Origin: a virus
UHGV virus genome: UHGV-0214148
DNA: 64,000 bases
Strand: one strand, 5' to 3'
Shown: positions 1 to 64,000 of the stretch, in pieces
Position numbering within the stretch: position 1 is the first letter of the stretch
How the letters are laid out: each line of letters begins with the position of its first letter
Position numbers and translations under genes: made by a program
The notes under the pieces: generated by a model
Told to the model about the DNA's origin: nothing
Seen by the model: only the letters and a program-made list of their open reading frames with translations
The model's database searches: none

Positions 1-2
1 TT

Positions 3-371
3 GTGAATCTCATCTTAGACGATCCTCAAGCACACAAAGACTTGAAAACGGTAGACCGGCTGGGGTCTTTGCTTAACGACGTTGATAAACAAATCATTTC
101 CAAACGTCGCGTCGCTGCTGCACAGAAAAACAGCGAAGCTAACCAAGATTTGGCGAATGCACTTAATAGCATCCTCATGCAACGTGGCAATATCAAAATA
201 CGTCGTCACGATGAGGAAATCGAAGAAACCCAGGGCTACCAGCCCCCCGTTCCTGTTATTCCTGATGTTGAAGTAACAGAAGGGGAGCTGGCACCAGTAG
301 GTGAACAAATCGACGTTAAGTCCATTATGACGGCGGCGTTTGCACGTCCTGAACAGGGCGAGCAAGACTAA
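3..371 (+). CDS. hypothetical protein, probably 5'-truncated at window edge; acidic C-terminus
   Basis: Open frame running from the window start to a stop at 371; protein-like composition. The antisense ORF 15-467 looks like a shadow. Overlaps the convergent ORF 325-1047 by 47 bp. Confidence 0.4.
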   Translation: MNLILDDPQAHKDLKTVDRLGSLLNDVDKQIISKRRVAAAQKNSEANQDLANALNSILMQRGNIKIRRHDEEIEETQGYQPPVPVIPDVEVTEGELAPVGEQIDVKSIMTAAFARPEQGEQD

Positions 372-1047
372 ATAAAGCGGCATCTCGTGGGTCGACACCG
401 ACCCACTCTGCCATAAACCGGATATGTTCCTTAAACGGGTTAACGCCGTCTTGTTTGATTTGTTCAACCAACACTCCGGTCAGTTCTGGTGTGAGCATGG
501 CAGGGTGTGTGATGGTAAAGCTCGGAATCGGTTTTTTCAAGTGTGTGGCGTTAAGCTTAATCCACTCGAACCAATCGTACATTATCCAGCAATCCCACGC
601 CAATGACAATCTCCCCGGTGTGAGATCTTCTAACGACCAAGACACCAATTCAACTTGTACGTTATTGTAGTACATCCGAAACAGATTCAAAAAGGCTTGA
701 AGTTCTTCGCCTGTTAAATCCGTATAAGGCCACGTATTAATGGTAAGTGTGGGTTTTTCAATTGGCGAATGCATTTCGATTTCAAGCAACATACACTCGA
801 ATTCGTTTTTCATTGTTGCCAATAATTCAGTAGGCTGCGCATTAATCAACGCGCGCTTATCCCGCTTCCGCCACTCTTCATCCCATTTTTCAAATCCGAG
901 TACGCCAGCCCAAGCTTCTGTATAGCGACGACGATAAACGTCGTAGTCTAGCAATGCTAAGCTTTCAGGCTTAACGGCTTTTACCCAACCTAAACGCGTA
1001 TCAAATAACGTATCAATATCGATTAAGAAACGCCGAGATAATCTCAT
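325..1047 (-). CDS. hypothetical protein
   Basis: 240-aa ORF, stop/start-coupled (ATGA-type overlap) to the downstream minus ORF. The 3' end is uncertain because a hairpin at 386-409 lies inside the predicted C-terminus. Confidence 0.5.
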   Translation of the reverse strand: MRLSRRFLIDIDTLFDTRLGWVKAVKPESLALLDYDVYRRRYTEAWAGVLGFEKWDEEWRKRDKRALINAQPTELLATMKNEFECMLLEIEMHSPIEKPTLTINTWPYTDLTGEELQAFLNLFRMYYNNVQVELVSWSLEDLTPGRLSLAWDCWIMYDWFEWIKLNATHLKKPIPSFTITHPAMLTPELTGVLVEQIKQDGVNPFKEHIRFMAEWVGVDPRDAALFSLARPVQDVQTPPS

Positions 1048-1712
1048 GACGGATGGCCTATGTTGTTACCGATATGCATCGCTTTTAGGTACGCCGACCA
1101 CGTACGTGTTGCTTTAGAACTCGTTCGCTCCGCTCCAGGCAAATCAATACGCCCTTTACCGGTTTGGCGCAGTGATTGATAGAAAGCACGTTGTAGTGCG
1201 TCGTTACCACCACGCGCCCACAAGAACTCTTTCAGTGTCCAGTCGTGACCATCGGAATACATGATGTATGCTTCTGGGAAGGACACCCCGGATGCTTTGG
1301 AAGGTCCGACGACTTGACCGGAGAGTTTATCGCGAACTTTGTCGTTTTTCGCAACCGCCATTTTCTTTTCTTGCATCTGTGTCTGACGACGGACAGGCAA
1401 GCGTAAGACTAAGTGAGGGTAACGAGTACGGTGATAGACACCCGTTTTTGGTTCTGTTAACCAGAGTCGTTGCTCCAGGTTTACCCCGAGAATTTTGCAC
1501 ACCTCGATATTGCGCAGGTGGTCAATTTCGACTTTACTTCCCACCGGGTTGTAAATAGGCAAACCGTTACGAAGTCGGTTAAACTGTTCGTCGGTCATTC
1601 GCGCGAAGGCTTTCTTCGCGGCTTCGGCATTAATGCCAGAAGGGTCTACCAACTTTAAGATTTGTAAGGCGTAGGCTTCCGCCTTTTTACGCCGCGCTGG
1701 TTCGAGTTTCAT
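1044..1712 (-). CDS. hypothetical protein
   Basis: 222-aa ORF in a co-directional minus block; no motif recognised. Confidence 0.5.
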   Translation of the reverse strand: MKLEPARRKKAEAYALQILKLVDPSGINAEAAKKAFARMTDEQFNRLRNGLPIYNPVGSKVEIDHLRNIEVCKILGVNLEQRLWLTEPKTGVYHRTRYPHLVLRLPVRRQTQMQEKKMAVAKNDKVRDKLSGQVVGPSKASGVSFPEAYIMYSDGHDWTLKEFLWARGGNDALQRAFYQSLRQTGKGRIDLPGAERTSSKATRTWSAYLKAMHIGNNIGHPS

Positions 1713-1986
1713 TGTCTACCGCCTTACGTAAATTGGATAACGTTTCTGCTTCAAGCAGGTCAATCCAGTAGCTGATAGCTTCCGTGTTTTCAGGAAGTTC
1801 GGAACGTACTGGCGCATACCCGTAACGTACTAATAGATTCGAGTAATACTCAGCGACCTTTAAACAAAAGGATTCCAGATCGGGAAACGGGTGAGTGAAG
1901 GCTTCACGAAATTCGGCCGCTGTTTCTAAATTAACACTTGCCAATCCTTCACTTAAGCGTTCCACAATCTCCGTTTGATAACGCAT
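1687..1986 (-). CDS. hypothetical protein
   Basis: 99-aa ORF, acidic, overlapping the neighbouring minus ORF. Confidence 0.4.
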   Translation of the reverse strand: MRYQTEIVERLSEGLASVNLETAAEFREAFTHPFPDLESFCLKVAEYYSNLLVRYGYAPVRSELPENTEAISYWIDLLEAETLSNLRKAVDNETRTSAA

Positions 1987-2030
1987 GATGACTCCTTAGG
2001 TCGGGTAGGGTAAACCCTACCCGAGCCTAT

Positions 2031-3527
2031 TTATTTCTTTTTCGTCAGGAACTTCGGTTCTAGTCCATCGACAGCCATACCCAGAATAGTACGTGCAGTC
2101 AGTGTACGTTTACCACCTTTAGTTTCCTGGTCTTTAAACATCCAGTATTCTACCGTGTTGTCCAGAATTTCATTCCAGTCCCACTTCTCGTCAATCAGTT
2201 TGTAAATCTCACCCATGCTGAGATGATACTTCATTTCAAGACGATGGTAGTTGTTTTGCATATACGCAATTGCCGCAGTGATTTCTAAAGCGCGACGTAA
2301 GCGTGCGTTATCAGAAATCATGTCGCGGATTGTCGTGCGTTGGAATTTCACACCAGGTAGAATGTCCAGTTCTTTGATGGAGCCGCCACTACCGCTTGAT
2401 GTGAAACCAAAGTCTGACTTCTTCAGCGTGTCACTTAAATAGTGCCACAGGCTCAGGTGATATAACAGACCCATTTCCTGAGAGAAGATCATCTGAAATT
2501 TCACACCGGTGTGACCACCCTTCGCACGATACTGGGTAAAGGTGATAATCTTCAAGTCGTTTACCGACGCATTCATCGCTTTAGAACGTGACGTCGGATA
2601 AAGTTCTTCGTTAACACCGGTCTGTGCGTTATAGCTCTGGTCTTTCTTCAGTTCCCCTGATTTCGTCGCGACAATAAAAGAGTTTGTTAAGAAGCTAAGC
2701 TGACGGCGAGGAATACCTGCGAATTTTAGATCGTCGTTGGCGTCGTCGAGAATTTTCGCATTTGCTTTTTGTGCCTGTCGACCACCCGCCATCGCTTTCC
2801 CAGAGTCATCGGCCATCTGTGCCACGAAGCCCATGTAAAAACCGCCGCGTGCAAACGCAGACGGCCAGCGGCTCATCATATTCGATTTTTGCAGCGCATC
2901 GTGGGCGTTCAGGATGTTCTGATCAGAATCCCCGATATCCGTTTTTGCGTGCTTGTCTTCCAGCGAACTGGAATGCCATTCTGACAGGGAGTCGATAGAA
3001 TAAAGCCAGGGGTCCAGGATTTCTTTTAACTTGCGACGAACCGGATCGGGGAACGGTGTTACACGGGTTTTACCAGACATATACTGTTTGAAGCGTTTTT
3101 CAACTTCATCACGAATATAATCACTGTAATACTGTTCCCCAGGCATTACGTCAGAACCGACCAGGTTATAACGACCTTCGTGGATAAGCTCCAGTACAGA
3201 TGTTCCGTCGTCGATACCGTTGGCGTTCATGGCAGAGATGTACCCAGTTTCTAAACGATCGAGGGCAGCGGACACTTCTGTATCGTACTTAGAACCCCAC
3301 TCTGCTTTATAACGTTGCAGGATTTGGAAGATACAGAAATCTAACAAGGTGGATTTAAAAGTGTTACCGCGACCTGCGAAACCCATGATGTGGGCAAAAC
3401 CACCGTTAAGGTAGTACAAACCATCTTCACCTTTTTCGTAGTTACCTAAGGCATGATCCATGATGGTGTAAACGTTAAAACGTGGACGAATTACTTCACC
3501 GATAACTTGCTTAGTTGGGCCTGCCAT
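2031..3527 (-). CDS. P-loop NTPase, possible UvsX/RecA-like recombinase
   Basis: N-terminal GGFAHIMGFAGRGNTFKST (Walker A-like with FKS, as I recall for T4 UvsX GPSKSFKS) and a later LYSIDSLSEW (RecA-type Walker B-like IDSL). SD GGAGCGCTAA precedes the ATG. Family assignment is from memory, not from a search. Confidence 0.4.
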   Translation of the reverse strand: MAGPTKQVIGEVIRPRFNVYTIMDHALGNYEKGEDGLYYLNGGFAHIMGFAGRGNTFKSTLLDFCIFQILQRYKAEWGSKYDTEVSAALDRLETGYISAMNANGIDDGTSVLELIHEGRYNLVGSDVMPGEQYYSDYIRDEVEKRFKQYMSGKTRVTPFPDPVRRKLKEILDPWLYSIDSLSEWHSSSLEDKHAKTDIGDSDQNILNAHDALQKSNMMSRWPSAFARGGFYMGFVAQMADDSGKAMAGGRQAQKANAKILDDANDDLKFAGIPRRQLSFLTNSFIVATKSGELKKDQSYNAQTGVNEELYPTSRSKAMNASVNDLKIITFTQYRAKGGHTGVKFQMIFSQEMGLLYHLSLWHYLSDTLKKSDFGFTSSGSGGSIKELDILPGVKFQRTTIRDMISDNARLRRALEITAAIAYMQNNYHRLEMKYHLSMGEIYKLIDEKWDWNEILDNTVEYWMFKDQETKGGKRTLTARTILGMAVDGLEPKFLTKKK

Positions 3528-3542
3528 TTAGCGCTCCGATAA

Positions 3543-3842
3543 TTAACGATTCTTGGTCGGAAGAAGAAGACGGCGGTTGTGCCAGAATTCAAAGTAGGTC
3601 TCTACCCACTCAGTAACTTCTTCCGCATTTTCAGGATAAGGGTTTTCAATAGACTCGAAACGGCGTTTATTACGCTCGTCAATTTCCAGTTCCATAACAC
3701 GTTTACCGCTCGGGCACGACGTTACGCTCAAGACTTTTCCAACTTGAATAGGTTTACCGTTCTGACCTTTTTTAACAGGCGTCAGATAAATTTCCGGTTC
3801 TAAACGCGGTGTGGTGTTTCGAGTCAGTAATTTGATTTTCAT
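3543..3842 (-). CDS. hypothetical protein
   Basis: 99-aa ORF immediately downstream of the NTPase gene on the same strand. Confidence 0.45.
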   Translation of the reverse strand: MKIKLLTRNTTPRLEPEIYLTPVKKGQNGKPIQVGKVLSVTSCPSGKRVMELEIDERNKRRFESIENPYPENAEEVTEWVETYFEFWHNRRLLLPTKNR

Positions 3843-3940
3843 CGAGCTTTACCTTTATGGAAGAGTCTCGGTCATAAGGTTTGGGTGAACTGTAAAAAGA
3901 CTTTACTATGTAACCCTGACTTATAATCCGAGGTTTTAGA

Positions 3941-4696
3941 ATGAATGTAAATCCACTTGCAGCGTTATCTAGCTTCGCCGCTAAAGCGTCTGCAATCTTA
4001 CCGAAAGGGTTTAGCGGCCCTCAACAAGAGATTGCATTAACCACTTATGACGAGATGTCGGACGTTTCCAAGTGGATGCAACAAGAAAAATTCCTACACT
4101 TTGCGGGAATGTTGGTTATCGTTCCACCTGGGTTTAATACCTACGTGATGGATCATTTGAACCGCTTAGAATCCGTATGGAGTTCACTACAAAACATCTA
4201 TACGGGTATTCTGCTGCCGGTCGATAAACAACTTTCGGCCCTTACACATGATGTGGGGGTACTGTCATTACCGATTGGTTTCCGTTACAAAAACGTTAAT
4301 TTGCCGTTACGTAATGTTAACCCGAAAGACCTGGTTAACTTATTAGCGAAATCGTACACTAATAACGTTATTGACCAGCGACCAATTGAGAAGACGTACC
4401 ACAGCGCGTCTGAGATTGACGTTGCGTTCAATCGTGCTAAAGCCCTGAACGTTGAAATTACGAAACGTTTACGGACGAACATCGACAAGTCAATCGAGTC
4501 CATTCGCACTACGTCGGAAATCTTGTCTGAACAAAACATTCATCCGAATGTAGCAAAAGAACTGACGATGATGTTAGATTTTGCGTCCGATTGGGTGGAG
4601 CTGTTTGGTCTGTTCATGAAACAGGTTAACGAGTTAATCGAATGCCTGAACGTTACTGCCGAACGCTTAAAAGCGCTTAAGGCAAACAAAAAATAA
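3941..4696 (+). CDS. hypothetical protein
   Basis: 251-aa ORF with upstream SD; followed by a bidirectional terminator hairpin. Confidence 0.55.
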   Translation: MNVNPLAALSSFAAKASAILPKGFSGPQQEIALTTYDEMSDVSKWMQQEKFLHFAGMLVIVPPGFNTYVMDHLNRLESVWSSLQNIYTGILLPVDKQLSALTHDVGVLSLPIGFRYKNVNLPLRNVNPKDLVNLLAKSYTNNVIDQRPIEKTYHSASEIDVAFNRAKALNVEITKRLRTNIDKSIESIRTTSEILSEQNIHPNVAKELTMMLDFASDWVELFGLFMKQVNELIECLNVTAERLKALKANKK

Positions 4697-4702
4697 AAAA
4701 GT

Positions 4703-4750
4703 AAAGTTACCCCTAGACCACACGGTCTAGGGGTAAACTATTTATTTCCC
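4703..4750. terminator. bidirectional rho-independent terminator
   Basis: Perfect 13-bp inverted repeat TTACCCCTAGACC/GGTCTAGGGGTAA (4707-4736) flanked by an A-run upstream and a T-run downstream, between convergent genes. Confidence 0.7.
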
Positions 4751-5641
4751 ACGATAAAATCCAGAGATGTAACTCGGCGCTATCCATCGCCATTCGCGCC
4801 AGCGCATTTCTGACATTTTACCACACCATACACGCTTCCAATGCGCACGACGGATATGTGCGGCGCAATAAATCGCCAAACAAACCTCGTGTCCTTCCTT
4901 GCGTTGCTGCTCTATATCTTCCCATTGTACCGGACTTACATCTAAAACGACTGCTTCACTACGTGGGCGAATTTCTGTATCAGGAACATAACGAATGGAC
5001 CTTCCGCGAAATTCTTTCTTCTCGCGCTCAGTTCGTTTAATTCGTGACGAAAGATATAGCCCGATGTAGACCGCGTCGAGTAGTCGCTGATTCTCCTTAA
5101 CCGAAGTAAGGAGCGGCTTTAACTCCACGAAATCATCATTACTTTTATCGATCGTGTAAATCTCAAACTCCATGTATACCGACTCGCCATGTTCTTCGCA
5201 TGACATCACAAAGAGAACTTCTTCACCTTCGTAAAGACGTCTTCCGATAAATAACGTGATTGGACTTTCGTCGAGATTTACATTAACCGAGAAAGTAAAT
5301 GAAGGGATGGTTTCTATCCAGAAGTACGGGATATTTTTTAGTCTCTCAGTTTTTGCTAAGAGCGCCATCAGTTCTTCATCCGAGATGATTTCAACAGCAG
5401 CGTATTGCCATCCTAGTCCCAGAGACTGCTTAATCAGTCTGGGAATCTGTTCGGTAACACCATACTCACGATAGGTCGGATCTTTAACTGGCATAAACGT
5501 TACGGGTATTTGACGTTTATGCTCGTTAATGAACCGAATAAAACGACACTGATCTAATCCGTGAATTGTTTGGTGTGCCTTTTCTATTTGTTCACTCATG
5601 CGTCTTAGCGCTTTCCCGTAAAGTCTATTATTCGTTGTCAT
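4742..5641 (-). CDS. hypothetical protein, paralog of 5667-6593 (Arg/Trp-rich C-terminal motif)
   Basis: Start chosen at the internal ATG preceded by AGGAGTATTAAA. C-terminus IRRAHWKRVW...W..P....GFYRGK resembles that of the neighbouring ORF. Confidence 0.55.
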   Translation of the reverse strand: MTTNNRLYGKALRRMSEQIEKAHQTIHGLDQCRFIRFINEHKRQIPVTFMPVKDPTYREYGVTEQIPRLIKQSLGLGWQYAAVEIISDEELMALLAKTERLKNIPYFWIETIPSFTFSVNVNLDESPITLFIGRRLYEGEEVLFVMSCEEHGESVYMEFEIYTIDKSNDDFVELKPLLTSVKENQRLLDAVYIGLYLSSRIKRTEREKKEFRGRSIRYVPDTEIRPRSEAVVLDVSPVQWEDIEQQRKEGHEVCLAIYCAAHIRRAHWKRVWCGKMSEMRWREWRWIAPSYISGFYRGK

Positions 5642-5666
5642 TTTAATACTCCTAAACACTTTTAGC

Positions 5667-6593
5667 TTAATTGTGGGGTACGTAGCCACGGACAAATGTA
5701 GGTGGAATCCAACAAAGTTTTCTCTTTCTTTCACCATTTCTAGGGCCGACCCAATATCTGCGCCAGTGTGCGCGACGGATGTGGGCAGCCTTAGCATGTT
5801 TGATACCTTGCATGGTTTTCAAGTCAGTGTTAAACCCTTTTAGATAATTCACTTGTCCTGGCGTGATATCTATCTTAACATCGCGTTCACGAGGTTTAAC
5901 GTCGTAACTAATACTACCGTTCTTTTTGATTTCCTTGAACTTAATATCATTAAAAGACTCCCTGTAATTGGGCGGGATTAGCGTACACAGAAATATCATC
6001 GAAGTAGCGGCTTTGGCCAGAGATAACCATAGCATCTTTTCTTGTTCGGTCCGTACGCCAGTTGTATAATCGATTTCAACAAGCCCGTTTCCAACACTAC
6101 ATATCTCTAACGAGCAGGTGGCGATTGTGGTAACGCCTTCTGTTAACCCGTAATCAGTATTTGTAGCGATTATAATAAACCTTCTTTTCCCATTTTTTCG
6201 ATAGCCGAGAAAGAAAGTCTCATCCTCTTTACCTACGTCGATTGCTACAGTCCATGTGGGTATAAAGTCCAACCATTCTTCAGGGAATTTACTGGGCATC
6301 TCAGTCTCGAAAACAAGTTCTCTAAGTGCTTGGTTGGATATTAAGGAAGCACCACCGTATAGCCATCCAATTGCCAATGTTTGAGCGTGAAGGGAACGGG
6401 GATCTTTGAGACCTAACTCAGCGTCGTAAGGTATAAAGGCATTGGTTAAATGGTTACGATTCTTTTTTATCCATTTCGAGACAGGATTTTCCTTTATTCG
6501 GTTTTCTTCCATGACATTTTCAAGATGCTGAGACCCCATTTGTCTAAGGCAGTCTTTAATACCTTTTACTTTTTTACTTTTGTACAAATACAT
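5667..6593 (-). CDS. hypothetical protein, paralog of 4742-5641
   Basis: 308-aa ORF; C-terminus AAHIRRAHWRRYW...CWIPPTFVRGY shares the motif with the downstream gene; SD TAGGAGAATAAACC before the ATG. Confidence 0.55.
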   Translation of the reverse strand: MYLYKSKKVKGIKDCLRQMGSQHLENVMEENRIKENPVSKWIKKNRNHLTNAFIPYDAELGLKDPRSLHAQTLAIGWLYGGASLISNQALRELVFETEMPSKFPEEWLDFIPTWTVAIDVGKEDETFFLGYRKNGKRRFIIIATNTDYGLTEGVTTIATCSLEICSVGNGLVEIDYTTGVRTEQEKMLWLSLAKAATSMIFLCTLIPPNYRESFNDIKFKEIKKNGSISYDVKPRERDVKIDITPGQVNYLKGFNTDLKTMQGIKHAKAAHIRRAHWRRYWVGPRNGERKRKLCWIPPTFVRGYVPHN

Positions 6594-6625
6594 GGTTTAT
6601 TCTCCTAAAATGGTTAAAAACAAAG

Positions 6626-6650
6626 TAACCCTAGCCGAAGCTAGGGTGTC
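6626..6650 (-). terminator. rho-independent terminator
   Basis: Hairpin ACCCTAGC-CGAA-GCTAGGGT followed by a T-rich run on the minus strand, just downstream of the 6653-7141 stop. Confidence 0.55.
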
Positions 6651-6652
6651 TA

Positions 6653-7141
6653 TTAGTCGATTTTGACGTAATCAGGATAATTAGCTTTTAGCCACTCCCA
6701 TAGTTGCAGAGCAAGTTGGTTTTCGTTACGCTTGATGATTTCTACGATTTCGTTCAAGAGAGAGTCTTCAACCCAAATCCGGGTATAAAATTTTTCCCAT
6801 TCCGGTTCTGTATAAGGGACTAGCGGAGTAGGGAATCGACCCATGTGGTACGCATCAGAAACTTTCTTTAAGAACTCGTTGCGACCATGGCGTAGACGTT
6901 GCCGAACGTCTGTTTCTGTCATGCGCTTGCTTGATGGATCGAAGAAGTCAAGTATGATAAATATGTATCCAAATAAGCTCTGAGAAGAAAAGTAGGACGC
7001 GGCGTAGTCCGCCATCCAGGGAGTGTCTACAACCAACGGAGTCAACTTTTCTTCAATTTCTTTTCTTACACGTGTTCCGTTATTGAGAAATTCATGTACG
7101 AAATCGGTGTCACGAATATCGAAGTTATGATTTAAGTTCAT
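6653..7141 (-). CDS. hypothetical protein
   Basis: 162-aa ORF; 1-bp spacing to the upstream gene. Confidence 0.5.
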   Translation of the reverse strand: MNLNHNFDIRDTDFVHEFLNNGTRVRKEIEEKLTPLVVDTPWMADYAASYFSSQSLFGYIFIILDFFDPSSKRMTETDVRQRLRHGRNEFLKKVSDAYHMGRFPTPLVPYTEPEWEKFYTRIWVEDSLLNEIVEIIKRNENQLALQLWEWLKANYPDYVKID

Positions 7142-7142
7142 T

Positions 7143-7667
7143 TTATTGTCCTAAAATTGGGGAGAGTTTGTCTGCGGTGTTTAACAACGCTTTTGTAATT
7201 TCGTGGTTGGTCTCTTTTAGGATGACGCAGCAGAGAGTGGTATAAACCTCGATTGCTAACGTGATTTCTTGTTCAGTCAGACACGGTTCGGTACCGCCAA
7301 CCCCATAACGTTGCGCCGCATACTCAATTTCAAGTTTCAAACGTTTTCGTAGTGCCTCGTCATCAGTTAAACGCGTACACGCCCGATCGAAACGTCTATT
7401 GTAAGCCTCGATCTTGTGGACAATTTCGCGTCGCAGTTGGTCGACATTTACGTTATCATCAAGAGTGATGGTGACGTTGTCAACTAAACAGTAATGCACT
7501 GTGTGTCGTAAGTTGTGCAATGTGGCGACAGTAACGACCCGCTCCTGATGGTCGCTAAAGCCGTGAGCACCACAGAGCTTGCGTGCAACTGCGCCGGAGA
7601 TTTTCTCCTCTAGCGCTATCGGTGTGGCAATGGTTGTTTTCTTACGAAGCTGAATTAAAATATCCAC
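7143..7667 (-). CDS. hypothetical protein
   Basis: 174-aa ORF in a tightly packed operon. Confidence 0.5.
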   Translation of the reverse strand: MDILIQLRKKTTIATPIALEEKISGAVARKLCGAHGFSDHQERVVTVATLHNLRHTVHYCLVDNVTITLDDNVNVDQLRREIVHKIEAYNRRFDRACTRLTDDEALRKRLKLEIEYAAQRYGVGGTEPCLTEQEITLAIEVYTTLCCVILKETNHEITKALLNTADKLSPILGQ

Positions 7668-7669
7668 GA

Positions 7670-8212
7670 TTATACTCCTTTAGGTTGACCGTATTTTGAT
7701 GACAGGTAGATGAGCTCAGCATGGCAGATTTTCTCAACTAACCCGAGTGTCTCAAGGAAAATATCCCGGATACGGGACATTGTTTCGTTGGTAAGAATAT
7801 CGCTCCAACACGTTGTGTCTATTATATCCGTCGTTGAAGATTGTCGCTGCAGTATGGCGACATACACTTCGTCGAGGGTATCTGGAGCATTATTCTGTAA
7901 GTAATGCGCGGCATGTAGAAAGGCTTTCTCAAGAATCAGGTGAATATCCGTATCGGGATCAGTTACCCGCACCAAATGTGGGTATGTCATGGCCGAATGG
8001 ATTTTTCGCTCTAACTGTTCAATGAGATTATTCACCATCGCTTCTGAATCCAGGATAGTAATTTCGACCCCACTGTGTTCTTCAGAAATCTTGTTCTCAT
8101 GTACTGCTATCGCGTCGTGCAGTTCAAACGCAACGCGGCTACGCATCCCACTTAACAGTTTGTTTAATTTGCCCCGTGACTCGCTGAGTGAGAAATCGAT
8201 AAGTATTTTCAT
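7670..8212 (-). CDS. hypothetical protein
   Basis: 180-aa ORF in a tightly packed operon. Confidence 0.5.
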   Translation of the reverse strand: MKILIDFSLSESRGKLNKLLSGMRSRVAFELHDAIAVHENKISEEHSGVEITILDSEAMVNNLIEQLERKIHSAMTYPHLVRVTDPDTDIHLILEKAFLHAAHYLQNNAPDTLDEVYVAILQRQSSTTDIIDTTCWSDILTNETMSRIRDIFLETLGLVEKICHAELIYLSSKYGQPKGV

Positions 8213-8213
8213 G

Positions 8214-8951
8214 TTAATAGCCCTGATAAATGATGTCGTCGCGGTCTTTACGTAACTGGCAGTATGTTACGTCAGCACCGTTAGGGATTTGTACGCCAGC
8301 GTCTTCAAGATAAATAACACCAGTCTGATTACAGAAATAAAAAGACCACAAGTACGGATTGCCTTGACAACTGTTTTCACGATGATCGAAGGGCCAATAG
8401 CCTCGATACAATTCGTCGTAATCACCGCGCTCGATACCAAAAGCAATCATTTCTTTTTCCCACAATCTGCTTTCGGCGTCGTAAATCGAAAACCAGAAAC
8501 CGACGAGGTTCTTTGTCCGTTTAACGTTCATTAAGTCGTTATAAATGGGGTAGAGTGCTTTATTGAAACTTTCTAACAACTCTGGAGAGAGTAGAAAGTT
8601 CACGTAGTATTCTAGCCATTGATAAACGGCTTCCCAGACATCTTCAGAAGAGAAATGCTCGAATACGGCGTCATCACAATCGTAGTTATCGAAGACCCCT
8701 GAGAGATCTATTATGACGTCGCGAAGGTCAAAGTTTCGGTTGGTATTGACAGCCTCAATAACTTCGGAGATAAGGCGAGTAAAGACGTTTGTGCAGGCAG
8801 TCTGTGCGGTATAAAAGAATTCTCCTTGTACGGTTGACCACTTCGGGTCCTTCAAATGTTCATTGAAGTATTGTGGCCAAATTTTATAAAAGATTCCCTC
8901 GAACAACGAGGGGTTGATACGTTGTAATTGAGGGACATAAACTTTTAGCAT
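8214..8951 (-). CDS. hypothetical protein
   Basis: 245-aa ORF; SD GGAGTTATTAAA before the ATG. Confidence 0.5.
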   Translation of the reverse strand: MLKVYVPQLQRINPSLFEGIFYKIWPQYFNEHLKDPKWSTVQGEFFYTAQTACTNVFTRLISEVIEAVNTNRNFDLRDVIIDLSGVFDNYDCDDAVFEHFSSEDVWEAVYQWLEYYVNFLLSPELLESFNKALYPIYNDLMNVKRTKNLVGFWFSIYDAESRLWEKEMIAFGIERGDYDELYRGYWPFDHRENSCQGNPYLWSFYFCNQTGVIYLEDAGVQIPNGADVTYCQLRKDRDDIIYQGY

Positions 8952-8987
8952 TTTAATAACTCCAATGGTGTTACACCTGGATAATAT

Positions 8988-9656
8988 CTATCTAAGAATA
9001 TTTTTAGCGAAAAAAGGATCGACTATAAACTCCTTCACCTGTGAGTCATAACCCGAATGTATTTGATCGCTACTGAGCAAATACCCGTCTAAATCGTGTG
9101 GAAGAATCCAAGAATCCCCCTGTTTAAAAATACCATAATCTGTTGTTCCAGAGGAAAAAACGATTTCCTCTGGAGAGGAATAGATGTGGCGTAAGGCAAG
9201 ATCGGACGGCTTTAACACGATTAATCGAACGGGATGTTGACTGACTGCCTCTTTAATAAACTGTTCACGATTAAAGCAAATTATTTTTTCGGGGTAAGTT
9301 TCGAATTCAGCCCATGTCCGCCTGATAACTAATTTGGAAATCTTTCTCAATTCTTCAGAATGCTCTGCGTAGCCGATACACTCCTTGCGTACTTCATGAT
9401 TTTCTACCGATGCTGCGAATTTTTGGAATAGGTGTTGTTGGAAAAAGCCGTTCTCCGGGATATCACAACCTGCGTTGTATAGTGCAATGATCTCCCACAA
9501 CAACGAAAGAGAAAACACAAATGCTAACTTTTCCACCACTTCCCAATCTTCGGAGTAAGGGGCTTTAAAGCCCCAATACTGCCGTGCGTTATACATAAAG
9601 TGAGTTTGTAAAAACCGAGGGGCTTTTGACAAGACCTCACTATAAACGATCAGCAT
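8988..9656 (-). CDS. hypothetical protein
   Basis: 222-aa ORF overlapping the upstream RNase H gene by 7 bp. Confidence 0.5.
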   Translation of the reverse strand: MLIVYSEVLSKAPRFLQTHFMYNARQYWGFKAPYSEDWEVVEKLAFVFSLSLLWEIIALYNAGCDIPENGFFQQHLFQKFAASVENHEVRKECIGYAEHSEELRKISKLVIRRTWAEFETYPEKIICFNREQFIKEAVSQHPVRLIVLKPSDLALRHIYSSPEEIVFSSGTTDYGIFKQGDSWILPHDLDGYLLSSDQIHSGYDSQVKEFIVDPFFAKNILR

Positions 9657-11170
9657 TCAAGCTCCTTATCCGTCAATATTCGTTTGTTTGAATAATAGCC
9701 GCACCACAACCCATGATATTTTTCCCCGATATAAACCAACGCATATTCGATATACTGCCGTTCTGGACGCCGTACCGCCACGTAGAATCGTCCTTCTGGT
9801 TCTTTCATACGGTTGATTTCCGTACGCGTCGGTATGTCGATACCTCGAGTAAGGATAGTTTTAACCTTGTTTTTGCTACCAGGGATATGGATGGTTACGT
9901 CAAAACCTTTATCTACGTTACGATAAAAGTCTTTCTTCGGCTTACCTTTCTCATCGTAAAGCAGGTCAGTAATGTCGTTCATTACGACTGAGTTTTTCCC
10001 CTCCATGGCATCGCGTAACCAACCTGCAAGCTCATCACGAATCGTAATGCAGCGATAAGACAATAACGCGGGACGAAGAATTCGTGTAATCGAAAGATCT
10101 TCAAACATCCACAGGTTTTTGTCTTCGCTAAAATGCATCCGATCGATAGGAATACCGTTAGCTGCGGCTTCTGCGAACTTTTTACGCTTTACGAATAAGT
10201 TAAATACAACGGCGATGGGATCAAATTGACGTAAACGGGGCACCCCTTCCCACGCTTTCGCAGAGTGGGTATTTACTAACTCGTATACGTTATCCCACGG
10301 TTCTTTGGTAAACATTACGCAGAATTGTGCGTCTGGAATGTACTTACCAACGAAGACGATATCGTCCTTCTGTTTTGCATGGTTCCCACCGAACATGTAA
10401 TAAAGTTTATTACCGTTAACCGTAACCGTGGGATGGGGTTCGTTCACCATCGGGTAACAGAACTTCGTAACACAGATATCGGGAAAGGCAGACAAATTGA
10501 CACCTTCACCAACAACTTCTGGTTGCTGATCTTCCTCAGGCATCTCGTCTTTTGACCAATACGGTGTATAGTCTAGCCCATCGCCTCGTGCCGAGATACT
10601 TGAACCCTTCCGTGCTAACTCGTCGGCACGTTCGTTTCCATAGCGTCCTGAGTGCCCTTTAATTTTAAGGACACGAACACCTTTCCCTTCTTTCTTTAAC
10701 CGCTGTTTAACCTCCCACATCCGTTGGATTAATTCCAAGTTCGCAATAGGCGTACCGTCAGCACGACGCCAACCGCGTGCAGCCCAACCATCAATCCAAT
10801 CGTTATACGTGTTGACAACGTAAGATGCGTCGATATAGATAACATAGTTTTTGGCAACGAAAGGTGCGTGTTCGAAAACGGTCAGGAGAGCCACGAGTTC
10901 TGCAACGTCGGAGTGTGACATTTTTGGTACAGGCACAACACCGTCAATAAACTCCACGGTTTCAGGTAAAGGTGGAAGTTTTTCATCCTTGTTTATCTGG
11001 CGGTATCCTGACGTCGTAATCCCCTCGGGAATAGAGGGATGGCGATAAACCCGACCATCCTCAATCGCTTCACGATTAAATAAGTATCCATGAATCCCCG
11101 CTCCTGTACCGAGCGGGGAGGTCAAATGGCTACCATCCGTGTAAATTACTGCAACATCAACGTTCTTCAT
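9650..11170 (-). CDS. RNase HI-domain protein fused to a ~300-aa C-terminal domain of unknown function
   Basis: N-terminal ~190 aa carry RNase HI hallmarks: YTDGS near the start, then AELVAL, IDASY and GHSGRYGNERADELARKG. The C-terminal two thirds have no recognisable motif. Confidence 0.7.
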   Translation of the reverse strand: MKNVDVAVIYTDGSHLTSPLGTGAGIHGYLFNREAIEDGRVYRHPSIPEGITTSGYRQINKDEKLPPLPETVEFIDGVVPVPKMSHSDVAELVALLTVFEHAPFVAKNYVIYIDASYVVNTYNDWIDGWAARGWRRADGTPIANLELIQRMWEVKQRLKKEGKGVRVLKIKGHSGRYGNERADELARKGSSISARGDGLDYTPYWSKDEMPEEDQQPEVVGEGVNLSAFPDICVTKFCYPMVNEPHPTVTVNGNKLYYMFGGNHAKQKDDIVFVGKYIPDAQFCVMFTKEPWDNVYELVNTHSAKAWEGVPRLRQFDPIAVVFNLFVKRKKFAEAAANGIPIDRMHFSEDKNLWMFEDLSITRILRPALLSYRCITIRDELAGWLRDAMEGKNSVVMNDITDLLYDEKGKPKKDFYRNVDKGFDVTIHIPGSKNKVKTILTRGIDIPTRTEINRMKEPEGRFYVAVRRPERQYIEYALVYIGEKYHGLWCGYYSNKRILTDKELEC

Positions 11171-11172
11171 TC

Positions 11173-11907
11173 TTAATCCCTGGTTAATTGATCACGAATC
11201 TGCGGCGCAACATACTCGCCCGTTTTCAGTTCTTCGTGACAGGCTTTGGCGCGTTCAAACCCGTATTGGCGAGTGACCAAAGCGAGGTGGTAAATACGTG
11301 CCGTGGTGTAGGCTTCTTTTGCTGCATCCCACATTGCATGGTGCTCAAAAGCGGGCTTACCGCGTGTCCAGTAAATTTGCTCTACGGTTAGGTCAGGCTC
11401 GAACCCAAATGCAAAGGCTAAACGTTCTGCGGTACGATCGCTATCCAGTGCACTGAATTTACGGAACTTCCCTGGCGGAATATCACATTGTGCGAATGCG
11501 TTCATGAAAATCGGCGCATCGAAGTCAGGACCACGCATGGTAATAACAAACTCGTGTTTTGCGGTGATCTCCCCGAGCCATTTTTGCATCGCCCACAGCG
11601 CGTCTGGCAATGCTGTTGTCCCACCCCATGCCTCCGCATAAGCTTCACGAGACGGTGCGTATTCGGGTTCGCCTTTACCTTCCCACCAACCGACGGTTTG
11701 TGGGTCTTCGTGGAAAATGGCTTTTGCTTTAGGATCGTTAGGATCGATCCTGATGTATGAGGAACCGACCATTTTCAATGTAGGGACGTCAAAAGCCACT
11801 AAACCCGCACTTAACAGATAAGCATCGGGACGTAATGATTTGGTTTCAGCATCAGCGCCAATAACCAGCGTCGGAGTGTACGGGGTGACAATTTTTGGGT
11901 AGGTCAT
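11173..11907 (-). CDS. DEDDh-type 3'-5' exonuclease
   Basis: LVIGADAETKS (exo motif I D-x-E), RGPDFDAPI (motif II) and HHAMWDAA (motif III H-x4-D), in the order expected for the DnaQ/RNase T superfamily. Confidence 0.6.
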   Translation of the reverse strand: MTYPKIVTPYTPTLVIGADAETKSLRPDAYLLSAGLVAFDVPTLKMVGSSYIRIDPNDPKAKAIFHEDPQTVGWWEGKGEPEYAPSREAYAEAWGGTTALPDALWAMQKWLGEITAKHEFVITMRGPDFDAPIFMNAFAQCDIPPGKFRKFSALDSDRTAERLAFAFGFEPDLTVEQIYWTRGKPAFEHHAMWDAAKEAYTTARIYHLALVTRQYGFERAKACHEELKTGEYVAPQIRDQLTRD

Positions 11908-11959
11908 GTTGAATTCTCCTGTTAGTCTACATTAAAATAGTTACAAACGTTAAAAAGAA

Positions 11960-11996
11960 AGACCCTCCTGTACCACGAATGGGTACAGGAGGGGGT
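11960..11996 (-). terminator. rho-independent terminator
   Basis: 12-bp inverted repeat CCCTCCTGTACC/GGTACAGGAGGG with a T-run on the minus strand after the 11998-12456 stop. Confidence 0.65.
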
Positions 11997-11997
11997 G

Positions 11998-12456
11998 TCA
12001 GTACAAACACGATGTCAAGTATTGGTTGTACGAATCGAGTAGTGTCTGACGGTCGGAACGGTAATTCCACAACAAATTATTGAGTTTACGCGATAGGTCA
12101 CGGCTAATCTCCTGGGGCGTTAAAGAGCTTTCGTCAAGAGATAAGCGTTCAGGTACAACATGTAACTTCGGTAACTCATAACGCTCACAAAGTGGAGCCA
12201 GCATTGGTGGGCTCCAGCCACGTTTAACGGCTTGTTGGTTTAAATTTCGGGTGTAGACATAAACGTAGTAAGCATAGGTGTTGACATCCGCAACATACTC
12301 ACGCATTGCATTATTGTCAATTTTCCAATTCACCATTATCGGTGGTGTAGGAGGAAGTTCCAGTGGCCTATAAGCTGGACGTTTAACTTCGTCGCCGTAG
12401 CTATTACTCACCAACCCCATGAACACCATCATGATGAATAACAGCATTTTCATCAA
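11998..12456 (-). CDS. secreted protein with signal peptide (spanin-like candidate)
   Basis: N-terminal MMKMLLFIMMVFMGLVSNSYG is signal-peptide-like; gene abuts the upstream membrane-protein gene. No lipobox Cys. Confidence 0.45.
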   Translation of the reverse strand: MMKMLLFIMMVFMGLVSNSYGDEVKRPAYRPLELPPTPPIMVNWKIDNNAMREYVADVNTYAYYVYVYTRNLNQQAVKRGWSPPMLAPLCERYELPKLHVVPERLSLDESSLTPQEISRDLSRKLNNLLWNYRSDRQTLLDSYNQYLTSCLY

Positions 12457-12960
12457 TCACTCCTTAGAAGACGTTAGCGTCTTTATGATCTCCTGTCGAA
12501 AGCTGTTCGCATTTAAATTGCCAACAGGTCTCGCCGAAGCCTCTTTACGTTGTTCTGGTGTTGAAGCTGGATTAACAGGAGTTTCTGGTTTTGTCGAAGA
12601 CAGATCCTTCGCCGTACCGCTCGCTTTCGATGAATTAAACGTGCTTTCATATGGCGGTTTCTGGCCGAGGCAAACGAAGAGCCTGTCGTATAACTTCCCA
12701 TTATCTTCTTTTAGTTTATCTCGATCTTGTTTCATCTCTTGGTAAGACTGCGACATATAAGTGTCATGAGACTGCACTGCAACGAGCGCGTGAAACTGTT
12801 GTACATAGGCGTAGGAGACGAAGCCAGAATACGACAACAAGATCGTGATGATTAAAGTCATTATCTTGCTTGCTCTTGATACGTTTTCTCCTTCTCCTGG
12901 TTTAAATGCTTCCATTAACATCTGAAGGAAGAACGGAAGCACTTTAAAAAATGAACCCAT
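12457..12960 (-). CDS. membrane-anchored protein with coiled-coil region (i-spanin-like candidate)
   Basis: Hydrophobic segment IMTLIITILLSYSGFVSYAYV followed by charged coiled-coil-like sequence and a Pro/Thr-rich tail. Confidence 0.4.
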   Translation of the reverse strand: MGSFFKVLPFFLQMLMEAFKPGEGENVSRASKIMTLIITILLSYSGFVSYAYVQQFHALVAVQSHDTYMSQSYQEMKQDRDKLKEDNGKLYDRLFVCLGQKPPYESTFNSSKASGTAKDLSSTKPETPVNPASTPEQRKEASARPVGNLNANSFRQEIIKTLTSSKE

Positions 12961-12985
12961 TGCTCACCTCGGAGTATTTTTAATT

Positions 12986-14359
12986 ATGTTAGACTTACAA
13001 GGTTTTATTCAGATACCGGCACTGTTTGACAATCAGGACGGCGTCACCGCTCCGGTGGGCGAGCTGTCGGATTTGACACTCTCGTACGCGAAGAGTAAAC
13101 AGACGTTTACTAAAACCAATTTGCAAGTTCAATTGGTGACTTTTACGTCTAAACGAGAAAAACAGACGGTTGTTGTACCAGCCGAATTTTCTGATCATAT
13201 TCTAACCGTTTCTCAATGGATTTACCAGCAAGCCATCTTGGGGAATCTGAGAAATGACGAACTCGAATTCCAGCGCCTGTTATTAGGCCAATTCCAATCA
13301 ACCATTTCTGGTGTTCAGTCTGGTGCGATGATACAGACGAACAGTAACTGGTTCCCACGTTGGGTGAGCTGGAAATATGAAGTAACGGCAGATCAAGTAC
13401 AAGATGACACTGATGTAGATAATCAGATCATTGTTTGGTTCTCGGATGAAGACTTCGATCAAGATTACACAGGGTTCGAAATCGAAGTACAGATGCCGAT
13501 TTCACCAATCGACACATTTTTGTCGACCAAGTCAGTCGTTGAAAAGGCGATGGAAGGGTTTAACCTTACCGAACACCATAAGAAAATCAATGAGTTAATG
13601 GCAGGGTTTCCTTACACCGCTATCCAAACCAACTACTATACTTGGCACGATCAAGAAAACTACGAGTCTACCTTAGTTGTCCCCATGTCGGTTATTATCT
13701 ACGGACGTGCGGGAAAAAACCCAACGAAAATAAAGCAAGCGTTGCGTGAACATATTCTCGCTAATTCCAGCTTTACTGTCCCTATCGGGGTAAAAGTATT
13801 TCCCGAAATTTTCACTACCACGAAATTTACAATTGTCCCTGGATGGAAAATTCGTGGGATACCCAATGAGGAAGATGTGGCGGCGCTTTATTCCCCCATC
13901 CTTCCATATGATTTCTGGGTCAAAGCTATCAGTCGGTTTGGAGAATGGGCAGACCAGACGGTAGCAGAAAGAAATACTAAAACGATCAGTAAACCTACAA
14001 CAGACGTAACTGACTTACCAACAGTTTATAAATCATTAAACTGTGTTGTAATCAGTGGGCCGGAAAACGATACGCGGAAAGCGACCTTACACGAAACTAT
14101 CCCGGATTATGCGTTAATTGCGACGACTAACCCTGATATTGCGCGTATGTCGAAAACAACGACCGAATGGTTGGCGTTATTTTTCCAGGCACTTATTGCT
14201 GCGGAAGAATACCACCCGTATCAAACCAGCTTGGATATTGTAAAACTGGTCGATGAGGCTGACCCTGATAACTACTTCTGGGTGTTTGAATACGACAACG
14301 TAGAATATCGTATCCTGTCTCGGAAAGCGAAATGGTACACCGAGTTAGACGAGGAGTAA
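12986..14359 (+). CDS. hypothetical protein (possible virion protein)
   Basis: 457-aa ORF; tight 3-bp spacing to the next plus-strand ORF. Confidence 0.55.
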   Translation: MLDLQGFIQIPALFDNQDGVTAPVGELSDLTLSYAKSKQTFTKTNLQVQLVTFTSKREKQTVVVPAEFSDHILTVSQWIYQQAILGNLRNDELEFQRLLLGQFQSTISGVQSGAMIQTNSNWFPRWVSWKYEVTADQVQDDTDVDNQIIVWFSDEDFDQDYTGFEIEVQMPISPIDTFLSTKSVVEKAMEGFNLTEHHKKINELMAGFPYTAIQTNYYTWHDQENYESTLVVPMSVIIYGRAGKNPTKIKQALREHILANSSFTVPIGVKVFPEIFTTTKFTIVPGWKIRGIPNEEDVAALYSPILPYDFWVKAISRFGEWADQTVAERNTKTISKPTTDVTDLPTVYKSLNCVVISGPENDTRKATLHETIPDYALIATTNPDIARMSKTTTEWLALFFQALIAAEEYHPYQTSLDIVKLVDEADPDNYFWVFEYDNVEYRILSRKAKWYTELDEE

Positions 14360-14362
14360 TGA

Positions 14363-14986
14363 ATGGCTACGCGTTTACCACTCCAGGTACCAGTCAACAC
14401 CACGGGACTGTTCAAAGTAAAAACACCATTTACTTTAGCCGAGACGGTCATTTATACGGTAGAAGCGTCACGTACCTTCCCAGATTTAGTACGTCAGAAT
14501 ATTGACGTTTATAACTCGTATTACCAGCCAGTAGGGCTAGGACGTGAAGAATATTTAGCAGATGCGAATGTTAGTGCGTCGATCCTGACATTTAAATCTC
14601 GGGACGGTCAAGTTGTATACATACCTGACACCTACCTGGAATCATACCCAGGTTTATCCGGGATCACGTATCAACGAAATGTGTTAGTGGTAGATTTGGC
14701 ACTGGTACCGGATTACGTGAAAGTGTCGTCTATAACAAAAGACGTTTCAGATATTCTCACGCATACACTAGGGATTGAGCCGAAAGTTGAAATCACAACG
14801 CTCGAGTATGAAGGGAAGGTAACGGAGGAACAACACTTGCAGATGGAAGCGGCACGAAAAAATAAAATTCGTGAATCTATTCCATTAGGTGAGAAAGTTG
14901 CTGCGTTGACAGAAGAGAACAAAAAATTAAAAGAGTTAAACAACCAAATGTTAGAGATTCTTAAAGCTAACGGGTTAGTTAACTAA
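14363..14986 (+). CDS. hypothetical protein with C-terminal coiled coil
   Basis: 207-aa ORF; C-terminal EEQHLQMEAARKNKIRESIPLGEKVAALTEENKKLKELNNQMLEILK is heptad-like. Confidence 0.55.
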   Translation: MATRLPLQVPVNTTGLFKVKTPFTLAETVIYTVEASRTFPDLVRQNIDVYNSYYQPVGLGREEYLADANVSASILTFKSRDGQVVYIPDTYLESYPGLSGITYQRNVLVVDLALVPDYVKVSSITKDVSDILTHTLGIEPKVEITTLEYEGKVTEEQHLQMEAARKNKIRESIPLGEKVAALTEENKKLKELNNQMLEILKANGLVN

Positions 14987-14989
14987 AAA

Positions 14990-15030
14990 GATTACCCTAC
15001 TCCTTCGGGAGTAGGGTAGCTTTTATTTTA
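14990..15030. terminator. bidirectional rho-independent terminator
   Basis: Hairpin TACCCTACTCC-TTCG-GGAGTAGGGTA (14993-15018) followed by TTTTATTTT, between convergent genes. Confidence 0.7.
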
Positions 15031-15579
15031 AATGTCGACTTCTAGTTTACGGTAATCGATGACGCCTTGAGCAATCATAGCAGCAACATCGTTCCAGGTA
15101 CGAAAAATGAAGTAAACTGTGTCTCCGTTTAAAAAGATGTTAGATTCTTTATCCGGGAAATCATCTTCACTGAGGTAGTAGTAGGGTTTGTCGAATGGGA
15201 AGTCGCGCTCATCAGAGGAACCAAGTACCGCATAACGATTGCCACAATCAAACAGAATCTTCCAACCAGACATTTCACTATTAGCGTCAATACGATCGTC
15301 GATTTCAACGGTAATAGGAGAACGATCAAGAAAGCTGATTGTAACCTCCCCGTTATGCTGTCGTTTAAATCGACGAATATCTGTAGGCACAATTTCAGAT
15401 GCTGCTATAAGGGAATAAAGTTGTGTTACGGTGATCTTTTTGTAAACACTATCGCCATCCCACAAACGATCAAATAAGAAATTAGCCAGGAAATTTATAT
15501 CCTTTAAACGTGTGCGGAAAACAGAACCACGGCGAATACCGTAAGCCAGATGAGTTAAATATTCAGACGATGGAAACAT
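15028..15579 (-). CDS. hypothetical protein
   Basis: 183-aa ORF; SD TTAGGAGTATTAAA before the ATG. Confidence 0.5.
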   Translation of the reverse strand: MFPSSEYLTHLAYGIRRGSVFRTRLKDINFLANFLFDRLWDGDSVYKKITVTQLYSLIAASEIVPTDIRRFKRQHNGEVTISFLDRSPITVEIDDRIDANSEMSGWKILFDCGNRYAVLGSSDERDFPFDKPYYYLSEDDFPDKESNIFLNGDTVYFIFRTWNDVAAMIAQGVIDYRKLEVDI

Positions 15580-15604
15580 TTTAATACTCCTAAGGTGGAA
15601 AAAG

Positions 15605-15636
15605 AATTAACCCTACTCCCGGAGGAGTAGGGGATT
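15605..15636 (-). terminator. rho-independent terminator
   Basis: Hairpin CCCTACTCC-CGGA-GGAGTAGGG with a T-run on the minus strand downstream of the 15641-16573 stop. Confidence 0.6.
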
Positions 15637-15640
15637 TAAA

Positions 15641-16573
15641 TTACTTTTTGGTTTGACCAAGGTTTTCAAGAACCAGTTCACGAATGTACTTCTGAGTACG
15701 TTTTTTCGGCGGTAGAGCCATAAGAGTGTCAACGATTCCCTGGCCGCCGATAACCTTGCTGACGAGTTGTTGAACTTGGAAGAGTTCTGCTTCTTCGTCA
15801 CTGATCTCATTAGCTTGGTCTTTCTGACACAACGCTTCTACCAGGTCAGCTACGGATATTTCATTTTCGTCACCGGGGAAATCCAGGTTTAACGATTCGA
15901 AAACATCACGCTTAACGAGTACAGATTTCAGATCATCGTAGTTTTCACAAACGGCGACTTCTGTGCCAGGTACCGTTTCTTCTTCGTCTTGATCTTCATT
16001 CTCAGAGGCGAAGTAACTTACTTCTGTTGCGTGGAACGTTGCGTCAGCTTTTCTCAGTACGTAGCTCACATGCGACCAATTGCTCAGGATGAAGTAGACA
16101 ACACCCCCAATTAATCCGATGTTGCCCTGGCGAAGTTCGAGAGCAATTTCCAGGCGGCGTGAAATCTCACCCAAACCAAAGAAAGTCTCGTCGCAGGCCG
16201 CAACAACTTCGTACTGATTCACTCCTTGTTCTACAACAACGTACCAGTTATCCGGGAGAGGATACGGGTTGTGCATGAAAGAAAGTTCGTTCCCTGCGCC
16301 TGGGTCAACAGTAACGGATGTATGGCGCATTCCCATGGAGAAGTTGAACGTATCCCCGTTTTGAACCGCAATTGCACCGTCAATCGGAAGAATTTTGGTG
16401 GCACGATCAATAGAGAAAATCGCTTCCTGTGTAATTGAAGACTGATTACTGCCTAGGAAGTGATTACGCAGAAAAGCAGCGGTTTCACCTACAGTGGTTT
16501 GTAGCATATGGTAGTTATAACGACGACGCAGCGTGTTAGCCAGTTCGTAAATTACTTCAGATGGAAAAGTCAT
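15641..16573 (-). CDS. hypothetical protein
   Basis: 310-aa ORF, acidic C-terminal region. Confidence 0.5.
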   Translation of the reverse strand: MTFPSEVIYELANTLRRRYNYHMLQTTVGETAAFLRNHFLGSNQSSITQEAIFSIDRATKILPIDGAIAVQNGDTFNFSMGMRHTSVTVDPGAGNELSFMHNPYPLPDNWYVVVEQGVNQYEVVAACDETFFGLGEISRRLEIALELRQGNIGLIGGVVYFILSNWSHVSYVLRKADATFHATEVSYFASENEDQDEEETVPGTEVAVCENYDDLKSVLVKRDVFESLNLDFPGDENEISVADLVEALCQKDQANEISDEEAELFQVQQLVSKVIGGQGIVDTLMALPPKKRTQKYIRELVLENLGQTKK

Positions 16574-16626
16574 TTTAATAGTCCTCTTTTAGGTTTGTTC
16601 AAATCAACTAAGGGTTATGTAAAAAG

Positions 16627-17106
16627 TTAAAATAAAGGCAAGTTACGCCATTGTCCTACCGAGTAAAAAGCTTTTGGATGTTTACGGATATACGCTTTCG
16701 CTTCTTCTGGCAACCAACGATCGCCTGCCAGTTTTTGTTGTGCAACAATTACCGCCATCAACAAATAAGGGTTTTTCGCACCGGGGAACTTTGCATTGGT
16801 TTCTAGTGCAATATCCAACATTGACGACCAGCCCAGTAATTTATGTTGCGCCGGTAAACGTTCTTCAATATACATCAGCCATTTCATGATTTGTTTAGGC
16901 TTGTACGGACAGGTATAATTCGCCCAACACACCATGACGAACTTAATAACCTTCGCAATCACCCATACAGGGACAGTCACGAAAAGGCAGAAAATGGCCA
17001 ACTGTGAGGCGGGCGCTTCGACAAAAGTAACCGCTACAAGAACCATACACAGTTCAAGTACCACAAACCAAAAACGCGTTGGATAACGCCAAATGAATTT
17101 TATCAT
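16627..17106 (-). CDS. integral membrane protein
   Basis: Two to three hydrophobic helices in the N-terminal half (FWFVVLELCMVLVAVTFV, LAIFCLFVTVPVWVIAKVIKFVMV). Confidence 0.45.
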   Translation of the reverse strand: MIKFIWRYPTRFWFVVLELCMVLVAVTFVEAPASQLAIFCLFVTVPVWVIAKVIKFVMVCWANYTCPYKPKQIMKWLMYIEERLPAQHKLLGWSSMLDIALETNAKFPGAKNPYLLMAVIVAQQKLAGDRWLPEEAKAYIRKHPKAFYSVGQWRNLPLF

Positions 17107-17172
17107 AACTCTGTTCCTTTAGGGAATGAAAATAAAAGTACCCCTTACTCCGTATAGGGTAAGGGGTAGAAG

Positions 17173-17682
17173 TTAGAAGAACGGCTGATTTGGAATGACA
17201 GCGTACTCTAAAATGAACATATGTTCCGGGGCGTCTTCTTTACGCCAGACTTTGTGTGTCGACACAAGTTTTTCCAGAATCGTTAAGAAACTACGTTGGC
17301 AGTATGTGTTTTCACCAAGCAGTAGATTTTGAAGTTCTACAGTAGCGTCCATATACGCCTGTTTAAAGACTAAACTACGGTTATACTGCCCGGTAAAATT
17401 CCAAAGCAAGACCTTCCCTTCTTCGGTTTCTTTTACCGTTGGCCGTAAACCACAAATCCACAGTAAGGCAAGGTTGACGTTCCAGTCAAACTCTAAACCT
17501 TCTTCTTCGTCAACACCGAATGCTGTGGGTAAAGCATCGTAAAATTCGTGTTTCTCTGCGAATTCTTCATCCGACTTAATCTCGTCTTCGATACTGCTTC
17601 GGACGATACTGTAAACGTCTTTCGCGGTCAATTGTGCGGCTTTTGTAATGCCTTTATACCAATCGGTTACTACGATGCTCAA
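17173..17682 (-). CDS. hypothetical protein
   Basis: 169-aa ORF overlapping the upstream gene by 4 bp. Confidence 0.5.
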   Translation of the reverse strand: MSIVVTDWYKGITKAAQLTAKDVYSIVRSSIEDEIKSDEEFAEKHEFYDALPTAFGVDEEEGLEFDWNVNLALLWICGLRPTVKETEEGKVLLWNFTGQYNRSLVFKQAYMDATVELQNLLLGENTYCQRSFLTILEKLVSTHKVWRKEDAPEHMFILEYAVIPNQPFF

Positions 17683-18377
17683 AGGGTAACTCCTCTATTG
17701 ATTGGAAAACTCGTGTTTATCGTATCCCAAATTCTACTAACTTCCGCCAGTTGAATCTGACGTGGTGTTTTCTTCGCAAACGCAAGCTGACGTGGGGCCG
17801 AGCCCACAACAACAGGCACATCGATTTTCGCGCTATAGAACGCGGCGTCTTTCATAAAGCCTGCCATTTCTCGTTGTGCTGCTCGAGATTTGCTTTTGAT
17901 TCGCGTGTGAGCGCCACTTTCACCCCAGTGGTAAGCTAACGCAACTTCAGCCATGGTGGGCTTGCGTTTGAGTCGTTTGGTTAACCCCTTCTCAAGATGT
18001 TTAACATACGCAGTAGCCAGCAAAACAGCGTTACGCGGATTATACAAATCGGCATTCTGACTAAGACCTAATTCTTTTCCATAAAGCTTTAGCAGATTAC
18101 GCTTGGTACTTGGAAGCATCTGTACCAGGCTGTGTGCTCGTGAGCTTTTGTTGTAAGCCTTGGGATCAAAACGCGATTCACGATAAATCAGTGTAATCAT
18201 CAGCTTGGGATCAACGCCCTGCTTTCGTGAGATTTCCACAATTAACGGGCTGACTTTTTCGAACCGATGTTGGATTTGTGCAAACTCTCGCTGATGCTTA
18301 GAATGTGGCGTTGACGTTGACGCCTGTGCGTTAAACGCGAAAAGTGTTACCAGTAAAAGAAAGAAGATACGAAACAT
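17679..18377 (-). CDS. secreted lytic transglycosylase-like (SLT domain) protein
   Basis: Signal peptide MFRIFFLLLVTLFAFNAQA (start chosen at the ATG preceded by TGGAGAAACAAA), then an SLT-like core RESRFDPKAYNKSSRAHSLVQM and AYVKHL. Confidence 0.55.
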   Translation of the reverse strand: MFRIFFLLLVTLFAFNAQASTSTPHSKHQREFAQIQHRFEKVSPLIVEISRKQGVDPKLMITLIYRESRFDPKAYNKSSRAHSLVQMLPSTKRNLLKLYGKELGLSQNADLYNPRNAVLLATAYVKHLEKGLTKRLKRKPTMAEVALAYHWGESGAHTRIKSKSRAAQREMAGFMKDAAFYSAKIDVPVVVGSAPRQLAFAKKTPRQIQLAEVSRIWDTINTSFPINRGVTL

Positions 18378-18477
18378 TTTGTTTCTCCAGTTGGATTTAT
18401 ACATTTCCGTATTCCGTAAGACGAAATGACGGCGCGGACAGCTAATACTCCTTTGTTGTGTGCCCTAATGATAATAT

Positions 18478-19038
18478 CTATTTAAAAGAGTTTGGAATTA
18501 ATGACTCTGCTTCTTGGTACAGCTTATCAGGTAAGTATAACGTGTAGCGCTGCCTCCTCGGTTCAAGTTTTTTGTAAAGCCACAAAAAGATTTCTTGTCT
18601 TTCCCAGGAATCTAACCACCCATTTGCCATTCCCAACGGAGGGATAGCAACGCTGGTATCCAGATCCTCAACACAGTCTGCTAATGCGGTAATGCCCGCA
18701 GTAACATAAGAAACCTGGGATTTTAAACGCCAATGTGTTTTCGTGGGGAGCAAGATACACTTTTCGTCAGAGTAAACGTAAACGCTTCCAATCTTAATTT
18801 CGTCTTCACGACACCGCTTACGATAATCCTGATAAAGGTTGGGGTAGCGTTCACGACACGCGAGTGCAATACCGCGACCCATTGCTCCTACGCAGTTAAT
18901 GGTAACGACTTTATAGTCTTCGGGCGCATTAAAAAGATCGTTACCAATTTCAGATTCTTTACGTACCGTTAACATAACGAAACGCCCGGAGTTGATGTGT
19001 AGTATTAAAACGTGTACCGCCGATTGATAGCTCGACAA
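18478..19038 (-). CDS. putative macro-domain (ADP-ribose binding/processing) protein
   Basis: VVTINCVGAMGRGIALA resembles the macro-domain VxVNAAN...GGGVxxAI region. Weak, motif-only call. Confidence 0.35.
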   Translation of the reverse strand: MSSYQSAVHVLILHINSGRFVMLTVRKESEIGNDLFNAPEDYKVVTINCVGAMGRGIALACRERYPNLYQDYRKRCREDEIKIGSVYVYSDEKCILLPTKTHWRLKSQVSYVTAGITALADCVEDLDTSVAIPPLGMANGWLDSWERQEIFLWLYKKLEPRRQRYTLYLPDKLYQEAESLIPNSFK

Positions 19039-19062
19039 GTATAGCGATATATGTTTTACCCA

Positions 19063-19431
19063 TTATCGATTTTTCGTAATCCATTGCTTGACCGCCGCTT
19101 CTAAACCTTCGTGTTGTAAGCCCAGGCGCTGCATAGTCAGTGACAAGTTAAGCGTGTGGACGACCTGCTCACGGAACTGATGATCGTTCATACGGTCCCA
19201 GACATTCTCTACTGAAATATTGTGTTTCCAGAGCAAATAAGCTTCACGACACGATGCGCGACGAACTAAACTGGGTTTAACAAAAGGCAACTCGATTTCA
19301 GGCAAGTAACCTAAAAGCTTAACTAACGGCGTTACCTGCGTCTTACCGAAGTCACCACATTGATAACAAATTTGCAGAATATCAATTTCATTCAACGGTA
19401 TGCCGTAAATTGATGGGTTCTCTGTGAACAT
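19063..19431 (-). CDS. hypothetical protein
   Basis: 122-aa ORF; start preceded by GAGGAGAAT; overlaps the upstream ORF by 44 bp. Confidence 0.45.
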   Translation of the reverse strand: MFTENPSIYGIPLNEIDILQICYQCGDFGKTQVTPLVKLLGYLPEIELPFVKPSLVRRASCREAYLLWKHNISVENVWDRMNDHQFREQVVHTLNLSLTMQRLGLQHEGLEAAVKQWITKNR

Positions 19432-19633
19432 TCATATTCTCCTCAGGCTCGAAATGTGATTCGGGTGGCAACGTCCCTAAAGCCCCTTGGATACAAGCCG
19501 TCAGTGAAGGTTTGCCGAAACAGACCTTACCTATCGTCCCCACATTGGGATGCTGTAAGAACGCTTTCGCACGTTCGTATTCTTTCCAACAAATACTCGT
19601 ATCCAAACCACCCACTCCGTACGATTTTAACAT
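19388..19633 (-). CDS. hypothetical protein
   Basis: 81-aa ORF; low complexity; uncertain. Confidence 0.35.
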   Translation of the reverse strand: MLKSYGVGGLDTSICWKEYERAKAFLQHPNVGTIGKVCFGKPSLTACIQGALGTLPPESHFEPEENMNVHREPINLRHTVE

Positions 19634-19699
19634 AATTAGCTCTCCTGACGTAAATTTCTCACACTCATAGTGAGGTACGCCAAGAGAGCTTTATTGTTT

Positions 19700-20149
19700 T
19701 TAGAATGTTTTGCTAAAATCGACCCACTCACGATCGTGTGAGTAAACCGCTTGATAGCCGCGTCGGATGAAATACTCTTTTGCTTCTTTACATTTCGCAT
19801 ACATGCCAGTAACAATCTCGCCGAAAACTTCATCAGCTGCAATTGCTTTGAAAATCTCTTTCATTACACCCCGTTGACGATAGTCTGGGAGCACGTATAC
19901 CGAACGTATCTTAAGTGAACCGTTACGATTCCGATAACTACAGTATCCTACCGCGACATCATCCTGATACACCAGAACTATGCAGTTACCTTCGATCAGC
20001 TGTCGCGCATTTAACTTCGGCACCGACGTTTTGATTTTCAGTAACGTGGCCTGGTGGTCTAAGTAACGGTAGTGTAGTTTGAGTAAATCGGCAGCTTGAC
20101 GCTCACCGACTTTAGAAGATGCGTTCAACAAATAAATTTCCATTTGCAA
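19700..20149 (-). CDS. GNAT-family N-acetyltransferase
   Basis: Size (~149 aa) and YVLPDYRQRGVMKEIF, resembling GNAT motif A (acetyl-CoA binding R/Q-x-x-G-x-G/A). Confidence 0.5.
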   Translation of the reverse strand: MQMEIYLLNASSKVGERQAADLLKLHYRYLDHQATLLKIKTSVPKLNARQLIEGNCIVLVYQDDVAVGYCSYRNRNGSLKIRSVYVLPDYRQRGVMKEIFKAIAADEVFGEIVTGMYAKCKEAKEYFIRRGYQAVYSHDREWVDFSKTF

Positions 20150-20174
20150 ACCTTAGAGACGCAAAAAAGTAAAA

Positions 20175-20303
20175 TTAAAACCAACGCACGATGACGAATG
20201 CCGCAGCGGCTAATATGGCCGTGGTGATTATCAATCCACCCCATGAAAGTTCCGCGTCGTATAGTGCGGATATCGCTACATTCGTAGTGTTTATCGAGGT
20301 CAT
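20175..20303 (-). CDS. small hydrophobic peptide (42 aa)
   Basis: My own translation: MTSINTTNVAISALYDAELSWGGLIITTAILAAAAFVIVRWF, with SD AGGAGCAGAAA. Below the ORF-track size cutoff. Confidence 0.3.
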   Translation of the reverse strand: MTSINTTNVAISALYDAELSWGGLIITTAILAAAAFVIVRWF

Positions 20304-20470
20304 TTTCTGCTCCTAGTAATACCCTCACGTCGGAGGGTATTTTCCGGATTATTTGGGCGTTTAATCTTCAAACGCCCATCTGTGTTGTTTAACCAGCAAG
20401 TTTAAACCTTTACCGATTAACCACATCGCACCAAGTGTTAACAGAACCCCTTCAACCATATTCCCTTCTC

Positions 20471-20656
20471 CTAATTCCGCCATTCGCATTCGCGTTGACG
20501 CCAAATTGAACCCCACGATAGTTTAATCAGATAAGATGAAACTACCCATAAAATCATCACCACACAAAACATGACATAAAGAACCGCTAGAATGGACATG
20601 AAGCCAAACCCTGCCGCATCCACAATACGACGGAACCAATCAGTTTGCATAAACAA
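20471..20656 (-). CDS. small membrane protein (61 aa)
   Basis: Hydrophobic core GFGFMSILAVLYVMFCVVMILWVVSSYLI; overlaps the 3' end of the ATPase gene by 17 bp. Confidence 0.4.
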   Translation of the reverse strand: MFMQTDWFRRIVDAAGFGFMSILAVLYVMFCVVMILWVVSSYLIKLSWGSIWRQRECEWRN

Positions 20657-23144
20657 TTTTTACTCCTTCGTTATACACCGCAGGCAATGTCACCCCTTCC
20701 GGTTCGATGACACAGTACGATGCTTCATTAAGTTTAGAATGAACCTCGGCTTCGTGGGAGACTACCAACAGTTGGGAAAATTCTCCCGAGTTTGCTAACG
20801 TTTTAATAAAGCCGACCAGGTTGTTACGGTGCTCCTCATCCATGCCTTCCGAAGGCTCATCCAAAAGCAACGGAAACTGATGCAACTTCAGCGCTTTGTA
20901 CGCAGTCAGCCTGAACATCAGATTAAATATCGCACGCTGCGCCTTAGATCCTTTACGCACGTCAGGAACAGGCTCAGGATGCGTTTTTAGCTGGACAGGA
21001 AAAGTATAATCCAAATCGCCGTCAGTGAGGTCACAAGGCATAACGCGCATGGGGTACGTCCAGACTTGTTCGATATAACGCGTCATTAACTCTGTGATTC
21101 TAACGATAGCGTTGTAAAAATACTTTCTAAGTACACCCTTTTCTGGCGAGAAGGCTTGAATCATCAGTTTGTTATTGAACTGCTGGGCTTGTAAGTCAGC
21201 AAGTTCGCGTTCCAAACTGTTGAGCTGATTCAATTCATTTTCCATCTGACGATAACGTTCGCGTGCGGTTGTAAAAGCATCCAGCTTCCCTTCTCGAGCA
21301 CGTAAGAGTTCCTCGACGACTGTATTTGTCAACGTAACCTTAACATCACTCTCTAGCCGTTCGAATAACGCACTGAAATCATCTACAGCACGTTTAACAT
21401 TCACCAGATAGGTAAGTGTCGTGTTAGCCAGTTCGTGCTCTCTACGACGCATTGAGAGCATTTCTGTGGCTTTACCTAATCGCGACTGTTGGAAGGCGAT
21501 TTTCTGTTGTAAAGCGCCATCGACGTTACCAACGGCCGCTACGGCATCCTGCCATTCTTTTTCCGCCTTCACTAACCGTTGTCGGGTTTCATGATACTCA
21601 ATAGCAGAGTACAACTCGCTGTCAAACGCTGCGCATAGACTCCCGAACTGTTCACGTGATTCAGTGAAGACGTTACGTTCTTGCAAACGCTTAAAGAACA
21701 TGCTCAATACCGGGTCCTTTGAATACGTCAGTACAATCTCACGAACCTGCCGCATATAAGTTACATCAGATTCTAATTCAACACGATAGCGTAATAGGGC
21801 CTCTAACTGTGTTTGCAGTTCCGTGCGCTGCTGTTGTTGTCCGCGAATCGAAGACTCAAGTTCAGGTAAAGAACGCGTAACACCGGGCCGAAACTTAAAC
21901 CGACACTGCGGGCAATCCACTTCCGCTGTTTCTAAGTAGTGATTACGCTCGTGATTTAAATTCTGTAAAACGTTCTCCACTCGCTGGAGTCTATCCCGCA
22001 ACCCTGCGGTTTTTTGATCCATCACCAGAAGCCGTTCTTCCAAAACATTGAGTTTTTCGGTTGAATGAATTGCGTCCAGCGTTGTTCCTAACCGTTGCCC
22101 CCAGACACGCGCGTCGGTAGCCGCACGAAGTTGGTCTAAATTGACGTTGTCGTTAAATAGACCCGGAAAGAGATGCTCGGTGTCCCATTTGGTAAGTAAC
22201 TCACGTAAACGCGCCAATGTATTCTTGAGACCTTCGTGATTCCGCATCAGGTAGTCTTGTCGTGTTGACTCATCCATCAATAACGACAAGTCTTTATTCA
22301 ACATCGATACCTCTGTTTCAGTAGACACGACAGCTTCGCGGGCCGTCGCTTCGTTTTGTCGCGCGACCAGTATCTGTTCATCGGTAGGCAGGCCACCACG
22401 ATGTTGTAATATTGCGTCGATGGTTGGGCCCAAGCTGTTTAATAACGCTTGGATTGTTTCGATGGTGACGGCACGATTTAATCCTGGCAACTGTTCGATT
22501 TCTCGGTTCAATTCACGTAAATCCGATTCCAAACCTTTTAATCTCGTCGCTAACTGCTGCCGTTCTTCCTCGTTCTCAATAACACGCGTCCGTAATTCGG
22601 CGATCTTGCGGCTGGTGATTTCAATACCCCCATTTAAGGCAGTAAGGTTTTTACGTAAACGTTGATAAAACCCTAACGCGTAAGTGAGGTCAGAGGTACT
22701 TAAACGGTAAAACCATTTGCGGCGTAATTCGGTTCCCGCATCGGTTAACAACACCTCACCATTTAATAGTTCTTTAATCTCTTTCGTAATACCCGTGATT
22801 TCTTCAACACGGGAGTTGTAGACTTTCGCATTACCTTGCTCGACGATCTTTGTCCCCGTGGTCAGGTTCTCAATATCGCAAACCAAAGAGTTGCCTTTAC
22901 GGGCAACTTTGAATCGATAGCGTTGATCGCCAACTAAACAGTAGTTCGTGTAAGAACCGCCGTCCCTGAATTCAGTTTTAGCTGGTGCTAAGGGTAAGAA
23001 CACAGACAGTAGACTGGTTTTCCCGCAGCCGTTCCCACCCAGGATAATTGTTGTCGGAGACTGGATAGTGAAATCGAAGGTTTCAATTTCATGTAACCCC
23101 ATCCCCGTAAAACCTTTGAGTATAATGCGTTCAACTTTTAGCAT
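20640..23144 (-). CDS. Rad50/SbcC-like SMC-family ATPase
   Basis: N-terminal Walker A ILGGNGCGKTSLL, long coiled-coil middle with CPQCRF (possible zinc hook), C-terminal LLLDEPSEGMDEEHRN and VVSHEAEV (Walker B/D-loop/H-loop). Start placed at the ATG preceded by GGAGGTGGGT. Confidence 0.7.
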   Translation of the reverse strand: MLKVERIILKGFTGMGLHEIETFDFTIQSPTTIILGGNGCGKTSLLSVFLPLAPAKTEFRDGGSYTNYCLVGDQRYRFKVARKGNSLVCDIENLTTGTKIVEQGNAKVYNSRVEEITGITKEIKELLNGEVLLTDAGTELRRKWFYRLSTSDLTYALGFYQRLRKNLTALNGGIEITSRKIAELRTRVIENEEERQQLATRLKGLESDLRELNREIEQLPGLNRAVTIETIQALLNSLGPTIDAILQHRGGLPTDEQILVARQNEATAREAVVSTETEVSMLNKDLSLLMDESTRQDYLMRNHEGLKNTLARLRELLTKWDTEHLFPGLFNDNVNLDQLRAATDARVWGQRLGTTLDAIHSTEKLNVLEERLLVMDQKTAGLRDRLQRVENVLQNLNHERNHYLETAEVDCPQCRFKFRPGVTRSLPELESSIRGQQQQRTELQTQLEALLRYRVELESDVTYMRQVREIVLTYSKDPVLSMFFKRLQERNVFTESREQFGSLCAAFDSELYSAIEYHETRQRLVKAEKEWQDAVAAVGNVDGALQQKIAFQQSRLGKATEMLSMRRREHELANTTLTYLVNVKRAVDDFSALFERLESDVKVTLTNTVVEELLRAREGKLDAFTTARERYRQMENELNQLNSLERELADLQAQQFNNKLMIQAFSPEKGVLRKYFYNAIVRITELMTRYIEQVWTYPMRVMPCDLTDGDLDYTFPVQLKTHPEPVPDVRKGSKAQRAIFNLMFRLTAYKALKLHQFPLLLDEPSEGMDEEHRNNLVGFIKTLANSGEFSQLLVVSHEAEVHSKLNEASYCVIEPEGVTLPAVYNEGVKIVYAN

Positions 23145-23175
23145 ACCCACCTCCATAAAGACGGAGTGTGGTGTA

Positions 23176-23218
23176 AAAAGAAAAAAATAAAGAAAGGGAG
23201 AACCCGAAGGTTCTCCCT
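23176..23218 (-). terminator. rho-independent terminator
   Basis: GGGAGAACC-CGAA-GGTTCTCCC hairpin with a long T-run on the minus strand after the 23223-23831 stop. Confidence 0.65.
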
Positions 23219-23222
23219 AACG

Positions 23223-23831
23223 TTATTTGGTATACAGCTGATAACCCATTGAAGCCCAATAATCAATGTTCTTCGCGTTTTCTACCCAAACCTGTCCCGC
23301 CTTTGTGGCTAAGACTTCCATTGTCAATGTACAGATCAGATTTGTTACCTGGATACAATTTCCAGGTGTAACATCATCCAGATAAACCGGATATAAAAAC
23401 GGCGATTTAATGGATTGGTACGGGTAAGAATAGTGGCTACCGACTTTCCACCCTTCTTCTACAGGGCAGAGATTATAAGTGCGTGTTTCAGGAACTGCGT
23501 TTTCAGAGATCCAGTTAACAACATCGGCTTTGATTCGATCGTGGTCGATATAGTAGAACACAACACGTTGTGGGATACTTGTGGTACCAGCCGGGTCTAA
23601 AGCCTCCAACGCCTTAAAAGGCGACGTTAACAATGTTGTACTGTTCTCAAGTGCGTAAACCAACTTTTCGTAAGCGGTTGGCGTTTTGCGTTTAAAATAT
23701 TCCCGTAAGCGAGGGTACGCCAGGAAGCCCTCTACTTCTTCTTCCATTAAGTCAATGAATAAAGGCGTATGCGAAAATCGCTCTGCATTTTGCATCGCTT
23801 CAAGAAAACGAACTAATGTAATTTCGTTCAT
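23223..23831 (-). CDS. hypothetical protein
   Basis: 202-aa ORF; no metallophosphatase motifs, so not an obvious SbcD partner. Confidence 0.5.
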   Translation of the reverse strand: MNEITLVRFLEAMQNAERFSHTPLFIDLMEEEVEGFLAYPRLREYFKRKTPTAYEKLVYALENSTTLLTSPFKALEALDPAGTTSIPQRVVFYYIDHDRIKADVVNWISENAVPETRTYNLCPVEEGWKVGSHYSYPYQSIKSPFLYPVYLDDVTPGNCIQVTNLICTLTMEVLATKAGQVWVENAKNIDYWASMGYQLYTK

Positions 23832-23887
23832 CTGGTCTTTCCTTTTAGATCAAAAAAAGAAGCCCCGAGTAAACGGGGCCGGGCTAA

Positions 23888-24364
23888 TTACAGCCCTAAG
23901 TGCGTGAGTGATAAAATAGGTTGTGTTTCACCTTTAATCGTCGCGAAGGAACGATACATTTCTGCGTTACTTGAAAAAACTTCGTTAGCAACGATACATT
24001 CACCCGTCTCTAAAGAAAGGAGATAAATGTAGTCGCTCCATACGCTTTGTACCAACACCCACTCAAGTGCGGTATCATTTTCGCGTGTTGTTCGCAGGTG
24101 GTGAAAGTAAGGACGGATCGCATCAACTGCCGCATTAAAACGACGGTGATAAATTCGGGTTAAATCAAAGGTCCAGATTGTTTCCAGGTCGACTGGATGT
24201 AATGTGCGCACCGTTTCGATAATCGTCGACTGATCGTTAAGGCGCGAGGCTTCGGCGATACGTAGCAGTTTCCAGGCTACCGTTAAGTTGTGGCGAATTT
24301 GTTCAGGTTTAGCCGACAGGTCATGATGAAATTGCGCAGCTTGGTAAACGTTAGATAATTGCAT
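23888..24364 (-). CDS. hypothetical protein
   Basis: 158-aa ORF preceded by the recurring CCTAAAGGAGTATTAAAATG initiation context. Confidence 0.5.
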   Translation of the reverse strand: MQLSNVYQAAQFHHDLSAKPEQIRHNLTVAWKLLRIAEASRLNDQSTIIETVRTLHPVDLETIWTFDLTRIYHRRFNAAVDAIRPYFHHLRTTRENDTALEWVLVQSVWSDYIYLLSLETGECIVANEVFSSNAEMYRSFATIKGETQPILSLTHLGL

Positions 24365-24430
24365 TTTAATACTCCTTTAGGTAAATATGTCGTAAAAAGG
24401 ACCCCGGACGTACCGGGGCCAAGACTACAC

Positions 24431-24820
24431 TCAAAGATCTAATTCGATAGCACCAGCCATCTTGCCCCGTTCTTCTATAACGATCAGATAACGGTCGCGA
24501 GATTTGCTTTTAGCGAGAGTTAAGACAACGGTAGGGTCGCACGTTTTCGTGGTGATAGGAAGAACCTCTCTTGCGACGGAATCGAGCAGAAAGTAATAAC
24601 CTGCGGGACACATTGTGCCGCCATCAGCTTTTACCAGAATATAGCGCCCGTCTGCGCCGACTTCTTGGCAGATTGTTTCACCGACTTCGCAAACTTCAAA
24701 CCCCGGAGGATTGTACTGGTAATCGGTATTGTTGTTTGGGGTTAGCAGTAAATCGTTAACTTGAGTAGATGCTGCTACACTCAGGGAGAAGAAGAATGCT
24801 AAAACGCAGACGAGACGCAT
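24431..24820 (-). CDS. small secreted protein (signal peptide)
   Basis: MRLVCVLAFFFSLSVAAS signal-like N-terminus; 129 aa. Confidence 0.5.
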   Translation of the reverse strand: MRLVCVLAFFFSLSVAASTQVNDLLLTPNNNTDYQYNPPGFEVCEVGETICQEVGADGRYILVKADGGTMCPAGYYFLLDSVAREVLPITTKTCDPTVVLTLAKSKSRDRYLIVIEERGKMAGAIELDL

Positions 24821-24830
24821 GAGTTACTCC

Positions 24831-25241
24831 TTAAATTTTAAGTTTATCCATAGCTACAACGATAGGTTTTTCCGAAGTGTCTAATATCCCTACCATTGGC
24901 ACACCATCTACGACTTCGAAGAATGGTTTGTTATTACCAGAGCATAGACGTTTGTCGTTGTATTCGAGACGCTGAGCCTTCCACGTTTCGAGGTTGAGTA
25001 CGGACATTGGGCTGTCGTAGCACCAGGCACCACCTTGCTCAACGATGAATACGTATCTGCTACCTTTGTATTTAAACAGGCTCTTTGCCTGGCAGTACAA
25101 CCCGTCTATTTCCGTACAATAGAAATCATCGGTGCTATTGACGTACTTAATATTGTCTGGCAACTGTATTGTCTTTGCTGTAGCGTTGACAGAGAACAGA
25201 ACAGCCATTGCAATGAGAAGAGTATTAATGATAGTTTTCAT
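24831..25241 (-). CDS. small secreted protein (signal peptide)
   Basis: MKTIINTLLIAMAVLFSVNATA signal-like N-terminus; 136 aa. Confidence 0.5.
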   Translation of the reverse strand: MKTIINTLLIAMAVLFSVNATAKTIQLPDNIKYVNSTDDFYCTEIDGLYCQAKSLFKYKGSRYVFIVEQGGAWCYDSPMSVLNLETWKAQRLEYNDKRLCSGNNKPFFEVVDGVPMVGILDTSEKPIVVAMDKLKI

Positions 25242-25252
25242 GATAAAAGTCC

Positions 25253-25738
25253 TTAGTATTTAGATTGTTCTACGTACTTCTTAACCAGGTAAGCGAATTC
25301 GGCAACACCGATATCACCGAACCAAATCAGGTAACCGGGGTCGATGTTGTAGTAATAACCGACGAGTTTCTTGGTGTGTGGGTTGTATAGCGTTACGATG
25401 TATTCCCAACCACAAGCGTTAGCTTTACAACCGCCACTTTCAATCCAGATTTTGTTGTTGATGTTTACCGGATACATGTTACCGCCAGGGCCATCCATGT
25501 AACCTTTAGAGCCGAACATACCATCCAGTCCCACAGGGTCTAGTGTTTTATCAACAACGGCTTTAAACGACTTATCGGTATCGTACAAGTCGTTGATGTT
25601 TGGGCACGCATTTGGCTGGCCTTCCCAAGCGTTTCCATCACAGGTAAGCAATTCGTCTACGGAGGCCGCATCTACAGTTGGCGTGGCACCGATAAACAAG
25701 AAAACCAGAAAGAACATCAGTGTATGTAAACGTTTCAT
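25253..25738 (-). CDS. small secreted protein (signal peptide)
   Basis: MKRLHTLMFFLVFLFIGATPTVDA signal-like N-terminus; 161 aa. Confidence 0.5.
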   Translation of the reverse strand: MKRLHTLMFFLVFLFIGATPTVDAASVDELLTCDGNAWEGQPNACPNINDLYDTDKSFKAVVDKTLDPVGLDGMFGSKGYMDGPGGNMYPVNINNKIWIESGGCKANACGWEYIVTLYNPHTKKLVGYYYNIDPGYLIWFGDIGVAEFAYLVKKYVEQSKY

Positions 25739-25756
25739 TGTAACTACTCCTTTAGA

Positions 25757-26149
25757 TTATTCGGCAGGACGATTTAAGGTAACGCGTCCGATTAATTCAG
25801 CGTTGTGAAAGAAGTCCACAGCGGTATAGTTACCAACTGATAGCGGATGGATACTAACTGACATTACTTTTGGTTGTTCGCAGGCGATATCCGTCAGGCG
25901 TTGGTAGACTTGTGCACGAGTGTCAGCAATGAGTAATCCCGTACACGTTTCACCACGCACTAAACGATAAACTTGCAGTTTACCGAAACTGCGCATTAAC
26001 GTAGGCGTCTCATCCGGGTTGATAATCGGTGACTCAGGAGCCGGTTCGTAATAGCGGACATCCGAATCACCGAAAGCATAAGTGCCAGTAATTCCGACCG
26101 CACAGAAAACAATGATAGTATAAAGTATAGTTCTGATATTCATTTTCAC
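25757..26149 (-). CDS. small secreted protein (signal peptide)
   Basis: MKMNIRTILYTIIVFCAVGITGTYA signal-like N-terminus; 130 aa. Confidence 0.5.
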   Translation of the reverse strand: MKMNIRTILYTIIVFCAVGITGTYAFGDSDVRYYEPAPESPIINPDETPTLMRSFGKLQVYRLVRGETCTGLLIADTRAQVYQRLTDIACEQPKVMSVSIHPLSVGNYTAVDFFHNAELIGRVTLNRPAE

Positions 26150-26171
26150 GCACTCTAAAAAAGATTAATAC

Positions 26172-26633
26172 TTATTTGTTAGGACGGGTGTGTCCACAGT
26201 TCTGGAAGAAAGTTTCAGATAAACGATCGCCTTCTACGGTAAAGTTAGCGGCATCGTTACCATTGATACTCACACTGAAAGTTTTGGCATTACCGATAGC
26301 AATAACGAAAGCAACCCAAGCGTGTTCTGCCTTGTCGCTACCGTCCACGGTAGGGATGTTATAGGTTTTGCCGTTTACGACAATATCCATCGTGTTATCT
26401 TCAGCGTTAGTTGCACCTACGGGTTCCCCGTAATACCAAACCATGCGACCGTAAAATTTGCGATTCACAGTTTCTGTGTCACAGTTGATAGACAGTCCGT
26501 TTCCGGCGGTGTCTTCGATTTCGTAAACTGCCTGGCCAGGGTTTTGTATTTGTTCCCAACTATTGATTGCAGCGTATGCGCTATTGAGGCCGAAAGTTAA
26601 AATGGTTATTAAGAATGTGATAAAGGTTTTCAT
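26172..26633 (-). CDS. small secreted protein (signal peptide)
   Basis: MKTFITFLITILTFGLNSAYA signal-like N-terminus; 153 aa. Confidence 0.5.
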   Translation of the reverse strand: MKTFITFLITILTFGLNSAYAAINSWEQIQNPGQAVYEIEDTAGNGLSINCDTETVNRKFYGRMVWYYGEPVGATNAEDNTMDIVVNGKTYNIPTVDGSDKAEHAWVAFVIAIGNAKTFSVSINGNDAANFTVEGDRLSETFFQNCGHTRPNK

Positions 26634-26679
26634 TGAAATGCTCCTTCGAGTTATGGGGAAGCTCCCACAAATTATGAAA

Positions 26680-27051
26680 TTAAATAACTGTGTTGGGTAA
26701 TGCTTTAATCTGTGTATAACTATCTCCGATACCTCTTATCATTTCCAGACGCTCTTCTGTAGAAAGGCTTTGGTTAATGTCTTTGTCAAGATTGAACAGT
26801 GTCAAGAGTTTTGCAATTGCAACCGTCAAGTTGTCGGACAGCTCGTTGTTTTTACGCCATTCTTCGTTACGGAAAATAGAGATAAGGTCTTTCGCCTGGC
26901 CTTCAGCGTGCGGTTTGGCTAACTGCGCGTCACGCTGTTCGATAAGGTATGCTTCGTTAGTAAGTAAACGTTTCAGGTTTTCTGGGTTAGTGGCAGCGCG
27001 AGTAACGATCATTAATACAACAAACGGGTCTTTAAATAATTCGTTTTTCAT
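26680..27051 (-). CDS. hypothetical protein
   Basis: 123-aa ORF preceded on its sense strand by the conserved ~76-bp leader repeat. Confidence 0.5.
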   Translation of the reverse strand: MKNELFKDPFVVLMIVTRAATNPENLKRLLTNEAYLIEQRDAQLAKPHAEGQAKDLISIFRNEEWRKNNELSDNLTVAIAKLLTLFNLDKDINQSLSTEERLEMIRGIGDSYTQIKALPNTVI

Positions 27052-27057
27052 CTTTAG

Positions 27058-27133
27058 TTCTCCTAAAATGGTTTTCGTTAAGTGAGAGCTTTTGTACTCT
27101 CACCTAAGTAATATATATCTGAAATTATTTTTA
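27058..27133 (-). repeat. conserved ~76-bp 5' leader cassette, copy 1 (hairpin plus AT-rich 21-bp motif)
   Basis: Nearly identical to 63307-63383; contains the inverted repeat GTGAGAG/CTCTCAC (27082-27103) and TAAGTAATATATATCTGAAAT (27105-27125), directly upstream of the 26680-27051 start. Confidence 0.6.
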
Positions 27134-27144
27134 ATATTAACGAA

Positions 27145-27178
27145 CAAAAAAATAAAAGGTGGGGGTAAACCCCCACCG
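27145..27178 (-). terminator. rho-independent terminator
   Basis: GGTGGGGG-TAAA-CCCCCACC hairpin followed by a T-run on the minus strand after the 27182-27760 stop. Confidence 0.7.
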
Positions 27179-27181
27179 ATG

Positions 27182-27760
27182 TTATACATCGAACCGATAC
27201 TGCCGGGAGTTAATGAGGAATTCGGTATTCAGCTCAATCCATTCGAGTAAATCACCCAACGGTAATCGGTTTGGGTTTTCTAACTCAATAGACGCTACCG
27301 GATAAGAGTTTACTAATTCCGTAATTGTATCAATACCCTCTTGCGTTCCATCGTCTTCTAAGGTGATTGTAAACGGCATATCGGTACGATCCGCATTAGG
27401 ATTGTACAAACTGACTTTTGTTGCTTGGACAAACGCAGACAGGTCGTCACGTATAATGCGTGTATCAGGCGATAGAACTACCCAGAGATGCTGCCCTGGC
27501 TGGAGTTTACGTTTTGCGTAGTTTAAGAAAGGACTTGCCATCAAGTTTTCCAAACCACAACAGATGCTACGTAACTGTATTCCGCGCGGATCTCGGTAAT
27601 CCACATCGAAAATTCCCACAGGTTCATTCGCTGCCTGTTTTATCAGAAAGGCCAATACCGTGTCCGCTCTTTCTGGTAAGGAAAGCTCTATTCCCTCAAG
27701 CTCCCCATCGACGAGATTTTCTAACCAAACGTCTTTTCGCATTTCTATTAATCGGTACAC
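27182..27760 (-). CDS. hypothetical protein
   Basis: 192-aa ORF. Confidence 0.5.
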   Translation of the reverse strand: MYRLIEMRKDVWLENLVDGELEGIELSLPERADTVLAFLIKQAANEPVGIFDVDYRDPRGIQLRSICCGLENLMASPFLNYAKRKLQPGQHLWVVLSPDTRIIRDDLSAFVQATKVSLYNPNADRTDMPFTITLEDDGTQEGIDTITELVNSYPVASIELENPNRLPLGDLLEWIELNTEFLINSRQYRFDV

Positions 27761-27772
27761 GGTTCCACCTCA

Positions 27773-28546
27773 CTAATAATTAAGTTTTACATCGGCAATA
27801 AACAGCAATTGTTTACCATGTTGCTGCACTTCTTTCCAACCTAGTTTCATAGCAGCGTCAACAACATCTAACATGCTGTAACGGGACATCAAAGATTCTG
27901 ATTTTGTTCCTGACATTAAGTAAAGTGGCTCATTAGGGCTACGGTCACGTGCGTCAGGAAGTTCCCGAGAGACTGCTGATCCTTCGGGTACGGTAACAAC
28001 ATGAATCACGGTAAATGGTCTCTTGTGCGTCAGATAGATACGAAACCCAACGTGTTCAGATTCATGAAAGACTTTCTTCACAACCACATCTTTTAGTGTC
28101 GTCTGAACATCAGCCCCAGGTAATATCGTGGTTTCACGTGAAACGAAACAACGGCTATTTTCAATCGTGGAGAAATAATTACGTATCGGCAAACTAGCGT
28201 TATGATCGCGCAGTTTTTTGCTCAGTAGATCGAAGTTCAGTTCTTTAACCTTTTCTAGCCATTCTTTGGCTTGTTGAATGTAATAACTACCAACAGCGCG
28301 ATAAGTTAATACCTTACCTGTGCTCACTTGCCAGAGCTTGATGCTTAGTGAATTTGGCTTATAGCGACGATACTCACCACGCGTATAGTTGATGCGCTCG
28401 TAACGCTCTACACCGTCAACGGGTGCAGTTTCGACCGATTGTAATTGCAGCGTACGATCTAATCTATCGGCAAATAGTAGTGATGTTAGCGGGCCTTCGA
28501 TCATATACGGTTCGGTTTTAAAGATATCGTCTAAATGGACTTTCAT
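27773..28546 (-). CDS. hypothetical protein, member of tandem paralog family (conserved C-terminal GW...QLLF motif)
   Basis: C-terminus LGWKEVQQHGKQLLFIADVKLNY resembles the C-termini of the next upstream ORFs. Confidence 0.5.
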   Translation of the reverse strand: MKVHLDDIFKTEPYMIEGPLTSLLFADRLDRTLQLQSVETAPVDGVERYERINYTRGEYRRYKPNSLSIKLWQVSTGKVLTYRAVGSYYIQQAKEWLEKVKELNFDLLSKKLRDHNASLPIRNYFSTIENSRCFVSRETTILPGADVQTTLKDVVVKKVFHESEHVGFRIYLTHKRPFTVIHVVTVPEGSAVSRELPDARDRSPNEPLYLMSGTKSESLMSRYSMLDVVDAAMKLGWKEVQQHGKQLLFIADVKLNY

Positions 28547-28613
28547 TTCTATTTCCTTCTTAACAAAAGCCGCGACTAAAGCGCGGCAGTTAGAGAAAGT
28601 GTATTTTCACTTA

Positions 28614-29765
28614 TTAGAGGTCAGCAACAAACAACAGCTGACTGCCGTATTTTTGCACGTCAGCCCAACCGTAGTCTTTCCCGATTATAGGTAGATGTAA
28701 AATATCCAGCTTCTCGTCTTTCGCTTTTAGTTTCGCCATTAACGCATTGGACTCCTCAGCACTGAGGAGTAATGCTGGCTCTTTTTCAGTACGTCCTTCT
28801 GCGGTTGGGAAGAAATTGTAATAGCTGCGAGTAGGTAAATCGACAGAAAAACTACGATTGCCTATTCTGGCGATGAACGCAACTCCTTCACAGTTAGCAT
28901 CTACACTGCACGACCATCCCGCCTCCGTTAAAAGACCTTTTAACAGACACCACACTTTAAGTTGGTTCTTAGAAACTGTACGGTAAATAGCAAGATGTTC
29001 AGGAAGTAAATGTACGCCCATAACCACGTTTTCAGATTTCTCGTCAAGCAACTCTGGATGCTGTATCGGGAACAATAATTCAGTGATACCCACGTTATCA
29101 ATTTTGTTAACAAAATCAGTTAATTCATCTTTTAAGGTAGACACTTGATTTTCTCCTTTGTCTTCAATAATCAGGTGGGGTTCGCCGCTAATTAAAATGT
29201 GGTAAACGAGATCGTCAGTAGAACGGTAAGTGAGCTTGATTGCTTTATCACTTAATATTTCGTAGCGGAAGAAACTTTCGTACCAACTTGAGCCGAAATC
29301 GTTTTGTGTAAGCTCCTGCTCAACTTTGATGGTTTTTGCTTCAAAGCCGATTAACTCGCTTAATAACGCGAGTTCTTGTTTAGTTAAAATAGCTACACCG
29401 TGAAAGGGCACTTGTTCAAGCTGAAAACATAACTTAGTGACTTCACCATTTGGGAAGACCTTAAACATAATCTTCCGGTTGCTACTCTTTTCCCTAACAA
29501 CGAGTTTACGGTAATTTAGTCCACAATTTGTGTAAGCCGCGAACTGGTAACCTTCAATTTCTTCATCGGAAGTACAGACATCGACAGGCGCGATAATCTC
29601 ATCGTATTCACTAAGTACACAGCAGCCCAATTTATAACCAAACAACGTATGTTGTAAAAAATAGTCGAGGGTTAAGCTTGGTAGTGGCCAAGCCCGATTA
29701 TAGCATCTGTCCATCAGTTCTTTTAGGTACTTGGCATGTCTTGGTTTAGAAATAATATTTCGCAT
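28614..29765 (-). CDS. hypothetical protein, member of tandem paralog family
   Basis: C-terminus YGWADVQKYGSQLLFVADL. Confidence 0.5.
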   Translation of the reverse strand: MRNIISKPRHAKYLKELMDRCYNRAWPLPSLTLDYFLQHTLFGYKLGCCVLSEYDEIIAPVDVCTSDEEIEGYQFAAYTNCGLNYRKLVVREKSSNRKIMFKVFPNGEVTKLCFQLEQVPFHGVAILTKQELALLSELIGFEAKTIKVEQELTQNDFGSSWYESFFRYEILSDKAIKLTYRSTDDLVYHILISGEPHLIIEDKGENQVSTLKDELTDFVNKIDNVGITELLFPIQHPELLDEKSENVVMGVHLLPEHLAIYRTVSKNQLKVWCLLKGLLTEAGWSCSVDANCEGVAFIARIGNRSFSVDLPTRSYYNFFPTAEGRTEKEPALLLSAEESNALMAKLKAKDEKLDILHLPIIGKDYGWADVQKYGSQLLFVADL

Positions 29766-29796
29766 TTTTACTCTCCTTTAGGGGTTTTTTCGTTAC

Positions 29797-30351
29797 TTAA
29801 GCAGGGCAAGCTAAGAACAACAACTGCTGACCGATTTTACGTACGGTATACCAACCGTGGGCTTTAGCGACCGCGATCAACGTTTCCCAGTCATCAACAT
29901 CACATTGCTCGTTCCGAAGTTTTGTAAAGAGTGCTTCGGCTTCGTCTTGGTTTAATAACTTACCTGGATTATCAGGGGTGGTGCCAGAAGGGGTTGGAAA
30001 GAAATCGTATTGACACGCTAAGAGAAAATCAACCAGATACTTGGTGTTCTCTTTATAAACCAGCGTGGAAGTCTTCCCTTCGTGGAAGAAGCTGCCTGTT
30101 TTCCAAACGCTATCTTTCAGTAAGCTCTGAAGGTAATCTGTAAAGCCCGTTCTAAATGGGATATGCGTTTTACGCGTGATGTTGCGACGCAGCGGGGTTT
30201 CCTCTACAGCTTGTACACTTACCCCTACTATCATCGCACCTGGCTGGATAATGGTATTGGTCAGTACGGTATAAGGACGGACAAAGAAATGTTCGCCTAC
30301 GCCTTTTTCAAGGGTTTGGATAATTTCATTTTTCAGTTCAGTTTGAAACAT
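29797..30351 (-). CDS. hypothetical protein, member of tandem paralog family
   Basis: C-terminus HGWYTVRKIGQQLLFLACPA. Confidence 0.5.
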   Translation of the reverse strand: MFQTELKNEIIQTLEKGVGEHFFVRPYTVLTNTIIQPGAMIVGVSVQAVEETPLRRNITRKTHIPFRTGFTDYLQSLLKDSVWKTGSFFHEGKTSTLVYKENTKYLVDFLLACQYDFFPTPSGTTPDNPGKLLNQDEAEALFTKLRNEQCDVDDWETLIAVAKAHGWYTVRKIGQQLLFLACPA

Positions 30352-30377
30352 GGTATATTCTCCTTTTAGGTTTTTAC

Positions 30378-31112
30378 TTACGCGGTTTTAATTAGCAGCA
30401 GATAGCCCTTCGTAATCTCAGCACAACTCCACCCTTTTACGGCAGCGACACCACGAAGGTAATTTTCTGTGTGATACTGTAAAAACGGATCGTCTGGATT
30501 AATCTCAACTAGGTGAGTGGCTTTAGAAATCGTTTCCGCCTCTGGGATTTGTTTTGTTAAGCCTGATGCAATCAGTTCAATAACGCGGTATCCCTCTAAC
30601 CAAGAAACATAGATACGTAAACCGTATAACTTACCGTTATCTTTTAAGGGATAAAGACTGATGCCCCGGCCGAGCAACGTTAATTCTACATCAGTGGGAA
30701 GGTTTTCTACATGCTTGATTAACCCTACCCCATGTCTAAACAGTGGGAAGTAAGAGTATAGCGTCAGCATACTGCTTCCTCCAATAAACGTAACATCGGA
30801 AACGGTAGGCGTGCTGGCAATGAGGCGAACATGTTCCGCTACGACTTCAAGTTCGGCGTCACTGATCAATTTATAGAATAAAATGACGCTGGTTTCGGTA
30901 TTAAGAACAAAGAAGAACCGGTTGGCGTGACTGCTTATCGTGTATTCGTCAACCATGCTGTCGATAACGTCACTGTCTGGATAATCTTCGGGTTTAATTG
31001 TTTCAGCAGAGACTAACTTAGCAGGTTGGGATTGCCCTATTAGTTCATTAACCACCGTAGAAGAAAGTTCTAAACTGGTGTTAGTAAAGATATCGTCTAA
31101 TAATTCACTCAT
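30378..31112 (-). CDS. hypothetical protein, possible distant member of the same paralog family
   Basis: C-terminus KGWSCAEITKGYLLLIKTA is similar to the GW...QLLF motif. Confidence 0.45.
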   Translation of the reverse strand: MSELLDDIFTNTSLELSSTVVNELIGQSQPAKLVSAETIKPEDYPDSDVIDSMVDEYTISSHANRFFFVLNTETSVILFYKLISDAELEVVAEHVRLIASTPTVSDVTFIGGSSMLTLYSYFPLFRHGVGLIKHVENLPTDVELTLLGRGISLYPLKDNGKLYGLRIYVSWLEGYRVIELIASGLTKQIPEAETISKATHLVEINPDDPFLQYHTENYLRGVAAVKGWSCAEITKGYLLLIKTA

Positions 31113-31487
31113 GATTTACTCGCTAATCTCAATAAAGGGGAGTCTATTATTATGGATTGTAAAAGAGGTATAAGGAAGTCACTACGTTCCTCTGGGAAGA
31201 GTATGTCGGTATACTACGTATACCTCCGCTATTTATATCCGTATACATAATGCCCCCTACCCCCTACCGGTATCCCGAGTAGCAGAATAAAGGGGCAGAC
31301 TGTAAAATTTTAGTACCTGTTATCGGAAGGTACTAAATGGAGTGTAGTCTTTAAGCCGTTTGAGCAGCTCATTGAGACTTTCTTTCTTTTTAGTAGACAT
31401 GATCTGTCTCCCCAAATGGTTTAATCAATCCGTTTCGAATGAAACGTGTCCGTAGGGGCTGAACTGGCACTTCAGCCCCTATTCACT

Positions 31488-31508
31488 TAAGTAATATATA
31501 TCTGAAAT
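31488..31508 (+). promoter_or_regulatory. third copy of 21-bp AT-rich motif TAAGTAATATATATCTGAAAT, upstream of 31534 start
   Basis: Exact 21-bp match to the motif inside the two leader repeats, 25 bp upstream of a plus-strand ATG; preceded by the hairpin GGGGCTGAA/TTCAGCCCC. Confidence 0.4.
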
Positions 31509-31533
31509 CAATTCCGATCTAAGGAACGTCCCG

Positions 31534-32499
31534 ATGGAGAAATCCAGTGTTGATTTTTTCTCAATTGGTATCGTCGCGGAAGACAAACCCCGTGGTACAG
31601 ATCGGGTAAAAGTGATACCAATTGAAACCAACTTTGCTAACCCTACCGTGGTGCAATCTGTTTCTTCAGCAACTGAAAAGACGCATGAAACGTCTGGCGC
31701 AACAGATAACCTAACCATTAAGACGGGTAACACGATAACAGCAAAGTGGTGGAAGTTTAACTCCAACCGAATTAATTCCCCTGACGTTAAACGAGAAGAC
31801 TACGTTATCTTGTTACGTTTGGGGAAAACCGATATTTATTTTTGGATTGATCTGAACTTCGCTAACGTTAAGCGATTAGAAGATGCGGTTTATGCGTGGT
31901 CGGCTGACCCTGAAAACCAAATGGCGGATGACTTGTCCAATGCGTATGTGTTGAACGTTTCGACGATTGACAAACATATCACGCTAAGAACAAGTATGGT
32001 GAACGGTGAGAAAGCGGCGTGGTTATTTCAGTTTGATAATGCAAATGGCACGTGGCAGTGTGTTGACCACAAAGGGAATAAGTATTACATTAACTCGGTG
32101 GAAGATGATCTCGGGTTTGAGAATGCGATGCTCTCAAAAGTGAACATCAACAAAGAAGATGCGTTCATTTATTCAAAGCGTTCTATTAACCTGGAAACGA
32201 AAACAATTAATGAAAAATGCGAAGTTCGCAATACGGAAGCAGCGAAATCCGTTACGTTTAAAACGCAAACCTGGTTAACGGAAGCAGGGAGTTCGACAAC
32301 ATTTAAAACGCCGAACTTTAAACAAGAAGGGAATGAAGCGATGTTCACCGGTAATCTGGAAATCGCTAAGAACTTCAAATACGGCGGTACGGGTGAAGGC
32401 GTGGGTGTCTTTACGGTTAAAGATGCCGTTATTTCTGGTATTACCTTTAGCGTTCACATTCACCAAGGTAAACATGGCCCGACATCACCTCCGCAATAA
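31534..32499 (+). CDS. hypothetical protein (possible virion protein)
   Basis: 321-aa ORF with SD AAGGAA; Thr/Asn-rich beta-like composition. Confidence 0.5.
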   Translation: MEKSSVDFFSIGIVAEDKPRGTDRVKVIPIETNFANPTVVQSVSSATEKTHETSGATDNLTIKTGNTITAKWWKFNSNRINSPDVKREDYVILLRLGKTDIYFWIDLNFANVKRLEDAVYAWSADPENQMADDLSNAYVLNVSTIDKHITLRTSMVNGEKAAWLFQFDNANGTWQCVDHKGNKYYINSVEDDLGFENAMLSKVNINKEDAFIYSKRSINLETKTINEKCEVRNTEAAKSVTFKTQTWLTEAGSSTTFKTPNFKQEGNEAMFTGNLEIAKNFKYGGTGEGVGVFTVKDAVISGITFSVHIHQGKHGPTSPPQ

Positions 32500-32704
32500 T
32501 TCCCCTTTTTCTTACGTTGTTTTTATATATTGTGACCTGACGTTGGTAAAACTTTTTATCAACACTTTTCTTAAACCCATCGTTTAGTTAAGCAGGCCAC
32601 TTTTTCGCGCACTCTACTCCTCCCTACGGGGAGGAGCTATCTTATGCTTCGGTTGTAACACACGTCGGTCTTAGACCACTAACCTTTTGAAATGGAGAGC
32701 TGTT

Positions 32705-32914
32705 ATGTCTATTAAAGAGTTCTCTTCTGCTGAGCATATTCCAGAAGAGTTTAAGAAAATCGGTAACGTCAGCGCTTTCGGCGATACCGTTGATCATGTA
32801 ACTGGTAAACTGGCTGCTGAAGCCGAAAAAATTGGCGGCGACGCATTCAAAGTTATCGGTATTTCCGGCAACAACAAACTGCACGGTAACGCGATTGTCT
32901 ACAAAAAAGACTAA
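32705..32914 (+). CDS. DUF1471 (BhsA/YdgH/McbA-like) domain protein lacking a signal peptide
   Basis: 69 aa; EEFKKIGNVSAFGDTVDHVTGKLAAEAEKIGGDAFKVIGISGNNKLHGNAIVYKK matches the enterobacterial DUF1471 pattern. Start at the ATG preceded by GGAGAG. Confidence 0.6.
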   Translation: MSIKEFSSAEHIPEEFKKIGNVSAFGDTVDHVTGKLAAEAEKIGGDAFKVIGISGNNKLHGNAIVYKKD

Positions 32915-32976
32915 GCGAAAAAAAAAACGTGCTACTCCTACCCTCTAAGAGGGTAGGAGGTTACTTTATTTTTTTC
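32909..32976. terminator. bidirectional rho-independent terminator
   Basis: A10 run, hairpin CTCCTACCCTC-TAA-GAGGGTAGGAG (32935-32959), then a T-run; lies between convergent genes. Confidence 0.75.
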
Positions 32977-34228
32977 GTGCTTTAAAGCGATGCATTTCTA
33001 AATACACTTTTTCCCAGGGACCGAATGGACCAACGATTGCTTGAGCATCGTTAATCTTCTTCTGATTATACCACCGGGCTTCACGAAAGACGTAGTTTTG
33101 ACTGTCGAATTCGGTAGTGTTAAATACCCACTCACCTTCCTCCCACGTAGGCCAATAACCTACCGTCTTACCAAATCGATTATTTAAGTACCCTAATGGT
33201 TTTTCAGAATCAGGATCGTTGGGGTCCTTGAGGTAACAGCGTCCCCAAACGGCGTTATGCGAAACACCCACGACTTCTTCTTCTAAATACGGATTATCTA
33301 CCGTAAAGATAAAAGAGGATTCGTGGAGTAAAAGTGCCTTTAATGTTTCGGGGTTGCGAATACGTTGGACATTAGTAGGTGTTGATAAATCCCCCACACC
33401 GATGGCGTCCCAGTCGTAATAGCGACGGGTTTCCAGAACGGTCCGTGCAAGATCAAAATTCGGTAAAGAAATCATGATCGCACGGTCGGAGAAATAACCC
33501 CCCGGAGGCAACCAACGTAACAGTCCACCGATGACGAAACCCACCGTTTTTCCCGTGATAGATTCGGGCAGCGAAATCATTAACGTGGAGTAATAGTCAC
33601 GTGTAGTGTCGAGCTTGTTTAGGGTAAGGTTGGCAATGGGGTAAGTTTTAACATTCCCTAACTGACCAAAAACCATACAGCCGATATCTGGCGTACAGGC
33701 TCTCCGTACGATTTTACCGGCCCCGGGTAATCGGACACCTACGGTATCTGTCTGGTGCGGTACCCATTGACCGTTAATGTTGTACAGTACACTATTACGG
33801 TATTTGTCCTTCCACTTGTCCTCACAAACGATGACAACGTCATCAGCATCATCTAAGCTGAAATCTTGACTGTGGTGGTACCCAGGCGGACACAGGTACG
33901 TTTCAACGGGTACGTCGGCATTAATCGATTGGTAATGTGCCCAACCGAATTCGAGTTTCGGCAATCCGGCTTTTAGAGTGGGGATGACGTTTCCGGCTTT
34001 TTCATTTAACCAATCTTGTAAAGTGTCTGTTCGGTTTTGTAGTTCGGCAAGATGATATTGGCTGACTAACGTATAGTCTTTACCAAGTGCACTTAAACCG
34101 ATCTCAAAGGTGTGGTAGTCTGAACACAACGTAGTTAAGGGTTGCGTGACATCGATGGCTCCCCAGGTACGGGACTCTCGAGAGAAGCCAAAAGCGCTGT
34201 CGGGCCGCACTTGATAAGCAGTAGTCAC
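32966..34228 (-). CDS. hypothetical protein (possible virion/tail-associated)
   Basis: 420-aa ORF, divergent from the fiber operon. Confidence 0.5.
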   Translation of the reverse strand: MTTAYQVRPDSAFGFSRESRTWGAIDVTQPLTTLCSDYHTFEIGLSALGKDYTLVSQYHLAELQNRTDTLQDWLNEKAGNVIPTLKAGLPKLEFGWAHYQSINADVPVETYLCPPGYHHSQDFSLDDADDVVIVCEDKWKDKYRNSVLYNINGQWVPHQTDTVGVRLPGAGKIVRRACTPDIGCMVFGQLGNVKTYPIANLTLNKLDTTRDYYSTLMISLPESITGKTVGFVIGGLLRWLPPGGYFSDRAIMISLPNFDLARTVLETRRYYDWDAIGVGDLSTPTNVQRIRNPETLKALLLHESSFIFTVDNPYLEEEVVGVSHNAVWGRCYLKDPNDPDSEKPLGYLNNRFGKTVGYWPTWEEGEWVFNTTEFDSQNYVFREARWYNQKKINDAQAIVGPFGPWEKVYLEMHRFKARKK

Positions 34229-34296
34229 AGCTCTTTTCCTCTATAGATTCAAGTCATAGTATGAACTTCGACGCCCACGGATTATAGGAGTAGAGA

Positions 34297-37200
34297 ATGG
34301 CTGTCGTCTTAGACCCACACTTCAAAAAACCGGGGAATAAAATAACCGGTGAAGCGGTCGCCGTCATTGGTACGAAATACCGAATGTTGGTACCTGCCCA
34401 CGCCCCTTTTTTCACCACATCCCTGGTGGTCAAGAGCGGCGGCAAAACACTGACCTTAGGCGACGATTACATTATTACACACCCGTACGAGACCGGTATG
34501 TTGCGCACAGCCTATCTCATTCACGGGATGATTTGGATTGTTAATGACAAATACAAATCGAATTTTACGGTAGATTACCACGCCGTTGGTTGTGGTCAGG
34601 CTACCCAACAACAGATTACCGCAGAACGCGAACTCAATAAAGATAAATACCCGACTACGTGTCAGTGGGACACCGTCATCGGGGACGTTTACTTTCCGCC
34701 GGTCGATATCCAGTTCGATTGGGAGAATTGGAAAGGTGAACTGGAATTAATGCAGGCTATTGCTGGATTAGGCGATTCGTTAGGGGAAGTCGTGAGTCGA
34801 CTTAACCCCATCGCACGCAATACCCTGGATTTAGAATACCGTGCTAACAGCAAGGTTATCACTTCCGAGCAGTATGCCGCATACGACAATAAAGGTGGGT
34901 TCACCTACAACACTACCCGTCATCGTTATAGCTTGAGTTATAAAACTGCAACCTTTAACAACTACGCCCTGTCAGTGAAACATAGAATTCCTGCTATTCT
35001 GCCAGACATGACGAAATTGAATCCAAACGAACAGATCGATTGGATGCTCTGTTATGCTAACGGCGGGGCAAGTATTCTACGGCTGCAGCTAAAACAGCGC
35101 AAAATCTCACTGGTCTTAACGGTCGCTATTGGTAGCGGTTCAACAAACTACGATTATACGTTAATCAACGGTTTAACTGACGATGAGTTAAAAAACGATA
35201 TCGATTTTAGTGTAACCCGTCAACCCGGAAACGGTGTTTACGTCATCGTAGTAAAAACAAATAAACAGACCATGGATTATACATTCAATGTCGATACGCC
35301 ACCTGATGAGTTCTCGGCAGGGTATTCGAAAACGGATGTTGCTAAATGGTTGAAGTCTAAAACGAACATTAACCTGAACTGGTATGCTGGACAAAAAGAT
35401 TATGTTCAAATTCGTTCTTTACCCGGTGCACCAGAACCTGACGTCGATAACGATGTTTACCAGTTAATAGTTAAATACCATCAATTAGTTGAGCAGCTGT
35501 ATCGTAACGCGCCTGCACACGAACACGTTACACGTAAGGACAACCCGCACACCGATACGTGGGGCCCGATCCGTGCGTTACAGCTGAATGGTATTGCGTC
35601 GGATGCCGCGTTAGCTTACGGGAAAACGAAACAACAGTTAACGGATTATGTTAATGCTAAGTACCCAACACAAGCAACGTTAACCGCACAGAAAAAACTG
35701 CTTCGTGAATCGGCGAACAAGAACGTTAACGGCACGATTACCACACTTCCGGGTTTTACTTCGTTCACGACGGAAGTTGATCCGGTTTCGATGTCGAAAT
35801 ACGTGAGTCCTCGTTTTAGCGAAAGCTACGTTAGTAATGGTCACAGGTATCACGGTGCGCTTCGTTACACAGGAACGAAGAGTGGATTCGCCACTTCTTT
35901 TAATGCGGTACCTGCCAACCTGCAAGATATTGACTTTATTGTTACCGGACGTAAAACAGCGTCTGGTAATGAAGCTGTCGGTACGGTTAGCCTACGTTTC
36001 TATCAGAAACCTGGTACTAACTCTGGAAAATTTATCCAGCTTACAGGTGAAATTTCTGCGGGTAAAGTCGGCGTTAAGTTGGAACTGAACGGTTTTTCGA
36101 ATACCACACCGGAAGTTCAGTATCTTTCCCAAGCCCCTAATCCAGCAATACCGGATGGGGATTTTACTCTGCGTTTTCAACTGAAACGCACAGGGAACGT
36201 GTTTGATGTCGTTATTACCATAAACGGCAAGACATACAGTGCACGTGTTAACTTCACTAACATGGACGCTGCACTAGAAGCATTGGAGAATAGCCACCAC
36301 TTTAAATCATTGATCAGTAATGTTGCTGACAACGTCACTATTAGCTCGGGGAATAAAGGTAACACGGTTACCATTAAGAAAGCGCCCGACGTCGTTGACG
36401 GGACCCGTTTAGGTGCCCAGTTTGTCGTTGACCCGAAATCCATTAAGTTTATTGGACAAGGTTCAACCGAGGTTAATGCGGGGAATAACCCTGTAACGTT
36501 TCAAGCAGGTACTAACCAACTTATATTGTATCCTGATGATCGTGGGTTACAGTGGCGTGGTAAGAAACTCTTAGACCCCACTACCGTGGCTCCGTATCTG
36601 CCAGGCAATACCGCGGGCGGTACGGGATTATTCTACGGTACATCTACAACCACGGTAGAGCTTACCGGTAGCGGGATAAAAGCATCGCCGTTCGTAGCGA
36701 CTTTTATTCTCCCTACCGCGACCGATACAACAGCCCTGGCAGCTTGGCAGTTGACCGATGAGTTTGGTACCGCTGAAAACCTTGCAGCAACGCCAGCACT
36801 GATTGAAAAACTCGATGCGGAGTTCACCGGTAAATTAGTTGCGGTTAAATCGTACATTAACGACATGCAACTTACCAGCTCGGTCACTATCGACAAAATT
36901 ACCTTTGGTTTAGGTAACGTTGCGAATACACCCGATGTCAATTTACCGATTTCTACAGCACAACGTGCGGAGTTAGATAAATACTCGCCTAAAGTTCACC
37001 AACACCCGTTTACCGCTTTTGGTACTGGGAACGCAACCACAGCGAAACGTGGTCTGATTAAATTTGGTCTGGATGTGGATGATGCGACTTTAGCACTCGA
37101 TGGGAGTGTGGTAATGGCGCAGACTACCCAGATTGAAAAATTGGAAAGTGCTGTCGGGGGTGTTGACTCGGAGGCACGTCTCGACATTATACGTTTTGGT

Positions 37201-38619
37201 AAGTCTGGTAACGACTTAATTGATGTTACGGTCAAAGACAAAATACTGGTTACACTTCCAGCATCAACGTATTTTATCGGTGGCGAAACATACACCGTGC
37301 CGTTGACGACGATTAACGTCAGTGAACGTTTTCCGAAGTTGAATACAGAAATCTACGCGGGGATTTTTGTTGATATTGTTGACAACAAAGCGAAGTACAT
37401 TATTCACGACAGCTACAGTCAAGCTGAAACGGATACCATGACGCGTGTGGGATTAATCGGCGTCAATGACCTTTCTGAAGTGTTCGTTACAGAGATGCGT
37501 AACGTCACACGGCTGGACGATTTCCGTGAACTGAAAGATCACGCTGCTGACGATAACGCGCATATTCACCGCTCCACGACACGTGCAGTGCTTGGGTTAG
37601 CTAACTTAACGGTAGGTGCGCCCTGCTGGGCTTCGGGACTCCAGGCAGTAGTACGTGGTGAAGCAGATTGGCGTTATGTCGTCGGTGGACAGTATAGAGC
37701 CTTAGACGGGGTGAAATACGACCAGCTCGCATCAAAGTGGGTTTTCGATGCGAAAGGGGTAAGTGATAACCTTCATGGTTTTATTCACAACTTATTCCCG
37801 ACTTTCAAAAACGCAGGAATGCGGGTAAGTTGGGAAACAGAAAGCAACGCAAAAACCGGAACAGTGTTAGAAACTGTTTTAGGTTGTTGGAAGAACACCG
37901 ACGGCGAGTTTATGCGGTTGTCATTACTCATCACTCGCGGTTATCGTTTAACTGACAGTAACGGTGAATATTGTTACGCAGGGTTCGGTTTGAACTTCGG
38001 TAGCGGGAAATCGGTAGTGGTAGGTTTCACACCAACGAAGCGTGTTACAGCTGCACCGTGGAGTTCATTACAACCTGACGTAACGTTTACCCACACCCGT
38101 GGTGCAAACAACGCAATAACGTTTAATGCATCGCTGACTTTAGCTGGCACTGTGTATACTATCGTGGTGTTTTTATCCGCGACAGATAAATACGTAAGCT
38201 GTACGGCAGCAGGGGGAACTACGCAGAAAATCCCATTAGCCGACCGTTTAACCGGGTTCAATATCGAACCTATCGTTAACGATCCGTATACCCCTATTTA
38301 CTACGGTTTAGGGGGACTTTATGAGGATGAGGTTCGTGCCAACATCCGCTCTACAGCAGACAGCGCAACTGCGAACAAAGTCTACGGTACGTTGTTGGAC
38401 TATGTTAGCAACTATTCCTCATTAAATCGAGTACGCGTCATGGAATTGGCCGGTGTCAGCTCAGACCCCGAAACGCTTAATGCGTTAGTGGCAACTGAAT
38501 TTAATAACAGCCTGGCGGATTACGCTGCGTTACCGATACCTCCTTATCTTAACAAGGAGCGCGTAATGTCGTTTATCGACACCAACAATAAAGTGCAGGC
38601 GGTAATCATTCGCGATTAA
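34297..38619 (+). CDS. large fiber-like virion protein 1 (putative tail fiber)
   Basis: 1440 aa, Thr/Gly/Asn/Val-rich. Shares with the next three genes an N-terminal pattern PF[FY]...V....G.DY..[LI]. SD TAGGAG precedes the ATG. Confidence 0.55.
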   Translation: MAVVLDPHFKKPGNKITGEAVAVIGTKYRMLVPAHAPFFTTSLVVKSGGKTLTLGDDYIITHPYETGMLRTAYLIHGMIWIVNDKYKSNFTVDYHAVGCGQATQQQITAERELNKDKYPTTCQWDTVIGDVYFPPVDIQFDWENWKGELELMQAIAGLGDSLGEVVSRLNPIARNTLDLEYRANSKVITSEQYAAYDNKGGFTYNTTRHRYSLSYKTATFNNYALSVKHRIPAILPDMTKLNPNEQIDWMLCYANGGASILRLQLKQRKISLVLTVAIGSGSTNYDYTLINGLTDDELKNDIDFSVTRQPGNGVYVIVVKTNKQTMDYTFNVDTPPDEFSAGYSKTDVAKWLKSKTNINLNWYAGQKDYVQIRSLPGAPEPDVDNDVYQLIVKYHQLVEQLYRNAPAHEHVTRKDNPHTDTWGPIRALQLNGIASDAALAYGKTKQQLTDYVNAKYPTQATLTAQKKLLRESANKNVNGTITTLPGFTSFTTEVDPVSMSKYVSPRFSESYVSNGHRYHGALRYTGTKSGFATSFNAVPANLQDIDFIVTGRKTASGNEAVGTVSLRFYQKPGTNSGKFIQLTGEISAGKVGVKLELNGFSNTTPEVQYLSQAPNPAIPDGDFTLRFQLKRTGNVFDVVITINGKTYSARVNFTNMDAALEALENSHHFKSLISNVADNVTISSGNKGNTVTIKKAPDVVDGTRLGAQFVVDPKSIKFIGQGSTEVNAGNNPVTFQAGTNQLILYPDDRGLQWRGKKLLDPTTVAPYLPGNTAGGTGLFYGTSTTTVELTGSGIKASPFVATFILPTATDTTALAAWQLTDEFGTAENLAATPALIEKLDAEFTGKLVAVKSYINDMQLTSSVTIDKITFGLGNVANTPDVNLPISTAQRAELDKYSPKVHQHPFTAFGTGNATTAKRGLIKFGLDVDDATLALDGSVVMAQTTQIEKLESAVGGVDSEARLDIIRFGKSGNDLIDVTVKDKILVTLPASTYFIGGETYTVPLTTINVSERFPKLNTEIYAGIFVDIVDNKAKYIIHDSYSQAETDTMTRVGLIGVNDLSEVFVTEMRNVTRLDDFRELKDHAADDNAHIHRSTTRAVLGLANLTVGAPCWASGLQAVVRGEADWRYVVGGQYRALDGVKYDQLASKWVFDAKGVSDNLHGFIHNLFPTFKNAGMRVSWETESNAKTGTVLETVLGCWKNTDGEFMRLSLLITRGYRLTDSNGEYCYAGFGLNFGSGKSVVVGFTPTKRVTAAPWSSLQPDVTFTHTRGANNAITFNASLTLAGTVYTIVVFLSATDKYVSCTAAGGTTQKIPLADRLTGFNIEPIVNDPYTPIYYGLGGLYEDEVRANIRSTADSATANKVYGTLLDYVSNYSSLNRVRVMELAGVSSDPETLNALVATEFNNSLADYAALPIPPYLNKERVMSFIDTNNKVQAVIIRD

Positions 38620-38632
38620 GGAGAATTTTTTG

Positions 38633-41600
38633 ATGAAAGCGTATCCTTACGATCCTCGGGGGACGAAAACCGAGAATCACTTCTTAGAGGAGCGTATCAT
38701 CGGGTCAGAAAACAACAACGATCGGGTGGTGATTCTAGACCATCGCCCGTTTTTTGAAGATTTAGTCGTCAGACAACCAGGTTCAACCACCCCACTGAGT
38801 CGTGGGGTGGACTACGAACTGCAATATCAGCTGACGGAACTGGATGACTCGGTAGCAGCCAACGTGTATTGTGGGGTACACCTTATCAACCCTTCCATCA
38901 AAGGCATCGTAACCTTTGAAGGACAAATGCTCGGCGGTACGTTCTACGACCCGTTTGTTGATATTCTCGATGAACTGGTGAAATATTTGAATAACCCAGT
39001 CAGTGCTGACTGGTTGTTATTAGAAGGCAGACCGTCGTTATACCCGGCTACGCCTGCGGCAACGTCCTGGGCGGATTTGCTGAACAAAAAATATTTAGCG
39101 TCGGCAGTTCACGATATTGAATTGAAAACCGACGACGCTAACCAGTTAATTAAAGACAAATTAGCTGAAGTTAAAGCGTTAGTCGCCGCGCTGGGTAAAG
39201 AAATCGAGGCATTTAACTACCCGGCACACATCGCGGAAACCAACCCGCACCAAACTACTTCTGCACAGATTAGCGCACATCCTGTTAACTTGAAAACACC
39301 CGACACCTTTATGGCGTACGGGTTAAAGTTGAAAGCACTGACGGATGAACTGAAAGCGTTTCGTTTACCACAGTCAGTTATTGACACGTATATCTCCCAC
39401 TGGATTTCTTCAGAAGTACGGGGTGTGTTTAACTGTACGGTGTCAGGAAACCGTGCACAATTCCGCTCAAAAAACGGTGAGTCAGAAATCATTTTTGCGA
39501 ATGATGGCTTTACGTTAAAATCCAACGGTTCTGTGGTGTTGGCGGTAGGGCATCTGGAGGGAACGGGTGCAGGACGTTACATTAACTGGCGTGCTGGTAA
39601 AAACACCTTACGTATCGAGTCAACAGGCGATGCTTTAGGGATGAACAAACTCACCCTAAACGGTAACCCGTTACTGACTACCACGGCGTTGATGGAATAC
39701 CAACAAGATCCTGATGCTGGCGGGAGCGGCGGCGGTGACCCTGATGACTCGAAGGTGTACATCGAAGGCCGTAATGGGATTAGCTTCACCGGTAAAGGCT
39801 CTCGGACCGATCCTATCGTGGGTACTATCGACCCGACGAAAGCGACAACCGCTGAAAAAGGTGTTGTTAAGCTTAAAACTGGTAAAGGTACAGAAACGGT
39901 TGGGGTTGCAGCAACGCCAGCGTCATTAACACCTTATTCGACCGACCTATCAGGGTATGTGGCTAAAACGACCATGATTAACGGTAAGCCAATGAATGAC
40001 GGCTCCAGGACAATCACGAAAGCTGACCTGGGGTTAGGGCAAGCGGATAACACCGCAGACCTTGACAAACCGTTGTCAACCGAGTTAACTAAGGCGGTTA
40101 GCGGTCTAGCAGATGTAGGCCATCATCACGATTGGTCGGAGTTAGGCATTTATAAAGCTTCTCAATCTGTTTACGGTATTGGACGTTATGCAACTAACCA
40201 GAACGGTTTGGTTGAAAACCGTGCAGTGGTACCGAACATCTTAAAAGAGCTTTCGGCACGTTTAAGTGTGGTCGCTGCGGCAATTGCAAATGCGAAAGAA
40301 GGAACAGTAACGGATTTCGCTGCTGTAAAAGGCGCAGACTGGCGATTTAATAGCCAGGGTACGGCAATCTCCGTTCAGGATTTGAAATATTTCTATTTGC
40401 TGGACGGCACGAAAGGTGACAGTACCGTTACCGGTGCGATTGACCTGCAAACCACCCCGATGTTTAACTGGTTCTCACCGAATAACCAACTTGAGCTGAC
40501 TTGGGCTACGGGTAAGGTGAGTAACGGTACGGGAATCAACTGGACGGGTATTGAAGAACCGCCATTGATGGGGTTCCAGTCTGTCCCGGTAGGTAAAACC
40601 GCTACGCAGATGGGTGACCAGTCAGTTGTTACTGTATTGGCAAAAACGCGTGTAAAAGCATACCAACCGAAGCTCTGGGTTTATGCTGCTGGGGGTGGTC
40701 CGGTTACGGTTTACATTAACGGTATCCAGGCCGCTTCAGGCGAGTCCCCACTCGTTGCGGTGTACGAAACGTCGTCAGACGTTGAAAATTACACAGTGGC
40801 GGTTAAAGCCGAGTGCAGCGACACGACTAAATCCGCAGCGGTACAGTTCGAAGTTTACGATGGTGACTACCCCGTTTATTTCAGTGGTCCTGAAACGCGC
40901 GTAGAGCTTCTCCAGGAGTTTGTTACAACGCACGTAGGGGTTCGTCACTATTTGTACGTTAACATGCTCACAGGCTCTTTGTATTCGCGTGCTGAACCGA
41001 TTCAGAGTATTGCCGTTGACCCAGAGCGCGGTTATATCGGATATGTTGATATCGTTCCTGGTCAGTCTTACGCGAATAAAACTGTGGGGTTTGAAACCAC
41101 GTTTGATTTCGGGAAAAGTGCGGAAGTTAGCGAGCACATCAGCACTCGTAAGGCACACGGACTCAGCGCTGTTGACTGGGCGTTAACGGATAACCCACGG
41201 CTGCCGTTATTAAACCGTGCTATTGCTGAACCAAGAGCGTGTATCTTTAGGAAACCGTTAGCAACCGCTACAGGGGATGTTTTCCATCTTGTCAGTCGCG
41301 GCCTTTATACCTACGCACACAACCAAAACGTGAAGTCGAGTCTTCAATACGTTGTGATACCTGAAGGTGCTACGCCGTATTGTTGGTTTACACCATTTAA
41401 CCCGAAAGAAAACAACGCACCGACATTCGAAGGCTCGTTTGCGTTCGATGTTGACGATGTTGGTGGAACGCAAGCCCTTGCTGCTGCGCCGGATTTGGTT
41501 CTATGCACGTCAACGCAAGGTAGCAGCGTTAAACGTCGCTATCTGCGCATTGACCTAACTACCAAAACCTGTAAGTTGGGGATTGGTTCCCGTTCAGATT

Positions 41601-42814
41601 CTGCTGTTACGGATATTCCGTTAGTGATGGAGGAGTCTGGGGAAACGGCAGTGGCCGCAACGTTTAAGGATGTGTTGTTCAACGGTGAGGAAACCAACCC
41701 CGCGACGCTCGACTTGATAGGTTGGGGTGCCAGCCGAGATAAAATTTCTGCAAACCATGCACCTCGTGGCATGATTCGGTATCGTTACAACGTAAACACA
41801 CGGGTATTACGTTTAGCACTGACGTTCTCACAGTTCGGAACGACAACAGTTAAACATCGACAGCTGGAGATTCAATTCCCGTTCGATTTAGTGGATTATT
41901 TCACTGGCGACGGTGTGGGATTGTCGTTTAAAGAACTGTCTGCGAAATGTCGTGTAACGATTAGTCACGCGCTGATTGATCCGGCTACGAGTAACGTCGA
42001 CATTGATAAGTACCATTACTTACGTTCGTTGTTCGAATCGTATCTGGATTCTTCCGTTGGGTATTTGGCTGATACCAAAGACGTTGATTTTAGTCAGTCT
42101 GTGATTGACCCTGCGACTTACGAGGTTAGTCAAAAATACCGCGTTACAGAAAGCATCGCGCTGCCAACCGGCCAGGGAAGTGTTGCTGTTTCCCATGACG
42201 GCCAGTTGCCTGCGCAGTTCTTTGACCGTAAGCTGTCTCGTGGTGCCTTGATGGCCAAGAAAGGTGAACTCAACGCTTCCTGGAATAATGAGTGGAGCAC
42301 GACTAAAGCTGCTGCGAGTCGTTATCGCCATAAACTCATTCTACGCTTTGCACAAGGTGCTGATAAACAGCAGTATCGCGTTGCAAAAGTGGCCGGGACG
42401 GTGAAGTCTAACTGGCCGGGTAAAGTGATTATTGGTGATGCCGGGAAGGACCCGTATGTATCGGCTATTGATAGCGTATCTTTTGCGCTTTCGACCGCCT
42501 CTGATACAGGTAAAGCGATTACTCTTACGCCAAAGGACTTACGTGTAGGTCAGGACATTTATATTGTCTTAGAACCACCCGGCAATAATCCAGAAGGTTA
42601 TGAACTTAACTTCACTTGTTCGTTAGATGTCACTGACGAGAAAAGTGTCCGTCAAGATCAACTCAATGCACAGAGTTTCGAACTCCGTAGCGGCGAAAGT
42701 CAGTTCTTAATGGAGAAACGCAACCCGTACCACATCACGAGTAAAGCGTGGAAGTGGATTTTGGCTGTACTGAAACGTGAACTTAACGGGAAGCAGTTAG
42801 GGGATCGTACTTAG
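38633..42814 (+). CDS. large fiber-like virion protein 2 (putative tail fiber)
   Basis: ~1393 aa; N-terminal RPFFEDLVV...RGVDYEL pattern; SD AGGAG 10 nt upstream; abuts fiber 1. Confidence 0.55.
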   Translation: MKAYPYDPRGTKTENHFLEERIIGSENNNDRVVILDHRPFFEDLVVRQPGSTTPLSRGVDYELQYQLTELDDSVAANVYCGVHLINPSIKGIVTFEGQMLGGTFYDPFVDILDELVKYLNNPVSADWLLLEGRPSLYPATPAATSWADLLNKKYLASAVHDIELKTDDANQLIKDKLAEVKALVAALGKEIEAFNYPAHIAETNPHQTTSAQISAHPVNLKTPDTFMAYGLKLKALTDELKAFRLPQSVIDTYISHWISSEVRGVFNCTVSGNRAQFRSKNGESEIIFANDGFTLKSNGSVVLAVGHLEGTGAGRYINWRAGKNTLRIESTGDALGMNKLTLNGNPLLTTTALMEYQQDPDAGGSGGGDPDDSKVYIEGRNGISFTGKGSRTDPIVGTIDPTKATTAEKGVVKLKTGKGTETVGVAATPASLTPYSTDLSGYVAKTTMINGKPMNDGSRTITKADLGLGQADNTADLDKPLSTELTKAVSGLADVGHHHDWSELGIYKASQSVYGIGRYATNQNGLVENRAVVPNILKELSARLSVVAAAIANAKEGTVTDFAAVKGADWRFNSQGTAISVQDLKYFYLLDGTKGDSTVTGAIDLQTTPMFNWFSPNNQLELTWATGKVSNGTGINWTGIEEPPLMGFQSVPVGKTATQMGDQSVVTVLAKTRVKAYQPKLWVYAAGGGPVTVYINGIQAASGESPLVAVYETSSDVENYTVAVKAECSDTTKSAAVQFEVYDGDYPVYFSGPETRVELLQEFVTTHVGVRHYLYVNMLTGSLYSRAEPIQSIAVDPERGYIGYVDIVPGQSYANKTVGFETTFDFGKSAEVSEHISTRKAHGLSAVDWALTDNPRLPLLNRAIAEPRACIFRKPLATATGDVFHLVSRGLYTYAHNQNVKSSLQYVVIPEGATPYCWFTPFNPKENNAPTFEGSFAFDVDDVGGTQALAAAPDLVLCTSTQGSSVKRRYLRIDLTTKTCKLGIGSRSDSAVTDIPLVMEESGETAVAATFKDVLFNGEETNPATLDLIGWGASRDKISANHAPRGMIRYRYNVNTRVLRLALTFSQFGTTTVKHRQLEIQFPFDLVDYFTGDGVGLSFKELSAKCRVTISHALIDPATSNVDIDKYHYLRSLFESYLDSSVGYLADTKDVDFSQSVIDPATYEVSQKYRVTESIALPTGQGSVAVSHDGQLPAQFFDRKLSRGALMAKKGELNASWNNEWSTTKAAASRYRHKLILRFAQGADKQQYRVAKVAGTVKSNWPGKVIIGDAGKDPYVSAIDSVSFALSTASDTGKAITLTPKDLRVGQDIYIVLEPPGNNPEGYELNFTCSLDVTDEKSVRQDQLNAQSFELRSGESQFLMEKRNPYHITSKAWKWILAVLKRELNGKQLGDRT

Positions 42815-42900
42815 GACAGACTGCCTGCGGGCAGTTGTGTGTCCGTAGGTAACCCCTCCCTGTAATGGGGAGGGGTATCCATTTTATTTAAAAGTAGGAG
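42815..42900 (+). terminator. intra-operon hairpin/terminator-like element
   Basis: CCCCTCCC-TGTAATG-GGGAGGGG hairpin followed by TATCCATTTTATTT between fiber genes 2 and 3. Confidence 0.45.
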
Positions 42901-42908
42901 TCTTTACG

Positions 42909-45900
42909 ATGCCGAGAGAAGACGCGGCGCAGTTTAACGGTACGCTAAGCACAGCGACGTACCCTAACCGATTTAACGTGGTCATTCCGCCTGAAGGACC
43001 TTTTTATCGTATCGGATTAAAACTCACAGTAGCCGACGATACCGCGCCTAACGGACGTCGTACTCTGATTGAGGGGCTGGACTACTATTTAGGCTATTAC
43101 TTTAAAGAACTCGCCGAAGCTGAACAAGATCAGATTTATGGCGGGTTTATGTTGCTTACTGCAACAGAAATCGAATATGAGATTTTAGGGGTAGCACGGC
43201 AGTATCGTGTACCGCAATCTGAAATCGGGAAGTTCTTAGTTCGTACTGACCTGAAAGACCCACGTAACGTGGACTGGTCGGAGTTAATGGCGTACGCGCC
43301 GGTTATTCAACCAATCGACCCCCCTGCTAACTTAGAAGAAGCTATTCTGAGGGACGAGGTCGTTAAAGCGTTGAACGATATCCGCAAGAAAATCATTCAG
43401 CGTTCAACAGAGTTAGATGCGGCCTTCACCGAAGTCACTAACCTTATTTACGAGAACGGTAAAAAGATTTTCGATGAAGAACTATACCAACACCACCTTA
43501 ATCCTAACGCTCACCAGTATACGACCAATGACGTTGGGGCCCTTCCGGTTTTAGGACGTGCTGTTGACGCTACAAAAGCGTTTGGGTTGACAATTGACCA
43601 ACTGGCTACGCTGATGGGTTCGGCGGGCATTGAGCAATCAGACGTTGAACAGCTAATGGGTGAAGCCCTCGGTACCGTTTACGGTCGTTGGGGCACCACG
43701 AACGGTAACGAACTAACGTTTAAAACACCGGGTGGACACATCATCAGCATCCGTGGTGATAAGTGGTTAATTACCTCCCCGCAACCGTTAGTGATTAAAG
43801 CAGACCAAGACAACAACGAATCCGGTTTGGCGGTTGAGTTTAGTGCGGGACTGAATACGCTTTGGGTACACTCTGGGTCAGAACAGGATGTATTAGCACC
43901 GGTCTATAACTCTGTGTATCTCGTTACACCAGAAATGGTGAACATGTACCTGACGTCTGTAACGTTACTTGAAGCGAATGCCTATTTCAAACCGTCAGAC
44001 ACCGTAAAACCGTACGGTACAGCGAAGCAGTCTAACCCACTAACGTTGAACGCGAATATTCCCACAGCAACCGAGTCGGTTTATGGGGTGTTTTCGATTA
44101 CGAATATCGCAACCTCTGTAGCGCTAGGCACTGCTATTTCCCAAAAGGCTGTGACCGAGTTAAAAAACCGGTTGGACTTGTACGTTGACGACGACTACAC
44201 GGTTAACGGTAGAGGGTTTGTTAAGACAGGCGACAACATGGTGTTAACCTTAACGAAGGCCGATTTCGGTATCGATAAGATGAATAACACCACACCCATC
44301 GCTAAACCGGTAACAAAAGCATTAGCGAACGTGCTGAAAAATAAAAGTTTGAAGGTACACACGCACACTACCGCTGATTTGGATAATGTCCCGATTGGTA
44401 GCGCAACAGTGGACGGTATCTTACAGCTGTGGGATGCGATTGATACCACGAATGATAAAGCCGTCACATCACGCCAAGGGTGGCTGTTCGCAAAAGAGAT
44501 TAAGAAGGTCTCTGATAAACTGAATACCCTCTTGCCCGCATGGACAACGGCCGGGAGCAAATATACCAACAATTCGATATTGCCGATCTTGTCGATGGGT
44601 AATTACGAAGGTTATGGTAAAAACATGGATGCGCTCCAGATGGTTATAGGGGTACAACAAGGTAAGCTTTATGCTTTAATTAGCTCTAAATCCGCCCTTC
44701 CGGGAACCGAGGGTATTTATTACGCCGTTGCCGGGTTAAAAAACGACAAAAGTCTTGGTGAAATTTACAAAACAACGTTCCGTTATAAGCCGAAAGGGTT
44801 AGAGACGAATTATCCTGGGGTGGAACTAAAAGAAATTACCGTTACGGGTACCGAAGCATTTATAGCGAAAGGCAGCGACGATAATTACTATTTAGTTAAA
44901 CTGAACGGTTCAATGGATTACACCAAACATACCGATGTCAGGTTGGTAACTTTCTCAGAATTTGTTTCAGAAACAACATGGGAATTTGTGCCGAATATGT
45001 TCATGGATCGTGTGGTCATAGCCGATAACGGCGTCTATGTTTTGCGTACGATGCTAATGGCCGATCTGAAAAACAATAGTCTGGTGGACTACATTAAGGA
45101 TACTCCGCAACCTATGTTCCGTGTTGGGTTATTGCGACTTAATAAAACCGATCGGTTTGAACAGGTTGATTTAAGCTCTACACGAAAAATCGGTAAGTGT
45201 GCCGATTTGGTTGAACCTGGCGCGTTCGATGTAGATAATCCGAATACGAAGCGTCTTGCCTACTTCACTGCGGAAGGCAAAGCGTTGTGGACAGTGAATT
45301 TACAATTAACTAGAGGGGTGTCAAGATGGATAACGCCCGTTGTTAAGGACGGTAATCTGTTAACCGTCGGCGTGTCTGGCGTTTGTCTTGGTTTTTCTTC
45401 AACGAAAGGTACCACATTCGGGCCATGGAATGGTGCTTATCGTCTCGACCTATTAACCGGGGAGGTTGGGTTAGAGACAACTAACATCTTCCCAATCAAA
45501 ATCGATACTACAGGTTGCTACTTAAAAGACGGAACAAAAATAGAGCTGAAATGGAAATGGGCTACTCGAAGTTCTGGCTATATGGCCGACAATAGAATCT
45601 GTGTCGGTGATATGGTTTATTCTTGCTGCTGTTCGACAGAAAAACAACTTGCACCGTCTCTCCATTACCAGAAACTCCCAGAAGGAGTTAGTTATCTGGA
45701 CTATGTTAAGTTGAGTGCGGGGTATGAGGGGCAATCTACGTTTGAAAATCGGATAAACCCTGTGGTGGGTTCGGTGTGGAAACCGTCTATGACTCTACCA
45801 TTGTTCTTCCCAGGAACAAACAAAGTATGGCTTAAACATCAAAAAACGGCTTATTTCATTGAAGCCGAATATGATAAAGATACGACTTATGGTTATCCTG

Positions 45901-48095
45901 GATACGGCGGGTTTGGACCAACATCCCGCCGTGTTGAAAAAAAAGCGAACGAATACGGCGTATTGACAAATATACCGCTGGTTGTTACGCCAGACATACC
46001 GAAAGGTCTACTAGATGGGGCTTACTTTATCGGTGCTGAAAGTAAACCATGTAAAGTTGTTTACGGTACCACTACGGTGGCTAGTGATCGGTTGTCTATC
46101 GATGCGGCAGAATGGGCGAAGTTGACTAATATTGTTCAGTCCAGCCAGTTCTCTGGGGCTTCTAACGGCAACGCCTATGAGCGGATTAGCGTAGCTAAGA
46201 CCAAAAAGAACAACTACAGTTTGTCCTTTTGGGTGCTTGGTCAAACGATGTCTGGTGGTCCGCTTTGTATCGCGATAGTGAGTCTTATCTATAAAGACAC
46301 TGACGGGGTAAATAAGTTTGCTTTTTACTTCTTTCAGGTAAAACCGACTATAACCAACGGGGTCATAAGGTTCGTTAGTTCGGAAGCGAGAATGATGACG
46401 TTCAGGGAAAAAATGGCCAGTAACGCCATTAATCTCTCACCCACAGCTTTTAATGGTGAACTTAAACAACGCTCCGGTCAAGTTTTCCTTTATTCGCAAG
46501 ACGGACAAAAGTTCAGATTCTCAATACATAACCTGGTTGGCGGGAATCTTGTAGGATCAGAGATTTCTTTTGCTTTTGGGATAAACTTGACTAAAAAAGG
46601 AGAATGGTTTACCGGCGAAATTCATCGGGCGTGGGGCTATACGTATACGCTGAATAATACATCTGAAGTCTATATACCCGATCTCTCGGGCATCGCGCTA
46701 TTGACTTGTAACTCGGAAGATTTAAACGAGTTGTATCTCGGTGGCGAACAGTATAGAATCTCTGATTTGTTTAACAAAAAATATACTGTTATCGATAAGA
46801 TTATTATTGGCGGCGTACAAACACAGAGCGGTTGGAATTTCTATCTGACGGAGGAAACCGAGTTAAGTTTTGGAAATAAAAGATATACCGTTCCAAGATG
46901 GTCCGTTGATTTAAGCGATGAATTCCCGACTAATCACGCTAACCAGACATTCTACGTTTATGCTGAAGTGGTCGGTTCTACTGCCCAATACCGCATCGGT
47001 TTAGAGCAGTTAGCTGATACCTCGTCGAGACTGTTTGTTGGGACAGTAACCACTGATTCGAACCGTATTACGGATATCAGTATCGATAAAGTAAAACGGT
47101 TAGGTCGTGTAAAAGAGCTGGAAAATCATGCCTCGGTTGTTGATCAGCACGATGTGGCGCAGGCGTTCGACAGGAAAACTGGTCCACTATTAACAGTGGT
47201 TAATAAACCCGTTAAAGCCATTACAGCATCTGCGAGCAAGGGTGCTGGGTATGTCGATGGCCAGAAATGGAATACGTTGTCCGGGATTGCAACGCGGCCC
47301 AGGTTGCCGGTACAGGAAACCTATTCAGGTTATAAAAGTATCAGCAGGGTGGCGTATGAGAACTGCGCTGACCAGTTCTGGCAGAAAGCGGTTGCTGCGA
47401 ACGTTGCAGCGGCTACTGCTTCTGAGAACAAACAAGCAGCAACCGCGAACATGAAGTGGCTGGGCGCGTATACGAGACCGACTACCGGTGCGAGTGTGTG
47501 TCTGGTACTAAGTCTACGTGTTAAAGTACCTGGTAATCCCGGCACCGCTAATCGTAGACTGAAAATCAGGCTTGCGGCTCCGACAGGTATAACTGAAGTT
47601 CGTTACGGGTTAAATCAGTCTGGCGGTACGATGGCTGAACAGACAGTAACGTTGACTGCCAACAGTTATCTGGAAAAAGAGCACGCCGGATTTAAGCCAG
47701 CCGAAGAAGTTCGTGTTCATGCTACCTTTGTCATTCCAAAAAATGAATACGAGAGTTACCGTACGAAGTTCGGTGCGGTTCAGTTGATTGACGTTGAATC
47801 GAACACTGTCATTAAACAGACAGATATCGACACACCGTTTTTCGTGTACACCGCCACGGAGCAAGCGGCACAATCTGGTTTGGTGTATAAAGCGGTTAAG
47901 AGTCAGTTTCGTCAACTCCCGGCTCAACCTGTCGTCATTGTAACTGATGGACAGACAGGGACTACGCCACCGGTGAAAACCTCGTTTGCTGACGGGACAT
48001 TAACGGTCTACGTGGCAACCACGTACGACGCGGTTAACCCAGCACAAACACGCGATATCGACAAGCTCCAGTTCAATCTTATGTTTACATCTTAA
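42909..48095 (+). CDS. large fiber-like virion protein 3 (putative tail fiber)
   Basis: 1728 aa; N-terminal GPFYRIGLKLTV...LIEGLDYYLG pattern; SD AGGAG precedes the ATG. Confidence 0.55.
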   Translation: MPREDAAQFNGTLSTATYPNRFNVVIPPEGPFYRIGLKLTVADDTAPNGRRTLIEGLDYYLGYYFKELAEAEQDQIYGGFMLLTATEIEYEILGVARQYRVPQSEIGKFLVRTDLKDPRNVDWSELMAYAPVIQPIDPPANLEEAILRDEVVKALNDIRKKIIQRSTELDAAFTEVTNLIYENGKKIFDEELYQHHLNPNAHQYTTNDVGALPVLGRAVDATKAFGLTIDQLATLMGSAGIEQSDVEQLMGEALGTVYGRWGTTNGNELTFKTPGGHIISIRGDKWLITSPQPLVIKADQDNNESGLAVEFSAGLNTLWVHSGSEQDVLAPVYNSVYLVTPEMVNMYLTSVTLLEANAYFKPSDTVKPYGTAKQSNPLTLNANIPTATESVYGVFSITNIATSVALGTAISQKAVTELKNRLDLYVDDDYTVNGRGFVKTGDNMVLTLTKADFGIDKMNNTTPIAKPVTKALANVLKNKSLKVHTHTTADLDNVPIGSATVDGILQLWDAIDTTNDKAVTSRQGWLFAKEIKKVSDKLNTLLPAWTTAGSKYTNNSILPILSMGNYEGYGKNMDALQMVIGVQQGKLYALISSKSALPGTEGIYYAVAGLKNDKSLGEIYKTTFRYKPKGLETNYPGVELKEITVTGTEAFIAKGSDDNYYLVKLNGSMDYTKHTDVRLVTFSEFVSETTWEFVPNMFMDRVVIADNGVYVLRTMLMADLKNNSLVDYIKDTPQPMFRVGLLRLNKTDRFEQVDLSSTRKIGKCADLVEPGAFDVDNPNTKRLAYFTAEGKALWTVNLQLTRGVSRWITPVVKDGNLLTVGVSGVCLGFSSTKGTTFGPWNGAYRLDLLTGEVGLETTNIFPIKIDTTGCYLKDGTKIELKWKWATRSSGYMADNRICVGDMVYSCCCSTEKQLAPSLHYQKLPEGVSYLDYVKLSAGYEGQSTFENRINPVVGSVWKPSMTLPLFFPGTNKVWLKHQKTAYFIEAEYDKDTTYGYPGYGGFGPTSRRVEKKANEYGVLTNIPLVVTPDIPKGLLDGAYFIGAESKPCKVVYGTTTVASDRLSIDAAEWAKLTNIVQSSQFSGASNGNAYERISVAKTKKNNYSLSFWVLGQTMSGGPLCIAIVSLIYKDTDGVNKFAFYFFQVKPTITNGVIRFVSSEARMMTFREKMASNAINLSPTAFNGELKQRSGQVFLYSQDGQKFRFSIHNLVGGNLVGSEISFAFGINLTKKGEWFTGEIHRAWGYTYTLNNTSEVYIPDLSGIALLTCNSEDLNELYLGGEQYRISDLFNKKYTVIDKIIIGGVQTQSGWNFYLTEETELSFGNKRYTVPRWSVDLSDEFPTNHANQTFYVYAEVVGSTAQYRIGLEQLADTSSRLFVGTVTTDSNRITDISIDKVKRLGRVKELENHASVVDQHDVAQAFDRKTGPLLTVVNKPVKAITASASKGAGYVDGQKWNTLSGIATRPRLPVQETYSGYKSISRVAYENCADQFWQKAVAANVAAATASENKQAATANMKWLGAYTRPTTGASVCLVLSLRVKVPGNPGTANRRLKIRLAAPTGITEVRYGLNQSGGTMAEQTVTLTANSYLEKEHAGFKPAEEVRVHATFVIPKNEYESYRTKFGAVQLIDVESNTVIKQTDIDTPFFVYTATEQAAQSGLVYKAVKSQFRQLPAQPVVIVTDGQTGTTPPVKTSFADGTLTVYVATTYDAVNPAQTRDIDKLQFNLMFTS

Positions 48096-48135
48096 CGCCA
48101 CGGGACAAGGACGTCTCGGATTAAGGAGAGTGGCC

Positions 48136-49335
48136 ATGGCCTCCATTGTATACCAATACCCTTTAGATTTAACGGGAAGCCTAACCTCTAACGCCGTGGA
48201 GCGTCAGGTTACGTTAGGTACAGGTAAAGTTAACCGTGCGTTTGCTTTTCCTGATGGACCGTTTTATGCTGATACGTTCCGCTTGCGGGTTGCTAACCGA
48301 CCCGATGCGACGTATGAGCGCGGAACGGACTATGAGTTGATTTTTGCACACCCGGCTTACGAGAAATTGACGAAGAACCGGGAAGTGGTAATGGCGGTTG
48401 TTGTAACGAACACCGCGATTCCGACCGATATCACGGTATCGGCGCAAGTAGTCGGGGGCCCGCAGTCGGCAAACGTGACTGCGATAGAACAGGCGATTGC
48501 TGAGTTGAATCTCGATAATCGAACTGTTGGCTTTAAAGACTTGCGAAATGTTCCTGATACATTTCCGTCGGCACCGACGTATAAAGACGTCGGCGATATT
48601 TACGGCTTCGAATATATCATTACAGTGCTCGCTGGCATTAAAGATGCGATAACGGCGGGCGATGCTGTACAGCTTGAGAACATCAAAGCGATTCTCGAAA
48701 GCCTGAAAAACGATTTCCTGGACGCACTGAACGCGCACATTAACGCCACGGGTAACGTCCACCATCTGGACATTCATCAGGTTAACGGGTTAACGGAAAC
48801 GGAGATCCGTGCACTGATTCGTGACGTACAGTCTGCCATCGATGCAACGATTGCCGATATCAATGCATTGAAGAAAGCGGACGAAGCGTTAGGAAAACGT
48901 ATTGATGCTGTTGTCAAATCTTTGGAAGCGTGGAACGACCAACTTAACGTCGTTGCACAAAACTACCAGAAAATGGCACTGGCAATGGCGAACCTAAACT
49001 CGTTAGTGTTACAGTTACAGAAAAATATCAACGATCTGAGCACCAAACTCAACCAAGCGATTCAACGTATTGCTGCGTTAGAACAGCGGGGTAATGAGTC
49101 CGATCAGAAAATTGATAAACTGCAACAAAACCTGGATGCGCTTAAACAGCAGGTTAATAATAACACGAACGCAATCAGTCAGGCGAACCAGAACCTGCAA
49201 AACCATATTGCGGCAGATAACCCACACACAGGCTATCTCCACAAGAAATACGGTGGTGTGGTTCAGGCTCCAGTACACGTTAACGCTAACTTGACGTCCC
49301 GTGATGACGTTCAGGCAGAAGCGGGTACGAAATAA
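48136..49335 (+). CDS. fiber-like protein 4 with long coiled coil
   Basis: ~400 aa; N-terminal GPFYADTFRLRV...RGTDYELIF pattern; central Gln/Asn/Leu heptad-rich region (residues ~230-360). Confidence 0.55.
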   Translation: MASIVYQYPLDLTGSLTSNAVERQVTLGTGKVNRAFAFPDGPFYADTFRLRVANRPDATYERGTDYELIFAHPAYEKLTKNREVVMAVVVTNTAIPTDITVSAQVVGGPQSANVTAIEQAIAELNLDNRTVGFKDLRNVPDTFPSAPTYKDVGDIYGFEYIITVLAGIKDAITAGDAVQLENIKAILESLKNDFLDALNAHINATGNVHHLDIHQVNGLTETEIRALIRDVQSAIDATIADINALKKADEALGKRIDAVVKSLEAWNDQLNVVAQNYQKMALAMANLNSLVLQLQKNINDLSTKLNQAIQRIAALEQRGNESDQKIDKLQQNLDALKQQVNNNTNAISQANQNLQNHIAADNPHTGYLHKKYGGVVQAPVHVNANLTSRDDVQAEAGTK

Positions 49336-49345
49336 CTTTATTACA

Positions 49346-49391
49346 GGAGGAACTATGCTTATGGGCGTAGTCCTCCATTCTTTTTTATTTT
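49346..49391 (+). terminator. rho-independent terminator between fiber gene and peptide genes
   Basis: GGAGGA...TCCTCC stem followed by ATTCTTTTTTATTTT, ending 9 bp before the first precursor-peptide start. Confidence 0.65.
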
Positions 49392-49399
49392 AAGGATAC

Positions 49400-49798
49400 G
49401 TGATGGCGATCAGTGTTAAAAATGTACGTGACCGAATCACCAACGTAGAGAACCAAATGGCAACTGGCCCACGTGTTGATCCGCAAGTTGCGTCGAAAGC
49501 ACATAATGCCGCCGACACTTTTTCGGGTTGGACGCCAAGTCGGTTAGACTGCGGGGGAAGTTGCAGCTGGACGTGCTCAAACGGCTGTACGCACGGCTGT
49601 ACGAGTTGTTCGGGCACCTGTACGTCAGTATGTGTAGGTAGCTGCTCCTCTGCGTGCGGTAACCAGTGTACTGGATGTAGTTCAACATGTTCCGGCGGCT
49701 GTTCAGGTTGCAGTGGGACCTGTGGGGGTGCTTGCTCGGGCCGTTGTTCTACGGGTTGTTCTGGTGCTTGCTCTGGTGGCTGTTCTGGCCCAACCTAA
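49400..49798 (+). CDS. Cys-rich precursor-like peptide A (leader plus CxxxC-repeat core)
   Basis: 132 aa. ~49-aa leader (AISVKNVRDRITNVENQ...SRLD), then a core starting CGGSCSWTCS with ~21 Cys, mostly at 4-residue spacing and separated by Gly/Ser/Thr. SD AAGGA upstream. Confidence 0.65.
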   Translation: MMAISVKNVRDRITNVENQMATGPRVDPQVASKAHNAADTFSGWTPSRLDCGGSCSWTCSNGCTHGCTSCSGTCTSVCVGSCSSACGNQCTGCSSTCSGGCSGCSGTCGGACSGRCSTGCSGACSGGCSGPT

Positions 49799-49808
49799 GA
49801 GGTGAAAA

Positions 49809-50207
49809 ATGGCAATTGGATTACCTGCGCTACAAGCGCGGCTAAATAACATTGACAACACTGCATTGAAGAATACGGGTGCAGTGCAAAACTATATTCG
49901 TGGGAAAGCGACGAACAACGCAGACTTATTCGGTGGACAAGCTCGCAACCATTACGACTGTGGTGGGAGCTGTAGCTGGACCTGTTCGAGCTGTTCTGGT
50001 GGTTGTACAGGGAACGCATCAGGCGGCTGTGGTTCTTCGTGTTCTGCAAACTGTGTATCAGGTTGCAGCGCAGGCTGTAGCGGATGTTCGAATACATGTT
50101 CTGGTGGCTGCTCAGGAAGCTGTACGGGGAGTTGTTCTAACTCGTGTGTGGGAAACTGTTCTTCAGGCTGTTCGGGCAGTTGTTCTGGTGGGTGTTCTGG
50201 GAGGTAA
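49809..50207 (+). CDS. Cys-rich precursor-like peptide B (paralog of A)
   Basis: 132 aa; leader ends ...NHYD; core begins CGGSCSWTCS and carries ~20 Cys in CxxxC spacing. SD AAGAGGTG upstream. Confidence 0.65.
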   Translation: MAIGLPALQARLNNIDNTALKNTGAVQNYIRGKATNNADLFGGQARNHYDCGGSCSWTCSSCSGGCTGNASGGCGSSCSANCVSGCSAGCSGCSNTCSGGCSGSCTGSCSNSCVGNCSSGCSGSCSGGCSGR

Positions 50208-50209
50208 TT

Positions 50210-50416
50210 GTGATTAGCCTTAAGAACCTTCGTGATCGATTAGTAACAGCGGAAGGGTATATTACGACCGCTAACGCAAACAACTATATTGCAAACCAGG
50301 GCACCGTGTCTTCAACCAATAACCTTGCCGGTTTACCTTTAAGCCATTATAACTGTAACGGCGGATGTAGCTGGTCGTGTAGCGGTAGCTGTAGTAAAGG
50401 TGCGGGGGGAAGGTAA
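50210..50416 (+). CDS. Cys-rich precursor-like peptide C (short-core paralog)
   Basis: GTG start 2 bp after the peptide B stop, with GGGAGG inside the end of gene B as SD. 68 aa: leader VISLKNLRDRLV...SHYN, then core CNGGCSWSCSGSCSKGAGGR. Confidence 0.55.
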   Translation: MISLKNLRDRLVTAEGYITTANANNYIANQGTVSSTNNLAGLPLSHYNCNGGCSWSCSGSCSKGAGGR

Positions 50417-50565
50417 CTAAGCCCTCCAGTGGTAGTATGTCTATTACGCAATAACCGAGTTAATCGTACGGGTTTACTGCTGAGTTTCAAGTTACCGGTA
50501 GGCAATGGCGCGGTGGGTTCTATACCCTGAATGTCCGTTTGACCGTGAAATAATTGGAGCAATCA

Positions 50566-51453
50566 ATGAAGAATGATTTACATTTAGCGTACAAAACAAT
50601 TTTCAATCATCCACTTCACATTTCTTCCCCTGATTCCGTACGTGCACACTTAGCAGATGAAGTTCGTCTGCTGACTCAGTTGCCGGGCGAATGGCCTAAA
50701 GTGCGCGGACGTTTCTTTACCGATCGTAAAAACTATCGTGTAGAAAATACGTTTAAGATTCGTGATCTGACGGCAGAAAGTGTGGTGGTCTTTACCGGTG
50801 ACTCCGAGTTGCGTGGTAAACTGGTTGCGGGTAAATATTTCTTTAGTGACGGGATTTTGAATAACTCCGTAGATATGGAATTGTTCTTTACCCCATTTGA
50901 AGAAATGGGCGCAAAACCGGTTGCCCGTCGTTGGTGGTCACCGGATTACTTAGGCTCGTTCCCGTATTTCTTTACCCTGGTAACACCAGAAACGAAGAAC
51001 TATTTCGATACGGAATCGTATATCGAAATTGAAGGGTACGAAGCGTTAGGGATTAATTGCTTAGCGGATTTAATGGCGTATAGCTATAAGTTCGTGTGGG
51101 ATCGTGAACGTTCCGTGTGGGTTGCCCTGACAGATGAACACGAAATCACAAAACGCATCCGTAAGCCTTGGATGCAGCATTTGATTCAAACACGTGTTGG
51201 CGAGCATCCGTCAACAGAAGCGGATCTGGCAAAACTCGTTAGTTTCTTAATGACGAAAGTCACGTTAACTAACGAAGAGAAAGCAGCAGTGTCGGCGGTG
51301 TTGGACCGTAACGTAACGTTGGCGGATTTAGAACGTTTAAATGTCCGTTATAAAGACCTTAACCGTATTTTGGAAGCGTATAACTCTCCATTCTTGTTAA
51401 CCCCTGGTGCTAACGTAGACGACGATCCTTTGTTCGCCATTGATTATATTTAA
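50566..51453 (+). CDS. hypothetical protein in peptide/radical-SAM operon (accessory candidate)
   Basis: ~295-aa ORF between the peptide genes and the radical-SAM genes; SD TGGAG; no motif recognised. Confidence 0.55.
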   Translation: MKNDLHLAYKTIFNHPLHISSPDSVRAHLADEVRLLTQLPGEWPKVRGRFFTDRKNYRVENTFKIRDLTAESVVVFTGDSELRGKLVAGKYFFSDGILNNSVDMELFFTPFEEMGAKPVARRWWSPDYLGSFPYFFTLVTPETKNYFDTESYIEIEGYEALGINCLADLMAYSYKFVWDRERSVWVALTDEHEITKRIRKPWMQHLIQTRVGEHPSTEADLAKLVSFLMTKVTLTNEEKAAVSAVLDRNVTLADLERLNVRYKDLNRILEAYNSPFLLTPGANVDDDPLFAIDYI

Positions 51454-51474
51454 AAACGACCGGAGTCACCTGCA

Positions 51475-52398
51475 ATGACAACCAATGCAGAACCAAGGTT
51501 ATCGAATCGTTTATACGATAAACCCACCGTATTGTCCGTAGTCGCTACGTCCAAGTGCAACCTGGATTGTAGCTTCTGCGGTGGAGCCTATTACATGAAT
51601 CGTGAAGATTCTCCGCGAGAGTTTCAACGTGAGCGAATTTTGGAAGCGCTGGAAGCTAATCCAACCATTACCGAAATTCAGTGGACGGGTGGTGAGCCAT
51701 TACTGGCAACCCGTAAAATTGAGGCGTTTGTTGACGAATTAAAAGTGATTCGTCCAGAACTCAAACACCAGTTGTATACCAATGGCTTAAAGATGCGTAA
51801 ATCGCATCTCCCGTTGCTAAAACAGTTTGACAATGTCTACGTTAGCATCGATGGGTTTAAGTCGTCTGAGCGCCCGTTTATGCGCTTTATTGACGAAGGC
51901 TGTTACGAAGCACTGGAAACGATCTACGAGCTGGATAATGTCCAGACTTGGGGTGTCCTGACACGGGACCGTTTAGGGGACAAACGCTGGCACGAAGATA
52001 TTATTCAGCTGCACAGCGCGATTTACCATTACGGTTTCCGTGCAATGACGTTACTCTTAGATGCGAAAATGCCAAAACCTTTATCGCCCGACCACGTCAT
52101 GAACTTTATTTACGGCTACTATCAGGTTCAGGATAACATTGAACGACTGAATGTAGTAAATAGTCGTGAATGCGGCTTTACGGTAAGTAAAGTGTTTGAA
52201 GAAGGGTGTAACGTTTGCAGCGAAAGTCTTTGGATTAATGCAGACGGTGGTGAGCACCAACTCCAGAATGCACCTAACGTTCTGGAATCGGGATGTAACC
52301 AACTGGCCTTCTCTATCGGTGTAGAGGCGTACGAATATATTCGTCGCGTAGTGATGGCAGGGCGTAATAGAGGGGCGGCAAATGAGTCAAGTAAATGA
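51475..52398 (+). CDS. radical SAM enzyme with C-terminal Cys cluster (SPASM/twitch-like)
   Basis: CNLDCSFC at residues 28-35 (CxxxCxxC), GGEPLL glycine-rich motif, and C-terminal cysteines CGF...EGCNVCSES...SGCNQ. Confidence 0.75.
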   Translation: MTTNAEPRLSNRLYDKPTVLSVVATSKCNLDCSFCGGAYYMNREDSPREFQRERILEALEANPTITEIQWTGGEPLLATRKIEAFVDELKVIRPELKHQLYTNGLKMRKSHLPLLKQFDNVYVSIDGFKSSERPFMRFIDEGCYEALETIYELDNVQTWGVLTRDRLGDKRWHEDIIQLHSAIYHYGFRAMTLLLDAKMPKPLSPDHVMNFIYGYYQVQDNIERLNVVNSRECGFTVSKVFEEGCNVCSESLWINADGGEHQLQNAPNVLESGCNQLAFSIGVEAYEYIRRVVMAGRNRGAANESSK

Positions 52399-53704
52399 AT
52401 TCCCTAAGCAGTTAACGTATCAGATCGTAACCAACCTTTCGTGTAACCTGGACTGCGAATATTGTTACGAACGTAAGTACCCGCGTAACAACAAAGCGGC
52501 GGATATTGTTGATTTCTTACACGCCTGTTTTGAACGTGATAAAAACGAACCGAATGTTGAAGTTATTATCGACATTATCGGTGGTGAGCCGTTCATGCAG
52601 CCTAAACTGCTGCTGGCTGCGTTTGAAACCGCTGAGCAGTTGTGTAAAGAACACAACCGACCGTTTATGTTTAGTATCTCCACGAACGGAACGCTGTTAG
52701 ATCGTCCGTTGAACCGTGAGATTGTAGAACGTTGGAAAGACAAACTTTCGGTTGGGGTTTCGATTGACGGCTTACCTGAGTCCCATGACCGTTATCGTAT
52801 CTTCACAACAACACGCCAGGGTTCTTACGAAGCCGCAGTACGTGGCTATAACTACTTAAAAGAGGTTGGCATTGCAGAGCTCGGCGTAAAAGCAACCTTT
52901 ACGTTAGAAACGCTGCCGTTCTATGCTGCGGGGATGAAGTCATTAATTGACATTACTGGCGGTGGGACAATTTCTGGAAACGTAACTTTCGAAGACGTTA
53001 TGCCACGTAGCATGGCGACGTCAATCGCTTTACAGATGATGGATGTGATAGATTACTGGGTTGAGAAAGGATTACACACCAACCCACGTAATATCTTATC
53101 GCACATCATTCCAGAAGGGTTGGATTTCGATACGATTTGGGAACCGAACTGGCGTGACCAGTTACTGTATAATGACACCGTACGGTTGAACCCAGAACGT
53201 TTACGTCCGTTCTGTGGGACGTTAACGCACATGACGTGCTTAGGGTTTGACCGTAAGATCTTTGGCTGTAACCGCTTTATGTCAACGGTAACGTCGCGTT
53301 CTGCGGTGTTTGAGTTGGTAGGTCGGGAATTCGTCAGTCTGGACAACGGTAAATTGTTAGAAGAGATTCAAACGCAATATACCAACTACCCAGAGACCTG
53401 TTTAGGTTGTCCGATGAAACACGCTTGTGGTAGCTGCGCGGCTGCTTCTTACGAGAACGGGGAAGGAACGTTAGAAGACCGTAAAGCGTATCACGCTGAA
53501 CGACGTCAGTGCGGCTGGACGACAGCGAAACTGATGGTGGCGGAATACTGGAAACAGAAGATGGGTACGACGTCAGCAAAAGCGTTCCATGACACGAGCA
53601 TGTGTTATTGCCCACGCTGTGTTCGTGAACGTGCCCAAAAGGAAAAATTATTAAGAGAAGCCAAAGATGAAACCAATTCTGATCAACAATATTACGAAGC
53701 GTAG
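52382..53704 (+). CDS. radical SAM / SPASM-domain enzyme (peptide-maturase-like)
   Basis: CNLDCEYC at residues 21-28, GGEPF, and a C-terminal canonical SPASM pattern CLGCPMKHACGSC (CxxCx5CxxxC) plus further Cys pairs. Overlaps the preceding radical-SAM gene by 17 bp. Confidence 0.8.
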   Translation: MSQVNEFPKQLTYQIVTNLSCNLDCEYCYERKYPRNNKAADIVDFLHACFERDKNEPNVEVIIDIIGGEPFMQPKLLLAAFETAEQLCKEHNRPFMFSISTNGTLLDRPLNREIVERWKDKLSVGVSIDGLPESHDRYRIFTTTRQGSYEAAVRGYNYLKEVGIAELGVKATFTLETLPFYAAGMKSLIDITGGGTISGNVTFEDVMPRSMATSIALQMMDVIDYWVEKGLHTNPRNILSHIIPEGLDFDTIWEPNWRDQLLYNDTVRLNPERLRPFCGTLTHMTCLGFDRKIFGCNRFMSTVTSRSAVFELVGREFVSLDNGKLLEEIQTQYTNYPETCLGCPMKHACGSCAAASYENGEGTLEDRKAYHAERRQCGWTTAKLMVAEYWKQKMGTTSAKAFHDTSMCYCPRCVRERAQKEKLLREAKDETNSDQQYYEA

Positions 53705-54239
53705 AATTCGACTTCTGGATAAGTTTCTGGAAAACAGTAAGCTATTCGGTTGTTATGTGGTGATTAACGGTGAAGATTTTACCGATGACGTAAAACGCTT
53801 ACTGATTCGTCACGGCGTGACTGTAATCATCCCAATGTACTGCACCGAACTTACTGACCTGTCGGTCGCGGAAATTGAAAAACGTAACCCAGGGTTTGAA
53901 GAACGGGTATTGGATTTCCCACGTCACAAAATTGCGTTTCTACGCCGCTCTTTAAGCGAACCCAGCGCAGAATCTATCACTGTGTTGGCATTGTCCTTCC
54001 CCGGCATTACTATCTTCGCAACACGTAACCCGAACTCACCGATTGATGGGTTTTACGATGAGCGGGAGAAATTTAATAGCGTGATTTTTCCTGAGCTAAC
54101 GCCAGAAGAATGCCAGGGTATCCGTATCGATTGGGAATCTGACTTCGACACAAGATTCCGTCATATCGATTTTGAACTGTTAATCGAATTAGGGTTGATT
54201 AAAGGAGACGATGAATGTCTGCTACTGGTGAAGGCTTAA
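53667..54239 (+). CDS. hypothetical protein (operon member)
   Basis: 190-aa ORF overlapping the radical-SAM gene end by 38 bp. Confidence 0.5.
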   Translation: MKPILINNITKRRIRLLDKFLENSKLFGCYVVINGEDFTDDVKRLLIRHGVTVIIPMYCTELTDLSVAEIEKRNPGFEERVLDFPRHKIAFLRRSLSEPSAESITVLALSFPGITIFATRNPNSPIDGFYDEREKFNSVIFPELTPEECQGIRIDWESDFDTRFRHIDFELLIELGLIKGDDECLLLVKA

Positions 54240-54886
54240 CGAAAGAAGAAATCCGTCGCCGTTATTTTGCGCACGATTTACCGATCGACCGTCATGGTAA
54301 CTACATGGAGAAAATCGGTAGCGAAGATCACGGCCGTACAGGGTTTTGTGCGTTACTGCACTATAAGCTGATTGATGGGATGTCTGATCGCGAAGCATTG
54401 GAACAAATGCGTAACTACGACATGTCTGAAATCGAAGCACGGTTTACGCTACAGAAAGCGAAAGACTTTGTTAACGACACGTTGGGGATTGACCTGGAAG
54501 AAATTCGTGCAGGTTTACGTTCCACGGTGCGGTACATCTTTACCGATGTTCAGAAAATTCTAAGCGCTTTGGAATTCCGTTATCAGGATGCACGCTATGC
54601 TGAGATTCAGGTAGGTGATTTCACTTTCCAGGCAGATGAGAAGTCACAGGTAGCACTGAGTCGTTATATCCAGTCAGAAACTGCGCCAGCGTATTGGTTA
54701 ACGGCTAACAACACCCGTATCGAACCGTTTACGTTAGAACAGTGCAAGACGTTGCTGGCAGCAATCGTTGAGCGTGATCAAAGACTACACCACGCAATGT
54801 CTGAGCAGAAAAGAGAAGTCAGGGCTTGGGCTGAAGCACGTGATTACGATTCGATAAAAGCGTTTGCGTTAGAGCAAGGGCTGTAA
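54215..54886 (+). CDS. hypothetical protein (operon member)
   Basis: 223-aa ORF; SD GGAG 7 nt upstream; overlaps the previous ORF by 25 bp. Confidence 0.5.
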   Translation: MSATGEGLTKEEIRRRYFAHDLPIDRHGNYMEKIGSEDHGRTGFCALLHYKLIDGMSDREALEQMRNYDMSEIEARFTLQKAKDFVNDTLGIDLEEIRAGLRSTVRYIFTDVQKILSALEFRYQDARYAEIQVGDFTFQADEKSQVALSRYIQSETAPAYWLTANNTRIEPFTLEQCKTLLAAIVERDQRLHHAMSEQKREVRAWAEARDYDSIKAFALEQGL

Positions 54887-54894
54887 TCGACAGC

Positions 54895-54955
54895 GAAAAA
54901 AAAAAACAGTATACCTACCTCCCGTAATAGGAGGTAGGTATTTTTATTTTTTCTT
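54895..54955. terminator. bidirectional rho-independent terminator
   Basis: A-run, hairpin ATACCTACCTCC-CGTAAT-AGGAGGTAGGTAT (54911-54941), then TTTTTATTTTTT; between convergent genes. Confidence 0.75.
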
Positions 54956-55484
54956 AGGACGTAAAACCGTCCAGCTCACCGTTGGTGGTGGCCAGGTCAA
55001 TACGATTATCAACAACCTTCGGCGTAATTACGAAAGTTGCCATTACACCTGGCTTATAACGGAGGTTCTTTTCAGTAACGGTACACGTTACCGTACGCAG
55101 AGTGACGCTATCGTGTTCGTCTTTCTGGTCTTCGGTGGTGTACTCAACGTCACCAGGTGCGATAGAGTCGTCAGGTTTTACTTTATTGATGTAAAACTGT
55201 AATCGGTCGCGTAGTTCGTTTTCTCCAGTCCAGAGAGCCAAATCGTCCGTTACCTCAATGCGTCCGACAACGCCAGGTTCCAGACGATCGTAATGCAGTT
55301 CGATTGCGCCTTTAAAATTTTCAGACTCTGTACGTGCGGTCATGGTAACTTTGGTATTTTTATCGCCCTTTTCAAGAGCGACAGGTTGACCAAAAGTTAC
55401 CTCTTTATCAGTGACCTGATGCGGTAGCTCTGTGTTAGCAGCATTATAAAGCGCAACTAACATCATCTGGTTAGTAGCTGCCAT
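54954..55484 (-). CDS. hypothetical protein, paralog of 55552-56083 (conserved C-terminal GELDGFT)
   Basis: 176 aa; shares KITLTAKAES-NFKG and the C-terminal LDGFT motif with its neighbour. Confidence 0.5.
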   Translation of the reverse strand: MAATNQMMLVALYNAANTELPHQVTDKEVTFGQPVALEKGDKNTKVTMTARTESENFKGAIELHYDRLEPGVVGRIEVTDDLALWTGENELRDRLQFYINKVKPDDSIAPGDVEYTTEDQKDEHDSVTLRTVTCTVTEKNLRYKPGVMATFVITPKVVDNRIDLATTNGELDGFTS

Positions 55485-55551
55485 TATCTTAAATCCTTAA
55501 AATGAAAGTTAAAGAAATATCGGGGGAGGTTACCACCCCCCCCCGAATCAA

Positions 55552-56083
55552 TTACTCTTTAGGCGCTGGTGCGGTGAAGCCATCCAGTTCACCTTCCAAA
55601 CCGTTCAGTGCTACTTTCTCAATAGCTGGAGGGGTAACTTTATACGTCGCAACAGTACCTGGCAGGAACTTCAAGTGGCCAGCCACAACCGTTACCACGT
55701 AAATGGTTTTGCCTTCTTCTTCACGAGAGATAGTTTGCAGGTCGTTTTCACCGAACTCGTCATCGGTGTACCCTTTCTCAGCCATGGCTGCGTTAACTTT
55801 CGCCAGGATTTTCGTCGGTGAATCGAAATCGGTAGTAGGTGCAGTTACTTCAACTTCACCAACGATGTCGCAGGAAAGACGAGTATAGTGGAATTCTTTC
55901 TCGCCTTTGAAGTTCTGGCTTTCTGCCTTGGCGGTCAGAGTAATTTTAGTGTTGCGGCCAGCTTCTCCGGTGAACTCAGCGACAGCACTAAAATTAACAT
56001 CATTTACAGTCAGCTTAGAAGCAGTTTGGTTGTTTTTAGCAATTACAATCTCGATAAGCTGCTGTTGAAAAGTTTTAGCCATT
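55552..56083 (-). CDS. hypothetical protein, paralog of 54954-55484
   Basis: Start placed at the ATG preceded by GAGGTAAAAACA; ~177 aa; C-terminal GELDGFT. Confidence 0.5.
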
Positions 56084-56222
56084 GTTTTTACCTCGTAAGT
56101 AGTATGGGTGGTTTGCATAGTATTGTTCGGATTATAGAAGTGTTGTTAATAGTTATGACAGACAGCAGTAAGGGTTGTCTGTAAAATTATTATTTTTTAA
56201 CTTTTTATAGAAGGGTGAAAAC

Positions 56223-56705
56223 ATGCTAAAACGTTTTCTATTTGTTGTAACTGCAGCACTTTCGTTGGCAAGCTGTGCCCTACAACCCACCGCTAACGGT
56301 CAATTCTCGACTGTACCCGTAGAGCCACACGACATGGTTATTTACACCTGTATGGGTGTAGAGCAAGATTTTGTAAATTATAAACCTGTCGTCAATTCGA
56401 CTAACCTAATGTTAGGCTCAGTAACTGTAATCGATACTGGTGCTAACTGGGTAGCCACCTGGCCAAATGGTAAGATTGAGTCACCCCAACTTTATAAAGA
56501 TCTATTAGGTAAAGTTAATGGAAATATCGATCCTATCACGGGACAACGTTACTACCGTGTAAATGGGTTACTTTCAAAAACACCAACATTTGCGTATTCT
56601 ACTTTAGAATATAAAACGGGTGATGGTAAAGGCATTACTTTCTTCCACTGTAAAGAAGGTGTAGCGTCTGACACTGGAACAATGCTCCATCCTGCGGAAC
56701 AATAA
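56223..56705 (+). CDS. putative lipoprotein
   Basis: MLKRFLFVVTAALSLASCALQP carries a lipobox-like LASC after a hydrophobic signal sequence. Confidence 0.5.
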   Translation: MLKRFLFVVTAALSLASCALQPTANGQFSTVPVEPHDMVIYTCMGVEQDFVNYKPVVNSTNLMLGSVTVIDTGANWVATWPNGKIESPQLYKDLLGKVNGNIDPITGQRYYRVNGLLSKTPTFAYSTLEYKTGDGKGITFFHCKEGVASDTGTMLHPAEQ

Positions 56706-56707
56706 AA

Positions 56708-56748
56708 ACTACCCTACTCCTTAACGGGAGTAGGGTATAGTCATTTTA
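56708..56748 (+). terminator. rho-independent terminator
   Basis: ACCCTACTCC-TTAACG-GGAGTAGGGT hairpin followed by a T-rich run. Confidence 0.65.
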
Positions 56749-56820
56749 ACCGCCAAATCGTGCGTAGAACGCATTCTAAGCGCCTTTATACAAAATAAGG
56801 TATAAACGCCTTAGAAATAA

Positions 56821-57336
56821 TTAAATCTCGACTAAGGCGCTCCAATCGATTGGTTTTTGCTTAACAACCTTCACAGTACCTCGATTTGGTGACCAGAAAG
56901 TAATGTTAGGCTGGTTACGAACGTCGATGTGTAACCAACTGATGTCACATTCAATAAAGTGAATGAACGGAAACTCGTCAGGGTTAGCAGCGATATAGTC
57001 GTGGACCTGTTTTACGGTGCTATCCAGCAACGTTGCATCAATGGCGTTACCGAATTTGTGTTGACTTCCTGAATCGGCGTAAAGCTGCAACGCACGTTGT
57101 TTATAACTACCGCCCTTAGGCTTTTCTTGATTAATAAAGAAGTCTAAGGTTCTTAGTCCGCGTTGTTGTGCAGCGGTTGAGTTAATGACCATTCTACCGA
57201 AACGATTACGAATCTGCTGTAGCGAAATCATTAACAACGGATTCATAAACCGAATTGCAGAATCGCCGTATTTGGCAATATAAGACTGTGGTACTAACTC
57301 TTTGAGTTTAAAGTTACTCGGATTTGGATGAAACAT
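56821..57336 (-). CDS. peptidase M15-like (VanY/DD-peptidase fold) protein
   Basis: SQHKFGNAIDA fits the S-x-H-x-x-G-x-A-x-D zinc-binding motif, with a later WLHID His/Asp. Confidence 0.5.
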   Translation of the reverse strand: MFHPNPSNFKLKELVPQSYIAKYGDSAIRFMNPLLMISLQQIRNRFGRMVINSTAAQQRGLRTLDFFINQEKPKGGSYKQRALQLYADSGSQHKFGNAIDATLLDSTVKQVHDYIAANPDEFPFIHFIECDISWLHIDVRNQPNITFWSPNRGTVKVVKQKPIDWSALVEI

Positions 57337-57979
57337 CTTCCCTCCCAGACAGAAAAGCCCGTTTGATGTTCAGGTATTTGACATTAACGGGACATTCTGT
57401 GGTGATATCAATACGTTCGTGGTCAGGGATTGCAGGTTCCTTAAACTCGCGAACGAATAAATAGTTTCGATTGTAATCTAACGTACGAAACGCGTTAGTG
57501 CTGTAGGATGGCTTTGCATTAGGATCTGCGTAGGCATCCCAGCCGAATTCAACAACGGCCTTATAAAATGTTTGGCAGATATAAGGCGAGATTTCCAACG
57601 ACTGCATAATACGCAGGAAAGTTAAGTCAGAGAACTCTTTATCGATGAAACGCGAAACGTTACCACCCGGTGTCATGGGATAGCTACGCTCCGTGTTGCA
57701 TTTTTGATAGAGTAAGTCGTGAATACAGGCCGCAGGTGCCCACGGTCCGTCAGGATGGAAAATTCCCTGGAGGTGTTCAGGAATTGACGCTAAATCAGTA
57801 ACGAACCCTTTCGGTGCTGTTAACCACAGTTGTGTGTCAGGCAATACACCCGTTAAATAAACCGCACGGTCTAAGTGTACGTGGTCGTGATATATCTCAC
57901 GTAACGTAAACGGATAATGGTAATCCTCCGTTAATACAAACCACTTATTGTCTAAACGTTTATATTGAAGCTTCTCCAT
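57314..57979 (-). CDS. DUF1353-like protein
   Basis: GFVTDLASIP and AACIHDLLY resemble the TDGAS-P / HD-LY signatures I recall for DUF1353. Start at the internal ATG after GGGAAGG. Confidence 0.4.
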   Translation of the reverse strand: MEKLQYKRLDNKWFVLTEDYHYPFTLREIYHDHVHLDRAVYLTGVLPDTQLWLTAPKGFVTDLASIPEHLQGIFHPDGPWAPAACIHDLLYQKCNTERSYPMTPGGNVSRFIDKEFSDLTFLRIMQSLEISPYICQTFYKAVVEFGWDAYADPNAKPSYSTNAFRTLDYNRNYLFVREFKEPAIPDHERIDITTECPVNVKYLNIKRAFLSGREDVSSKSE

Positions 57980-57994
57980 TACCCACACCTTCCC

Positions 57995-58099
57995 TTATAG
58001 AAACCAGAAAAATTCGTATCCACGCTTTTCGTCTTTACGTTTCCGCCCAGACGTTAACGCTTTCCACAATAGTGCTAAGAGTTTAGCAAACCAGTTCAT
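57995..58099 (-). CDS. small peptide (34 aa) translationally coupled to endolysin
   Basis: My own translation: MNWFAKLLALLWKALTSGRKRKDEKRGYEFFWFL. Its ATG overlaps the endolysin TGA stop (ATGA). Below the ORF-track cutoff. Confidence 0.3.
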   Translation of the reverse strand: MNWFAKLLALLWKALTSGRKRKDEKRGYEFFWFL

Positions 58100-58686
58100 T
58101 TTACTAACCCCGCCTTCACTACATAATCCGGCATTTCCCTGAACACACGTGCATACCAACCGTAAGCGAATTTTTCATTCTTCTTACGCTTTTCGGAGAT
58201 TTCTGTGTAGTAAGTTACCTGGTGTGAGATTAACGCAAAGATTAAAATGCCTAATCCCTCGCCTTTACGGTAATTCAGATAAGCATTCAGAGCACCTAGC
58301 GTTTTAGGCCCCATACCGCCGTCGGTGTCAATATCTGCGTAAAGTTTCCCTTCGTTATTTAAAACGTTGAGAATACGTTGTAACGATTTCACACAATTAA
58401 CGCGGCCAGAGTTAATAGCAAAATCAAACATCCGGTCGGCGAGTATCGGCGAGATAGCGAAAATCTCATCGAGTTTAAGTTTCTTCCACCAACCACGATC
58501 GTAAATGTCAAACGCTTGCGCACGGGTCAGATCTTTCATTCTTCCTTTGTACCCGTATTCGCGTGCAGTTGTCAGTGTTACCCCGTGACAGGTTTCCCCA
58601 CCTTTATCGTCAGGGTCGTTCACGTACCCGCCTTCTAAATCTGTTTTCGAAGCAATAATACCTTCTTTAGTCCAACGTTCGGCCAT
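58096..58686 (-). CDS. endolysin, glycoside hydrolase family 108-like with peptidoglycan-binding domain
   Basis: N-terminal LEGGYVNDPDDKGGETCHGVT matches the GH108 signature EGGY-NDP-D-GG-T; C-terminal half resembles PG_binding_3. Confidence 0.75.
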   Translation of the reverse strand: MAERWTKEGIIASKTDLEGGYVNDPDDKGGETCHGVTLTTAREYGYKGRMKDLTRAQAFDIYDRGWWKKLKLDEIFAISPILADRMFDFAINSGRVNCVKSLQRILNVLNNEGKLYADIDTDGGMGPKTLGALNAYLNYRKGEGLGILIFALISHQVTYYTEISEKRKKNEKFAYGWYARVFREMPDYVVKAGLVK

Positions 58687-58709
58687 TTTGTTTAACTCCT
58701 CTTTTACAC

Positions 58710-58745
58710 AAAAAAAGAAAAGAGGGTGGGATTACCCCACCCTGT
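58710..58745 (-). terminator. rho-independent terminator
   Basis: GGGTGGG-ATTA-CCCCACCC hairpin with a T-run on the minus strand after the 58758-59222 stop. Confidence 0.65.
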
Positions 58746-58757
58746 AGTTATTTCTTC

Positions 58758-59222
58758 TTAGCGAGATGGCTTGGCTGGCGCTGCGGCGACAGCCGGTTTA
58801 CGCGCAACGCGTACTGTAAAACCACCGACCCAGGTTAGGCACTCAGGACGGAAGAAAATACCGTGCTCGATTGCACTGCCGTCTAGCGGTAACGCACCAA
58901 CCTGCTCTACCCATACATCGTCTTCTGTAAGGGTTAAGCCATACTGCTCGTTAATTACAGGCAGCAAGTCCGCAGTCGTGGTTGCTGCCTCAACTAACAG
59001 TTTCGGCAATACGTTGAGGAAATACAAACCTGCATCAATGCGGTTATACTGGAACGTTTGCTTATTAACATAACCGAGATTCTTAACCGGCACAACCGTA
59101 ATTTCGGTGTTGTACGTACCGGTACTTACGACGGGCTCACCCAATGTGACTTTGGCGGTGTCGAGCTCGGCGTCTGGGTTAGCCTTTTTAATAAGGTCGA
59201 AGATAGTTTCTTGACTGGTCAT
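58758..59222 (-). CDS. hypothetical protein (possible structural)
   Basis: 154-aa ORF with Ala/Pro-rich C-terminus. Confidence 0.5.
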   Translation of the reverse strand: MTSQETIFDLIKKANPDAELDTAKVTLGEPVVSTGTYNTEITVVPVKNLGYVNKQTFQYNRIDAGLYFLNVLPKLLVEAATTTADLLPVINEQYGLTLTEDDVWVEQVGALPLDGSAIEHGIFFRPECLTWVGGFTVRVARKPAVAAAPAKPSR

Positions 59223-59235
59223 TACTGTAATCCTC

Positions 59236-60084
59236 TTAATCTAAGAATCCCGGTAAGACCGAATTAGTCTTGGCTAATTCAATCTTCGACTTCGGACGAT
59301 CGGTTCCGTTAAAGTGAATTAACAGTTTACCGGTCAGGTTAGAACACATACCGCTTAGGGCGAGTACCAGCACACGCGTGTACTTCGCATTTGCGCCTTC
59401 GAAACCTGCGGTAGGGCCATCGTAGATAACCTTAGCACCGAACAAGTTATTAGCAGCGTTCTTAGGTACGCTTACCCATTTCTCATCAACAACGTTAGTC
59501 AGTTTAGTAGCTAACTCTACTAAGTCTACGGTGCCGTTGATGGTAATTGGATCAAGGTAATCTTTTTCTGCGGTGAAGTCAATTGGGTAAGAATAAACCG
59601 CAGCGTTACCTTTCTTAGTGGACGGATACTCTACCAGGTTTTCTAATTGAGTAACAGGTAACAGTTTAGCCAGATCAATAGGGTCGCGTAGCGTGAGTGT
59701 CACCTCGCCACACCACTCGTAGGATTTCTCGTTAGCGGTAAGCTGATGGGTTTCACCTTCAACTTTCGCATCAACGATATCCGACGGTAGAATATTTAAA
59801 TCGTATTTTGCGTTGATTGCATTAAGCAAATCTGCAGCGGTTACAACACCGTCGTTACCGAATACCAACTCACCTGTTAGGTATTCGGGCAAATTACGAC
59901 GATGGTAAGTCACGGTTAAAGTAGTAGACTCATCGCCTTTGAGTTTAGAAGTCAGAACCACCTGGGTATCAACCCCAGTACCAGTAGGTTCGCCGATATC
60001 AACATCACTGAAAGTCAATGGCGGAACAATATTGTTTTCAGTGTTGATGAGTTTTAGCAGTTTCTGTTTTGACGTAAGAGACAT
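59236..60084 (-). CDS. hypothetical protein (possible structural)
   Basis: 282-aa ORF. Confidence 0.5.
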   Translation of the reverse strand: MSLTSKQKLLKLINTENNIVPPLTFSDVDIGEPTGTGVDTQVVLTSKLKGDESTTLTVTYHRRNLPEYLTGELVFGNDGVVTAADLLNAINAKYDLNILPSDIVDAKVEGETHQLTANEKSYEWCGEVTLTLRDPIDLAKLLPVTQLENLVEYPSTKKGNAAVYSYPIDFTAEKDYLDPITINGTVDLVELATKLTNVVDEKWVSVPKNAANNLFGAKVIYDGPTAGFEGANAKYTRVLVLALSGMCSNLTGKLLIHFNGTDRPKSKIELAKTNSVLPGFLD

Positions 60085-60251
60085 CGCGTTAACTCACAAT
60101 AAGTAAAAAGGTTTAAGAGGTCGTTTTACATCCCTCAGCCAGCATAGGAATAGTCGAGTAGAGGGTAAGCAAAGTAGTGTCAAAATAACAAAAAAAGAAA
60201 AGGGAAAGAAAATTAATTCCGCTATAGACCGAAGCCTATAGCGGAGTGAGA

Positions 60252-60683
60252 TTAACGAACGTTGTGTGCTAAGTACATCAGGGTACGGGTGTCGATATCA
60301 CGAGAAGTTTGTGACATCTGACTCAGTAGAGCGCTGGCAGTAGGGTCATTGTAAACGCGACTTAACCACTCGTCAACCATTTCTGGTACAGTGTCGACCA
60401 GAAGCGGATAGTTAAGATTTTCCAGCGTGTATTCAACGAATTCGTGCATCAGATTCTGGTCACGATGCATAGTGTCACCTAACTCACCTACAGGGTACTC
60501 TTCGCGAGGACGTTTGCCCCAGCTACAGATGTGCATGTAGTTAGTATTCACAATTTCCTGATATTCTTCTAACTTAACTAAATCGAAATCAGTATTTGGA
60601 CGACAGAAACCTGCTAAAACGCCCAGAGCAATAGGGTTGTTACGAATGTAGTTACGGATATCATCTTTTAATACGAAAAACAT
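60252..60683 (-). CDS. hypothetical protein, paralog of 61550-61978
   Basis: 143 aa; shares DIRNYIRNNP vs DLRDYIRKYP and VxEWxxRxxNDP with the paralog. Confidence 0.5.
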   Translation of the reverse strand: MFFVLKDDIRNYIRNNPIALGVLAGFCRPNTDFDLVKLEEYQEIVNTNYMHICSWGKRPREEYPVGELGDTMHRDQNLMHEFVEYTLENLNYPLLVDTVPEMVDEWLSRVYNDPTASALLSQMSQTSRDIDTRTLMYLAHNVR

Positions 60684-60759
60684 TTTAATACTCCTTTAGG
60701 TAAATACAATAATAGAGGGGTGGTTTACCACCCCTTAGATGAATCTAGAACGTCGTTAA

Positions 60760-61527
60760 TTAACGACGTTTTTGACAATTAGGACAATCGCAATCTTTGT
60801 TGTAAATATCAAAAATCTTTTCGAGAACCATGGCACGTGCTTTTTCGATATAAGAATCCGTTGAAACTATTCGCATAAAGTTCGTTAATGATTTGAAAAC
60901 CTCAACATCGTTGTCGATCAAAACGGTGAGCGTTTCACCTTTGTAAACGGATTGATGAATTTTCTCCTTGTGTTCGTGAACAGCCACACGCATGAGTTCA
61001 TCAGCGGTATCTTTTCCGATACCATGAATCGAAATAAGTCGAACAGCGTCGTTATCGATCAGCTTAACGATAGAACGAATATCTTCCATGAGGTTACGAT
61101 CGTCTTTCTTCAATCGAACGAGGAGCTTGCTGTTATCCCAGTAAATGCCTAAATCGTCGTGATAGAGGGTCTCTAACGCTTCTTTAATTTCCTTAATCTT
61201 CTTACCTTCGTACCAGAGGACGTGCGGTTCGTCTTTCTGCTGTTTTTCGGCCTCGGCTTTCGGTTGTTCAGTCTCGGTCGTTTCTACCCAGGCGTTCGTG
61301 GTACCTTCTGCTGGGTTGAGTAACTCACCGATTTCTTTCGCAATAGTGTCACAAAGATAATCGTTGCTGTGAGTCCAGTAGAACACGATGCTTTCATCAT
61401 TGAGTTGTTCTACACGGAAATGCACACCTTTATCCAGGAATATGCGATAAAGTTGATCGAGTAACTGTGCTTCAGGAACCGGACGGATTTCAGTTTTAAC
61501 GAGCGGGGTAATTTCGATACTAAACAT
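60760..61527 (-). CDS. hypothetical protein
   Basis: 255-aa ORF; C-terminal CDCPNCQKRR. Confidence 0.5.
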   Translation of the reverse strand: MFSIEITPLVKTEIRPVPEAQLLDQLYRIFLDKGVHFRVEQLNDESIVFYWTHSNDYLCDTIAKEIGELLNPAEGTTNAWVETTETEQPKAEAEKQQKDEPHVLWYEGKKIKEIKEALETLYHDDLGIYWDNSKLLVRLKKDDRNLMEDIRSIVKLIDNDAVRLISIHGIGKDTADELMRVAVHEHKEKIHQSVYKGETLTVLIDNDVEVFKSLTNFMRIVSTDSYIEKARAMVLEKIFDIYNKDCDCPNCQKRR

Positions 61528-61549
61528 GTCATTTTTTCCTTTTGGTAAA

Positions 61550-61978
61550 TTAACTGTAATTGTGCTTAAAGAACTCTAAAGCACGCTGGTCGTTTGTAAT
61601 CGCCGTTGTGGACATTCGTTTTAACGCCTGGCGACAGTAAGGGTCATTAAGAATACGTTGCTGCCAAGCATTGACTATTTCCGTCACTGTTTCCCCTTCT
61701 ACAGCAGTGTTAAGTTTATCGAGGCAGTGTCGGCCTAACAGAAACGCAACCGCATAATCTGTAAACATCTCTGTGCCGAAAGGACCATCAGGATAATCGC
61801 AACGTTTACGTACTGAGGTTGCGGTAATGGAGTTATATGCGGTTTTTATTATCTCGTGAAATTGTTCCACAGTTAAGACGTTAACGTCAGTACCTGAAAG
61901 CGTAAGTGATGCCAGTACAGGAATACTGGCTGGGTACTTACGGATATAATCACGCAAATCTGAATTGAGCGTCTTCAT
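61550..61978 (-). CDS. hypothetical protein, paralog of 60252-60683
   Basis: 142 aa; shared N-terminal and central motifs with 60252-60683. Confidence 0.5.
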   Translation of the reverse strand: MKTLNSDLRDYIRKYPASIPVLASLTLSGTDVNVLTVEQFHEIIKTAYNSITATSVRKRCDYPDGPFGTEMFTDYAVAFLLGRHCLDKLNTAVEGETVTEIVNAWQQRILNDPYCRQALKRMSTTAITNDQRALEFFKHNYS

Positions 61979-62726
61979 TCTTGAACCCCTTTGTTTTTAT
62001 CCAATATAAGCAATTTGTACCAACCTGAACTGGTTCGATCCTATCGAGTTCTTCCATCAAAGCCAGATAAGTCTGCCAAACGATTTGACGTTCGAGGAAA
62101 AATGATGTTGTGCCATTAGACCTAACACAAGCACGTACCAGGTGCTCGGTTTGTGAAAACTGTATATTAACGTTGTTCAGGACACGTTGAATAGTATCAG
62201 AATCGTAATGCGCGAAACGATCTTTGTGTACCAGAACCAACTCTATAGGCGTGGAATCGTCATTGACTGAAAAAGGTTCGTCAATACGAATAAGGTTATT
62301 CCGGTGAGGTACCCCATCATAACCGAGCGTATAAACATCCATACCTTCCCCTGGGTTACAGTCGAAATACTCCAGAAGTTTATCAGCGTTTTTCTCCGCC
62401 GAACGTTTAAAGTAAACAATATAAACGCCATGACTAACCTTCTCAACTTCGTATACTTTTTCGGAGAGTGCCCTGAAGATTGCCATGACGTTTAATCTTC
62501 CTTTGTCTTTAGCAACGTAACTTGCAACTAAACACGTTGCTTCACCACGAAGAACATCGTCAATGAACTCTTTTGCTCGTTTTAATTCATCCTCGTTAAA
62601 ACCACCGATAGTGAGCTCATTCCCACAAATCTGATAAGCAAGATGTGGAGTAACGTTTTTCAGGAAACTCGTAATGATGTGCGTGTATGCCCAAAGACTA
62701 CTATTCTTAAACTCGATAGTTTTCAT
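61950..62726 (-). CDS. hypothetical protein
   Basis: 258-aa ORF overlapping the downstream paralog gene by 29 bp. Confidence 0.5.
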   Translation of the reverse strand: MKTIEFKNSSLWAYTHIITSFLKNVTPHLAYQICGNELTIGGFNEDELKRAKEFIDDVLRGEATCLVASYVAKDKGRLNVMAIFRALSEKVYEVEKVSHGVYIVYFKRSAEKNADKLLEYFDCNPGEGMDVYTLGYDGVPHRNNLIRIDEPFSVNDDSTPIELVLVHKDRFAHYDSDTIQRVLNNVNIQFSQTEHLVRACVRSNGTTSFFLERQIVWQTYLALMEELDRIEPVQVGTNCLYWIKTKGFKNEDAQFRFA

Positions 62727-62793
62727 TTTATTTTCCTTTTGGTTTTACAAGTCGAAATAATAGGGTAAGGGAATCCCTTACCCTATAGCGTAA

Positions 62794-63300
62794 TTAAACG
62801 TTGAAGTTAAAACGTACGTCTAAGATATTGGATATAAGATTGAAAAGTTCAACTTTGGTAGCTAAACCGGCTCTTAAGTAAACGTCAAAGCTATCCTTAC
62901 GGAAACTAAATTTAACCGAACTACCTAGCTCCTTTCTGAATTCGTCATAAAGTTCGTACTTATCGACATCCGTTAAGTCTTTATCGAATTCTACCGTGAA
63001 GCGATATTTTTCTTTGGCTTCCATTCCTTTAGTGTAAACCGCACATTTAGCGGTGGTGGTACCGACGATTTCGCACACCATATTGAACATTTCCTCATCG
63101 GTACGTACTGCGGCGGTGTAACCAATATCGATGGAGTCTTTACGGAAACCCATAAAGAACAACGCACCGAAGTGTTTGCGGAAAGCTTTATACAGCGCAT
63201 CTTTTTCATCTTCGGTTAATACGTAGTCCAGTTCAACAGTAAACTTGTAATCTTCTTTAGAAACGAATTCTTTAGCATAATCAACTTTAGTGAAGTTCAT
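62794..63300 (-). CDS. hypothetical protein with internal tandem repeat
   Basis: 168 aa; two ~60-aa internal repeats (YKFTVELDYVLTEDEKDALYKAFRKHFG... and YRFTVEFDKDLTDVDKYELYDEFRKELG...). Preceded by leader repeat copy 2. Confidence 0.5.
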   Translation of the reverse strand: MNFTKVDYAKEFVSKEDYKFTVELDYVLTEDEKDALYKAFRKHFGALFFMGFRKDSIDIGYTAAVRTDEEMFNMVCEIVGTTTAKCAVYTKGMEAKEKYRFTVEFDKDLTDVDKYELYDEFRKELGSSVKFSFRKDSFDVYLRAGLATKVELFNLISNILDVRFNFNV

Positions 63301-63306
63301 GGTATA

Positions 63307-63383
63307 TTCTCCTAAAATGGTTTTTCGTTAAGTGAGAGCTTTTGTACCCTCACCTAAGTAATATATATCTGAAATTATTTTTA
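63307..63383 (-). repeat. conserved ~76-bp 5' leader cassette, copy 2
   Basis: Near-identical to 27058-27133 (one substitution in the hairpin arm, one extra T), directly upstream of the 62794-63300 start. Confidence 0.6.
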
Positions 63384-63686
63384 TTAAAACCCCGCAATAA
63401 AACTACCTAGCGAGACACGCTGTAGGTATTTTGGTTTGCGTGCCAGGTAACAGTTCTTAGGATTACCTATTGCCATCTGCGCAACTGCACGTTCTAAACG
63501 CGGTGCTTCTAAGATGGCGCGATAGTTCCCTTCGTAATGCATTAACCACGCACACTCTTCAACGAAACGTTTTGCTTCGCGATAATCTAACGTACGAATT
63601 AACTTCTTGCCCCGGTATTGTTTTACATCACCGTTTTGACAAAATACAATAGTTTCACGATTCATTGATAATCTCCCAGAATTCAC
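63384..63686 (-). CDS. hypothetical protein
   Basis: 100-aa ORF. Confidence 0.45.
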   Translation of the reverse strand: MNSGRLSMNRETIVFCQNGDVKQYRGKKLIRTLDYREAKRFVEECAWLMHYEGNYRAILEAPRLERAVAQMAIGNPKNCYLARKPKYLQRVSLGSFIAGF

Positions 63687-63792
63687 GTACTAAATTACTT
63701 TTATATCCTTCAACCTCGGCACGACAACCTTTTGAGATTTTCTCAAGCACTGTCAGCCCACCCTCTTTAGATAGCTTACCTTCGCAGATCAA

Positions 63793-63984
63793 TTAAGATA
63801 TTGCACAGAGCTTGTAATAAAGTTCCCATTGTTCGGTGATTGATTTCGACTGTACCTTGATCAGTTCATCTTGCGTAGCAATAAGTTTTTCGCTGATCTC
63901 ACAGACATCGCATTTCTTACGTTTAAAGAATTCGATTAGTTTAAAAACCACTGTTACCTCCTCTGGCAATCCAGGTCGCCACAC
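63793..63984 (-). CDS. hypothetical protein (start possibly beyond window or at GTG)
   Basis: 63-aa ORF at the window edge with a Cys pair (CDVCE); uncertain. Confidence 0.3.
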   Translation of the reverse strand: MWRPGLPEEVTVVFKLIEFFKRKKCDVCEISEKLIATQDELIKVQSKSITEQWELYYKLCAIS

Positions 63985-64000
63985 GCATATGGGCGTCTTG

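What the first reader, a model, noticed from the sequence alone, without database searches (positions are those of the whole stretch)
34297..49391. Four consecutive fiber-like genes with a shared N-terminal module, ending in a terminator just before the peptide cluster
Proteins of 1440, 1394, 1728 and ~400 aa follow each other on the plus strand. All four begin with a similar pattern (PFF/PFY ... V ... G.DY.L), consistent with a shared attachment module on different distal domains (a multi-fiber or branched-fiber set). The last has a long heptad coiled coil. A rho-independent terminator (49346-49391) separates this block from the Cys-peptide genes by only 9 bp, so the peptide cluster may be expressed by attenuated read-through with the fibers. 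That physical linkage hints the modified peptides may be fiber- or virion-associated.
Basis: partly seen in the sequence, partly recalled or inferred. Interest (0 to 1): 0.65.

Follow-up and report, generated by a model that had tools for sequence, protein, structure and literature searches.

The report
Jumbo-phage baseplate fibre gene set
These four genes are the tail-fibre set of a giant Salmonella/Erwinia-type phage, each starting with the same baseplate-anchoring module already described in phage phiKZ, so the finding is real but largely known biology.

Summary
Four consecutive + strand genes (A 1440 aa, B 1393, C 1728, D 399) all begin with one N-terminal module. D carries a ~140-residue heptad coiled coil. 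A hairpin plus U-run terminator lies at 49346-49391, 8-11 nt before the first Cys-rich peptide gene.

The block is the counterpart of SPN3US gp170/169/168/167 and of the phiKZ gp131-135 paralogs. In SPN3US these are mass-spectrometry-confirmed tail proteins. [quoted passage not shown] The window's gp130 homologue is the divergent neighbour, 32966-34228(-).

New here:
- A, B and C belong to the gp131 lineage and D to the gp135 lineage.
- Phages carry 2 or 4 such paralogs, never 1, 3 or 5. This suggests A·B·C plus D3 per fibre base (inferred).

The proposed link to the peptide cluster is untested:
- Hairpin terminators follow most genes in this window.
- SPN3US rSAM enzymes were not found in virions.
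- Most relatives outside this clade lack the cluster.
- However, a non-orthologous rSAM cluster sits at the same spot in Ralstonia phage RP12.

Verdict: a new member of a known kind, of low-to-moderate interest.

The parts
32966..34228 (-). Homologue of phiKZ gp130 / SPN3US gp171, transcribed divergently from the fibre genes. In phiKZ this peripheral-baseplate protein lies directly above the fibre attachment sites.
   Evidence: It is 76.7% identical to SPN3US gp171. BLASTP gives 4e-12 to phiKZ gp130, 2e-15 to 201phi2-1 gp215 and 7e-20 to Goslar gp30. phmmer gives 9e-9 to PDB 9xqd_L, PHIKZ130. The role comes from PMC13250141.
34297..38619 (+). Fibre protein A (1440 aa), orthologue of SPN3US gp170, of the gp131 lineage. 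It runs: N-domain aa 1-163; variable cassette 1 at aa ~165-380; helix plus H..NPH at aa ~385-420; window-specific cassette 2 at aa ~505-700; shared stalk with HxH up to aa 923; distal module aa 970-1135 shared with C; divergent C-terminus.
   Evidence: Cassette 2 is absent from five relatives, has no match in INPHARED phages and has only two partial hits among 5.8 billion proteins.
38633..42814 (+). Fibre protein B (1393 aa from ATG), orthologue of SPN3US gp169, of the gp131 lineage. It has the N-domain, helix, NPH (aa 204), a tail-fibre motif region (aa ~405-507, HHH at 497) and then an ~870-aa divergent distal part.
   Evidence: (phrog_8078 full length; tail-fibre PHROGs at 405-507).
42815..42908 (+). 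Conserved tandem GC-rich hairpins followed by a U-rich tract and the Shine-Dalgarno sequence of C. This is a terminator-like boundary inside the fibre block.
   Evidence: The terminator scan hit 42852-42876. The folds reach -45 to -51 kcal/mol in five phages. The consensus fold has 27 pairs, 3 of them with compensatory changes.
42909..48095 (+). Fibre protein C (1728 aa), orthologue of SPN3US gp168 (listed as essential or expected essential), of the gp131 lineage. The N-terminal ~507 aa are shared with B and A. The module at aa 1294-1464 is shared with A.
   Evidence: Essentiality is from PMC5694885 Table 1 and PMC5105663.
48136..49335 (+). Short fibre-base protein D (399 aa from ATG), orthologue of SPN3US gp167, of the gp135 lineage. 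It runs: beta-sandwich N-domain (aa ~17-105); helices 158-202 ending in H..N(V/P)H; a 140-residue heptad coiled coil (aa ~221-359); a second NPH unit; and a short tail.
   Evidence: The orthologue is a tail protein by mass spectrometry.
49346..49391 (+). Intrinsic-terminator-like hairpin (stem 49346-49376) plus U-run (49378-49391) after D. The loop contains two TATG motifs (49354-49357 and 49360-49363).
   Evidence: A hairpin is present at the same place in six relatives, with CTATG/CTATATGG kept in the loop and a variable U-run. The TATG late-promoter core is from PMC4666361.
49403..50416 (+). Three Cys-rich CXXX-repeat peptide genes (131, 132 and 68 aa). They are neighbours of the fibre block, not shown to be part of the fibre system.
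   Evidence: TIGR04114 at 19.4 bits against a cut-off of 20; phrog_6085.

Best explanation
The four genes encode the peripheral-baseplate tail-fibre set of an SPN3US/Erskinevirus-like jumbo myophage of the phiKZ-related (Chimalliviridae) group. They are paralogs of phiKZ gp131/133/134/135.

Shown at the sequence or model level:
- Each protein starts with a ~110-residue beta-sandwich domain, followed by a linker and an amphipathic helix ending in an H-x5-NPH motif.
- A, B and C continue through a shared ~300-residue stalk carrying generic tail-fibre motifs and an HxH site, then diverge into large, fast-evolving distal regions. These are presumed to be receptor-binding.
- D continues as a ~20-nm coiled coil.

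Inferred by homology with the phiKZ cryo-EM structure:
- Six of these N-domains and their six helices form the base of each fibre.
- The base docks beneath the gp130 homologue encoded divergently next door.

Inferred here about stoichiometry:
- A, B and C are a triplication of the gp131 lineage, and D is the single gp135-lineage gene.
- Phages have either 1 or 3 genes of each lineage.
- Each fibre base is therefore most likely one A·B·C heterotrimer plus a D homotrimer. This is the mirror image of the phiKZ proposal (gp131x3 + gp133·gp134·gp135).

Transcription:
- The block is punctuated by ordinary hairpin terminators after B and after D.
- The terminator at 49346-49391 is a normal gene boundary of this genome, not a dedicated attenuator.
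For: Homology and synteny:
- The gene order is the same as SPN3US gp171(-)/170/169/168/167 and Asesino gp191(-)/190-187.
- The same four-gene array occurs in Vibrio phage pVp-JHP1101, with 1:1 orthology.
- It corresponds to phiKZ gp130(-)/131-135 and 201phi2-1 gp215(-)/216-220, which are annotated as paralogs.

Shared N-terminal module:
- The distant-only profile gives E = 1e-35 to 2e-8 for exactly these four ORFs.
- With D residues 1-215 as query, 1269 cluster representatives match. Among the 150 best listed, the match begins within the first 20 residues of nearly every target, and the targets are 166-1560 aa long.

Structure:
- AlphaFold2 gives a beta-sandwich at pLDDT 80-91, the helices, and a 139-residue helix.
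- phiKZ cryo-EM shows six gp131-like N-domains plus a six-helix bundle under gp130, with 12 fibres per virion (PMC13250141).

Virion location:
- SPN3US gp167, 168, 169 and 170 give 880, 1591, 1715 and 1082 PSMs in virions, against 5, 5, 16 and 8 in tailless heads. All are scored 'Tail'.
- phiKZ gp131-135 all lack transposon insertions (PMC12676376).

Receptor-binding signature:
- Identity to orthologues falls from 70-86% at the N-terminus to 15-40% at the C-terminus.

Stoichiometry inference:
- N-domain paralog counts are 4 or 2 in all 15 loci examined, never 1, 3 or 5.
- SPN3US PSM per kDa is D 20.2, B 11.5, C 8.5 and A 8.0, against 11.7 for the 12-copy portal. So A, B and C are near 12 copies each and D is about twice that or more.
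- NPH-to-HxH spacing is 293 (B), 284 (C) and about 289 (A without cassette 2).
Against: - No solved structure of the N-domain is in the PDB copy. Only the gp131 C-terminal propeller (4GBF) is present. The phiKZ assignment itself rests on docking predicted models at ~4.5 A.
- The D:A/B/C abundance ratio is about 2-2.5, not 3. Spectral counting is rough: the gp130 homologue gp171 gives only 5.3 PSM/kDa.
- HxH and fibre motifs in each of A, B and C would also suit three separate homotrimers.
- No sequence similarity links any distal region to a characterised receptor-binding or enzymatic domain. Pfam gave nothing for A-C, and PDB searches gave nothing.
- Function in this particular phage is untested.
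Confidence: 0.85

Rival explanations
1. The four proteins are independent homotrimeric fibres or spikes. Each uses the common N-domain as its own adaptor to a separate site, giving a multi-receptor 'Swiss-army' set as in CBA120, phi92 or phiKp24, rather than one hetero-hexameric base.
For: - A, B and C each carry generic tail-fibre motifs and an HxH site, which are typical of trimeric fibres.
- The large divergent distal parts look like separate receptor binders.
Against: - phiKZ cryo-EM shows six N-domains of mixed paralogs per site and only two kinds of site.
- Three long fibre types do not map onto two site types.
- Paralog counts of only 2 or 4 are expected for two trimers per site, but not for free addition of independent fibres.
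- SPN3US A, B and C abundances are near the 12-copy portal, not the 18-36 copies expected for homotrimers.
- All phiKZ paralogs are individually required.
Confidence: 0.25
2. The Cys-rich peptide genes are expressed by attenuated read-through of the terminator after D, and the rSAM-modified peptides are fibre- or virion-associated.
For: - Only 8-11 nt, including the Shine-Dalgarno sequence, separate the U-run from the peptide start. Transcription must therefore originate upstream of or within the hairpin.
- The adjacency and shared strand are conserved in all six SPN3US/Erwinia-type relatives examined. The maturase is found in phages of this clade only, as 61 full-length records.
- A non-orthologous rSAM/SPASM cluster with small precursor-like ORFs sits directly after the last fibre paralog in Ralstonia phages RP12 and RP31.
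- The peptides are unannotated or mis-framed in SPN3US, so virion proteomics could not have detected them.
Against: - Terminator hairpins follow most genes here, including genes that are surely co-expressed, so the hairpin says little.
- The cluster is absent after the fibre block in the Vibrio, Goslar, phiKZ, 201phi2-1, FLC9, BUCT660 and MJ359 phages.
- SPN3US gp163 is scored 'Non-virion', and gp161-166 are absent from the virion list.
- Leader-versus-fibre profile comparison gives probabilities below 2%.
- The leader motif is not enriched in 146 fibre-family proteins.
- The end of a fibre module is a common insertion hotspot for accessory genes (general knowledge).
Confidence: 0.12
3. The hairpin after D is a combined terminator and late promoter. 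The phage non-virion RNA polymerase initiates at the TATG in the loop, so the peptide/rSAM genes form their own late transcription unit, independent of fibre read-through.
For: - The phiKZ late-promoter core is 5'-TATG-3', with G as +1 (PMC4666361).
- CTATG or CTATATGG is kept in the loop of the hairpin in all six relatives, although the stems differ.
- TATG also lies in the short upstream regions of A (34260) and of the 299-aa gene (50436), but is absent from most other intergenic hairpins.
- Sigma-70-like sites are fewer than expected by chance, 14 against 25.8, as expected for a phage that uses its own polymerases.
Against: - A 4-nt motif is weak evidence. In phiKZ, TATG is necessary but not sufficient.
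- No transcript mapping for this phage group was found in the literature searches run.
- Promoter rules for SPN3US-type phages are unknown.
Confidence: 0.3

Closest known systems
phiKZ gp131-gp135 baseplate fibre paralog family (201phi2-1 gp216-220)
   Same: - The N-terminal domain, helix and NPH unit are the same.
- A tandem + strand array lies next to a divergent gp130 homologue.
- The proteins are virion tail proteins, and each paralog is required in phiKZ.
- Cryo-EM places six N-domains plus a six-helix bundle at each of 12 fibre sites.
   Different: - Here the long gp131 lineage is triplicated (A, B and C, 1393-1728 aa) and the short gp135 lineage is single (D). phiKZ has one gp131 and three short paralogs.
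- There is no small gp132-like gene.
- No detectable similarity exists to the gp131 seven-bladed propeller, 4GBF.
- D has a 140-residue coiled coil.
SPN3US 'Paralog family C' (gp168, gp169, gp170) plus gp167
   Same: - These are direct orthologues in the same order. D is 77% identical to gp167. Over the first 100 residues, A, B and C are 71-74% identical to their SPN3US orthologues.
- They are mass-spectrometry-confirmed tail proteins.
- They are described as baseplate or tail-fibre candidates similar to phiKZ gp131.
   Different: - The published family lists three members. gp167 (D) is not included, although it carries the same N-domain.
- Window A is 203 aa longer than SPN3US gp170 (1440 against 1237 aa), owing to a ~196-aa cassette unique to this lineage.
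- The distal regions are only 15-45% identical, implying a different receptor specificity.
T7 gp17-type N-terminal fibre/tailspike adaptor domains (also CBA120 TSP4-N, Carin-1 Dpo31-N)
   Same: Both are a small N-terminal beta-rich domain that fixes a fibre to the tail, followed by a helical or coiled segment. These were the recurring top fold-search matches for the N-domain model.
CXXX-repeat peptide / radical SAM-SPASM maturase systems (TIGR04114/TIGR04115; PapB-like ranthipeptide maturases)
   Same: The downstream neighbours are three peptides with long C-x-x-x repeats and two rSAM enzymes. The 440-aa enzyme matches TIGR04115 (6.5e-33) and PapB (1.2e-33).
   Different: The scores are far below the curated cut-offs: 114.7 against 350, and 19.4 against 20. 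The cluster is phage-encoded, lies next to the fibre genes, and has no shown link to the fibres.

Membership tests
phiKZ gp131-like fibre paralog family | gp131-like N-terminal domain at the extreme N-terminus | tested here: met
   The profile from phiKZ, 201phi2-1 and Goslar only gives D 1e-35, B 1.5e-21, A 1.4e-19 and C 1.9e-8, with no other window ORF. tblastn of D against phiKZ-type gp135 gives 2e-8 and against 201phi2-1 gp220 gives 5e-17.
phiKZ gp131-like fibre paralog family | Amphipathic helix after the N-domain (the six-helix-bundle element), ending in an H..NPH motif | tested here: met
   In alignment A1, H209 is nearly invariant and the consensus reads H....NPH..T..Q. AlphaFold2 predicts helices 158-202 in D. 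In A the unit lies at aa ~385-420, after an inserted cassette.
phiKZ gp131-like fibre paralog family | Tandem array of paralogs adjacent to a divergently transcribed gp130 homologue | tested here: met
   32966-34228(-) is the gp130/gp171 homologue. The same layout was seen in 14 related loci.
phiKZ gp131-like fibre paralog family | Location in the virion tail, at the peripheral baseplate or fibres | not testable with these tools
   It cannot be tested for this phage. The orthologues SPN3US gp167-170 are scored 'Tail' by mass spectrometry. phiKZ gp131 is at the baseplate periphery, with the N-domains docked under gp130.
phiKZ gp131-like fibre paralog family | C-terminal seven-bladed beta-propeller (a feature of gp131 itself, not of gp133-135) | tested here: not met
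   phmmer of A, B and C against all PDB sequences found no match to 4GBF at E <= 0.01. 4GBF is present in the library. This was a sequence test only; the distal folds were not modelled.
Hetero-hexameric fibre base (two trimers of N-domains) | Six N-domains per fibre site drawn from two lineages, each as a homotrimer or a heterotrimer | tested here: inconclusive
   Paralog counts are only 2 or 4 in 15 loci. SPN3US PSM per kDa is D 20.2 against 8.0-11.5 for A, B and C, with the portal at 11.7. No multimer model or structure was available.
Intrinsic (rho-independent) terminator | GC-rich stem-loop directly followed by a U-run, downstream of a stop codon | tested here: met
   The site has a 13-bp stem, dG -22.6 and z -3.4, followed by UUCUUUUUUAUUUU. 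A hairpin is conserved in six relatives. The simple scanner missed it because of a bulged stem. Termination efficiency is not testable here.
T7 gp17-type N-terminal fibre adaptor fold | Significant structural superposition on gp17 residues 1-150 | tested here: inconclusive
CXXX-repeat rSAM peptide system (TIGR04114/TIGR04115), the neighbouring cluster | Precursor and maturase reaching NCBIfam curated cut-offs | tested here: not met
   TIGR04115 scores 114.7 bits against a cut-off of 350. TIGR04114 scores 19.4 against 20. The cluster is related, but not a member by the curated thresholds.

The most novel reading that the evidence does not exclude
The rSAM-matured Cys-repeat proteins encoded right after the fibre genes are functionally tied to the fibre apparatus. 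They might be cross-linked structural add-ons, or fibre maturation or receptor-interaction factors. They would have escaped virion proteomics because they are unannotated or mis-framed in reference genomes. The support is a recurrence: two non-orthologous rSAM/SPASM peptide clusters occupy the same position, immediately downstream of the last gp135-type fibre paralog. One is in the SPN3US/Erwinia clade and the other in Ralstonia phages RP12 and RP31.
Probability: 0.12. Interest if true: 0.7.

Novelty: new member of a known kind. Interest (0 to 1): 0.3.

Why it matters
The four proteins most likely determine what this giant phage binds, which matters for host-range prediction and for phage-therapy engineering of SPN3US-type phages.

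The family and its anchoring module are already described, so the block itself adds little. Two modest points go beyond the literature read here.

First, the gp131-type and gp135-type lineages each appear as 1 or 3 genes. That gives a simple rule for fibre-base composition: two trimers, each homo- or heteromeric. The rule predicts an A·B·C heterotrimer plus D3 in SPN3US-type phages. It can be tested directly with multimer prediction, absolute-quantification mass spectrometry or cryo-EM.

Second, radical-SAM peptide clusters recur at the end of the fibre module in two distant clades. Combined with the mis-annotation of the peptide genes, this gives a concrete reason to re-search existing virion proteomes.

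Tried and rejected
- **Pfam on A-C.** No family was found. D matched only generic coiled-coil families below their cut-offs.
- **PDB sequence searches.** The four proteins gave nothing useful. The N-domain profile hit only a short W..P..FPP..H.H fibre motif in 9d93 gp4. No gp131-like N-domain structure is in the library.
- **Peptide leaders resembling fibre sequences.** I suspected a fibre junction motif of the form NAxxLxG...HY. hhalign gave probabilities below 2% against A-D and against the gp132-like small proteins. The motif had 0 strict matches in 146 fibre-family proteins. Rejected.
- **Internal duplication in A.** Cassette 1 against cassette 2 gave BLASTP E = 0.14, so a duplication is not supported.
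- **Origin of cassette 2.** There was no hit in INPHARED phages and only two partial hits in the 5.8-billion-protein set. Its origin is unresolved.
- **Homologues of A's C-terminal 516 aa.** Only 4 close hits were found. That was too shallow for a useful model, so the distal folds were not predicted.
- **Alignment of the post-D hairpins.** MAFFT/RNAalifold on six phages registered them poorly because of indels. The individual folds were used instead.
- **Orthology of the RP12 cluster.** Only rSAM-core similarity was found (1e-5 to 1e-8), and ORF075 did not match the 299-aa protein.
- **Sigma-70 promoter scan.** There were fewer sites than in shuffles, so it was uninformative for this phage type.
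- **Literature on SPN3US radical SAM genes or phage CXXX-repeat systems.** Nothing relevant was found.

Full report
**What is in the sequence**

The region holds four consecutive + strand ORFs:
- A: 34297-38619, 1440 aa
- B: 38630-42814
- C: 42909-48095, 1728 aa
- D: 48130-49335

Orthologue N-termini and Shine-Dalgarno spacing put the true start of B at ATG 38633 (1393 aa) and of D at ATG 48136 (399 aa).

The gaps between genes are 13 nt (A-B), 94 nt (B-C), 40 nt (C-D) and 67 nt (D to the next gene). A 420-aa gene lies divergently just upstream, at 32966-34228 on the - strand.

**Where the window comes from**

Megablast finds only short ~76% matches, to Erwinia phage Asesino, phiEaH2 and Stratton and to Salmonella SPN3US-type phages. 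The window is therefore a new relative of the SPN3US/Erskinevirus group of jumbo phages.

- The closest protein relatives (89-93% identical) come from a Logan metagenome contig and from Salmonella, E. coli and Proteus assemblies.
- That Logan contig carries the same 1440/1393/1727/399-aa block.
- Gene order matches SPN3US gp171(-), gp170, gp169, gp168, gp167 and Asesino gp191(-), gp190-187.
- The same order is seen in Machinavirus, Derbicusvirus and a Vibrio jumbo phage.

**Is the shared N-terminal module real?**

Yes. Pairwise BLASTP is convincing for B-C (3e-19) and B-D (1e-5) but marginal for A, so profiles were used.

- A profile built only from phiKZ, 201phi2-1 and Goslar proteins recovers exactly the four window ORFs among 159 ORFs. 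The E-values are 1e-35, 1.5e-21, 1.4e-19 and 1.9e-8.
- PHROG 2163 ('virion structural protein') hits the N-terminus of all four.
- The 26-sequence alignment has nearly invariant F43, Y66, G107 and H209. Its consensus reads YP.DP.G...N ... PFY ... G.DY ... VGG ... W......P..FPP ... H.....NPH.
- hhalign of orthologue alignments shows the similarity is more extensive than reported. A378-923 aligns with B164-519 (3e-18), and B32-518 with C24-506 (5e-30). A distal module, A970-1135, aligns with C1294-1464 (4e-11). D shares only the N-domain, the helix and the NPH unit (B4-214 with D8-217, 6e-11).
- The module is widespread. With D residues 1-215 as query, 1269 cluster representatives match at E <= 1e-3 among 1.84 billion proteins. 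Among the 150 best listed, the match begins within the first 20 residues of nearly every target, and the targets are 166-1560 aa long. That is the signature of a conserved anchor on variable bodies.

**Structure of D**

AlphaFold2 (mean pLDDT 73.6) predicts the following:
- a beta-sandwich at residues ~17-105 (pLDDT 80-91);
- helices at 158-173 and 177-202;
- one uninterrupted helix at 221-359 (pLDDT 84-92).

A single heptad register covers ~215-365, with 72% hydrophobic a/d positions against 40% overall. A second NPH unit closes the coil.

**What it is**

This is the phiKZ gp131-135 paralog family.
- 201phi2-1 gp216-220 are annotated as mass-spectrometry-verified virion paralogs.
- phiKZ-type KTN4 has the same array after a divergent gp130.
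- The SPN3US literature names gp168-170 'Paralog family C'. It calls them baseplate or tail-fibre candidates similar to phiKZ gp131, absent from tailless particles, with gp168 listed as essential or expected essential (PMC5694885 and PMC5105663).
- SPN3US Table S2 (PMC10052503) gives virion PSM sums of 880 (gp167), 1591 (gp168), 1715 (gp169) and 1082 (gp170). Tailless heads give 5, 5, 16 and 8. All four are scored 'Tail'.

The 2026 phiKZ structural atlas (PMC13250141) reports fibre attachment sites beneath gp130. [quoted passage not shown] The authors interpret this as gp131x3 + gp133 + gp134 + gp135, at 12 sites per virion.

The window's divergent neighbour is the gp130 homologue. It is 77% identical to SPN3US gp171, gives 4e-12 to phiKZ gp130, and gives 9e-9 to PDB 9xqd_L. 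In phiKZ TnSeq, none of gp131-135 tolerates insertions (PMC12676376).

**How it most likely works**

- Shown: the domain architecture, and homology to a family with experimentally located members.
- Inferred by homology: the N-domain and helix of each protein join a six-membered fibre base under the gp130 homologue.
- Inferred from sequence: A, B and C extend through a shared stalk into divergent distal regions. The stalk carries tail-fibre PHROG motifs at B405-507, A842-912 and C399-516, and HxH at B497, C484 and A901. Identity to orthologues falls from 70-86% at the N-terminus to 15-40% at the C-terminus, which is typical of receptor-binding proteins.

Window A also carries two cassettes looped into the conserved frame.
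- Cassette 1 (aa ~165-380) is SPN3US-like, unlike the Asesino sequence, and missing in Caitlin.
- Cassette 2 (aa ~505-700) is absent from the five annotated relatives, from all INPHARED phages, and from almost all of 5.8 billion proteins.

**A stoichiometry hypothesis (inference)**

- N-domain comparisons show two lineages. A, B and C are all closest to the first gene of other arrays (phiKZ gp131, 201phi2-1 gp216, Goslar gp29). D is closest to the last gene (gp135, gp220, Goslar gp25).
- Fifteen loci were scanned, the window included. N-domain paralogs number 4 in ten of them: the window and its Logan relative, five annotated SPN3US-type phages, the Vibrio phage, phiKZ and 201phi2-1. They number 2 in five: Goslar, FLC9, RP12, BUCT660 and MJ359. 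The count is never 1, 3 or 5.
- This fits two trimers per base, with each lineage contributing a homotrimer (one gene) or a heterotrimer (three genes). phiKZ would be gp131x3 + gp133·134·135. This phage would be A·B·C + D3.
- SPN3US PSM per kDa (D 20.2, B 11.5, C 8.5, A 8.0, 12-copy portal 11.7) agrees in direction. A, B and C sit near 12 copies and D is higher. The ratio is about 2-2.5 rather than 3, and spectral counts are rough.
- The rival is three independent homotrimeric fibres. It is favoured only by the generic trimer motifs and by weak fold resemblance of the N-domain to podovirus fibre adaptors.

**The terminator and the peptide cluster**

The hairpin and U-run at 49346-49391 are real. 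A hairpin occupies the same place in six relatives, although the U-run varies. It is not special, however.
- Nearly every intergenic gap of 40 nt or more in this window carries a GC-rich hairpin, usually followed by a U-run.
- A conserved tandem hairpin with compensatory changes splits the fibre block itself between B and C.
- The loop of the post-D hairpin always retains CTATG or CTATATGG. TATG with G as +1 is the phiKZ late-promoter core (PMC4666361). The downstream genes may therefore have their own start site.

Downstream lie three CXXX-repeat peptides and two rSAM enzymes. The enzymes resemble TIGR04115 and PapB but score far below the curated cut-offs.

Evidence against a fibre link:
- The cluster is missing after the fibre array in seven other phage groups.
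- SPN3US gp163 is scored 'Non-virion', and gp161-166 are not in the virion list.
- The peptide leaders show no similarity to the fibre proteins.

Evidence keeping it open:
- The peptide genes are unannotated or mis-framed in SPN3US, Asesino, Caitlin and others, so proteomics could not have found them.
- In Ralstonia phages RP12 and RP31, a non-orthologous cluster of three rSAM/SPASM enzymes and small precursor-like ORFs follows the last fibre paralog, again after a hairpin terminator.

An insertion hotspot at the end of the fibre module explains this as well as a functional link does.

**Verdict**

The 'shared attachment module / fibre set' reading is supported and corresponds to a described family, so this is a new member of a known kind. 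The read-through and virion-peptide idea remains speculative. Interest is low to moderate. The useful residue is a testable rule for fibre-base composition and a concrete lead on mis-annotated Cys-repeat genes next to fibre modules.

Noticed in passing
window 49403-50416 (+); L002 (SPN3US) 19275-19667, 19678-20082, 20098-20304; L001, L003-L005 equivalents: Three CXXX-repeat Cys-rich peptide genes are conserved in all six SPN3US/Erwinia-type relatives. Public annotations largely miss them or call them in the wrong frame or strand. For example, SPN3US gp166 is an overlapping 111-aa ORF in another frame, and Caitlin gp176 is on the opposite strand.
   Followed up: partly
L012 (Ralstonia phage RP12) 21279-28924: Directly after the two fibre paralogs (ORF072 and ORF073) and a hairpin terminator lie several genes. 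These are ORF074 (125 aa, with HTH motifs), an unannotated 65-aa ORF (21815-22009) ending in NCNCNCAC, ORF075, and three rSAM/SPASM enzymes. The best match is PapB-like at 125 bits. The cluster is not orthologous to the window's cluster. It was found only in RP12 and RP31.
   Followed up: partly
window 35809-36396 (A residues ~505-700): A ~196-aa cassette is inserted in fibre protein A. It is absent from five annotated relatives, has no tblastn hit in 50,697 phage records, and has only two partial hits (Proteus mirabilis and E. coli assemblies) among 5.8 billion proteins. The Logan relative L010 also has a 1440-aa A.
   Followed up: partly
window 42815-42908: Two adjacent GC-rich hairpins plus a U-tract lie between fibre genes B and C. 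They are conserved with compensatory base changes in five phages. They are absent in pEa_SNUABM_38, where B and C are 3 nt apart.
   Followed up: yes
whole window, e.g. 6594-6652, 11908-11997, 15580-15640, 17107-17172, 23157-23222, 23832-23887, 58687-58757: Almost every intergenic gap of 40 nt or more holds a strong GC-rich hairpin, usually followed by a U-run. Terminator-like structures therefore punctuate the genome gene by gene.
   Followed up: partly
window 27052-27181 (-), 63301-63383 (-), 31113-31533: A repeated element reads AATAATTTCAGATATATATTACTTAGGTGAG(A/G)GTACAAAAGCTCTCACTTAACGAAAA..TTTTAGGAGAA. A related TAATATATATCTGAAATCAATT lies at the third site. The TATATATTAC core followed by a hairpin resembles, from memory, phiKZ-type early promoters. 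It was not tested.
   Followed up: no
window 34260-34263, 49354-49363, 50436-50439: TATG, the phiKZ late-promoter core, occurs in three places: the short region upstream of fibre gene A, twice in the loop of the post-D hairpin, and upstream of the 299-aa gene. Most other intergenic hairpins lack it.
   Followed up: partly
L009 (Goslar gp29, gp25), L012 (RP12 ORF072/073), L013, L014; window D residues ~311-368: The helix-NPH unit (profile positions ~170-224) is repeated up to five more times along the shorter fibre proteins of two-paralog phages, and once more at the C-terminus of D. It looks like a repeating shaft unit.
   Followed up: no
window 54215-54886 (+) and 54954-56118 (-): The last gene of the rSAM cluster has a DUF4376 domain (4.8e-11) and weak tail-fibre PHROG hits. 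In the near-identical Logan contig, the two following - strand genes carry DUF7941. The Goslar preprint links that domain to abundant virion filaments at the peripheral baseplate. SPN3US proteomics, in contrast, scores the apparently corresponding gp160 as a head protein; that correspondence is judged from gene position only.
   Followed up: no
PMC5694885 text versus its Supplementary Table 1: The paper's text lists gp161 in head Paralog family B, but its table lists gp160. This is probably a typographical slip. It matters because gp161 is the last gene of the rSAM cluster and is not in the virion list.
   Followed up: yes

What the first reader, a model, noticed from the sequence alone, without database searches (positions are those of the whole stretch)
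49400..54886. Phage-encoded radical-SAM/SPASM peptide-maturation cluster with three Cys-repeat precursor peptides
Three tandem small genes encode a conserved ~48-aa leader followed by Gly/Ser/Thr-rich cores with Cys roughly every fourth residue (~21, ~20 and 4 Cys). Downstream on the same strand, with overlapping or tightly spaced genes, are two radical SAM enzymes (CNLDCSFC; CNLDCEYC with C-terminal CLGCPMKHACGSC SPASM motif) and three unknown ORFs. Leader-plus-Cys-core peptides next to SPASM radical-SAM enzymes is the architecture of ranthipeptide (SCIFF) and sactipeptide RiPP loci, which install Cys-derived thioether crosslinks. Here it sits in a virulent-phage-like genome directly after the tail-fiber genes, and the cores are far longer and more Cys-dense than SCIFF-type precursors as I recall them. 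The product could be a crosslinked virion or fiber component, a host-modulating peptide or an antibacterial; these are speculations.
Basis: partly seen in the sequence, partly recalled or inferred. Interest (0 to 1): 0.95.

Follow-up and report, generated by a model that had tools for sequence, protein, structure and literature searches.

The report
Radical-SAM-matured cysteine-repeat tail-fibre module
A giant Salmonella-type phage encodes three small proteins with a cysteine at every fourth residue next to two radical-SAM enzymes, and the same gene set recurs in unrelated phages where the cysteine repeat is the tip of a tail fibre, so the enzymes probably cross-link a virion fibre part rather than make a secreted peptide.

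Summary
Three adjacent genes encode a ~48-residue N-terminal segment followed by (C-S/T-G-x)n cores with 21, 20 and 4 Cys. They are followed by a 299-aa protein, two radical SAM enzymes and two further ORFs. The window is an SPN3US-like jumbo phage.

The large enzyme is a SPASM protein. Its closest relatives are the thioether-forming maturases CteB and PapB and NCBIfam's 'CXXX-repeat target' family TIGR04115, but it scores below every curated cut-off.

The main new result concerns context. In 30-odd related loci the order is always Cys-repeat protein, then a homologue of the 299-aa protein, then radical SAM enzyme(s). In P2-like, lambda-like and other phages the Cys repeat is the C-terminal end of recognisable tail-fibre proteins, joined by the same 'NAxxLxGxxxxYYxCxxCSWxC' motif found in the window's 'leaders'. 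No protease or exporter is present.

The best reading is a radical-SAM cross-linked tail-fibre component. A classical released RiPP remains possible. The chemistry and virion incorporation are untested. In SPN3US two of the peptides are unannotated and the third is called in the wrong frame. I found no paper describing this.

The parts
49403..49798 (+). Cys-repeat protein A: 131 aa with a ~50-aa N-terminal segment followed by 21 Cys at CxxxC spacing. Predicted substrate.
   Evidence: Matches phrog_6085 at E 1.5e-40. The count of 21 Cys and the spacing pattern are conserved in all orthologues. pN 0.218 against pS 0.754 versus SPN3US.
49809..50207 (+). Cys-repeat protein B: 132 aa, 20 Cys, with one conserved 8-residue gap in the repeat. 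Predicted substrate.
   Evidence: Scores 19.4 bits on TIGR04114, whose cut-off is 20. Its leader is found by tblastn in 62 phage records.
50210..50416 (+). Cys-repeat protein C: 68 aa with exactly 4 Cys and a conserved tail CS[KRH]GAG[GN]R. A minimal substrate or a short paralogue.
   Evidence: pN 0.097 against pS 0.794.
50554..51453 (+). Conserved accessory protein of 299 aa (SPN3US gp165 homologue, phrog_8030). It is always encoded between the substrate gene and the radical SAM genes. Role inferred as substrate presentation or chaperoning. An alternative ATG start lies at 50566.
51475..52398 (+). Radical SAM enzyme 1: 307 aa, CNLDCSFC motif, plus 2-3 conserved C-terminal Cys (twitch-like). 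Its reaction is unknown.
   Evidence: PF04055 at E 6e-14. Invariant C28/C32/C35, C245 and C274. Best solved relatives are TigE, SkfB, YydG and MoaA at ~1e-15.
52382..53704 (+). Radical SAM/SPASM enzyme 2: 440 aa, CNLDCEYC motif and a C-terminal Cys-rich SPASM region. Predicted Cys cross-linking (thioether) maturase. It has no N-terminal RRE domain.
   Evidence: PF04055. TIGR04115 at E 6.5e-33 and PapB family at E 1.2e-33, both below cut-off. Eight invariant or near-invariant auxiliary Cys. Profile against PDB is best to CteB 5WGG at E 1.5e-36, aligned from CteB residue 103.
53667..54239 (+). ORF7: 190 aa (phrog_7988), found only in the jumbo-phage clade. Its predicted fold resembles a radical SAM-type partial barrel, but it has no CxxxCxxC motif. 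Function unknown. It is not a protease by fold.
54215..54886 (+). ORF8: 223 aa with a DUF4376 domain. This domain recurs next to the fibre or radical SAM genes in two unrelated loci. Membership of the module is uncertain.
   Evidence: PF14301 at E 4.8e-11. Weak hit to tail-fibre phrog_1807. DUF4376 neighbours in L167 and L175.
54911..54941 (.). Terminator-like hairpin with T-runs on both strands. It marks the end of the + strand gene string.
48130..49335 (+). Context: a 401-aa coiled-coil virion protein (SPN3US gp167 homologue) encoded immediately upstream. Candidate carrier of the Cys-repeat proteins (inferred).
   Evidence: phrog_2163 at E 5e-103. gp167 was detected in SPN3US virions (PMC5694885 supplement).
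42909..48095 (+). Context: a 1728-aa homologue of SPN3US gp168, described as a 'baseplate/tail fiber candidate'.
   Evidence: PMC5694885.

Best explanation
This is a phage tail-fibre maturation module.

The three small proteins are not precursors of a secreted peptide. They are short fibre-type proteins. Each has an N-terminal ~48-residue segment of the kind that precedes the Cys repeat in full-length tail fibres. That segment is followed by a fixed-length (C-S/T-G-x)n rod.

Proposed mechanism (all steps inferred):
1. In the infected cell the SPASM radical SAM enzyme (52382-53704), a relative of the thioether-forming maturases CteB and PapB, cross-links the cysteines to nearby residues. This turns a Gly/Ser-rich chain into a rigid polycyclic rod.
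2. The second radical SAM enzyme (51475-52398) adds a further, unknown modification.
3. The 299-aa protein encoded between substrate and enzymes presents or chaperones the substrate. This would replace the recognition domain that the enzyme lacks.
4. The product is built into the tail-fibre or baseplate apparatus, probably on the coiled-coil virion protein encoded just upstream.

Shown here: gene content, homologies, synteny, conservation, and the fusion of the repeat to real fibres in other phages.
Inferred: that the enzymes modify the repeat, that the bonds are thioethers, and that the small proteins end up in the virion.
For: Enzyme identity:
- Both enzymes hit PF04055.
- Enzyme 2 aligns full-length to TIGR04115 and to the PapB family at E ~1e-33.
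- Its best solved relative is CteB at E 1.5e-36.
- The SPASM cysteines are invariant.

Substrate link:
- A same-strand Cys-repeat ORF is present in 78 of 80 viral loci, against 4 of 79 control loci.
- Starting from the accessory-protein side, 3 of 3 independent loci show repeat, then accessory, then radical SAM.

Fibre link:
- The Campylobacter P2-like prophage tail fibre (PF12571; tail-fibre PHROGs at E 1e-54) ends in the repeat. It is followed by the accessory protein and two radical SAM genes.
- Deferribacter and L166 lambda-like prophages carry HxH-repeat fibres ending 'NADQLGGQ..YYRCSDCSWTCSS'.
- The Cys-repeat proteins of L103, L108, L101 and L109 match tail-fibre PHROG families.
- The junction motif aligns with the window's three 'leaders'.
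- Synteny is invariant in 23 loci.
- In the window the cluster follows homologues of SPN3US gp170, gp169 and gp168 (fibre candidates) and gp167 (a virion protein).

Fixed architecture: the counts of 21, 20 and 4 Cys and the spacing patterns are conserved across orthologues with 46-74% leader identity.

No RiPP accessories: no protease or transporter was found.
Against: - There is no direct evidence that the window's small proteins are in the virion.
- SPN3US virion proteomics lists gp160 and gp167-170 but not gp161-166. However, two of the peptides were unannotated and gp166 is in the wrong frame, so they could not have been found.
- A small protein with an N-terminal segment followed by a Cys-rich core is exactly the format of a RiPP precursor.
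- The pre-Cys fibre motif alone is too short to be significant. An HMM built from fused fibres ranks peptide B first in the window, but at E 0.45.
- Enzyme 2 scores below the curated cut-offs of every named family, so the chemistry cannot be transferred with confidence.
- The cores contain almost no Asp or Glu, which are the acceptors used by PapB.
- In many distant loci the neighbouring genes could not be assigned.
Confidence: 0.55

Rival explanations
1. A classical RiPP. The three peptides are precursors whose leader guides the radical SAM enzymes. The leader is then removed by a host or unidentified protease. The polycyclic Cys-rich core is released at lysis as an antibacterial, signalling or host-modulating peptide.
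For: The leader-plus-core format is present. The enzyme is related to the ranthipeptide and sactipeptide maturases PapB, CteB and SCIFF, and to the CXXX-repeat family annotated as a peptide maturase. Multiple paralogous precursors are typical of RiPP loci. gp161-166 are absent from the SPN3US virion list.
Against: No peptidase or exporter is found in the cluster. The homologous repeat is covalently part of 250-570-aa tail-fibre proteins in other phages with the same enzymes and accessory protein. The position inside the tail module is conserved from P2-like prophages to jumbo phages. Strict conservation of repeat number is unusual for a diversifying bioactive peptide.
Confidence: 0.2
2. A modified assembly factor. 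The Cys-repeat proteins are modified by the enzymes, but they act only during tail or fibre assembly (for example as a length ruler, scaffold or chaperone) and are absent from the finished particle.
For: The location in the tail module is next to assembly-type genes; a tail assembly chaperone is annotated nearby in SPN3US. The repeat length is fixed. The neighbouring non-structural gene products are absent from the virion proteome.
Against: In other phages the repeat is fused to the distal end of the fibre protein itself. This argues that it stays with the fibre unless it is cleaved off, as some C-terminal fibre chaperone domains are. That possibility was not tested.
Confidence: 0.12
3. Metal- or cluster-binding proteins. 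The Cys repeats bind metal ions or iron-sulfur clusters in a metallothionein-like way, or stabilise a fibre by metal coordination. The radical SAM enzymes act on another substrate.
For: Cys density is ~25%. Metal-stabilised fibre tips are known: T4-type HxH motifs, and such motifs occur in the Deferribacter and L166 fibres.
Against: The near-perfect co-occurrence and fixed gene order of repeat, accessory protein and SPASM enzyme across more than 100 loci is the signature of an enzyme-substrate pair. The enzyme's closest relatives all modify Cys-containing peptides.
Confidence: 0.06
4. A different radical SAM chemistry on the same substrates. Examples are Cys oxidation to formylglycine (anSME-like), epimerisation, methylation or C-C cross-links, with thioethers not being formed.
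For: Enzyme 2 falls below every family cut-off. anSME and QhpD also appear among its relatives. Enzyme 1 resembles the epimerase YydG as much as the thioether synthase SkfB. No Asp or Glu acceptors are present in the core.
Against: The best relatives by a wide margin are thioether-forming enzymes: CteB at E 1.5e-36 against anSME at 3e-16, and PapB/TIGR04115 at 1e-33 against the sulfatase maturase at 4e-16.
Confidence: 0.07

Closest known systems
NCBIfam 'CXXX-repeat' radical SAM system (TIGR04114 repeat target, TIGR04115 maturase). It is defined bioinformatically. I found no paper on it in the searchable library.
   Same: Cys at every fourth residue in long Gly/Ser/Thr-rich repeats, encoded beside a SPASM radical SAM enzyme. 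Enzyme 2 aligns over the whole TIGR04115 model (E 6.5e-33). Peptide B reaches 19.4 bits on TIGR04114. Canonical members that pass the cut-off (400 and 444 bits) were found on viral contigs just after baseplate genes.
   Different: Enzyme 2 scores 115 bits against a cut-off of 350, making it a sister clade. The window's clade has a conserved accessory protein (phrog_8030 family) that is absent from all 56 canonical-type loci. It usually has a second radical SAM enzyme and a distinct first module, 'CxxCSWxC' rather than 'C...C.GLC'. No TIGR04116-type partner was detected.
PapB/PapA (freyrasin, a ranthipeptide)
   Same: PapB is the best-scoring NCBIfam family for enzyme 2 (E 1.2e-33). PapB makes six thioethers within repeated Cys-X3-Asp motifs (PMC10739248), which is the same i to i+4 periodicity.
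   Different: The score is 117 bits against a cut-off of 340. The window's cores have no Asp or Glu acceptors, are 3-4 times longer, and belong to a phage tail module.
CteB/SCIFF (Clostridium thermocellum thioether maturase, PDB 5WGG)
   Same: It is the best solved relative across the radical SAM core and the SPASM domain (E 1.5e-36).
   Different: The alignment starts at CteB residue 103, so the N-terminal peptide-recognition domain is missing. The SCIFF maturase model scores 59.5 bits against a cut-off of 425. SCIFF peptides have six Cys in about 45 residues.
QhpD/QhpC (quinohemoprotein amine dehydrogenase maturation)
   Same: QhpD is a SPASM radical SAM enzyme that installs Cys thioether cross-links inside a protein subunit that stays part of a larger assembly, not in a released peptide (my own knowledge of the system). 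The family appears among the relatives at E 6e-17.
   Different: The relationship is distant (61 bits against a cut-off of 453). QhpC has only three cross-links to Asp or Glu, and the system is not viral.
Metal-stabilised tail-fibre tips (T4 gp37/gp12-type HxH motifs; T5 L-shaped fibre)
   Same: These have the same position and presumed purpose, namely stiffening a thin distal fibre segment. HxH-type repeats precede the Cys repeat in the Deferribacter and L166 fibres. The Deferribacter fibre weakly matches the T5 fibre 8HQZ (E 0.02).
   Different: Stabilisation there is by metal coordination in a trimeric fold and involves no enzymes. Here dedicated radical SAM enzymes are encoded.

Membership tests
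Radical SAM superfamily (PF04055) | CxxxCxxC cluster-binding motif and a match to the family model above its cut-off | tested here: met
   Enzyme 1 scores 53 bits and enzyme 2 scores 57 bits against a cut-off of 29.5. The motifs CNLDCSFC and CNLDCEYC are invariant in alignments A3 and A1.
SPASM-domain radical SAM enzymes | C-terminal 7-8 Cys motif for two auxiliary 4Fe-4S clusters | tested here: met
   For enzyme 2, C278, C286, C296, C340, C343, C349, C352 and C377 are invariant or nearly so in 18 homologues. It aligns through the SPASM region of CteB and of the SPASM NCBIfam models. No Pfam SPASM model appeared in the Pfam scan. Enzyme 1 has only 2-3 extra conserved Cys, so it does not meet this feature.
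TIGR04115 CXXX-repeat target radical SAM maturase | Score at or above the curated cut-off (350 bits) | tested here: not met
   114.7 bits at E 6.5e-33 with full-length alignment. For comparison, viral loci L111 and L126 score 400 and 444 bits.
TIGR04114 Cys-rich CXXX repeat target | Repeat model score at or above 20 bits; Cys at every fourth residue | tested here: inconclusive
   Scores are 14.4 (A), 19.4 (B) and 12.8 (C) bits. The Cys periodicity itself is met.
PapB-family ranthipeptide maturase (NF047865) | Score at or above 340 bits; Cys-X3-Asp/Glu substrate motifs | tested here: not met
   116.8 bits. The cores lack Asp and Glu.
SCIFF system (TIGR03974 maturase) | Score at or above 425 bits; a six-Cys precursor of about 45 aa | tested here: not met
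   59.5 bits. The precursors have 21, 20 and 4 Cys.
Sactipeptide / ranthipeptide (chemical classes) | Cys sulfur linked to the alpha carbon (sacti) or to a beta/gamma carbon (ranthi) of another residue | not testable with these tools
   This requires MS/MS and NMR of the modified product.
RiPP (leader-dependent, leader removed) | A leader peptide is recognised by the maturase or an RRE and is cleaved off; a protease or exporter is often in the cluster | tested here: inconclusive
   No protease, exporter or RRE was found by Pfam, NCBIfam, PHROGs or fold search. Enzyme 2 lacks the N-terminal RRE of CteB. Cleavage itself cannot be tested here.
Phage tail-fibre protein | Part of the virion tail; encoded in the tail module; fibre-type sequence repeats | tested here: inconclusive
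   The tail-module position is met. Homologous repeats are fused to proteins matching tail-fibre PHROGs and PF12571. Virion presence of the window's three small proteins is untested. The pre-Cys motif is not significant on its own.

The most novel reading that the evidence does not exclude
Radical SAM enzymes encoded in phage tail modules post-translationally polycyclise a (C-S/T-G-x)n domain at the distal end of tail fibres. This would be a kind of virion-protein modification not described before. It is present from P2-like and lambda-like prophages to nucleus-forming jumbo phages such as SPN3US. On this reading, the database family of 'CXXX-repeat RiPPs' (TIGR04114/TIGR04115) is largely this phage tail system rather than a bacterial natural-product pathway.
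Probability: 0.45. Interest if true: 0.9.

Novelty: new variant of a known kind. Interest (0 to 1): 0.8.

Why it matters
If the reading holds, phages use radical chemistry to harden or shape a part of their host-recognition apparatus. That would add a new class of virion-protein modification. It would also give a biological role to a radical SAM/Cys-repeat family that databases list only as a putative peptide-maturation system.

It bears on three practical areas:
- phage structural biology, through a new, enzyme-built fibre element with no solved structure;
- phage engineering, because fibres that need maturases will not assemble correctly without them;
- enzymology, through very long, regular substrates, including a natural 4-Cys minimal one.

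It is directly testable. SPN3US is a genetic model with amber mutants and published virion proteomics, and there the three substrate genes are unannotated or called in the wrong frame.

Tried and rejected
Searches that gave no useful result:
- Pfam and NCBIfam gave nothing for the peptides beyond the sub-threshold TIGR04114 hits, and nothing for the 299-aa protein or ORF7.
- I tested whether ORF7 is a leader peptidase. Its fold instead resembles a radical SAM-type partial barrel without the cluster motif, and generic TIM barrels score nearly as well, so this is only a hint.
- The PDB holds no sequence resembling the Cys repeat.
- Nine literature searches found no paper linking these genes, CXXX repeats or SPASM enzymes with tail fibres.

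Searches with limited yield:
It returned mostly unrelated radical SAM/SPASM loci, which I used as a negative control.
- An HMM of the pre-Cys fibre motif alone was not significant (E 0.45). The leader-fibre homology therefore rests on the motif together with the first CxxCSWxC module and on synteny.
- Seeding with five baseplate or tail proteins recognised tail genes in only 19 of 56 canonical-type loci. PHROG scans of four further loci found tail-protein matches in one (L114) and nothing assignable in the other three. The tail context of that distant group is therefore shown only in part.

Rejected idea: that the large fibre proteins of the window are themselves the substrates. They carry no Cys repeat.

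Full report
**What is there.** The + strand between 49400 and 54886 carries eight tightly spaced or overlapping genes.
- Three small genes encode Cys-repeat proteins: A (49403-49798, 131 aa, 21 Cys), B (49809-50207, 132 aa, 20 Cys) and C (GTG 50210-50416, 68 aa, 4 Cys). Each is preceded by a Shine-Dalgarno-like sequence.
- The Cys-to-Cys distance is 4, with a few 3s and one 8. Across orthologues the unit reads C-[S/T]-G-[G/S/T].
- No other ORF in any frame of the 64-kb window has such a pattern, and background Cys is 2.7%.
- The frames are under purifying selection. Against SPN3US, synonymous sites are saturated (pS 0.75-0.79) while pN is 0.10-0.22, the same range as the enzymes.
- The peptides are followed by a 299-aa ORF (50554-51453), radical SAM 1 (51475-52398), radical SAM 2 (52382-53704), ORF7 (53667-54239) and ORF8 (54215-54886, DUF4376).
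- The string ends at a terminator-like hairpin at 54911-54941.

**Where it comes from.**
- The window matches IMG/VR contig UViG_3300029126_000001 (225 kb) at 100%.
- It is about 72% identical in DNA to Salmonella phage SPN3US and relatives over the enzyme genes.
- The cluster corresponds to SPN3US gp161-gp166. It directly follows gp170, gp169 and gp168 ('baseplate/tail fiber candidates') and gp167, a protein detected in virions.
- In SPN3US, peptides A and C are not annotated, and gp166 is an out-of-frame ORF over peptide B. In Erwinia phage pEa_SNUABM_29, opposite-strand ORFs are annotated over A and B.
- The leader of peptide B is found by tblastn in 62 phage records (Salmonella, Escherichia, Erwinia, Cronobacter, Proteus). 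It is always 'hypothetical' or unannotated.
- PHROGs holds the peptides as phrog_6085, of unknown function.

**The enzymes.**
- Both match PF04055.
- Radical SAM 2 has the invariant CNLxCxYC motif and eight conserved C-terminal Cys.
- It aligns full-length to NCBIfam TIGR04115 ('radical SAM peptide maturase, CXXX-repeat target family', E 6.5e-33) and to the PapB ranthipeptide maturase family (E 1.2e-33). It scores 115-117 bits against cut-offs of 350 and 340.
- A profile of 18 homologues finds the thioether-forming SCIFF maturase CteB (5WGG) as best solved relative (E 1.5e-36; next is anSME at 3e-16). The alignment starts at CteB residue 103, so the N-terminal peptide-recognition domain is absent.
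- Radical SAM 1 has the cluster motif plus only two or three further conserved Cys. It resembles TigE, SkfB, YydG and MoaA in the core only.
- PapB makes six thioethers in Cys-X3-Asp motifs (PMC10739248). The periodicity is the same here, but the cores have no acidic acceptors.

**The decisive context.**
- More distant relatives of radical SAM 2 in 'bacterial' assemblies lie in prophage tail modules.
  - In Campylobacter pinnipediorum (P2-like), the tail-fibre protein (PF12571) ends in 'GCNGCSGSCSGSCSSGCTACSGCSGSCSG...'. It is followed by a 250-aa protein and two radical SAM genes, then DUF1353, sheath and tube.
  - In Deferribacter abyssi (lambda-like, after a GpJ homologue), a 302-aa protein with HxH fibre repeats ends '...KATNADQLGGQAGSYYRCSDCSWTCSSSCTGSC...' with 28 Cys. 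It is followed by a 250-aa protein and two radical SAM genes.
- The 250-aa proteins are homologues of the window's 299-aa ORF (E 1e-10 and 4e-10).
- Further loci repeat the pattern: L166 (GpJ context, HxH fibre), L167, L168 (T7-type fibre and a tail assembly chaperone), L170 (next to Peptidase_S74 fibre genes), and L171 and L172.
- In 23 tabulated loci the order is always Cys-repeat gene, accessory gene, then radical SAM gene(s).
- The accessory family occurs in all loci whose enzyme is at least 31% identical to the window's, except one with a diverged candidate. It occurs in none of the 56 more distant loci.
- Starting instead from the accessory family (107 cluster representatives among 1.84 billion proteins), three further loci all showed the same order. 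One had a 409-aa Cys-repeat protein after GpJ and a DUF4376 protein.
- The non-repeat parts of the larger Cys-repeat proteins match tail-fibre PHROG families: L005 at 4e-54, L103 at 1.5e-40, L108 at 1e-31, with L101 and L109 near 1e-10.

**Leader or fibre segment?**
- The last ~25 residues before the repeat, plus the first module, align between the window's three proteins and the fused fibres: [A/T]xNA[D/E]xLxGQxxxxY[Y]xCxxxCSW[T/S]C.
- The pre-Cys part alone is too short to be significant. An HMM from fused fibres ranks peptide B first in the window, but at E 0.45.
- The homology claim therefore rests on the motif together with the Trp-containing first module and the shared gene set.
- The N-terminal ~17 residues ('ISLKNLRDRL...') recur in small-format proteins of distant phages. 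Whether this is a docking helix or an enzyme-recognition element is unknown.

**Fixed architecture.**
- Peptide A has exactly 21 Cys and the same '4444-3-...' spacing in every orthologue examined.
- B has 20 Cys with a conserved 8-residue gap in the Seoulvirus and related Erwinia phages.
- C always has 4 Cys and a conserved tail.
- A defined length fits a structural element.

**The accessory ORFs.**
- ORF8 carries DUF4376, which also neighbours the system in L167 and L175.
- Nothing in the cluster looks like a leader peptidase or exporter.

**The wider family.**
- Of 80 viral loci recovered with the enzyme profile, 78 have a same-strand Gly/Ser/Thr-rich Cys-repeat ORF. The two exceptions have a 3-Cys minimal version. 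This compares with 4 of 79 loci carrying generic radical SAM/SPASM genes.
- The distant viral group includes enzymes that pass the TIGR04115 cut-off at 400 and 444 bits.
- Their Cys-repeat proteins have up to 92 Cys and a different N-domain and first module.
- In two such loci the genes sit directly after baseplate hub, wedge and tail genes, and in one of them before an endolysin gene.
- At least 19 of 56 have a baseplate-type gene in the flank, against 1 of 79 controls. That one control is itself a Cys-repeat locus.
- Other loci could not be assigned.

**Conclusion.**
- The closest described family is the CXXX-repeat system rather than SCIFF, but the window's system fails the membership cut-offs and forms a sister clade with its own accessory protein.
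- The evidence favours a tail-fibre component matured by radical SAM enzymes (confidence about 0.55) over a released RiPP (about 0.2).
- Untested: the bond chemistry, the roles of the second enzyme and the accessory protein, and virion incorporation of the three small proteins.
- SPN3US proteomics could not have seen the peptides because they were not in the database. The enzymes and accessory protein are absent from the virion list, as expected for maturation factors.
- I found no publication on this in the searchable library.

Noticed in passing
L001/L003 (SPN3US) 4950-5979; L002 (pEa_SNUABM_29) 4952-5974: The reference annotations miss the peptide genes. In SPN3US, A and C are unannotated, and SPN3US_0166 (gp100 in RefSeq) is an out-of-frame ORF over peptide B. 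In pEa_SNUABM_29, opposite-strand ORFs are annotated over A and B, and only C is called correctly.
   Followed up: yes
L111, L126, L119 and other loci L110-L165: Canonical TIGR04115-type maturases (400-444 bits, cut-off 350) occur on viral contigs. They sit beside proteins with up to 92 Cys and an N-terminal 'DFxxLKxxVxxEIxRR' domain. In two loci these genes lie between baseplate genes and, in one of them (L126), an endolysin. The database 'CXXX-repeat peptide' family may be mainly a phage tail system.
   Followed up: partly
window 53667-54239: The ORF7 model resembles a radical SAM-type partial barrel but has no CxxxCxxC motif. It may be a degenerate third radical SAM paralogue. Some relatives (L166, L172, L100) carry three or four intact radical SAM genes.
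   Followed up: partly
window 54215-54886; L167 10743-11414; L175 3125-3760: A DUF4376 protein recurs next to the Cys-repeat/radical SAM genes in three unrelated phage types. PMC5694885 lists SPN3US gp161 in a large paralogue family of expected head proteins, which does not fit a tail role.
   Followed up: no
L005 8068-8433; L172 11014-11406: A DUF1353 protein follows the radical SAM genes both in the Campylobacter P2-like prophage and in an unrelated 84-kb phage contig.
   Followed up: no
L107 6883-7176 (and L106): This is a minimal variant. A 97-aa protein ends in only three Cys (CESCAMGC), directly upstream of the accessory gene and two radical SAM genes. Here the system lies next to a helicase-like gene rather than obvious tail genes.
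   Followed up: partly
window 54954-55484 and 55552-56118 (- strand): Two adjacent paralogous genes (176 and 188 aa, both ending '...ELDGFT') converge on the cluster's terminator. The SPN3US counterpart of the first (gp160) is an abundant virion protein in the proteome table.
   Followed up: no
window 42909-48095 and 48130-49335: The 1728-aa fibre candidate and the 401-aa coiled-coil virion protein share an N-terminal domain (both match phrog_2163). This suggests they attach to the same site on the particle.
   Followed up: no
one search hits H25-H30 (Salmonella phages SPFM5, 6, 9, 10, 12, 15): Several SPFM genome records match only short stretches of the radical SAM genes. Their annotated radical SAM proteins align poorly (P0081-P0089). 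This looks like frameshifts or sequencing errors in those records.
   Followed up: no

What the first reader, a model, noticed from the sequence alone, without database searches (positions are those of the whole stretch)
49400..50416. Triplicated precursor genes: conserved leader and core junction, variable core length
The three peptides share the junction motif (D/N)C(G/N)G(S/G)CSW(T/S)CS and leader features (KN[VL]RDR[IL] near the N-terminus), but cores differ greatly in length (about 83, 82 and 20 residues). This is the pattern expected for a leader-guided substrate family that diversifies by core duplication and deletion. The conserved Trp in CSW(T/S)CS is the only aromatic residue in the cores and is a candidate recognition or crosslink site. 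Gene C starts at a GTG 2 bp after the gene B stop and uses GGGAGG inside the end of gene B as SD, suggesting coupled translation.
Basis: seen in the sequence. Interest (0 to 1): 0.8.

Follow-up and report, generated by a model that had tools for sequence, protein, structure and literature searches.

The report
Phage Cys-repeat proteins for radical-SAM crosslinking
Three small proteins with a cysteine at every fourth residue sit beside two radical SAM enzymes in the tail-fibre gene block of a giant SPN3US-like phage; they are most likely enzyme-crosslinked fibre parts rather than free peptide natural products, and I found no paper describing such a modification for virion proteins.

Summary
Genes A (49403-49798), B (49809-50207) and C (50210-50416) are real paralogues (phrog_6085) sharing an invariant C-x-G-x-C-S-(W/F) junction followed by CX3 repeats (21, 20 and 4 Cys). 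The triad is ancient, not a recent duplication. It keeps the same order in all 26 SPN3US/Erwinia-type jumbo-phage loci examined, inside a fixed cassette: A-B-C, 295-aa orphan protein, small radical SAM, SPASM radical SAM, 190-aa protein, DUF4376. The cassette lies directly after the baseplate/tail-fibre genes.

The SPASM enzyme is a distant, full-length relative of the bacterial "CXXX-repeat target" maturase (TIGR04115) and of PapB and CteB. Bacterial Tat-signal CXXX targets carry the same DCNGSCSW junction.

The "leader/core RiPP" reading is only partly supported:
- No RRE, peptidase or exporter was found.
- In other phages the same module is the C-terminal end of real tail-fibre proteins.
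- Gene-C homologues can carry a folded domain after the Cys motif.

Best explanation: these are substrates for iterative radical-SAM crosslinking, probably thioether, and stay uncleaved as tail-fibre-associated structural modules. This is a new, unreported phage variant of a system so far known only from in-silico prediction, and SPN3US genetics could test it.

The parts
34297..48095 (+). Three giant baseplate/tail-fibre-candidate genes (1440, 1394 and 1728 aa), homologues of SPN3US gp170, gp169 and gp168
   Evidence: ORFs. The 1728-aa product hits phrog_7449 and virion structural PHROGs. It matches SPN3US gp168 directly; the equivalence of the 1394- and 1440-aa genes to gp169 and gp170 rests on position and size, since these two proteins were never scanned. 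The SPN3US orthologues are virion proteins called baseplate/tail-fibre candidates and are absent from a tailless mutant (PMC5694885).
48130..49335 (+). 401-aa coiled-coil virion structural protein (SPN3US gp167 homologue)
   Evidence: phrog_2163, E 5e-103. gp167 was detected in SPN3US virions and is not marked as a head protein.
49346..49390 (+). Hairpin plus T-run (intrinsic-terminator-like) between the 401-aa gene and gene A
   Evidence: RNA fold -21.4 kcal/mol, z -5.3, 0 of 200 shuffles as stable; followed by AUUCUUUUUUAUUUU. It was not picked up by the simple scan.
49403..49798 (+). Gene A: 49-aa N-terminal module, DCGGSCSW junction, 82-aa CX3-repeat region (21 Cys)
49809..50207 (+). Gene B: 50-aa N-terminal module, DCGGSCSW junction, 82-aa CX3-repeat region (20 Cys)
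   Evidence: TIGR04114 scores 19.4 bits against a cutoff of 20.
50210..50416 (+). Gene C: GTG start, 48-aa N-terminal module, NCNGGCSW junction, only 4 Cys. Short form of a protein that carries a C-terminal domain in some relatives
50566..51453 (+). 295-aa conserved cassette protein (phrog_8030; SPN3US gp165 homologue) with an orphan fold
51475..52398 (+). Small radical SAM enzyme (307 aa): CX3CX2C at residues 28/32/35, plus 4 C-terminal Cys that look like a twitch-type auxiliary-cluster site
   Evidence: Pfam Radical_SAM E 6e-14. Cys map. Best solved relative is SkfB, E 3e-6. Homologues lie next to CXXX proteins in L011, L012, L033 and L034.
52382..53704 (+). Radical SAM/SPASM enzyme (440 aa): CX3CX2C at residues 21/25/28, no N-terminal RRE; SPASM Cys at 278, 286, 296, 340, 343, 349, 352, 377
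   Evidence: NCBIfam: PapB 116.8 bits; TIGR04115 114.7 bits over profile positions 3-345 of 359. CteB (5wgg) E 5.8e-14. 25% identity over 362 aa to a true TIGR04115 member. Strongly conserved in all five other phage CXXX loci searched (61-464 bits).
53667..54239 (+). 190-aa conserved cassette protein (phrog_7988), function unknown
   Evidence: a homologue is also present in the divergent cassette of L012
54215..54886 (+). 223-aa DUF4376 protein with weak tail-fibre PHROG similarity. Last gene of the unit
   Evidence: Pfam DUF4376 E 4.8e-11. phrog_8169; phrog_1807 'tail fiber protein' E 2.5e-4. The SPN3US orthologue gp161 was not detected in virions.
54911..54941 (.). Bidirectional intrinsic terminator closing the + strand unit
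   Evidence: 12-13 bp stem with T-runs on both strands

Best explanation
A, B and C are the substrate proteins of the two phage radical SAM enzymes encoded 1-3 kb downstream. Together they form the phage branch of the "CXXX-repeat radical SAM target" system.

**Shown**
- The genes are real and under purifying selection.
- They sit in a fixed eight-gene cassette (A-B-C, 295-aa protein, small rSAM, SPASM rSAM, 190-aa protein, DUF4376). The cassette starts after a terminator-like hairpin and ends at a bidirectional terminator, immediately downstream of the baseplate/tail-fibre genes.
- The same C-x-G-x-C-S-(W/F/Y) junction plus CX3 repeats occurs next to homologues of the SPASM enzyme in several unrelated phage types and in bacteria.

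**Inferred from homology**
- The SPASM enzyme is related to CteB, PapB and TIGR04115; the small enzyme is SkfB-like. I infer they act iteratively along the roughly 20 CX3 units.
- They most likely link each Cys sulfur to a carbon of a neighbouring Ser/Gly/Thr/Ala/Asn residue (sactionine- or ranthionine-type thioethers). That would turn a floppy Gly/Ser/Cys tail into a covalently laddered, redox-insensitive and protease-resistant rod or knot, made in the reducing cytoplasm where disulfides cannot form.
- The invariant junction is the likely docking or first-reaction site. It is all that remains in the 2-Cys C-type proteins.

**Inferred from architecture**
- The roughly 50-aa N-terminal module is not a disposable leader. 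It is the minimal remnant of a fibre shaft or adaptor.
- The products stay uncleaved and are mounted on, or act with, the tail fibres or baseplate. Gene C is the short form of a small fibre protein that carries a distal domain in some relatives.
For: **1. Gene reality and conservation**.

**2. Enzyme homology**
- rSAM440 aligns over its full length to TIGR04115 (114.7 bits) and PapB (116.8 bits).
- CteB is its best solved relative. It is 25% identical over 362 aa to a genuine TIGR04115 enzyme and has a SPASM Cys set.
- rSAM307's best solved relative is the thioether-forming twitch enzyme SkfB.

**3. Substrate homology**
- The phage profile retrieves bacterial Tat-signal proteins with DCNGSCSWGC plus CX3 repeats. 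These hit TIGR04117/TIGR04114 and PF27846 tSAM_targ_Cxxx_rpt.

**4. Co-occurrence**
- rSAM440 homologues (61-464 bits) lie beside CXXX proteins in L012, L031, L033, L034 and L035.

**5. Structural (tail-fibre) reading**
- Cassette position after the SPN3US gp167-170 homologues, which are virion tail proteins. The enzyme orthologues gp163-165 are not in virions.
- L031: a 568-aa protein directly after baseplate wedge genes ends in "...NAVTLGGQPPDFYTCGGSCSWSC" plus CX3 repeats and is followed by rSAMs.
- L011 (T7-like podophage): the order is portal, capsid, tube, nozzle, T7 tail-fibre N-domain, collagen-like piece, P0022, rSAM. P0022 combines an N-domain with PHROG tail-fibre hits and a phrog_6085 module.
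- P0073 has a T4 fibre-connector-like N-terminus and is followed by two rSAMs.
- P0065 is followed by rSAM, a 236-aa protein, rSAM and a tail Collar-domain protein.
- Gene-C homologues carry conserved C-terminal domains inside the same cassette.

**6. What is absent**
- No RRE on rSAM440, none in the 295-aa protein, and no recognisable peptidase or exporter.
Against: - No direct evidence that A, B or C are in virions. The SPN3US proteome searches could not have found them, because the genes are unannotated or mis-framed, and crosslinked Cys-rich peptides are poor MS targets.
- In one divergent phage (L012) the whole cassette lies away from recognisable fibre genes.
- A profile of the N-terminal module finds no homology to the window's own fibre proteins.
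- AF2 gives only a low-confidence two-helix N-terminus for gene C (pLDDT 53). This fits a disordered leader as well as an oligomeric fibre piece.
- rSAM440 and the peptides score below the curated NCBIfam cutoffs.
- The chemistry is inferred from relatives only. The cores contain no Asp or Glu, so the PapB-type Cys-Asp link is impossible.
- The 190-aa protein could not be modelled and might be an RRE or a protease.
Confidence: 0.55

Rival explanations
1. Classical leader-guided RiPP. A, B and C are precursor peptides. The 48-50-aa leader guides the rSAMs and is then cleaved. The modified Cys-rich cores are released at lysis as free bioactive peptides, for example antimicrobial, metal-chelating or signalling molecules.
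For: - Short ORFs in multiple copies lie directly upstream of a SPASM rSAM whose closest named relatives are RiPP maturases (PapB, CteB, CcpM, SCIFF).
- The N-terminal region is conserved, including an L-(F/A)-(G/A)-G motif about 8 residues before the first Cys, reminiscent of double-Gly leaders.
- In L012 the cassette is not next to fibre genes.
- The gene C monomer is predicted to be largely disordered.
Against: - No RRE on rSAM440 and none in the 295-aa protein.
- No peptidase or transporter in the cassette.
- The 'leader' is embedded in long tail-fibre proteins in other phages.
- C-type homologues have folded domains after the 'core'.
- Bacterial relatives use a Tat signal, which exports a folded protein, rather than a cleaved RiPP leader.
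- The cassette position in the tail module is conserved in 26 of 26 jumbo-phage loci.
Confidence: 0.25
2. Non-virion assembly factors. The modified Cys-repeat proteins act with the 295-aa, 190-aa and DUF4376 proteins as chaperones or scaffolds for folding or trimerising the giant fibre proteins, or as Fe-S or metal carriers. They are not incorporated into particles.
For: - Their cassette neighbours gp161-165 are absent from SPN3US virions.
- DUF4376 shows weak similarity to tail-fibre and tail-assembly families.
Against: - Fusion of the module to the distal end of a 568-aa fibre and to fibre N-domains argues for incorporation.
- There is no precedent for rSAM-modified chaperones.
Confidence: 0.12
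3. Unmodified Cys-rich metal-binding or disulfide-rich (metallothionein- or keratin-associated-like) proteins. The neighbouring rSAMs would have an unrelated substrate.
For: The Cys/Gly/Ser composition resembles metal-binding or disulfide-rich repeats. The modification itself has not been observed.
Against: CXXX proteins are tightly and repeatedly linked to rSAM440 homologues in at least six independent genomic contexts, including bacteria. In L015 and L016 an extra small rSAM is inserted between A and B.
Confidence: 0.06
4. Not genes. The ORFs would be frame artefacts of a G+C-rich repetitive stretch, with the real genes in another frame or strand, as several GenBank records annotate.
For: Public records annotate other frames or strands here, for example SPN3US gp100/gp166 and Huxley gp176/177.
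Against: - pN is far below the saturated pS in the Cys frame.
- The invariant junction and the start codons with SD sequences are conserved.
- PHROG family hits reach 1e-40.
- Homologues are fused in-frame to fibre proteins.
Confidence: 0.01

Closest known systems
Bacterial CXXX-repeat radical SAM target system: NCBIfam TIGR04114/TIGR04117 targets (Pfam PF27846 tSAM_targ_Cxxx_rpt), TIGR04115 rSAM maturase, TIGR04119, TIGR04116, often with TatA/TatC. To my knowledge it has been defined only in silico.
   Same: - Cys-every-fourth repeats rich in Gly, Ser and Thr.
- An identical opening motif (D)C(N/G)GSCS(W/Y)xC.
- An adjacent SPASM rSAM lacking an N-terminal RRE. It is homologous over its full length to rSAM440.
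   Different: - The phage proteins have no Tat signal, and the phage has no TatA/TatC.
- TIGR04119 and TIGR04116 homologues were not detected.
- The phage cassette adds a second small rSAM and two phage-only proteins.
- It sits in a tail-fibre module.
- Scores fall below the curated cutoffs: 114.7 against 350; 19.4 and 14.5 against 20.
Freyrasin / PapB ranthipeptide system (six CX3D motifs; Cys S to Asp beta-carbon thioethers). Chemistry taken from my own knowledge of the literature.
   Same: - A periodic CX3 motif processed iteratively by one SPASM rSAM.
- PapB is the top NCBIfam hit of rSAM440 (116.8 bits).
   Different: - The cores here have no Asp or Glu, so the acceptor residue must differ.
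- About 20 repeats rather than 6.
- The score is below the PapB cutoff of 340.
SCIFF/CteB and SKF/SkfB thioether-forming rSAMs (sacti-/ranthipeptides)
   Same: They are the best solved-structure relatives of rSAM440 (CteB 5wgg, E 5.8e-14) and rSAM307 (SkfB 6efn, E 3e-6). Both acquire Cys-rich substrates.
   Different: - CteB's N-terminal RRE (residues 1-104) has no counterpart here.
- Their substrates are short leader/core peptides with one or a few crosslinks.
QhpC/QhpD (rSAM-installed thioether crosslinks in a protein subunit that stays part of a complex) and anSME (a SPASM enzyme acting on whole proteins without an RRE). Both taken from established knowledge.
   Same: This is the model for how the system may work: an rSAM/SPASM enzyme modifies a protein that is retained as a structural or functional subunit, not a cleaved peptide. 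Both families appear among the rSAM440 hits (TIGR03906 61.3 bits; TIGR03942 59.2 bits; PDB 4k37).
   Different: - Similarity is weak.
- Different substrates and acceptor residues.
- No phage or virion context is known for either.
Modular phage tail fibres with a conserved proximal part and a variable distal domain
   Same: - The cassette lies in the fibre module.
- In other phages the module is fused to fibre shafts or N-domains.
- The C-terminal domains of C-type proteins vary.
   Different: To my knowledge and in the literature searched, no known tail fibre carries enzyme-installed radical SAM crosslinks or CX3 repeats.

Membership tests
phrog_6085 (phage protein family, unknown function) | Significant match to the family profile | tested here: met
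   A 1.5e-40, B 1.4e-39 and C 2.3e-24; C covers profile positions 2-66.
CXXX-repeat rSAM target (TIGR04114 / PF27846) | Score at or above the curated cutoff (20 bits) for the 18-residue repeat model | tested here: not met
   A 14.5 bits, B 19.4 bits, C no hit. PF27846 is not in the local Pfam copy. However, the phage profile A1 retrieves PF27846/TIGR04117 members at E 1e-8 to 1e-10.
CXXX-repeat rSAM target system | Cys at a period of 4 over many repeats, adjacent to a TIGR04115-type SPASM rSAM | tested here: met
   Cys spacing. rSAM440 lies about 2 kb downstream in the same unit. It is co-conserved in 26 of 26 jumbo-phage loci and in 5 other phage contexts.
CXXX-repeat rSAM target system | Maturase is a member of TIGR04115 (cutoff 350 bits) | tested here: not met
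   114.7 bits, although the alignment covers profile positions 3-345 of 359. A true member scores 625 bits. Pairwise identity is 25% over 362 aa, E 3e-22.
CXXX-repeat rSAM target system | Accessory proteins TIGR04119 and TIGR04116, and a Tat signal or TatA/TatC | tested here: not met
   No NCBIfam hits for the 295-aa or 190-aa proteins. BLAST of the 295-aa protein and rSAM307 against the TIGR04119 protein is not significant. There is no RRxF motif in A, B or C.
Leader-guided RiPP precursor | RRE (PqqD-like) domain on the maturase or on a partner protein | tested here: inconclusive
   [not shown]
Leader-guided RiPP precursor | Leader peptidase and/or exporter in the cluster | tested here: not met
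   No peptidase or transporter family was detected in any cassette protein with Pfam, NCBIfam or PHROGs. A novel protease cannot be excluded.
Leader-guided RiPP precursor | Core is the C-terminal end, and the leader is a free N-terminal peptide across the family | tested here: not met
   C-type homologues have 70-158-aa domains after the last Cys. In P0022, P0073, P0065 and L031 the module lies at residues ~96-210, ~144-222, ~125-237 and ~443-531 of larger proteins.
Radical SAM / SPASM enzyme (rSAM440) | CX3CX2C motif plus the 7-8-Cys SPASM motif (CX2CX5CX2-3C) for two auxiliary clusters | tested here: met
   C21/25/28; C278, 286, 296, 340, 343, 349, 352, 377. Pfam Radical_SAM 3.4e-15.
Thioether (sacti-/ranthipeptide) chemistry | Observed Cys S-C crosslinks (a -2 Da shift per link, with loss of free thiols) | not testable with these tools
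   Inferred only from the nearest characterised relatives CteB, PapB and SkfB.
Virion (tail-fibre) structural protein | Detected in purified particles | not testable with these tools
   The published SPN3US virion proteome lists gp167-173 but could not contain A, B or C, because they are unannotated or mis-framed.
Virion (tail-fibre) structural protein | Gene lies in the tail-fibre module, or the module is fused to tail-fibre domains | tested here: met
   Position after the gp167-170 homologues in 26 loci. Fusions and contexts in L011, L031, L033 and L034. Exception: L012.

The most novel reading that the evidence does not exclude
Tail fibres or baseplate appendages of SPN3US-like jumbo phages, and of several uncultured T7-like and other phages, end in or are decorated by a Cys-X3 ladder. 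Two phage-encoded radical SAM enzymes crosslink this ladder covalently in the cytoplasm. This would be the first virion structural protein matured by radical SAM chemistry. The modified module would contribute to receptor engagement or to the mechanical and chemical robustness of the fibre.
Probability: 0.45. Interest if true: 0.85.

Novelty: new variant of a known kind. Interest (0 to 1): 0.7.

Why it matters
- **A new setting for radical SAM chemistry.** Radical SAM/SPASM maturases are known for small secreted peptides and a few enzymes. A phage-encoded pair acting on repeat proteins inside the tail-fibre module would extend this chemistry to virion construction, and it would give the bacterial CXXX-repeat system its first functional context; I know of no experimental characterisation of that system, and my literature searches found none.
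- **Experimentally tractable.** The system is conserved in SPN3US, a genetic model with amber mutants and established virion proteomics, and in many Erwinia, Salmonella and E. coli therapeutic-candidate phages. It can be tested directly.
- **Overlooked so far.** In many of the public records examined the A and B genes are missing or annotated in the wrong frame or strand. This explains why proteomic studies have not seen them.
- **Practical relevance.** If the module affects adsorption or stability, it matters for host-range engineering of jumbo phages.

Tried and rejected
- **Recent duplication.** TRF and paralogue blastn show only 12-nt repeats of at most 2.7 copies and matches of at most 44 nt. 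Rejected.
- **Homology of the N-terminal module to the window's own fibre proteins.** An HMM of 62 module instances searched against all window ORFs hit only A, B and C.
- **The 190-aa protein.** No PDB sequence hit. Three homologue searches failed, so no alignment could be built and the prediction slot went to gene C instead.
- **AF2 of gene C.** Low confidence (pLDDT 53), two N-terminal helices only. It does not discriminate between the readings.
- **Homology of the TIGR04119 protein to the 295-aa protein or rSAM307.** None found.
- **Cultured phages with fibre-fused modules.** tblastn of P0022 and of the L031 fibre found only N-domain hits or the jumbo-phage module itself.
- **IMG/VR scan with the P0022-type alignment.** It retrieved 67 loci sharing only the common N-domain; none has CX3 repeats.
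- **Literature.** Ten searches found no paper on this phage system or on the TIGR0411x families. Haft & Basu 2011 is not held in the library.
- **Unverified recollection.** The motif N-x-x-L-x-G-x5-(Y/F) before the junction resembles a common tail-fibre motif. That is from memory only and is not used as evidence.
Full report
**Observation**

The sequence and ORF list show three consecutive + strand genes.
- A runs 49403-49798 (131 aa), B 49809-50207 (132 aa) and C 50210-50416 (68 aa).
- C starts at a GTG 2 nt after the stop of B, with GGGAGG inside the end of B as its ribosome-binding site.
- A script gives N-terminal parts of 49, 50 and 48 aa, followed by DCGGSCSWTCS (A and B) or NCNGGCSWSCS (C), and then 82, 82 and 20 residues containing 21, 20 and 4 Cys.
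- The Cys spacing is almost always 4. Trp is the only aromatic residue in the cores, and there are no acidic residues.
- The KNxRDR motif is in A and C but not in B.

All three hit one phage family, phrog_6085 (E 1e-40 to 1e-24). The description is therefore accurate.

**Source and neighbourhood**

The window is a relative of Salmonella phage SPN3US and of the Erwinia jumbo phages, with about 72% nucleotide identity over the downstream genes.

Upstream lie three giant genes and a 401-aa coiled-coil protein. The SPN3US counterparts gp170, gp169, gp168 and gp167 are virion proteins. gp168-170 are called baseplate/tail-fibre candidates and are missing from a tailless mutant (PMC5694885).

Downstream lie, in order:
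- a 295-aa protein (phrog_8030);
- a 307-aa radical SAM enzyme;
- a 440-aa radical SAM/SPASM enzyme;
- a 190-aa protein (phrog_7988);
- a DUF4376 protein.

Their SPN3US orthologues gp161-165 are not in the virion proteome. A strong hairpin with a T-run (49346-49390; z -5.3) precedes gene A, and a bidirectional terminator (54911-54941) follows DUF4376.

**Conservation**

- tblastn finds the N-terminal part of A in 60 phage records, all Salmonella, Erwinia, E. coli or Proteus jumbo phages.
- IMG/VR adds 17 loci, all on 107-248-kb contigs (16 of the 17 on contigs of 213 kb or more).
- In all 26 jumbo-phage loci the order 401-aa protein, A, B, C, 295-aa protein, small rSAM, SPASM rSAM, 190-aa protein, DUF4376 is identical.
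- A, B and C form three orthologous groups of stable length in nine phages from five genera.
- The GTG start of C corresponds to an ATG in four of those phages.
- The alignment has invariant C, G, C and S in the junction and a nearly invariant aromatic residue. It is Phe in gene B of SPN3US, STsAS and L010.
- Against orthologues, synonymous sites are saturated (pS 0.66-0.97, with two lower estimates of 0.39 and 0.50 from the 20-codon core of C), whereas pN is 0.07-0.30 in both the N-terminal part and the repeats.
- There is no nucleotide trace of recent duplication.

The triplication is therefore old, and all parts are under purifying selection. In many of the GenBank/RefSeq records examined, A and B are unannotated or annotated in another frame or strand. 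This explains why they have gone unnoticed.

**The enzymes**

rSAM440:
- It has CX3CX2C at residues 21/25/28 and a full SPASM cysteine set.
- Its best NCBIfam matches are PapB (116.8 bits) and the CXXX-repeat-target maturase TIGR04115 (114.7 bits, nearly full-length). Both are below the curated cutoffs.
- Its best solved relative is the thioether-forming CteB. The alignment starts at CteB residue 105, so the RRE domain of CteB has no counterpart.

rSAM307:
- It has CX3CX2C plus four C-terminal Cys.
- Its best solved relative is the twitch-domain thioether synthase SkfB.

The 295-aa protein gives a confident AF2 model (pLDDT 88). It has no significant structural neighbour in the PDB or BFVD beyond its own orthologue. 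No peptidase or transporter family is detectable in the cassette.

**Relatives of the substrates**

A profile of 18 phage sequences retrieved 279 proteins. They fall into four groups.

(i) Bacterial proteins of about 100 aa with a twin-arginine signal, followed by DCNGSCS(W/Y)GC and CX3 repeats.
- They hit TIGR04117/TIGR04114 and Pfam PF27846 tSAM_targ_Cxxx_rpt.
- One lies next to a true TIGR04115 rSAM (625 bits), TIGR04119, TIGR04116, TatA and TatC.
- rSAM440 is 25% identical to that rSAM over 362 aa.

(ii) Gene-C-like proteins with an extra 70-158-aa C-terminal domain.
- P0059 and P0063 share a conserved extension.
- P0028 and P0059 sit in the same cassette in related jumbo phages.

(iii) Proteins of 210-245 aa in which the phrog_6085 module is C-terminal to other domains.
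- P0022 has an N-domain that hits PHROG tail-fibre families. It lies in a T7-like podophage after portal, capsid, tube, nozzle, a T7 tail-fibre N-domain and a collagen-like piece, and is followed by a small rSAM.
- P0073 has a T4 fibre-connector-like N-terminus and is followed by two rSAMs.
- P0065 is followed by an rSAM, a 236-aa protein, a second rSAM and a tail Collar-domain protein.

(iv) In a 213-kb phage contig (L031), a 568-aa protein directly after baseplate wedge genes ends in "NAVTLGGQPPDFYTCGGSCSWSC" plus CX3 repeats and is followed by rSAMs.

rSAM440 homologues are present in all these phage contexts at 61-464 bits, compared with 72 bits for the bacterial enzyme. A divergent phage (L012) has the complete cassette, including an A/B/C-like triad, but not next to recognisable fibre genes.

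**Interpretation**

That A, B and C are the substrates of the rSAMs is well supported, by repeated independent co-occurrence and by homology of both partners to the bacterial CXXX-repeat system. I put this at about 0.85.

The chemistry is inferred. All the closest characterised relatives (CteB, PapB, SkfB) make Cys thioethers. Because the cores lack Asp and Glu, the acceptors must be Ser, Gly, Thr, Ala or Asn carbons.

- no RRE, peptidase or exporter was found;
- the "leader" is embedded in long fibre proteins elsewhere;
- C-type proteins can have folded domains after the "core";
- bacterial relatives use Tat export of a folded product.

Together with the fixed position in the tail module, this favours uncleaved, crosslinked, fibre-associated structural modules. 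I put this at about 0.55, against about 0.25 for a released RiPP.

Counter-evidence:
- There is no proteomic detection, although detection was not possible with the existing databases.
- The L012 context is away from fibre genes.
- The N-terminal module shows no homology to the window's own fibres.
- The AF2 monomer model of gene C is uninformative.

**Comparison with what is known, and novelty**

The nearest known system is the bacterial CXXX-repeat rSAM target family.
- The phage version shares the repeat, the junction motif and a homologous RRE-less SPASM enzyme.
- It fails the curated thresholds and lacks the Tat signal and TIGR04119/TIGR04116.
- It adds a second small rSAM and two phage-only proteins.
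- It lives in tail-fibre modules.

Ten full-text searches found no description of it. I rate it a new variant of a known kind. Interest is 0.7, because it predicts radical-SAM maturation of virion proteins and can be tested in an existing genetic model.

**Limits**

- The exhaustive profile search failed.
- Three homologue searches for the 190-aa protein failed.
- AFDB50 was unavailable.
- No multimer modelling was possible.

Noticed in passing
L001 8426-8761 (SPN3US gp100 = SPN3US_0166); L002 7099-7422 and 7543-7836 (Huxley gp177, gp176); L006 7257-7397 and 7563-7841; L003 6700-7029; L004 7550-7822: Public annotations of the A/B region are often in the wrong frame or on the wrong strand, or are missing altogether (SPN3US, STsAS, SPFM phages). 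Only the short gene C is usually called correctly. Virion proteomics that used these annotations could not detect A or B.
   Followed up: partly
L015 8418-9329 and L016 (IMG/VR jumbo-phage contigs): An extra copy of the small radical SAM gene (303 aa, with the same CNLDCSFCGG motif) is inserted between genes A and B, in addition to the usual copy downstream.
   Followed up: no
L010 8001-8633; L032 9001-9450; proteins P0016, P0028, P0059, P0063: Gene C exists in long forms with different C-terminal beta-rich domains of 70-158 aa. The window has the short form, followed by a 149-nt spacer (50417-50565). The spacer shows no similarity to the L010 extension and no unusual RNA structure (z +0.5).
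   Followed up: partly
window 44545-46801 (inside the 1728-aa fibre gene): This stretch has no blastn match in the close relatives L010, L015 and L017, although the flanks match at 76-95%. L018 matches it within a 9-kb alignment (94% overall, the fibre protein itself 99% identical), and its 295-aa, rSAM and 190-aa genes (50519-53945) match at only 73%, with A, B and C 71-84% identical at protein level. The fibre and the rSAM cassette therefore recombine as separate modules.
   Followed up: partly
L014 1-5761: The Bacteroidales CXXX/Tat system lies directly after a split P22-type portal gene and a phage integrase. This 'bacterial' example may itself sit on a prophage or mobile element.
   Followed up: no
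L012 2651-3835 and 7600-7821: The divergent phage that carries the full cassette also encodes a third radical SAM protein (394 aa) a few kb upstream, and an Acb2/Tad1-like anti-defence hairpin protein just before the A-like gene.
   Followed up: no
L031 8385-9100 and 9885-12400: The phage with the fibre-fused module has a small rSAM split into two ORFs (71 + 157 aa; a frameshift or an assembly error). It also has a 472-aa rSAM and a further rSAM440-type enzyme, so there are three rSAM genes after one fibre.
   Followed up: no
[not shown]
   Followed up: yes
window 54954-56118 (- strand): Two adjacent paralogous genes (176 and 188 aa) converge on the cassette terminator. Their L010 counterparts carry DUF7941.
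   Followed up: no
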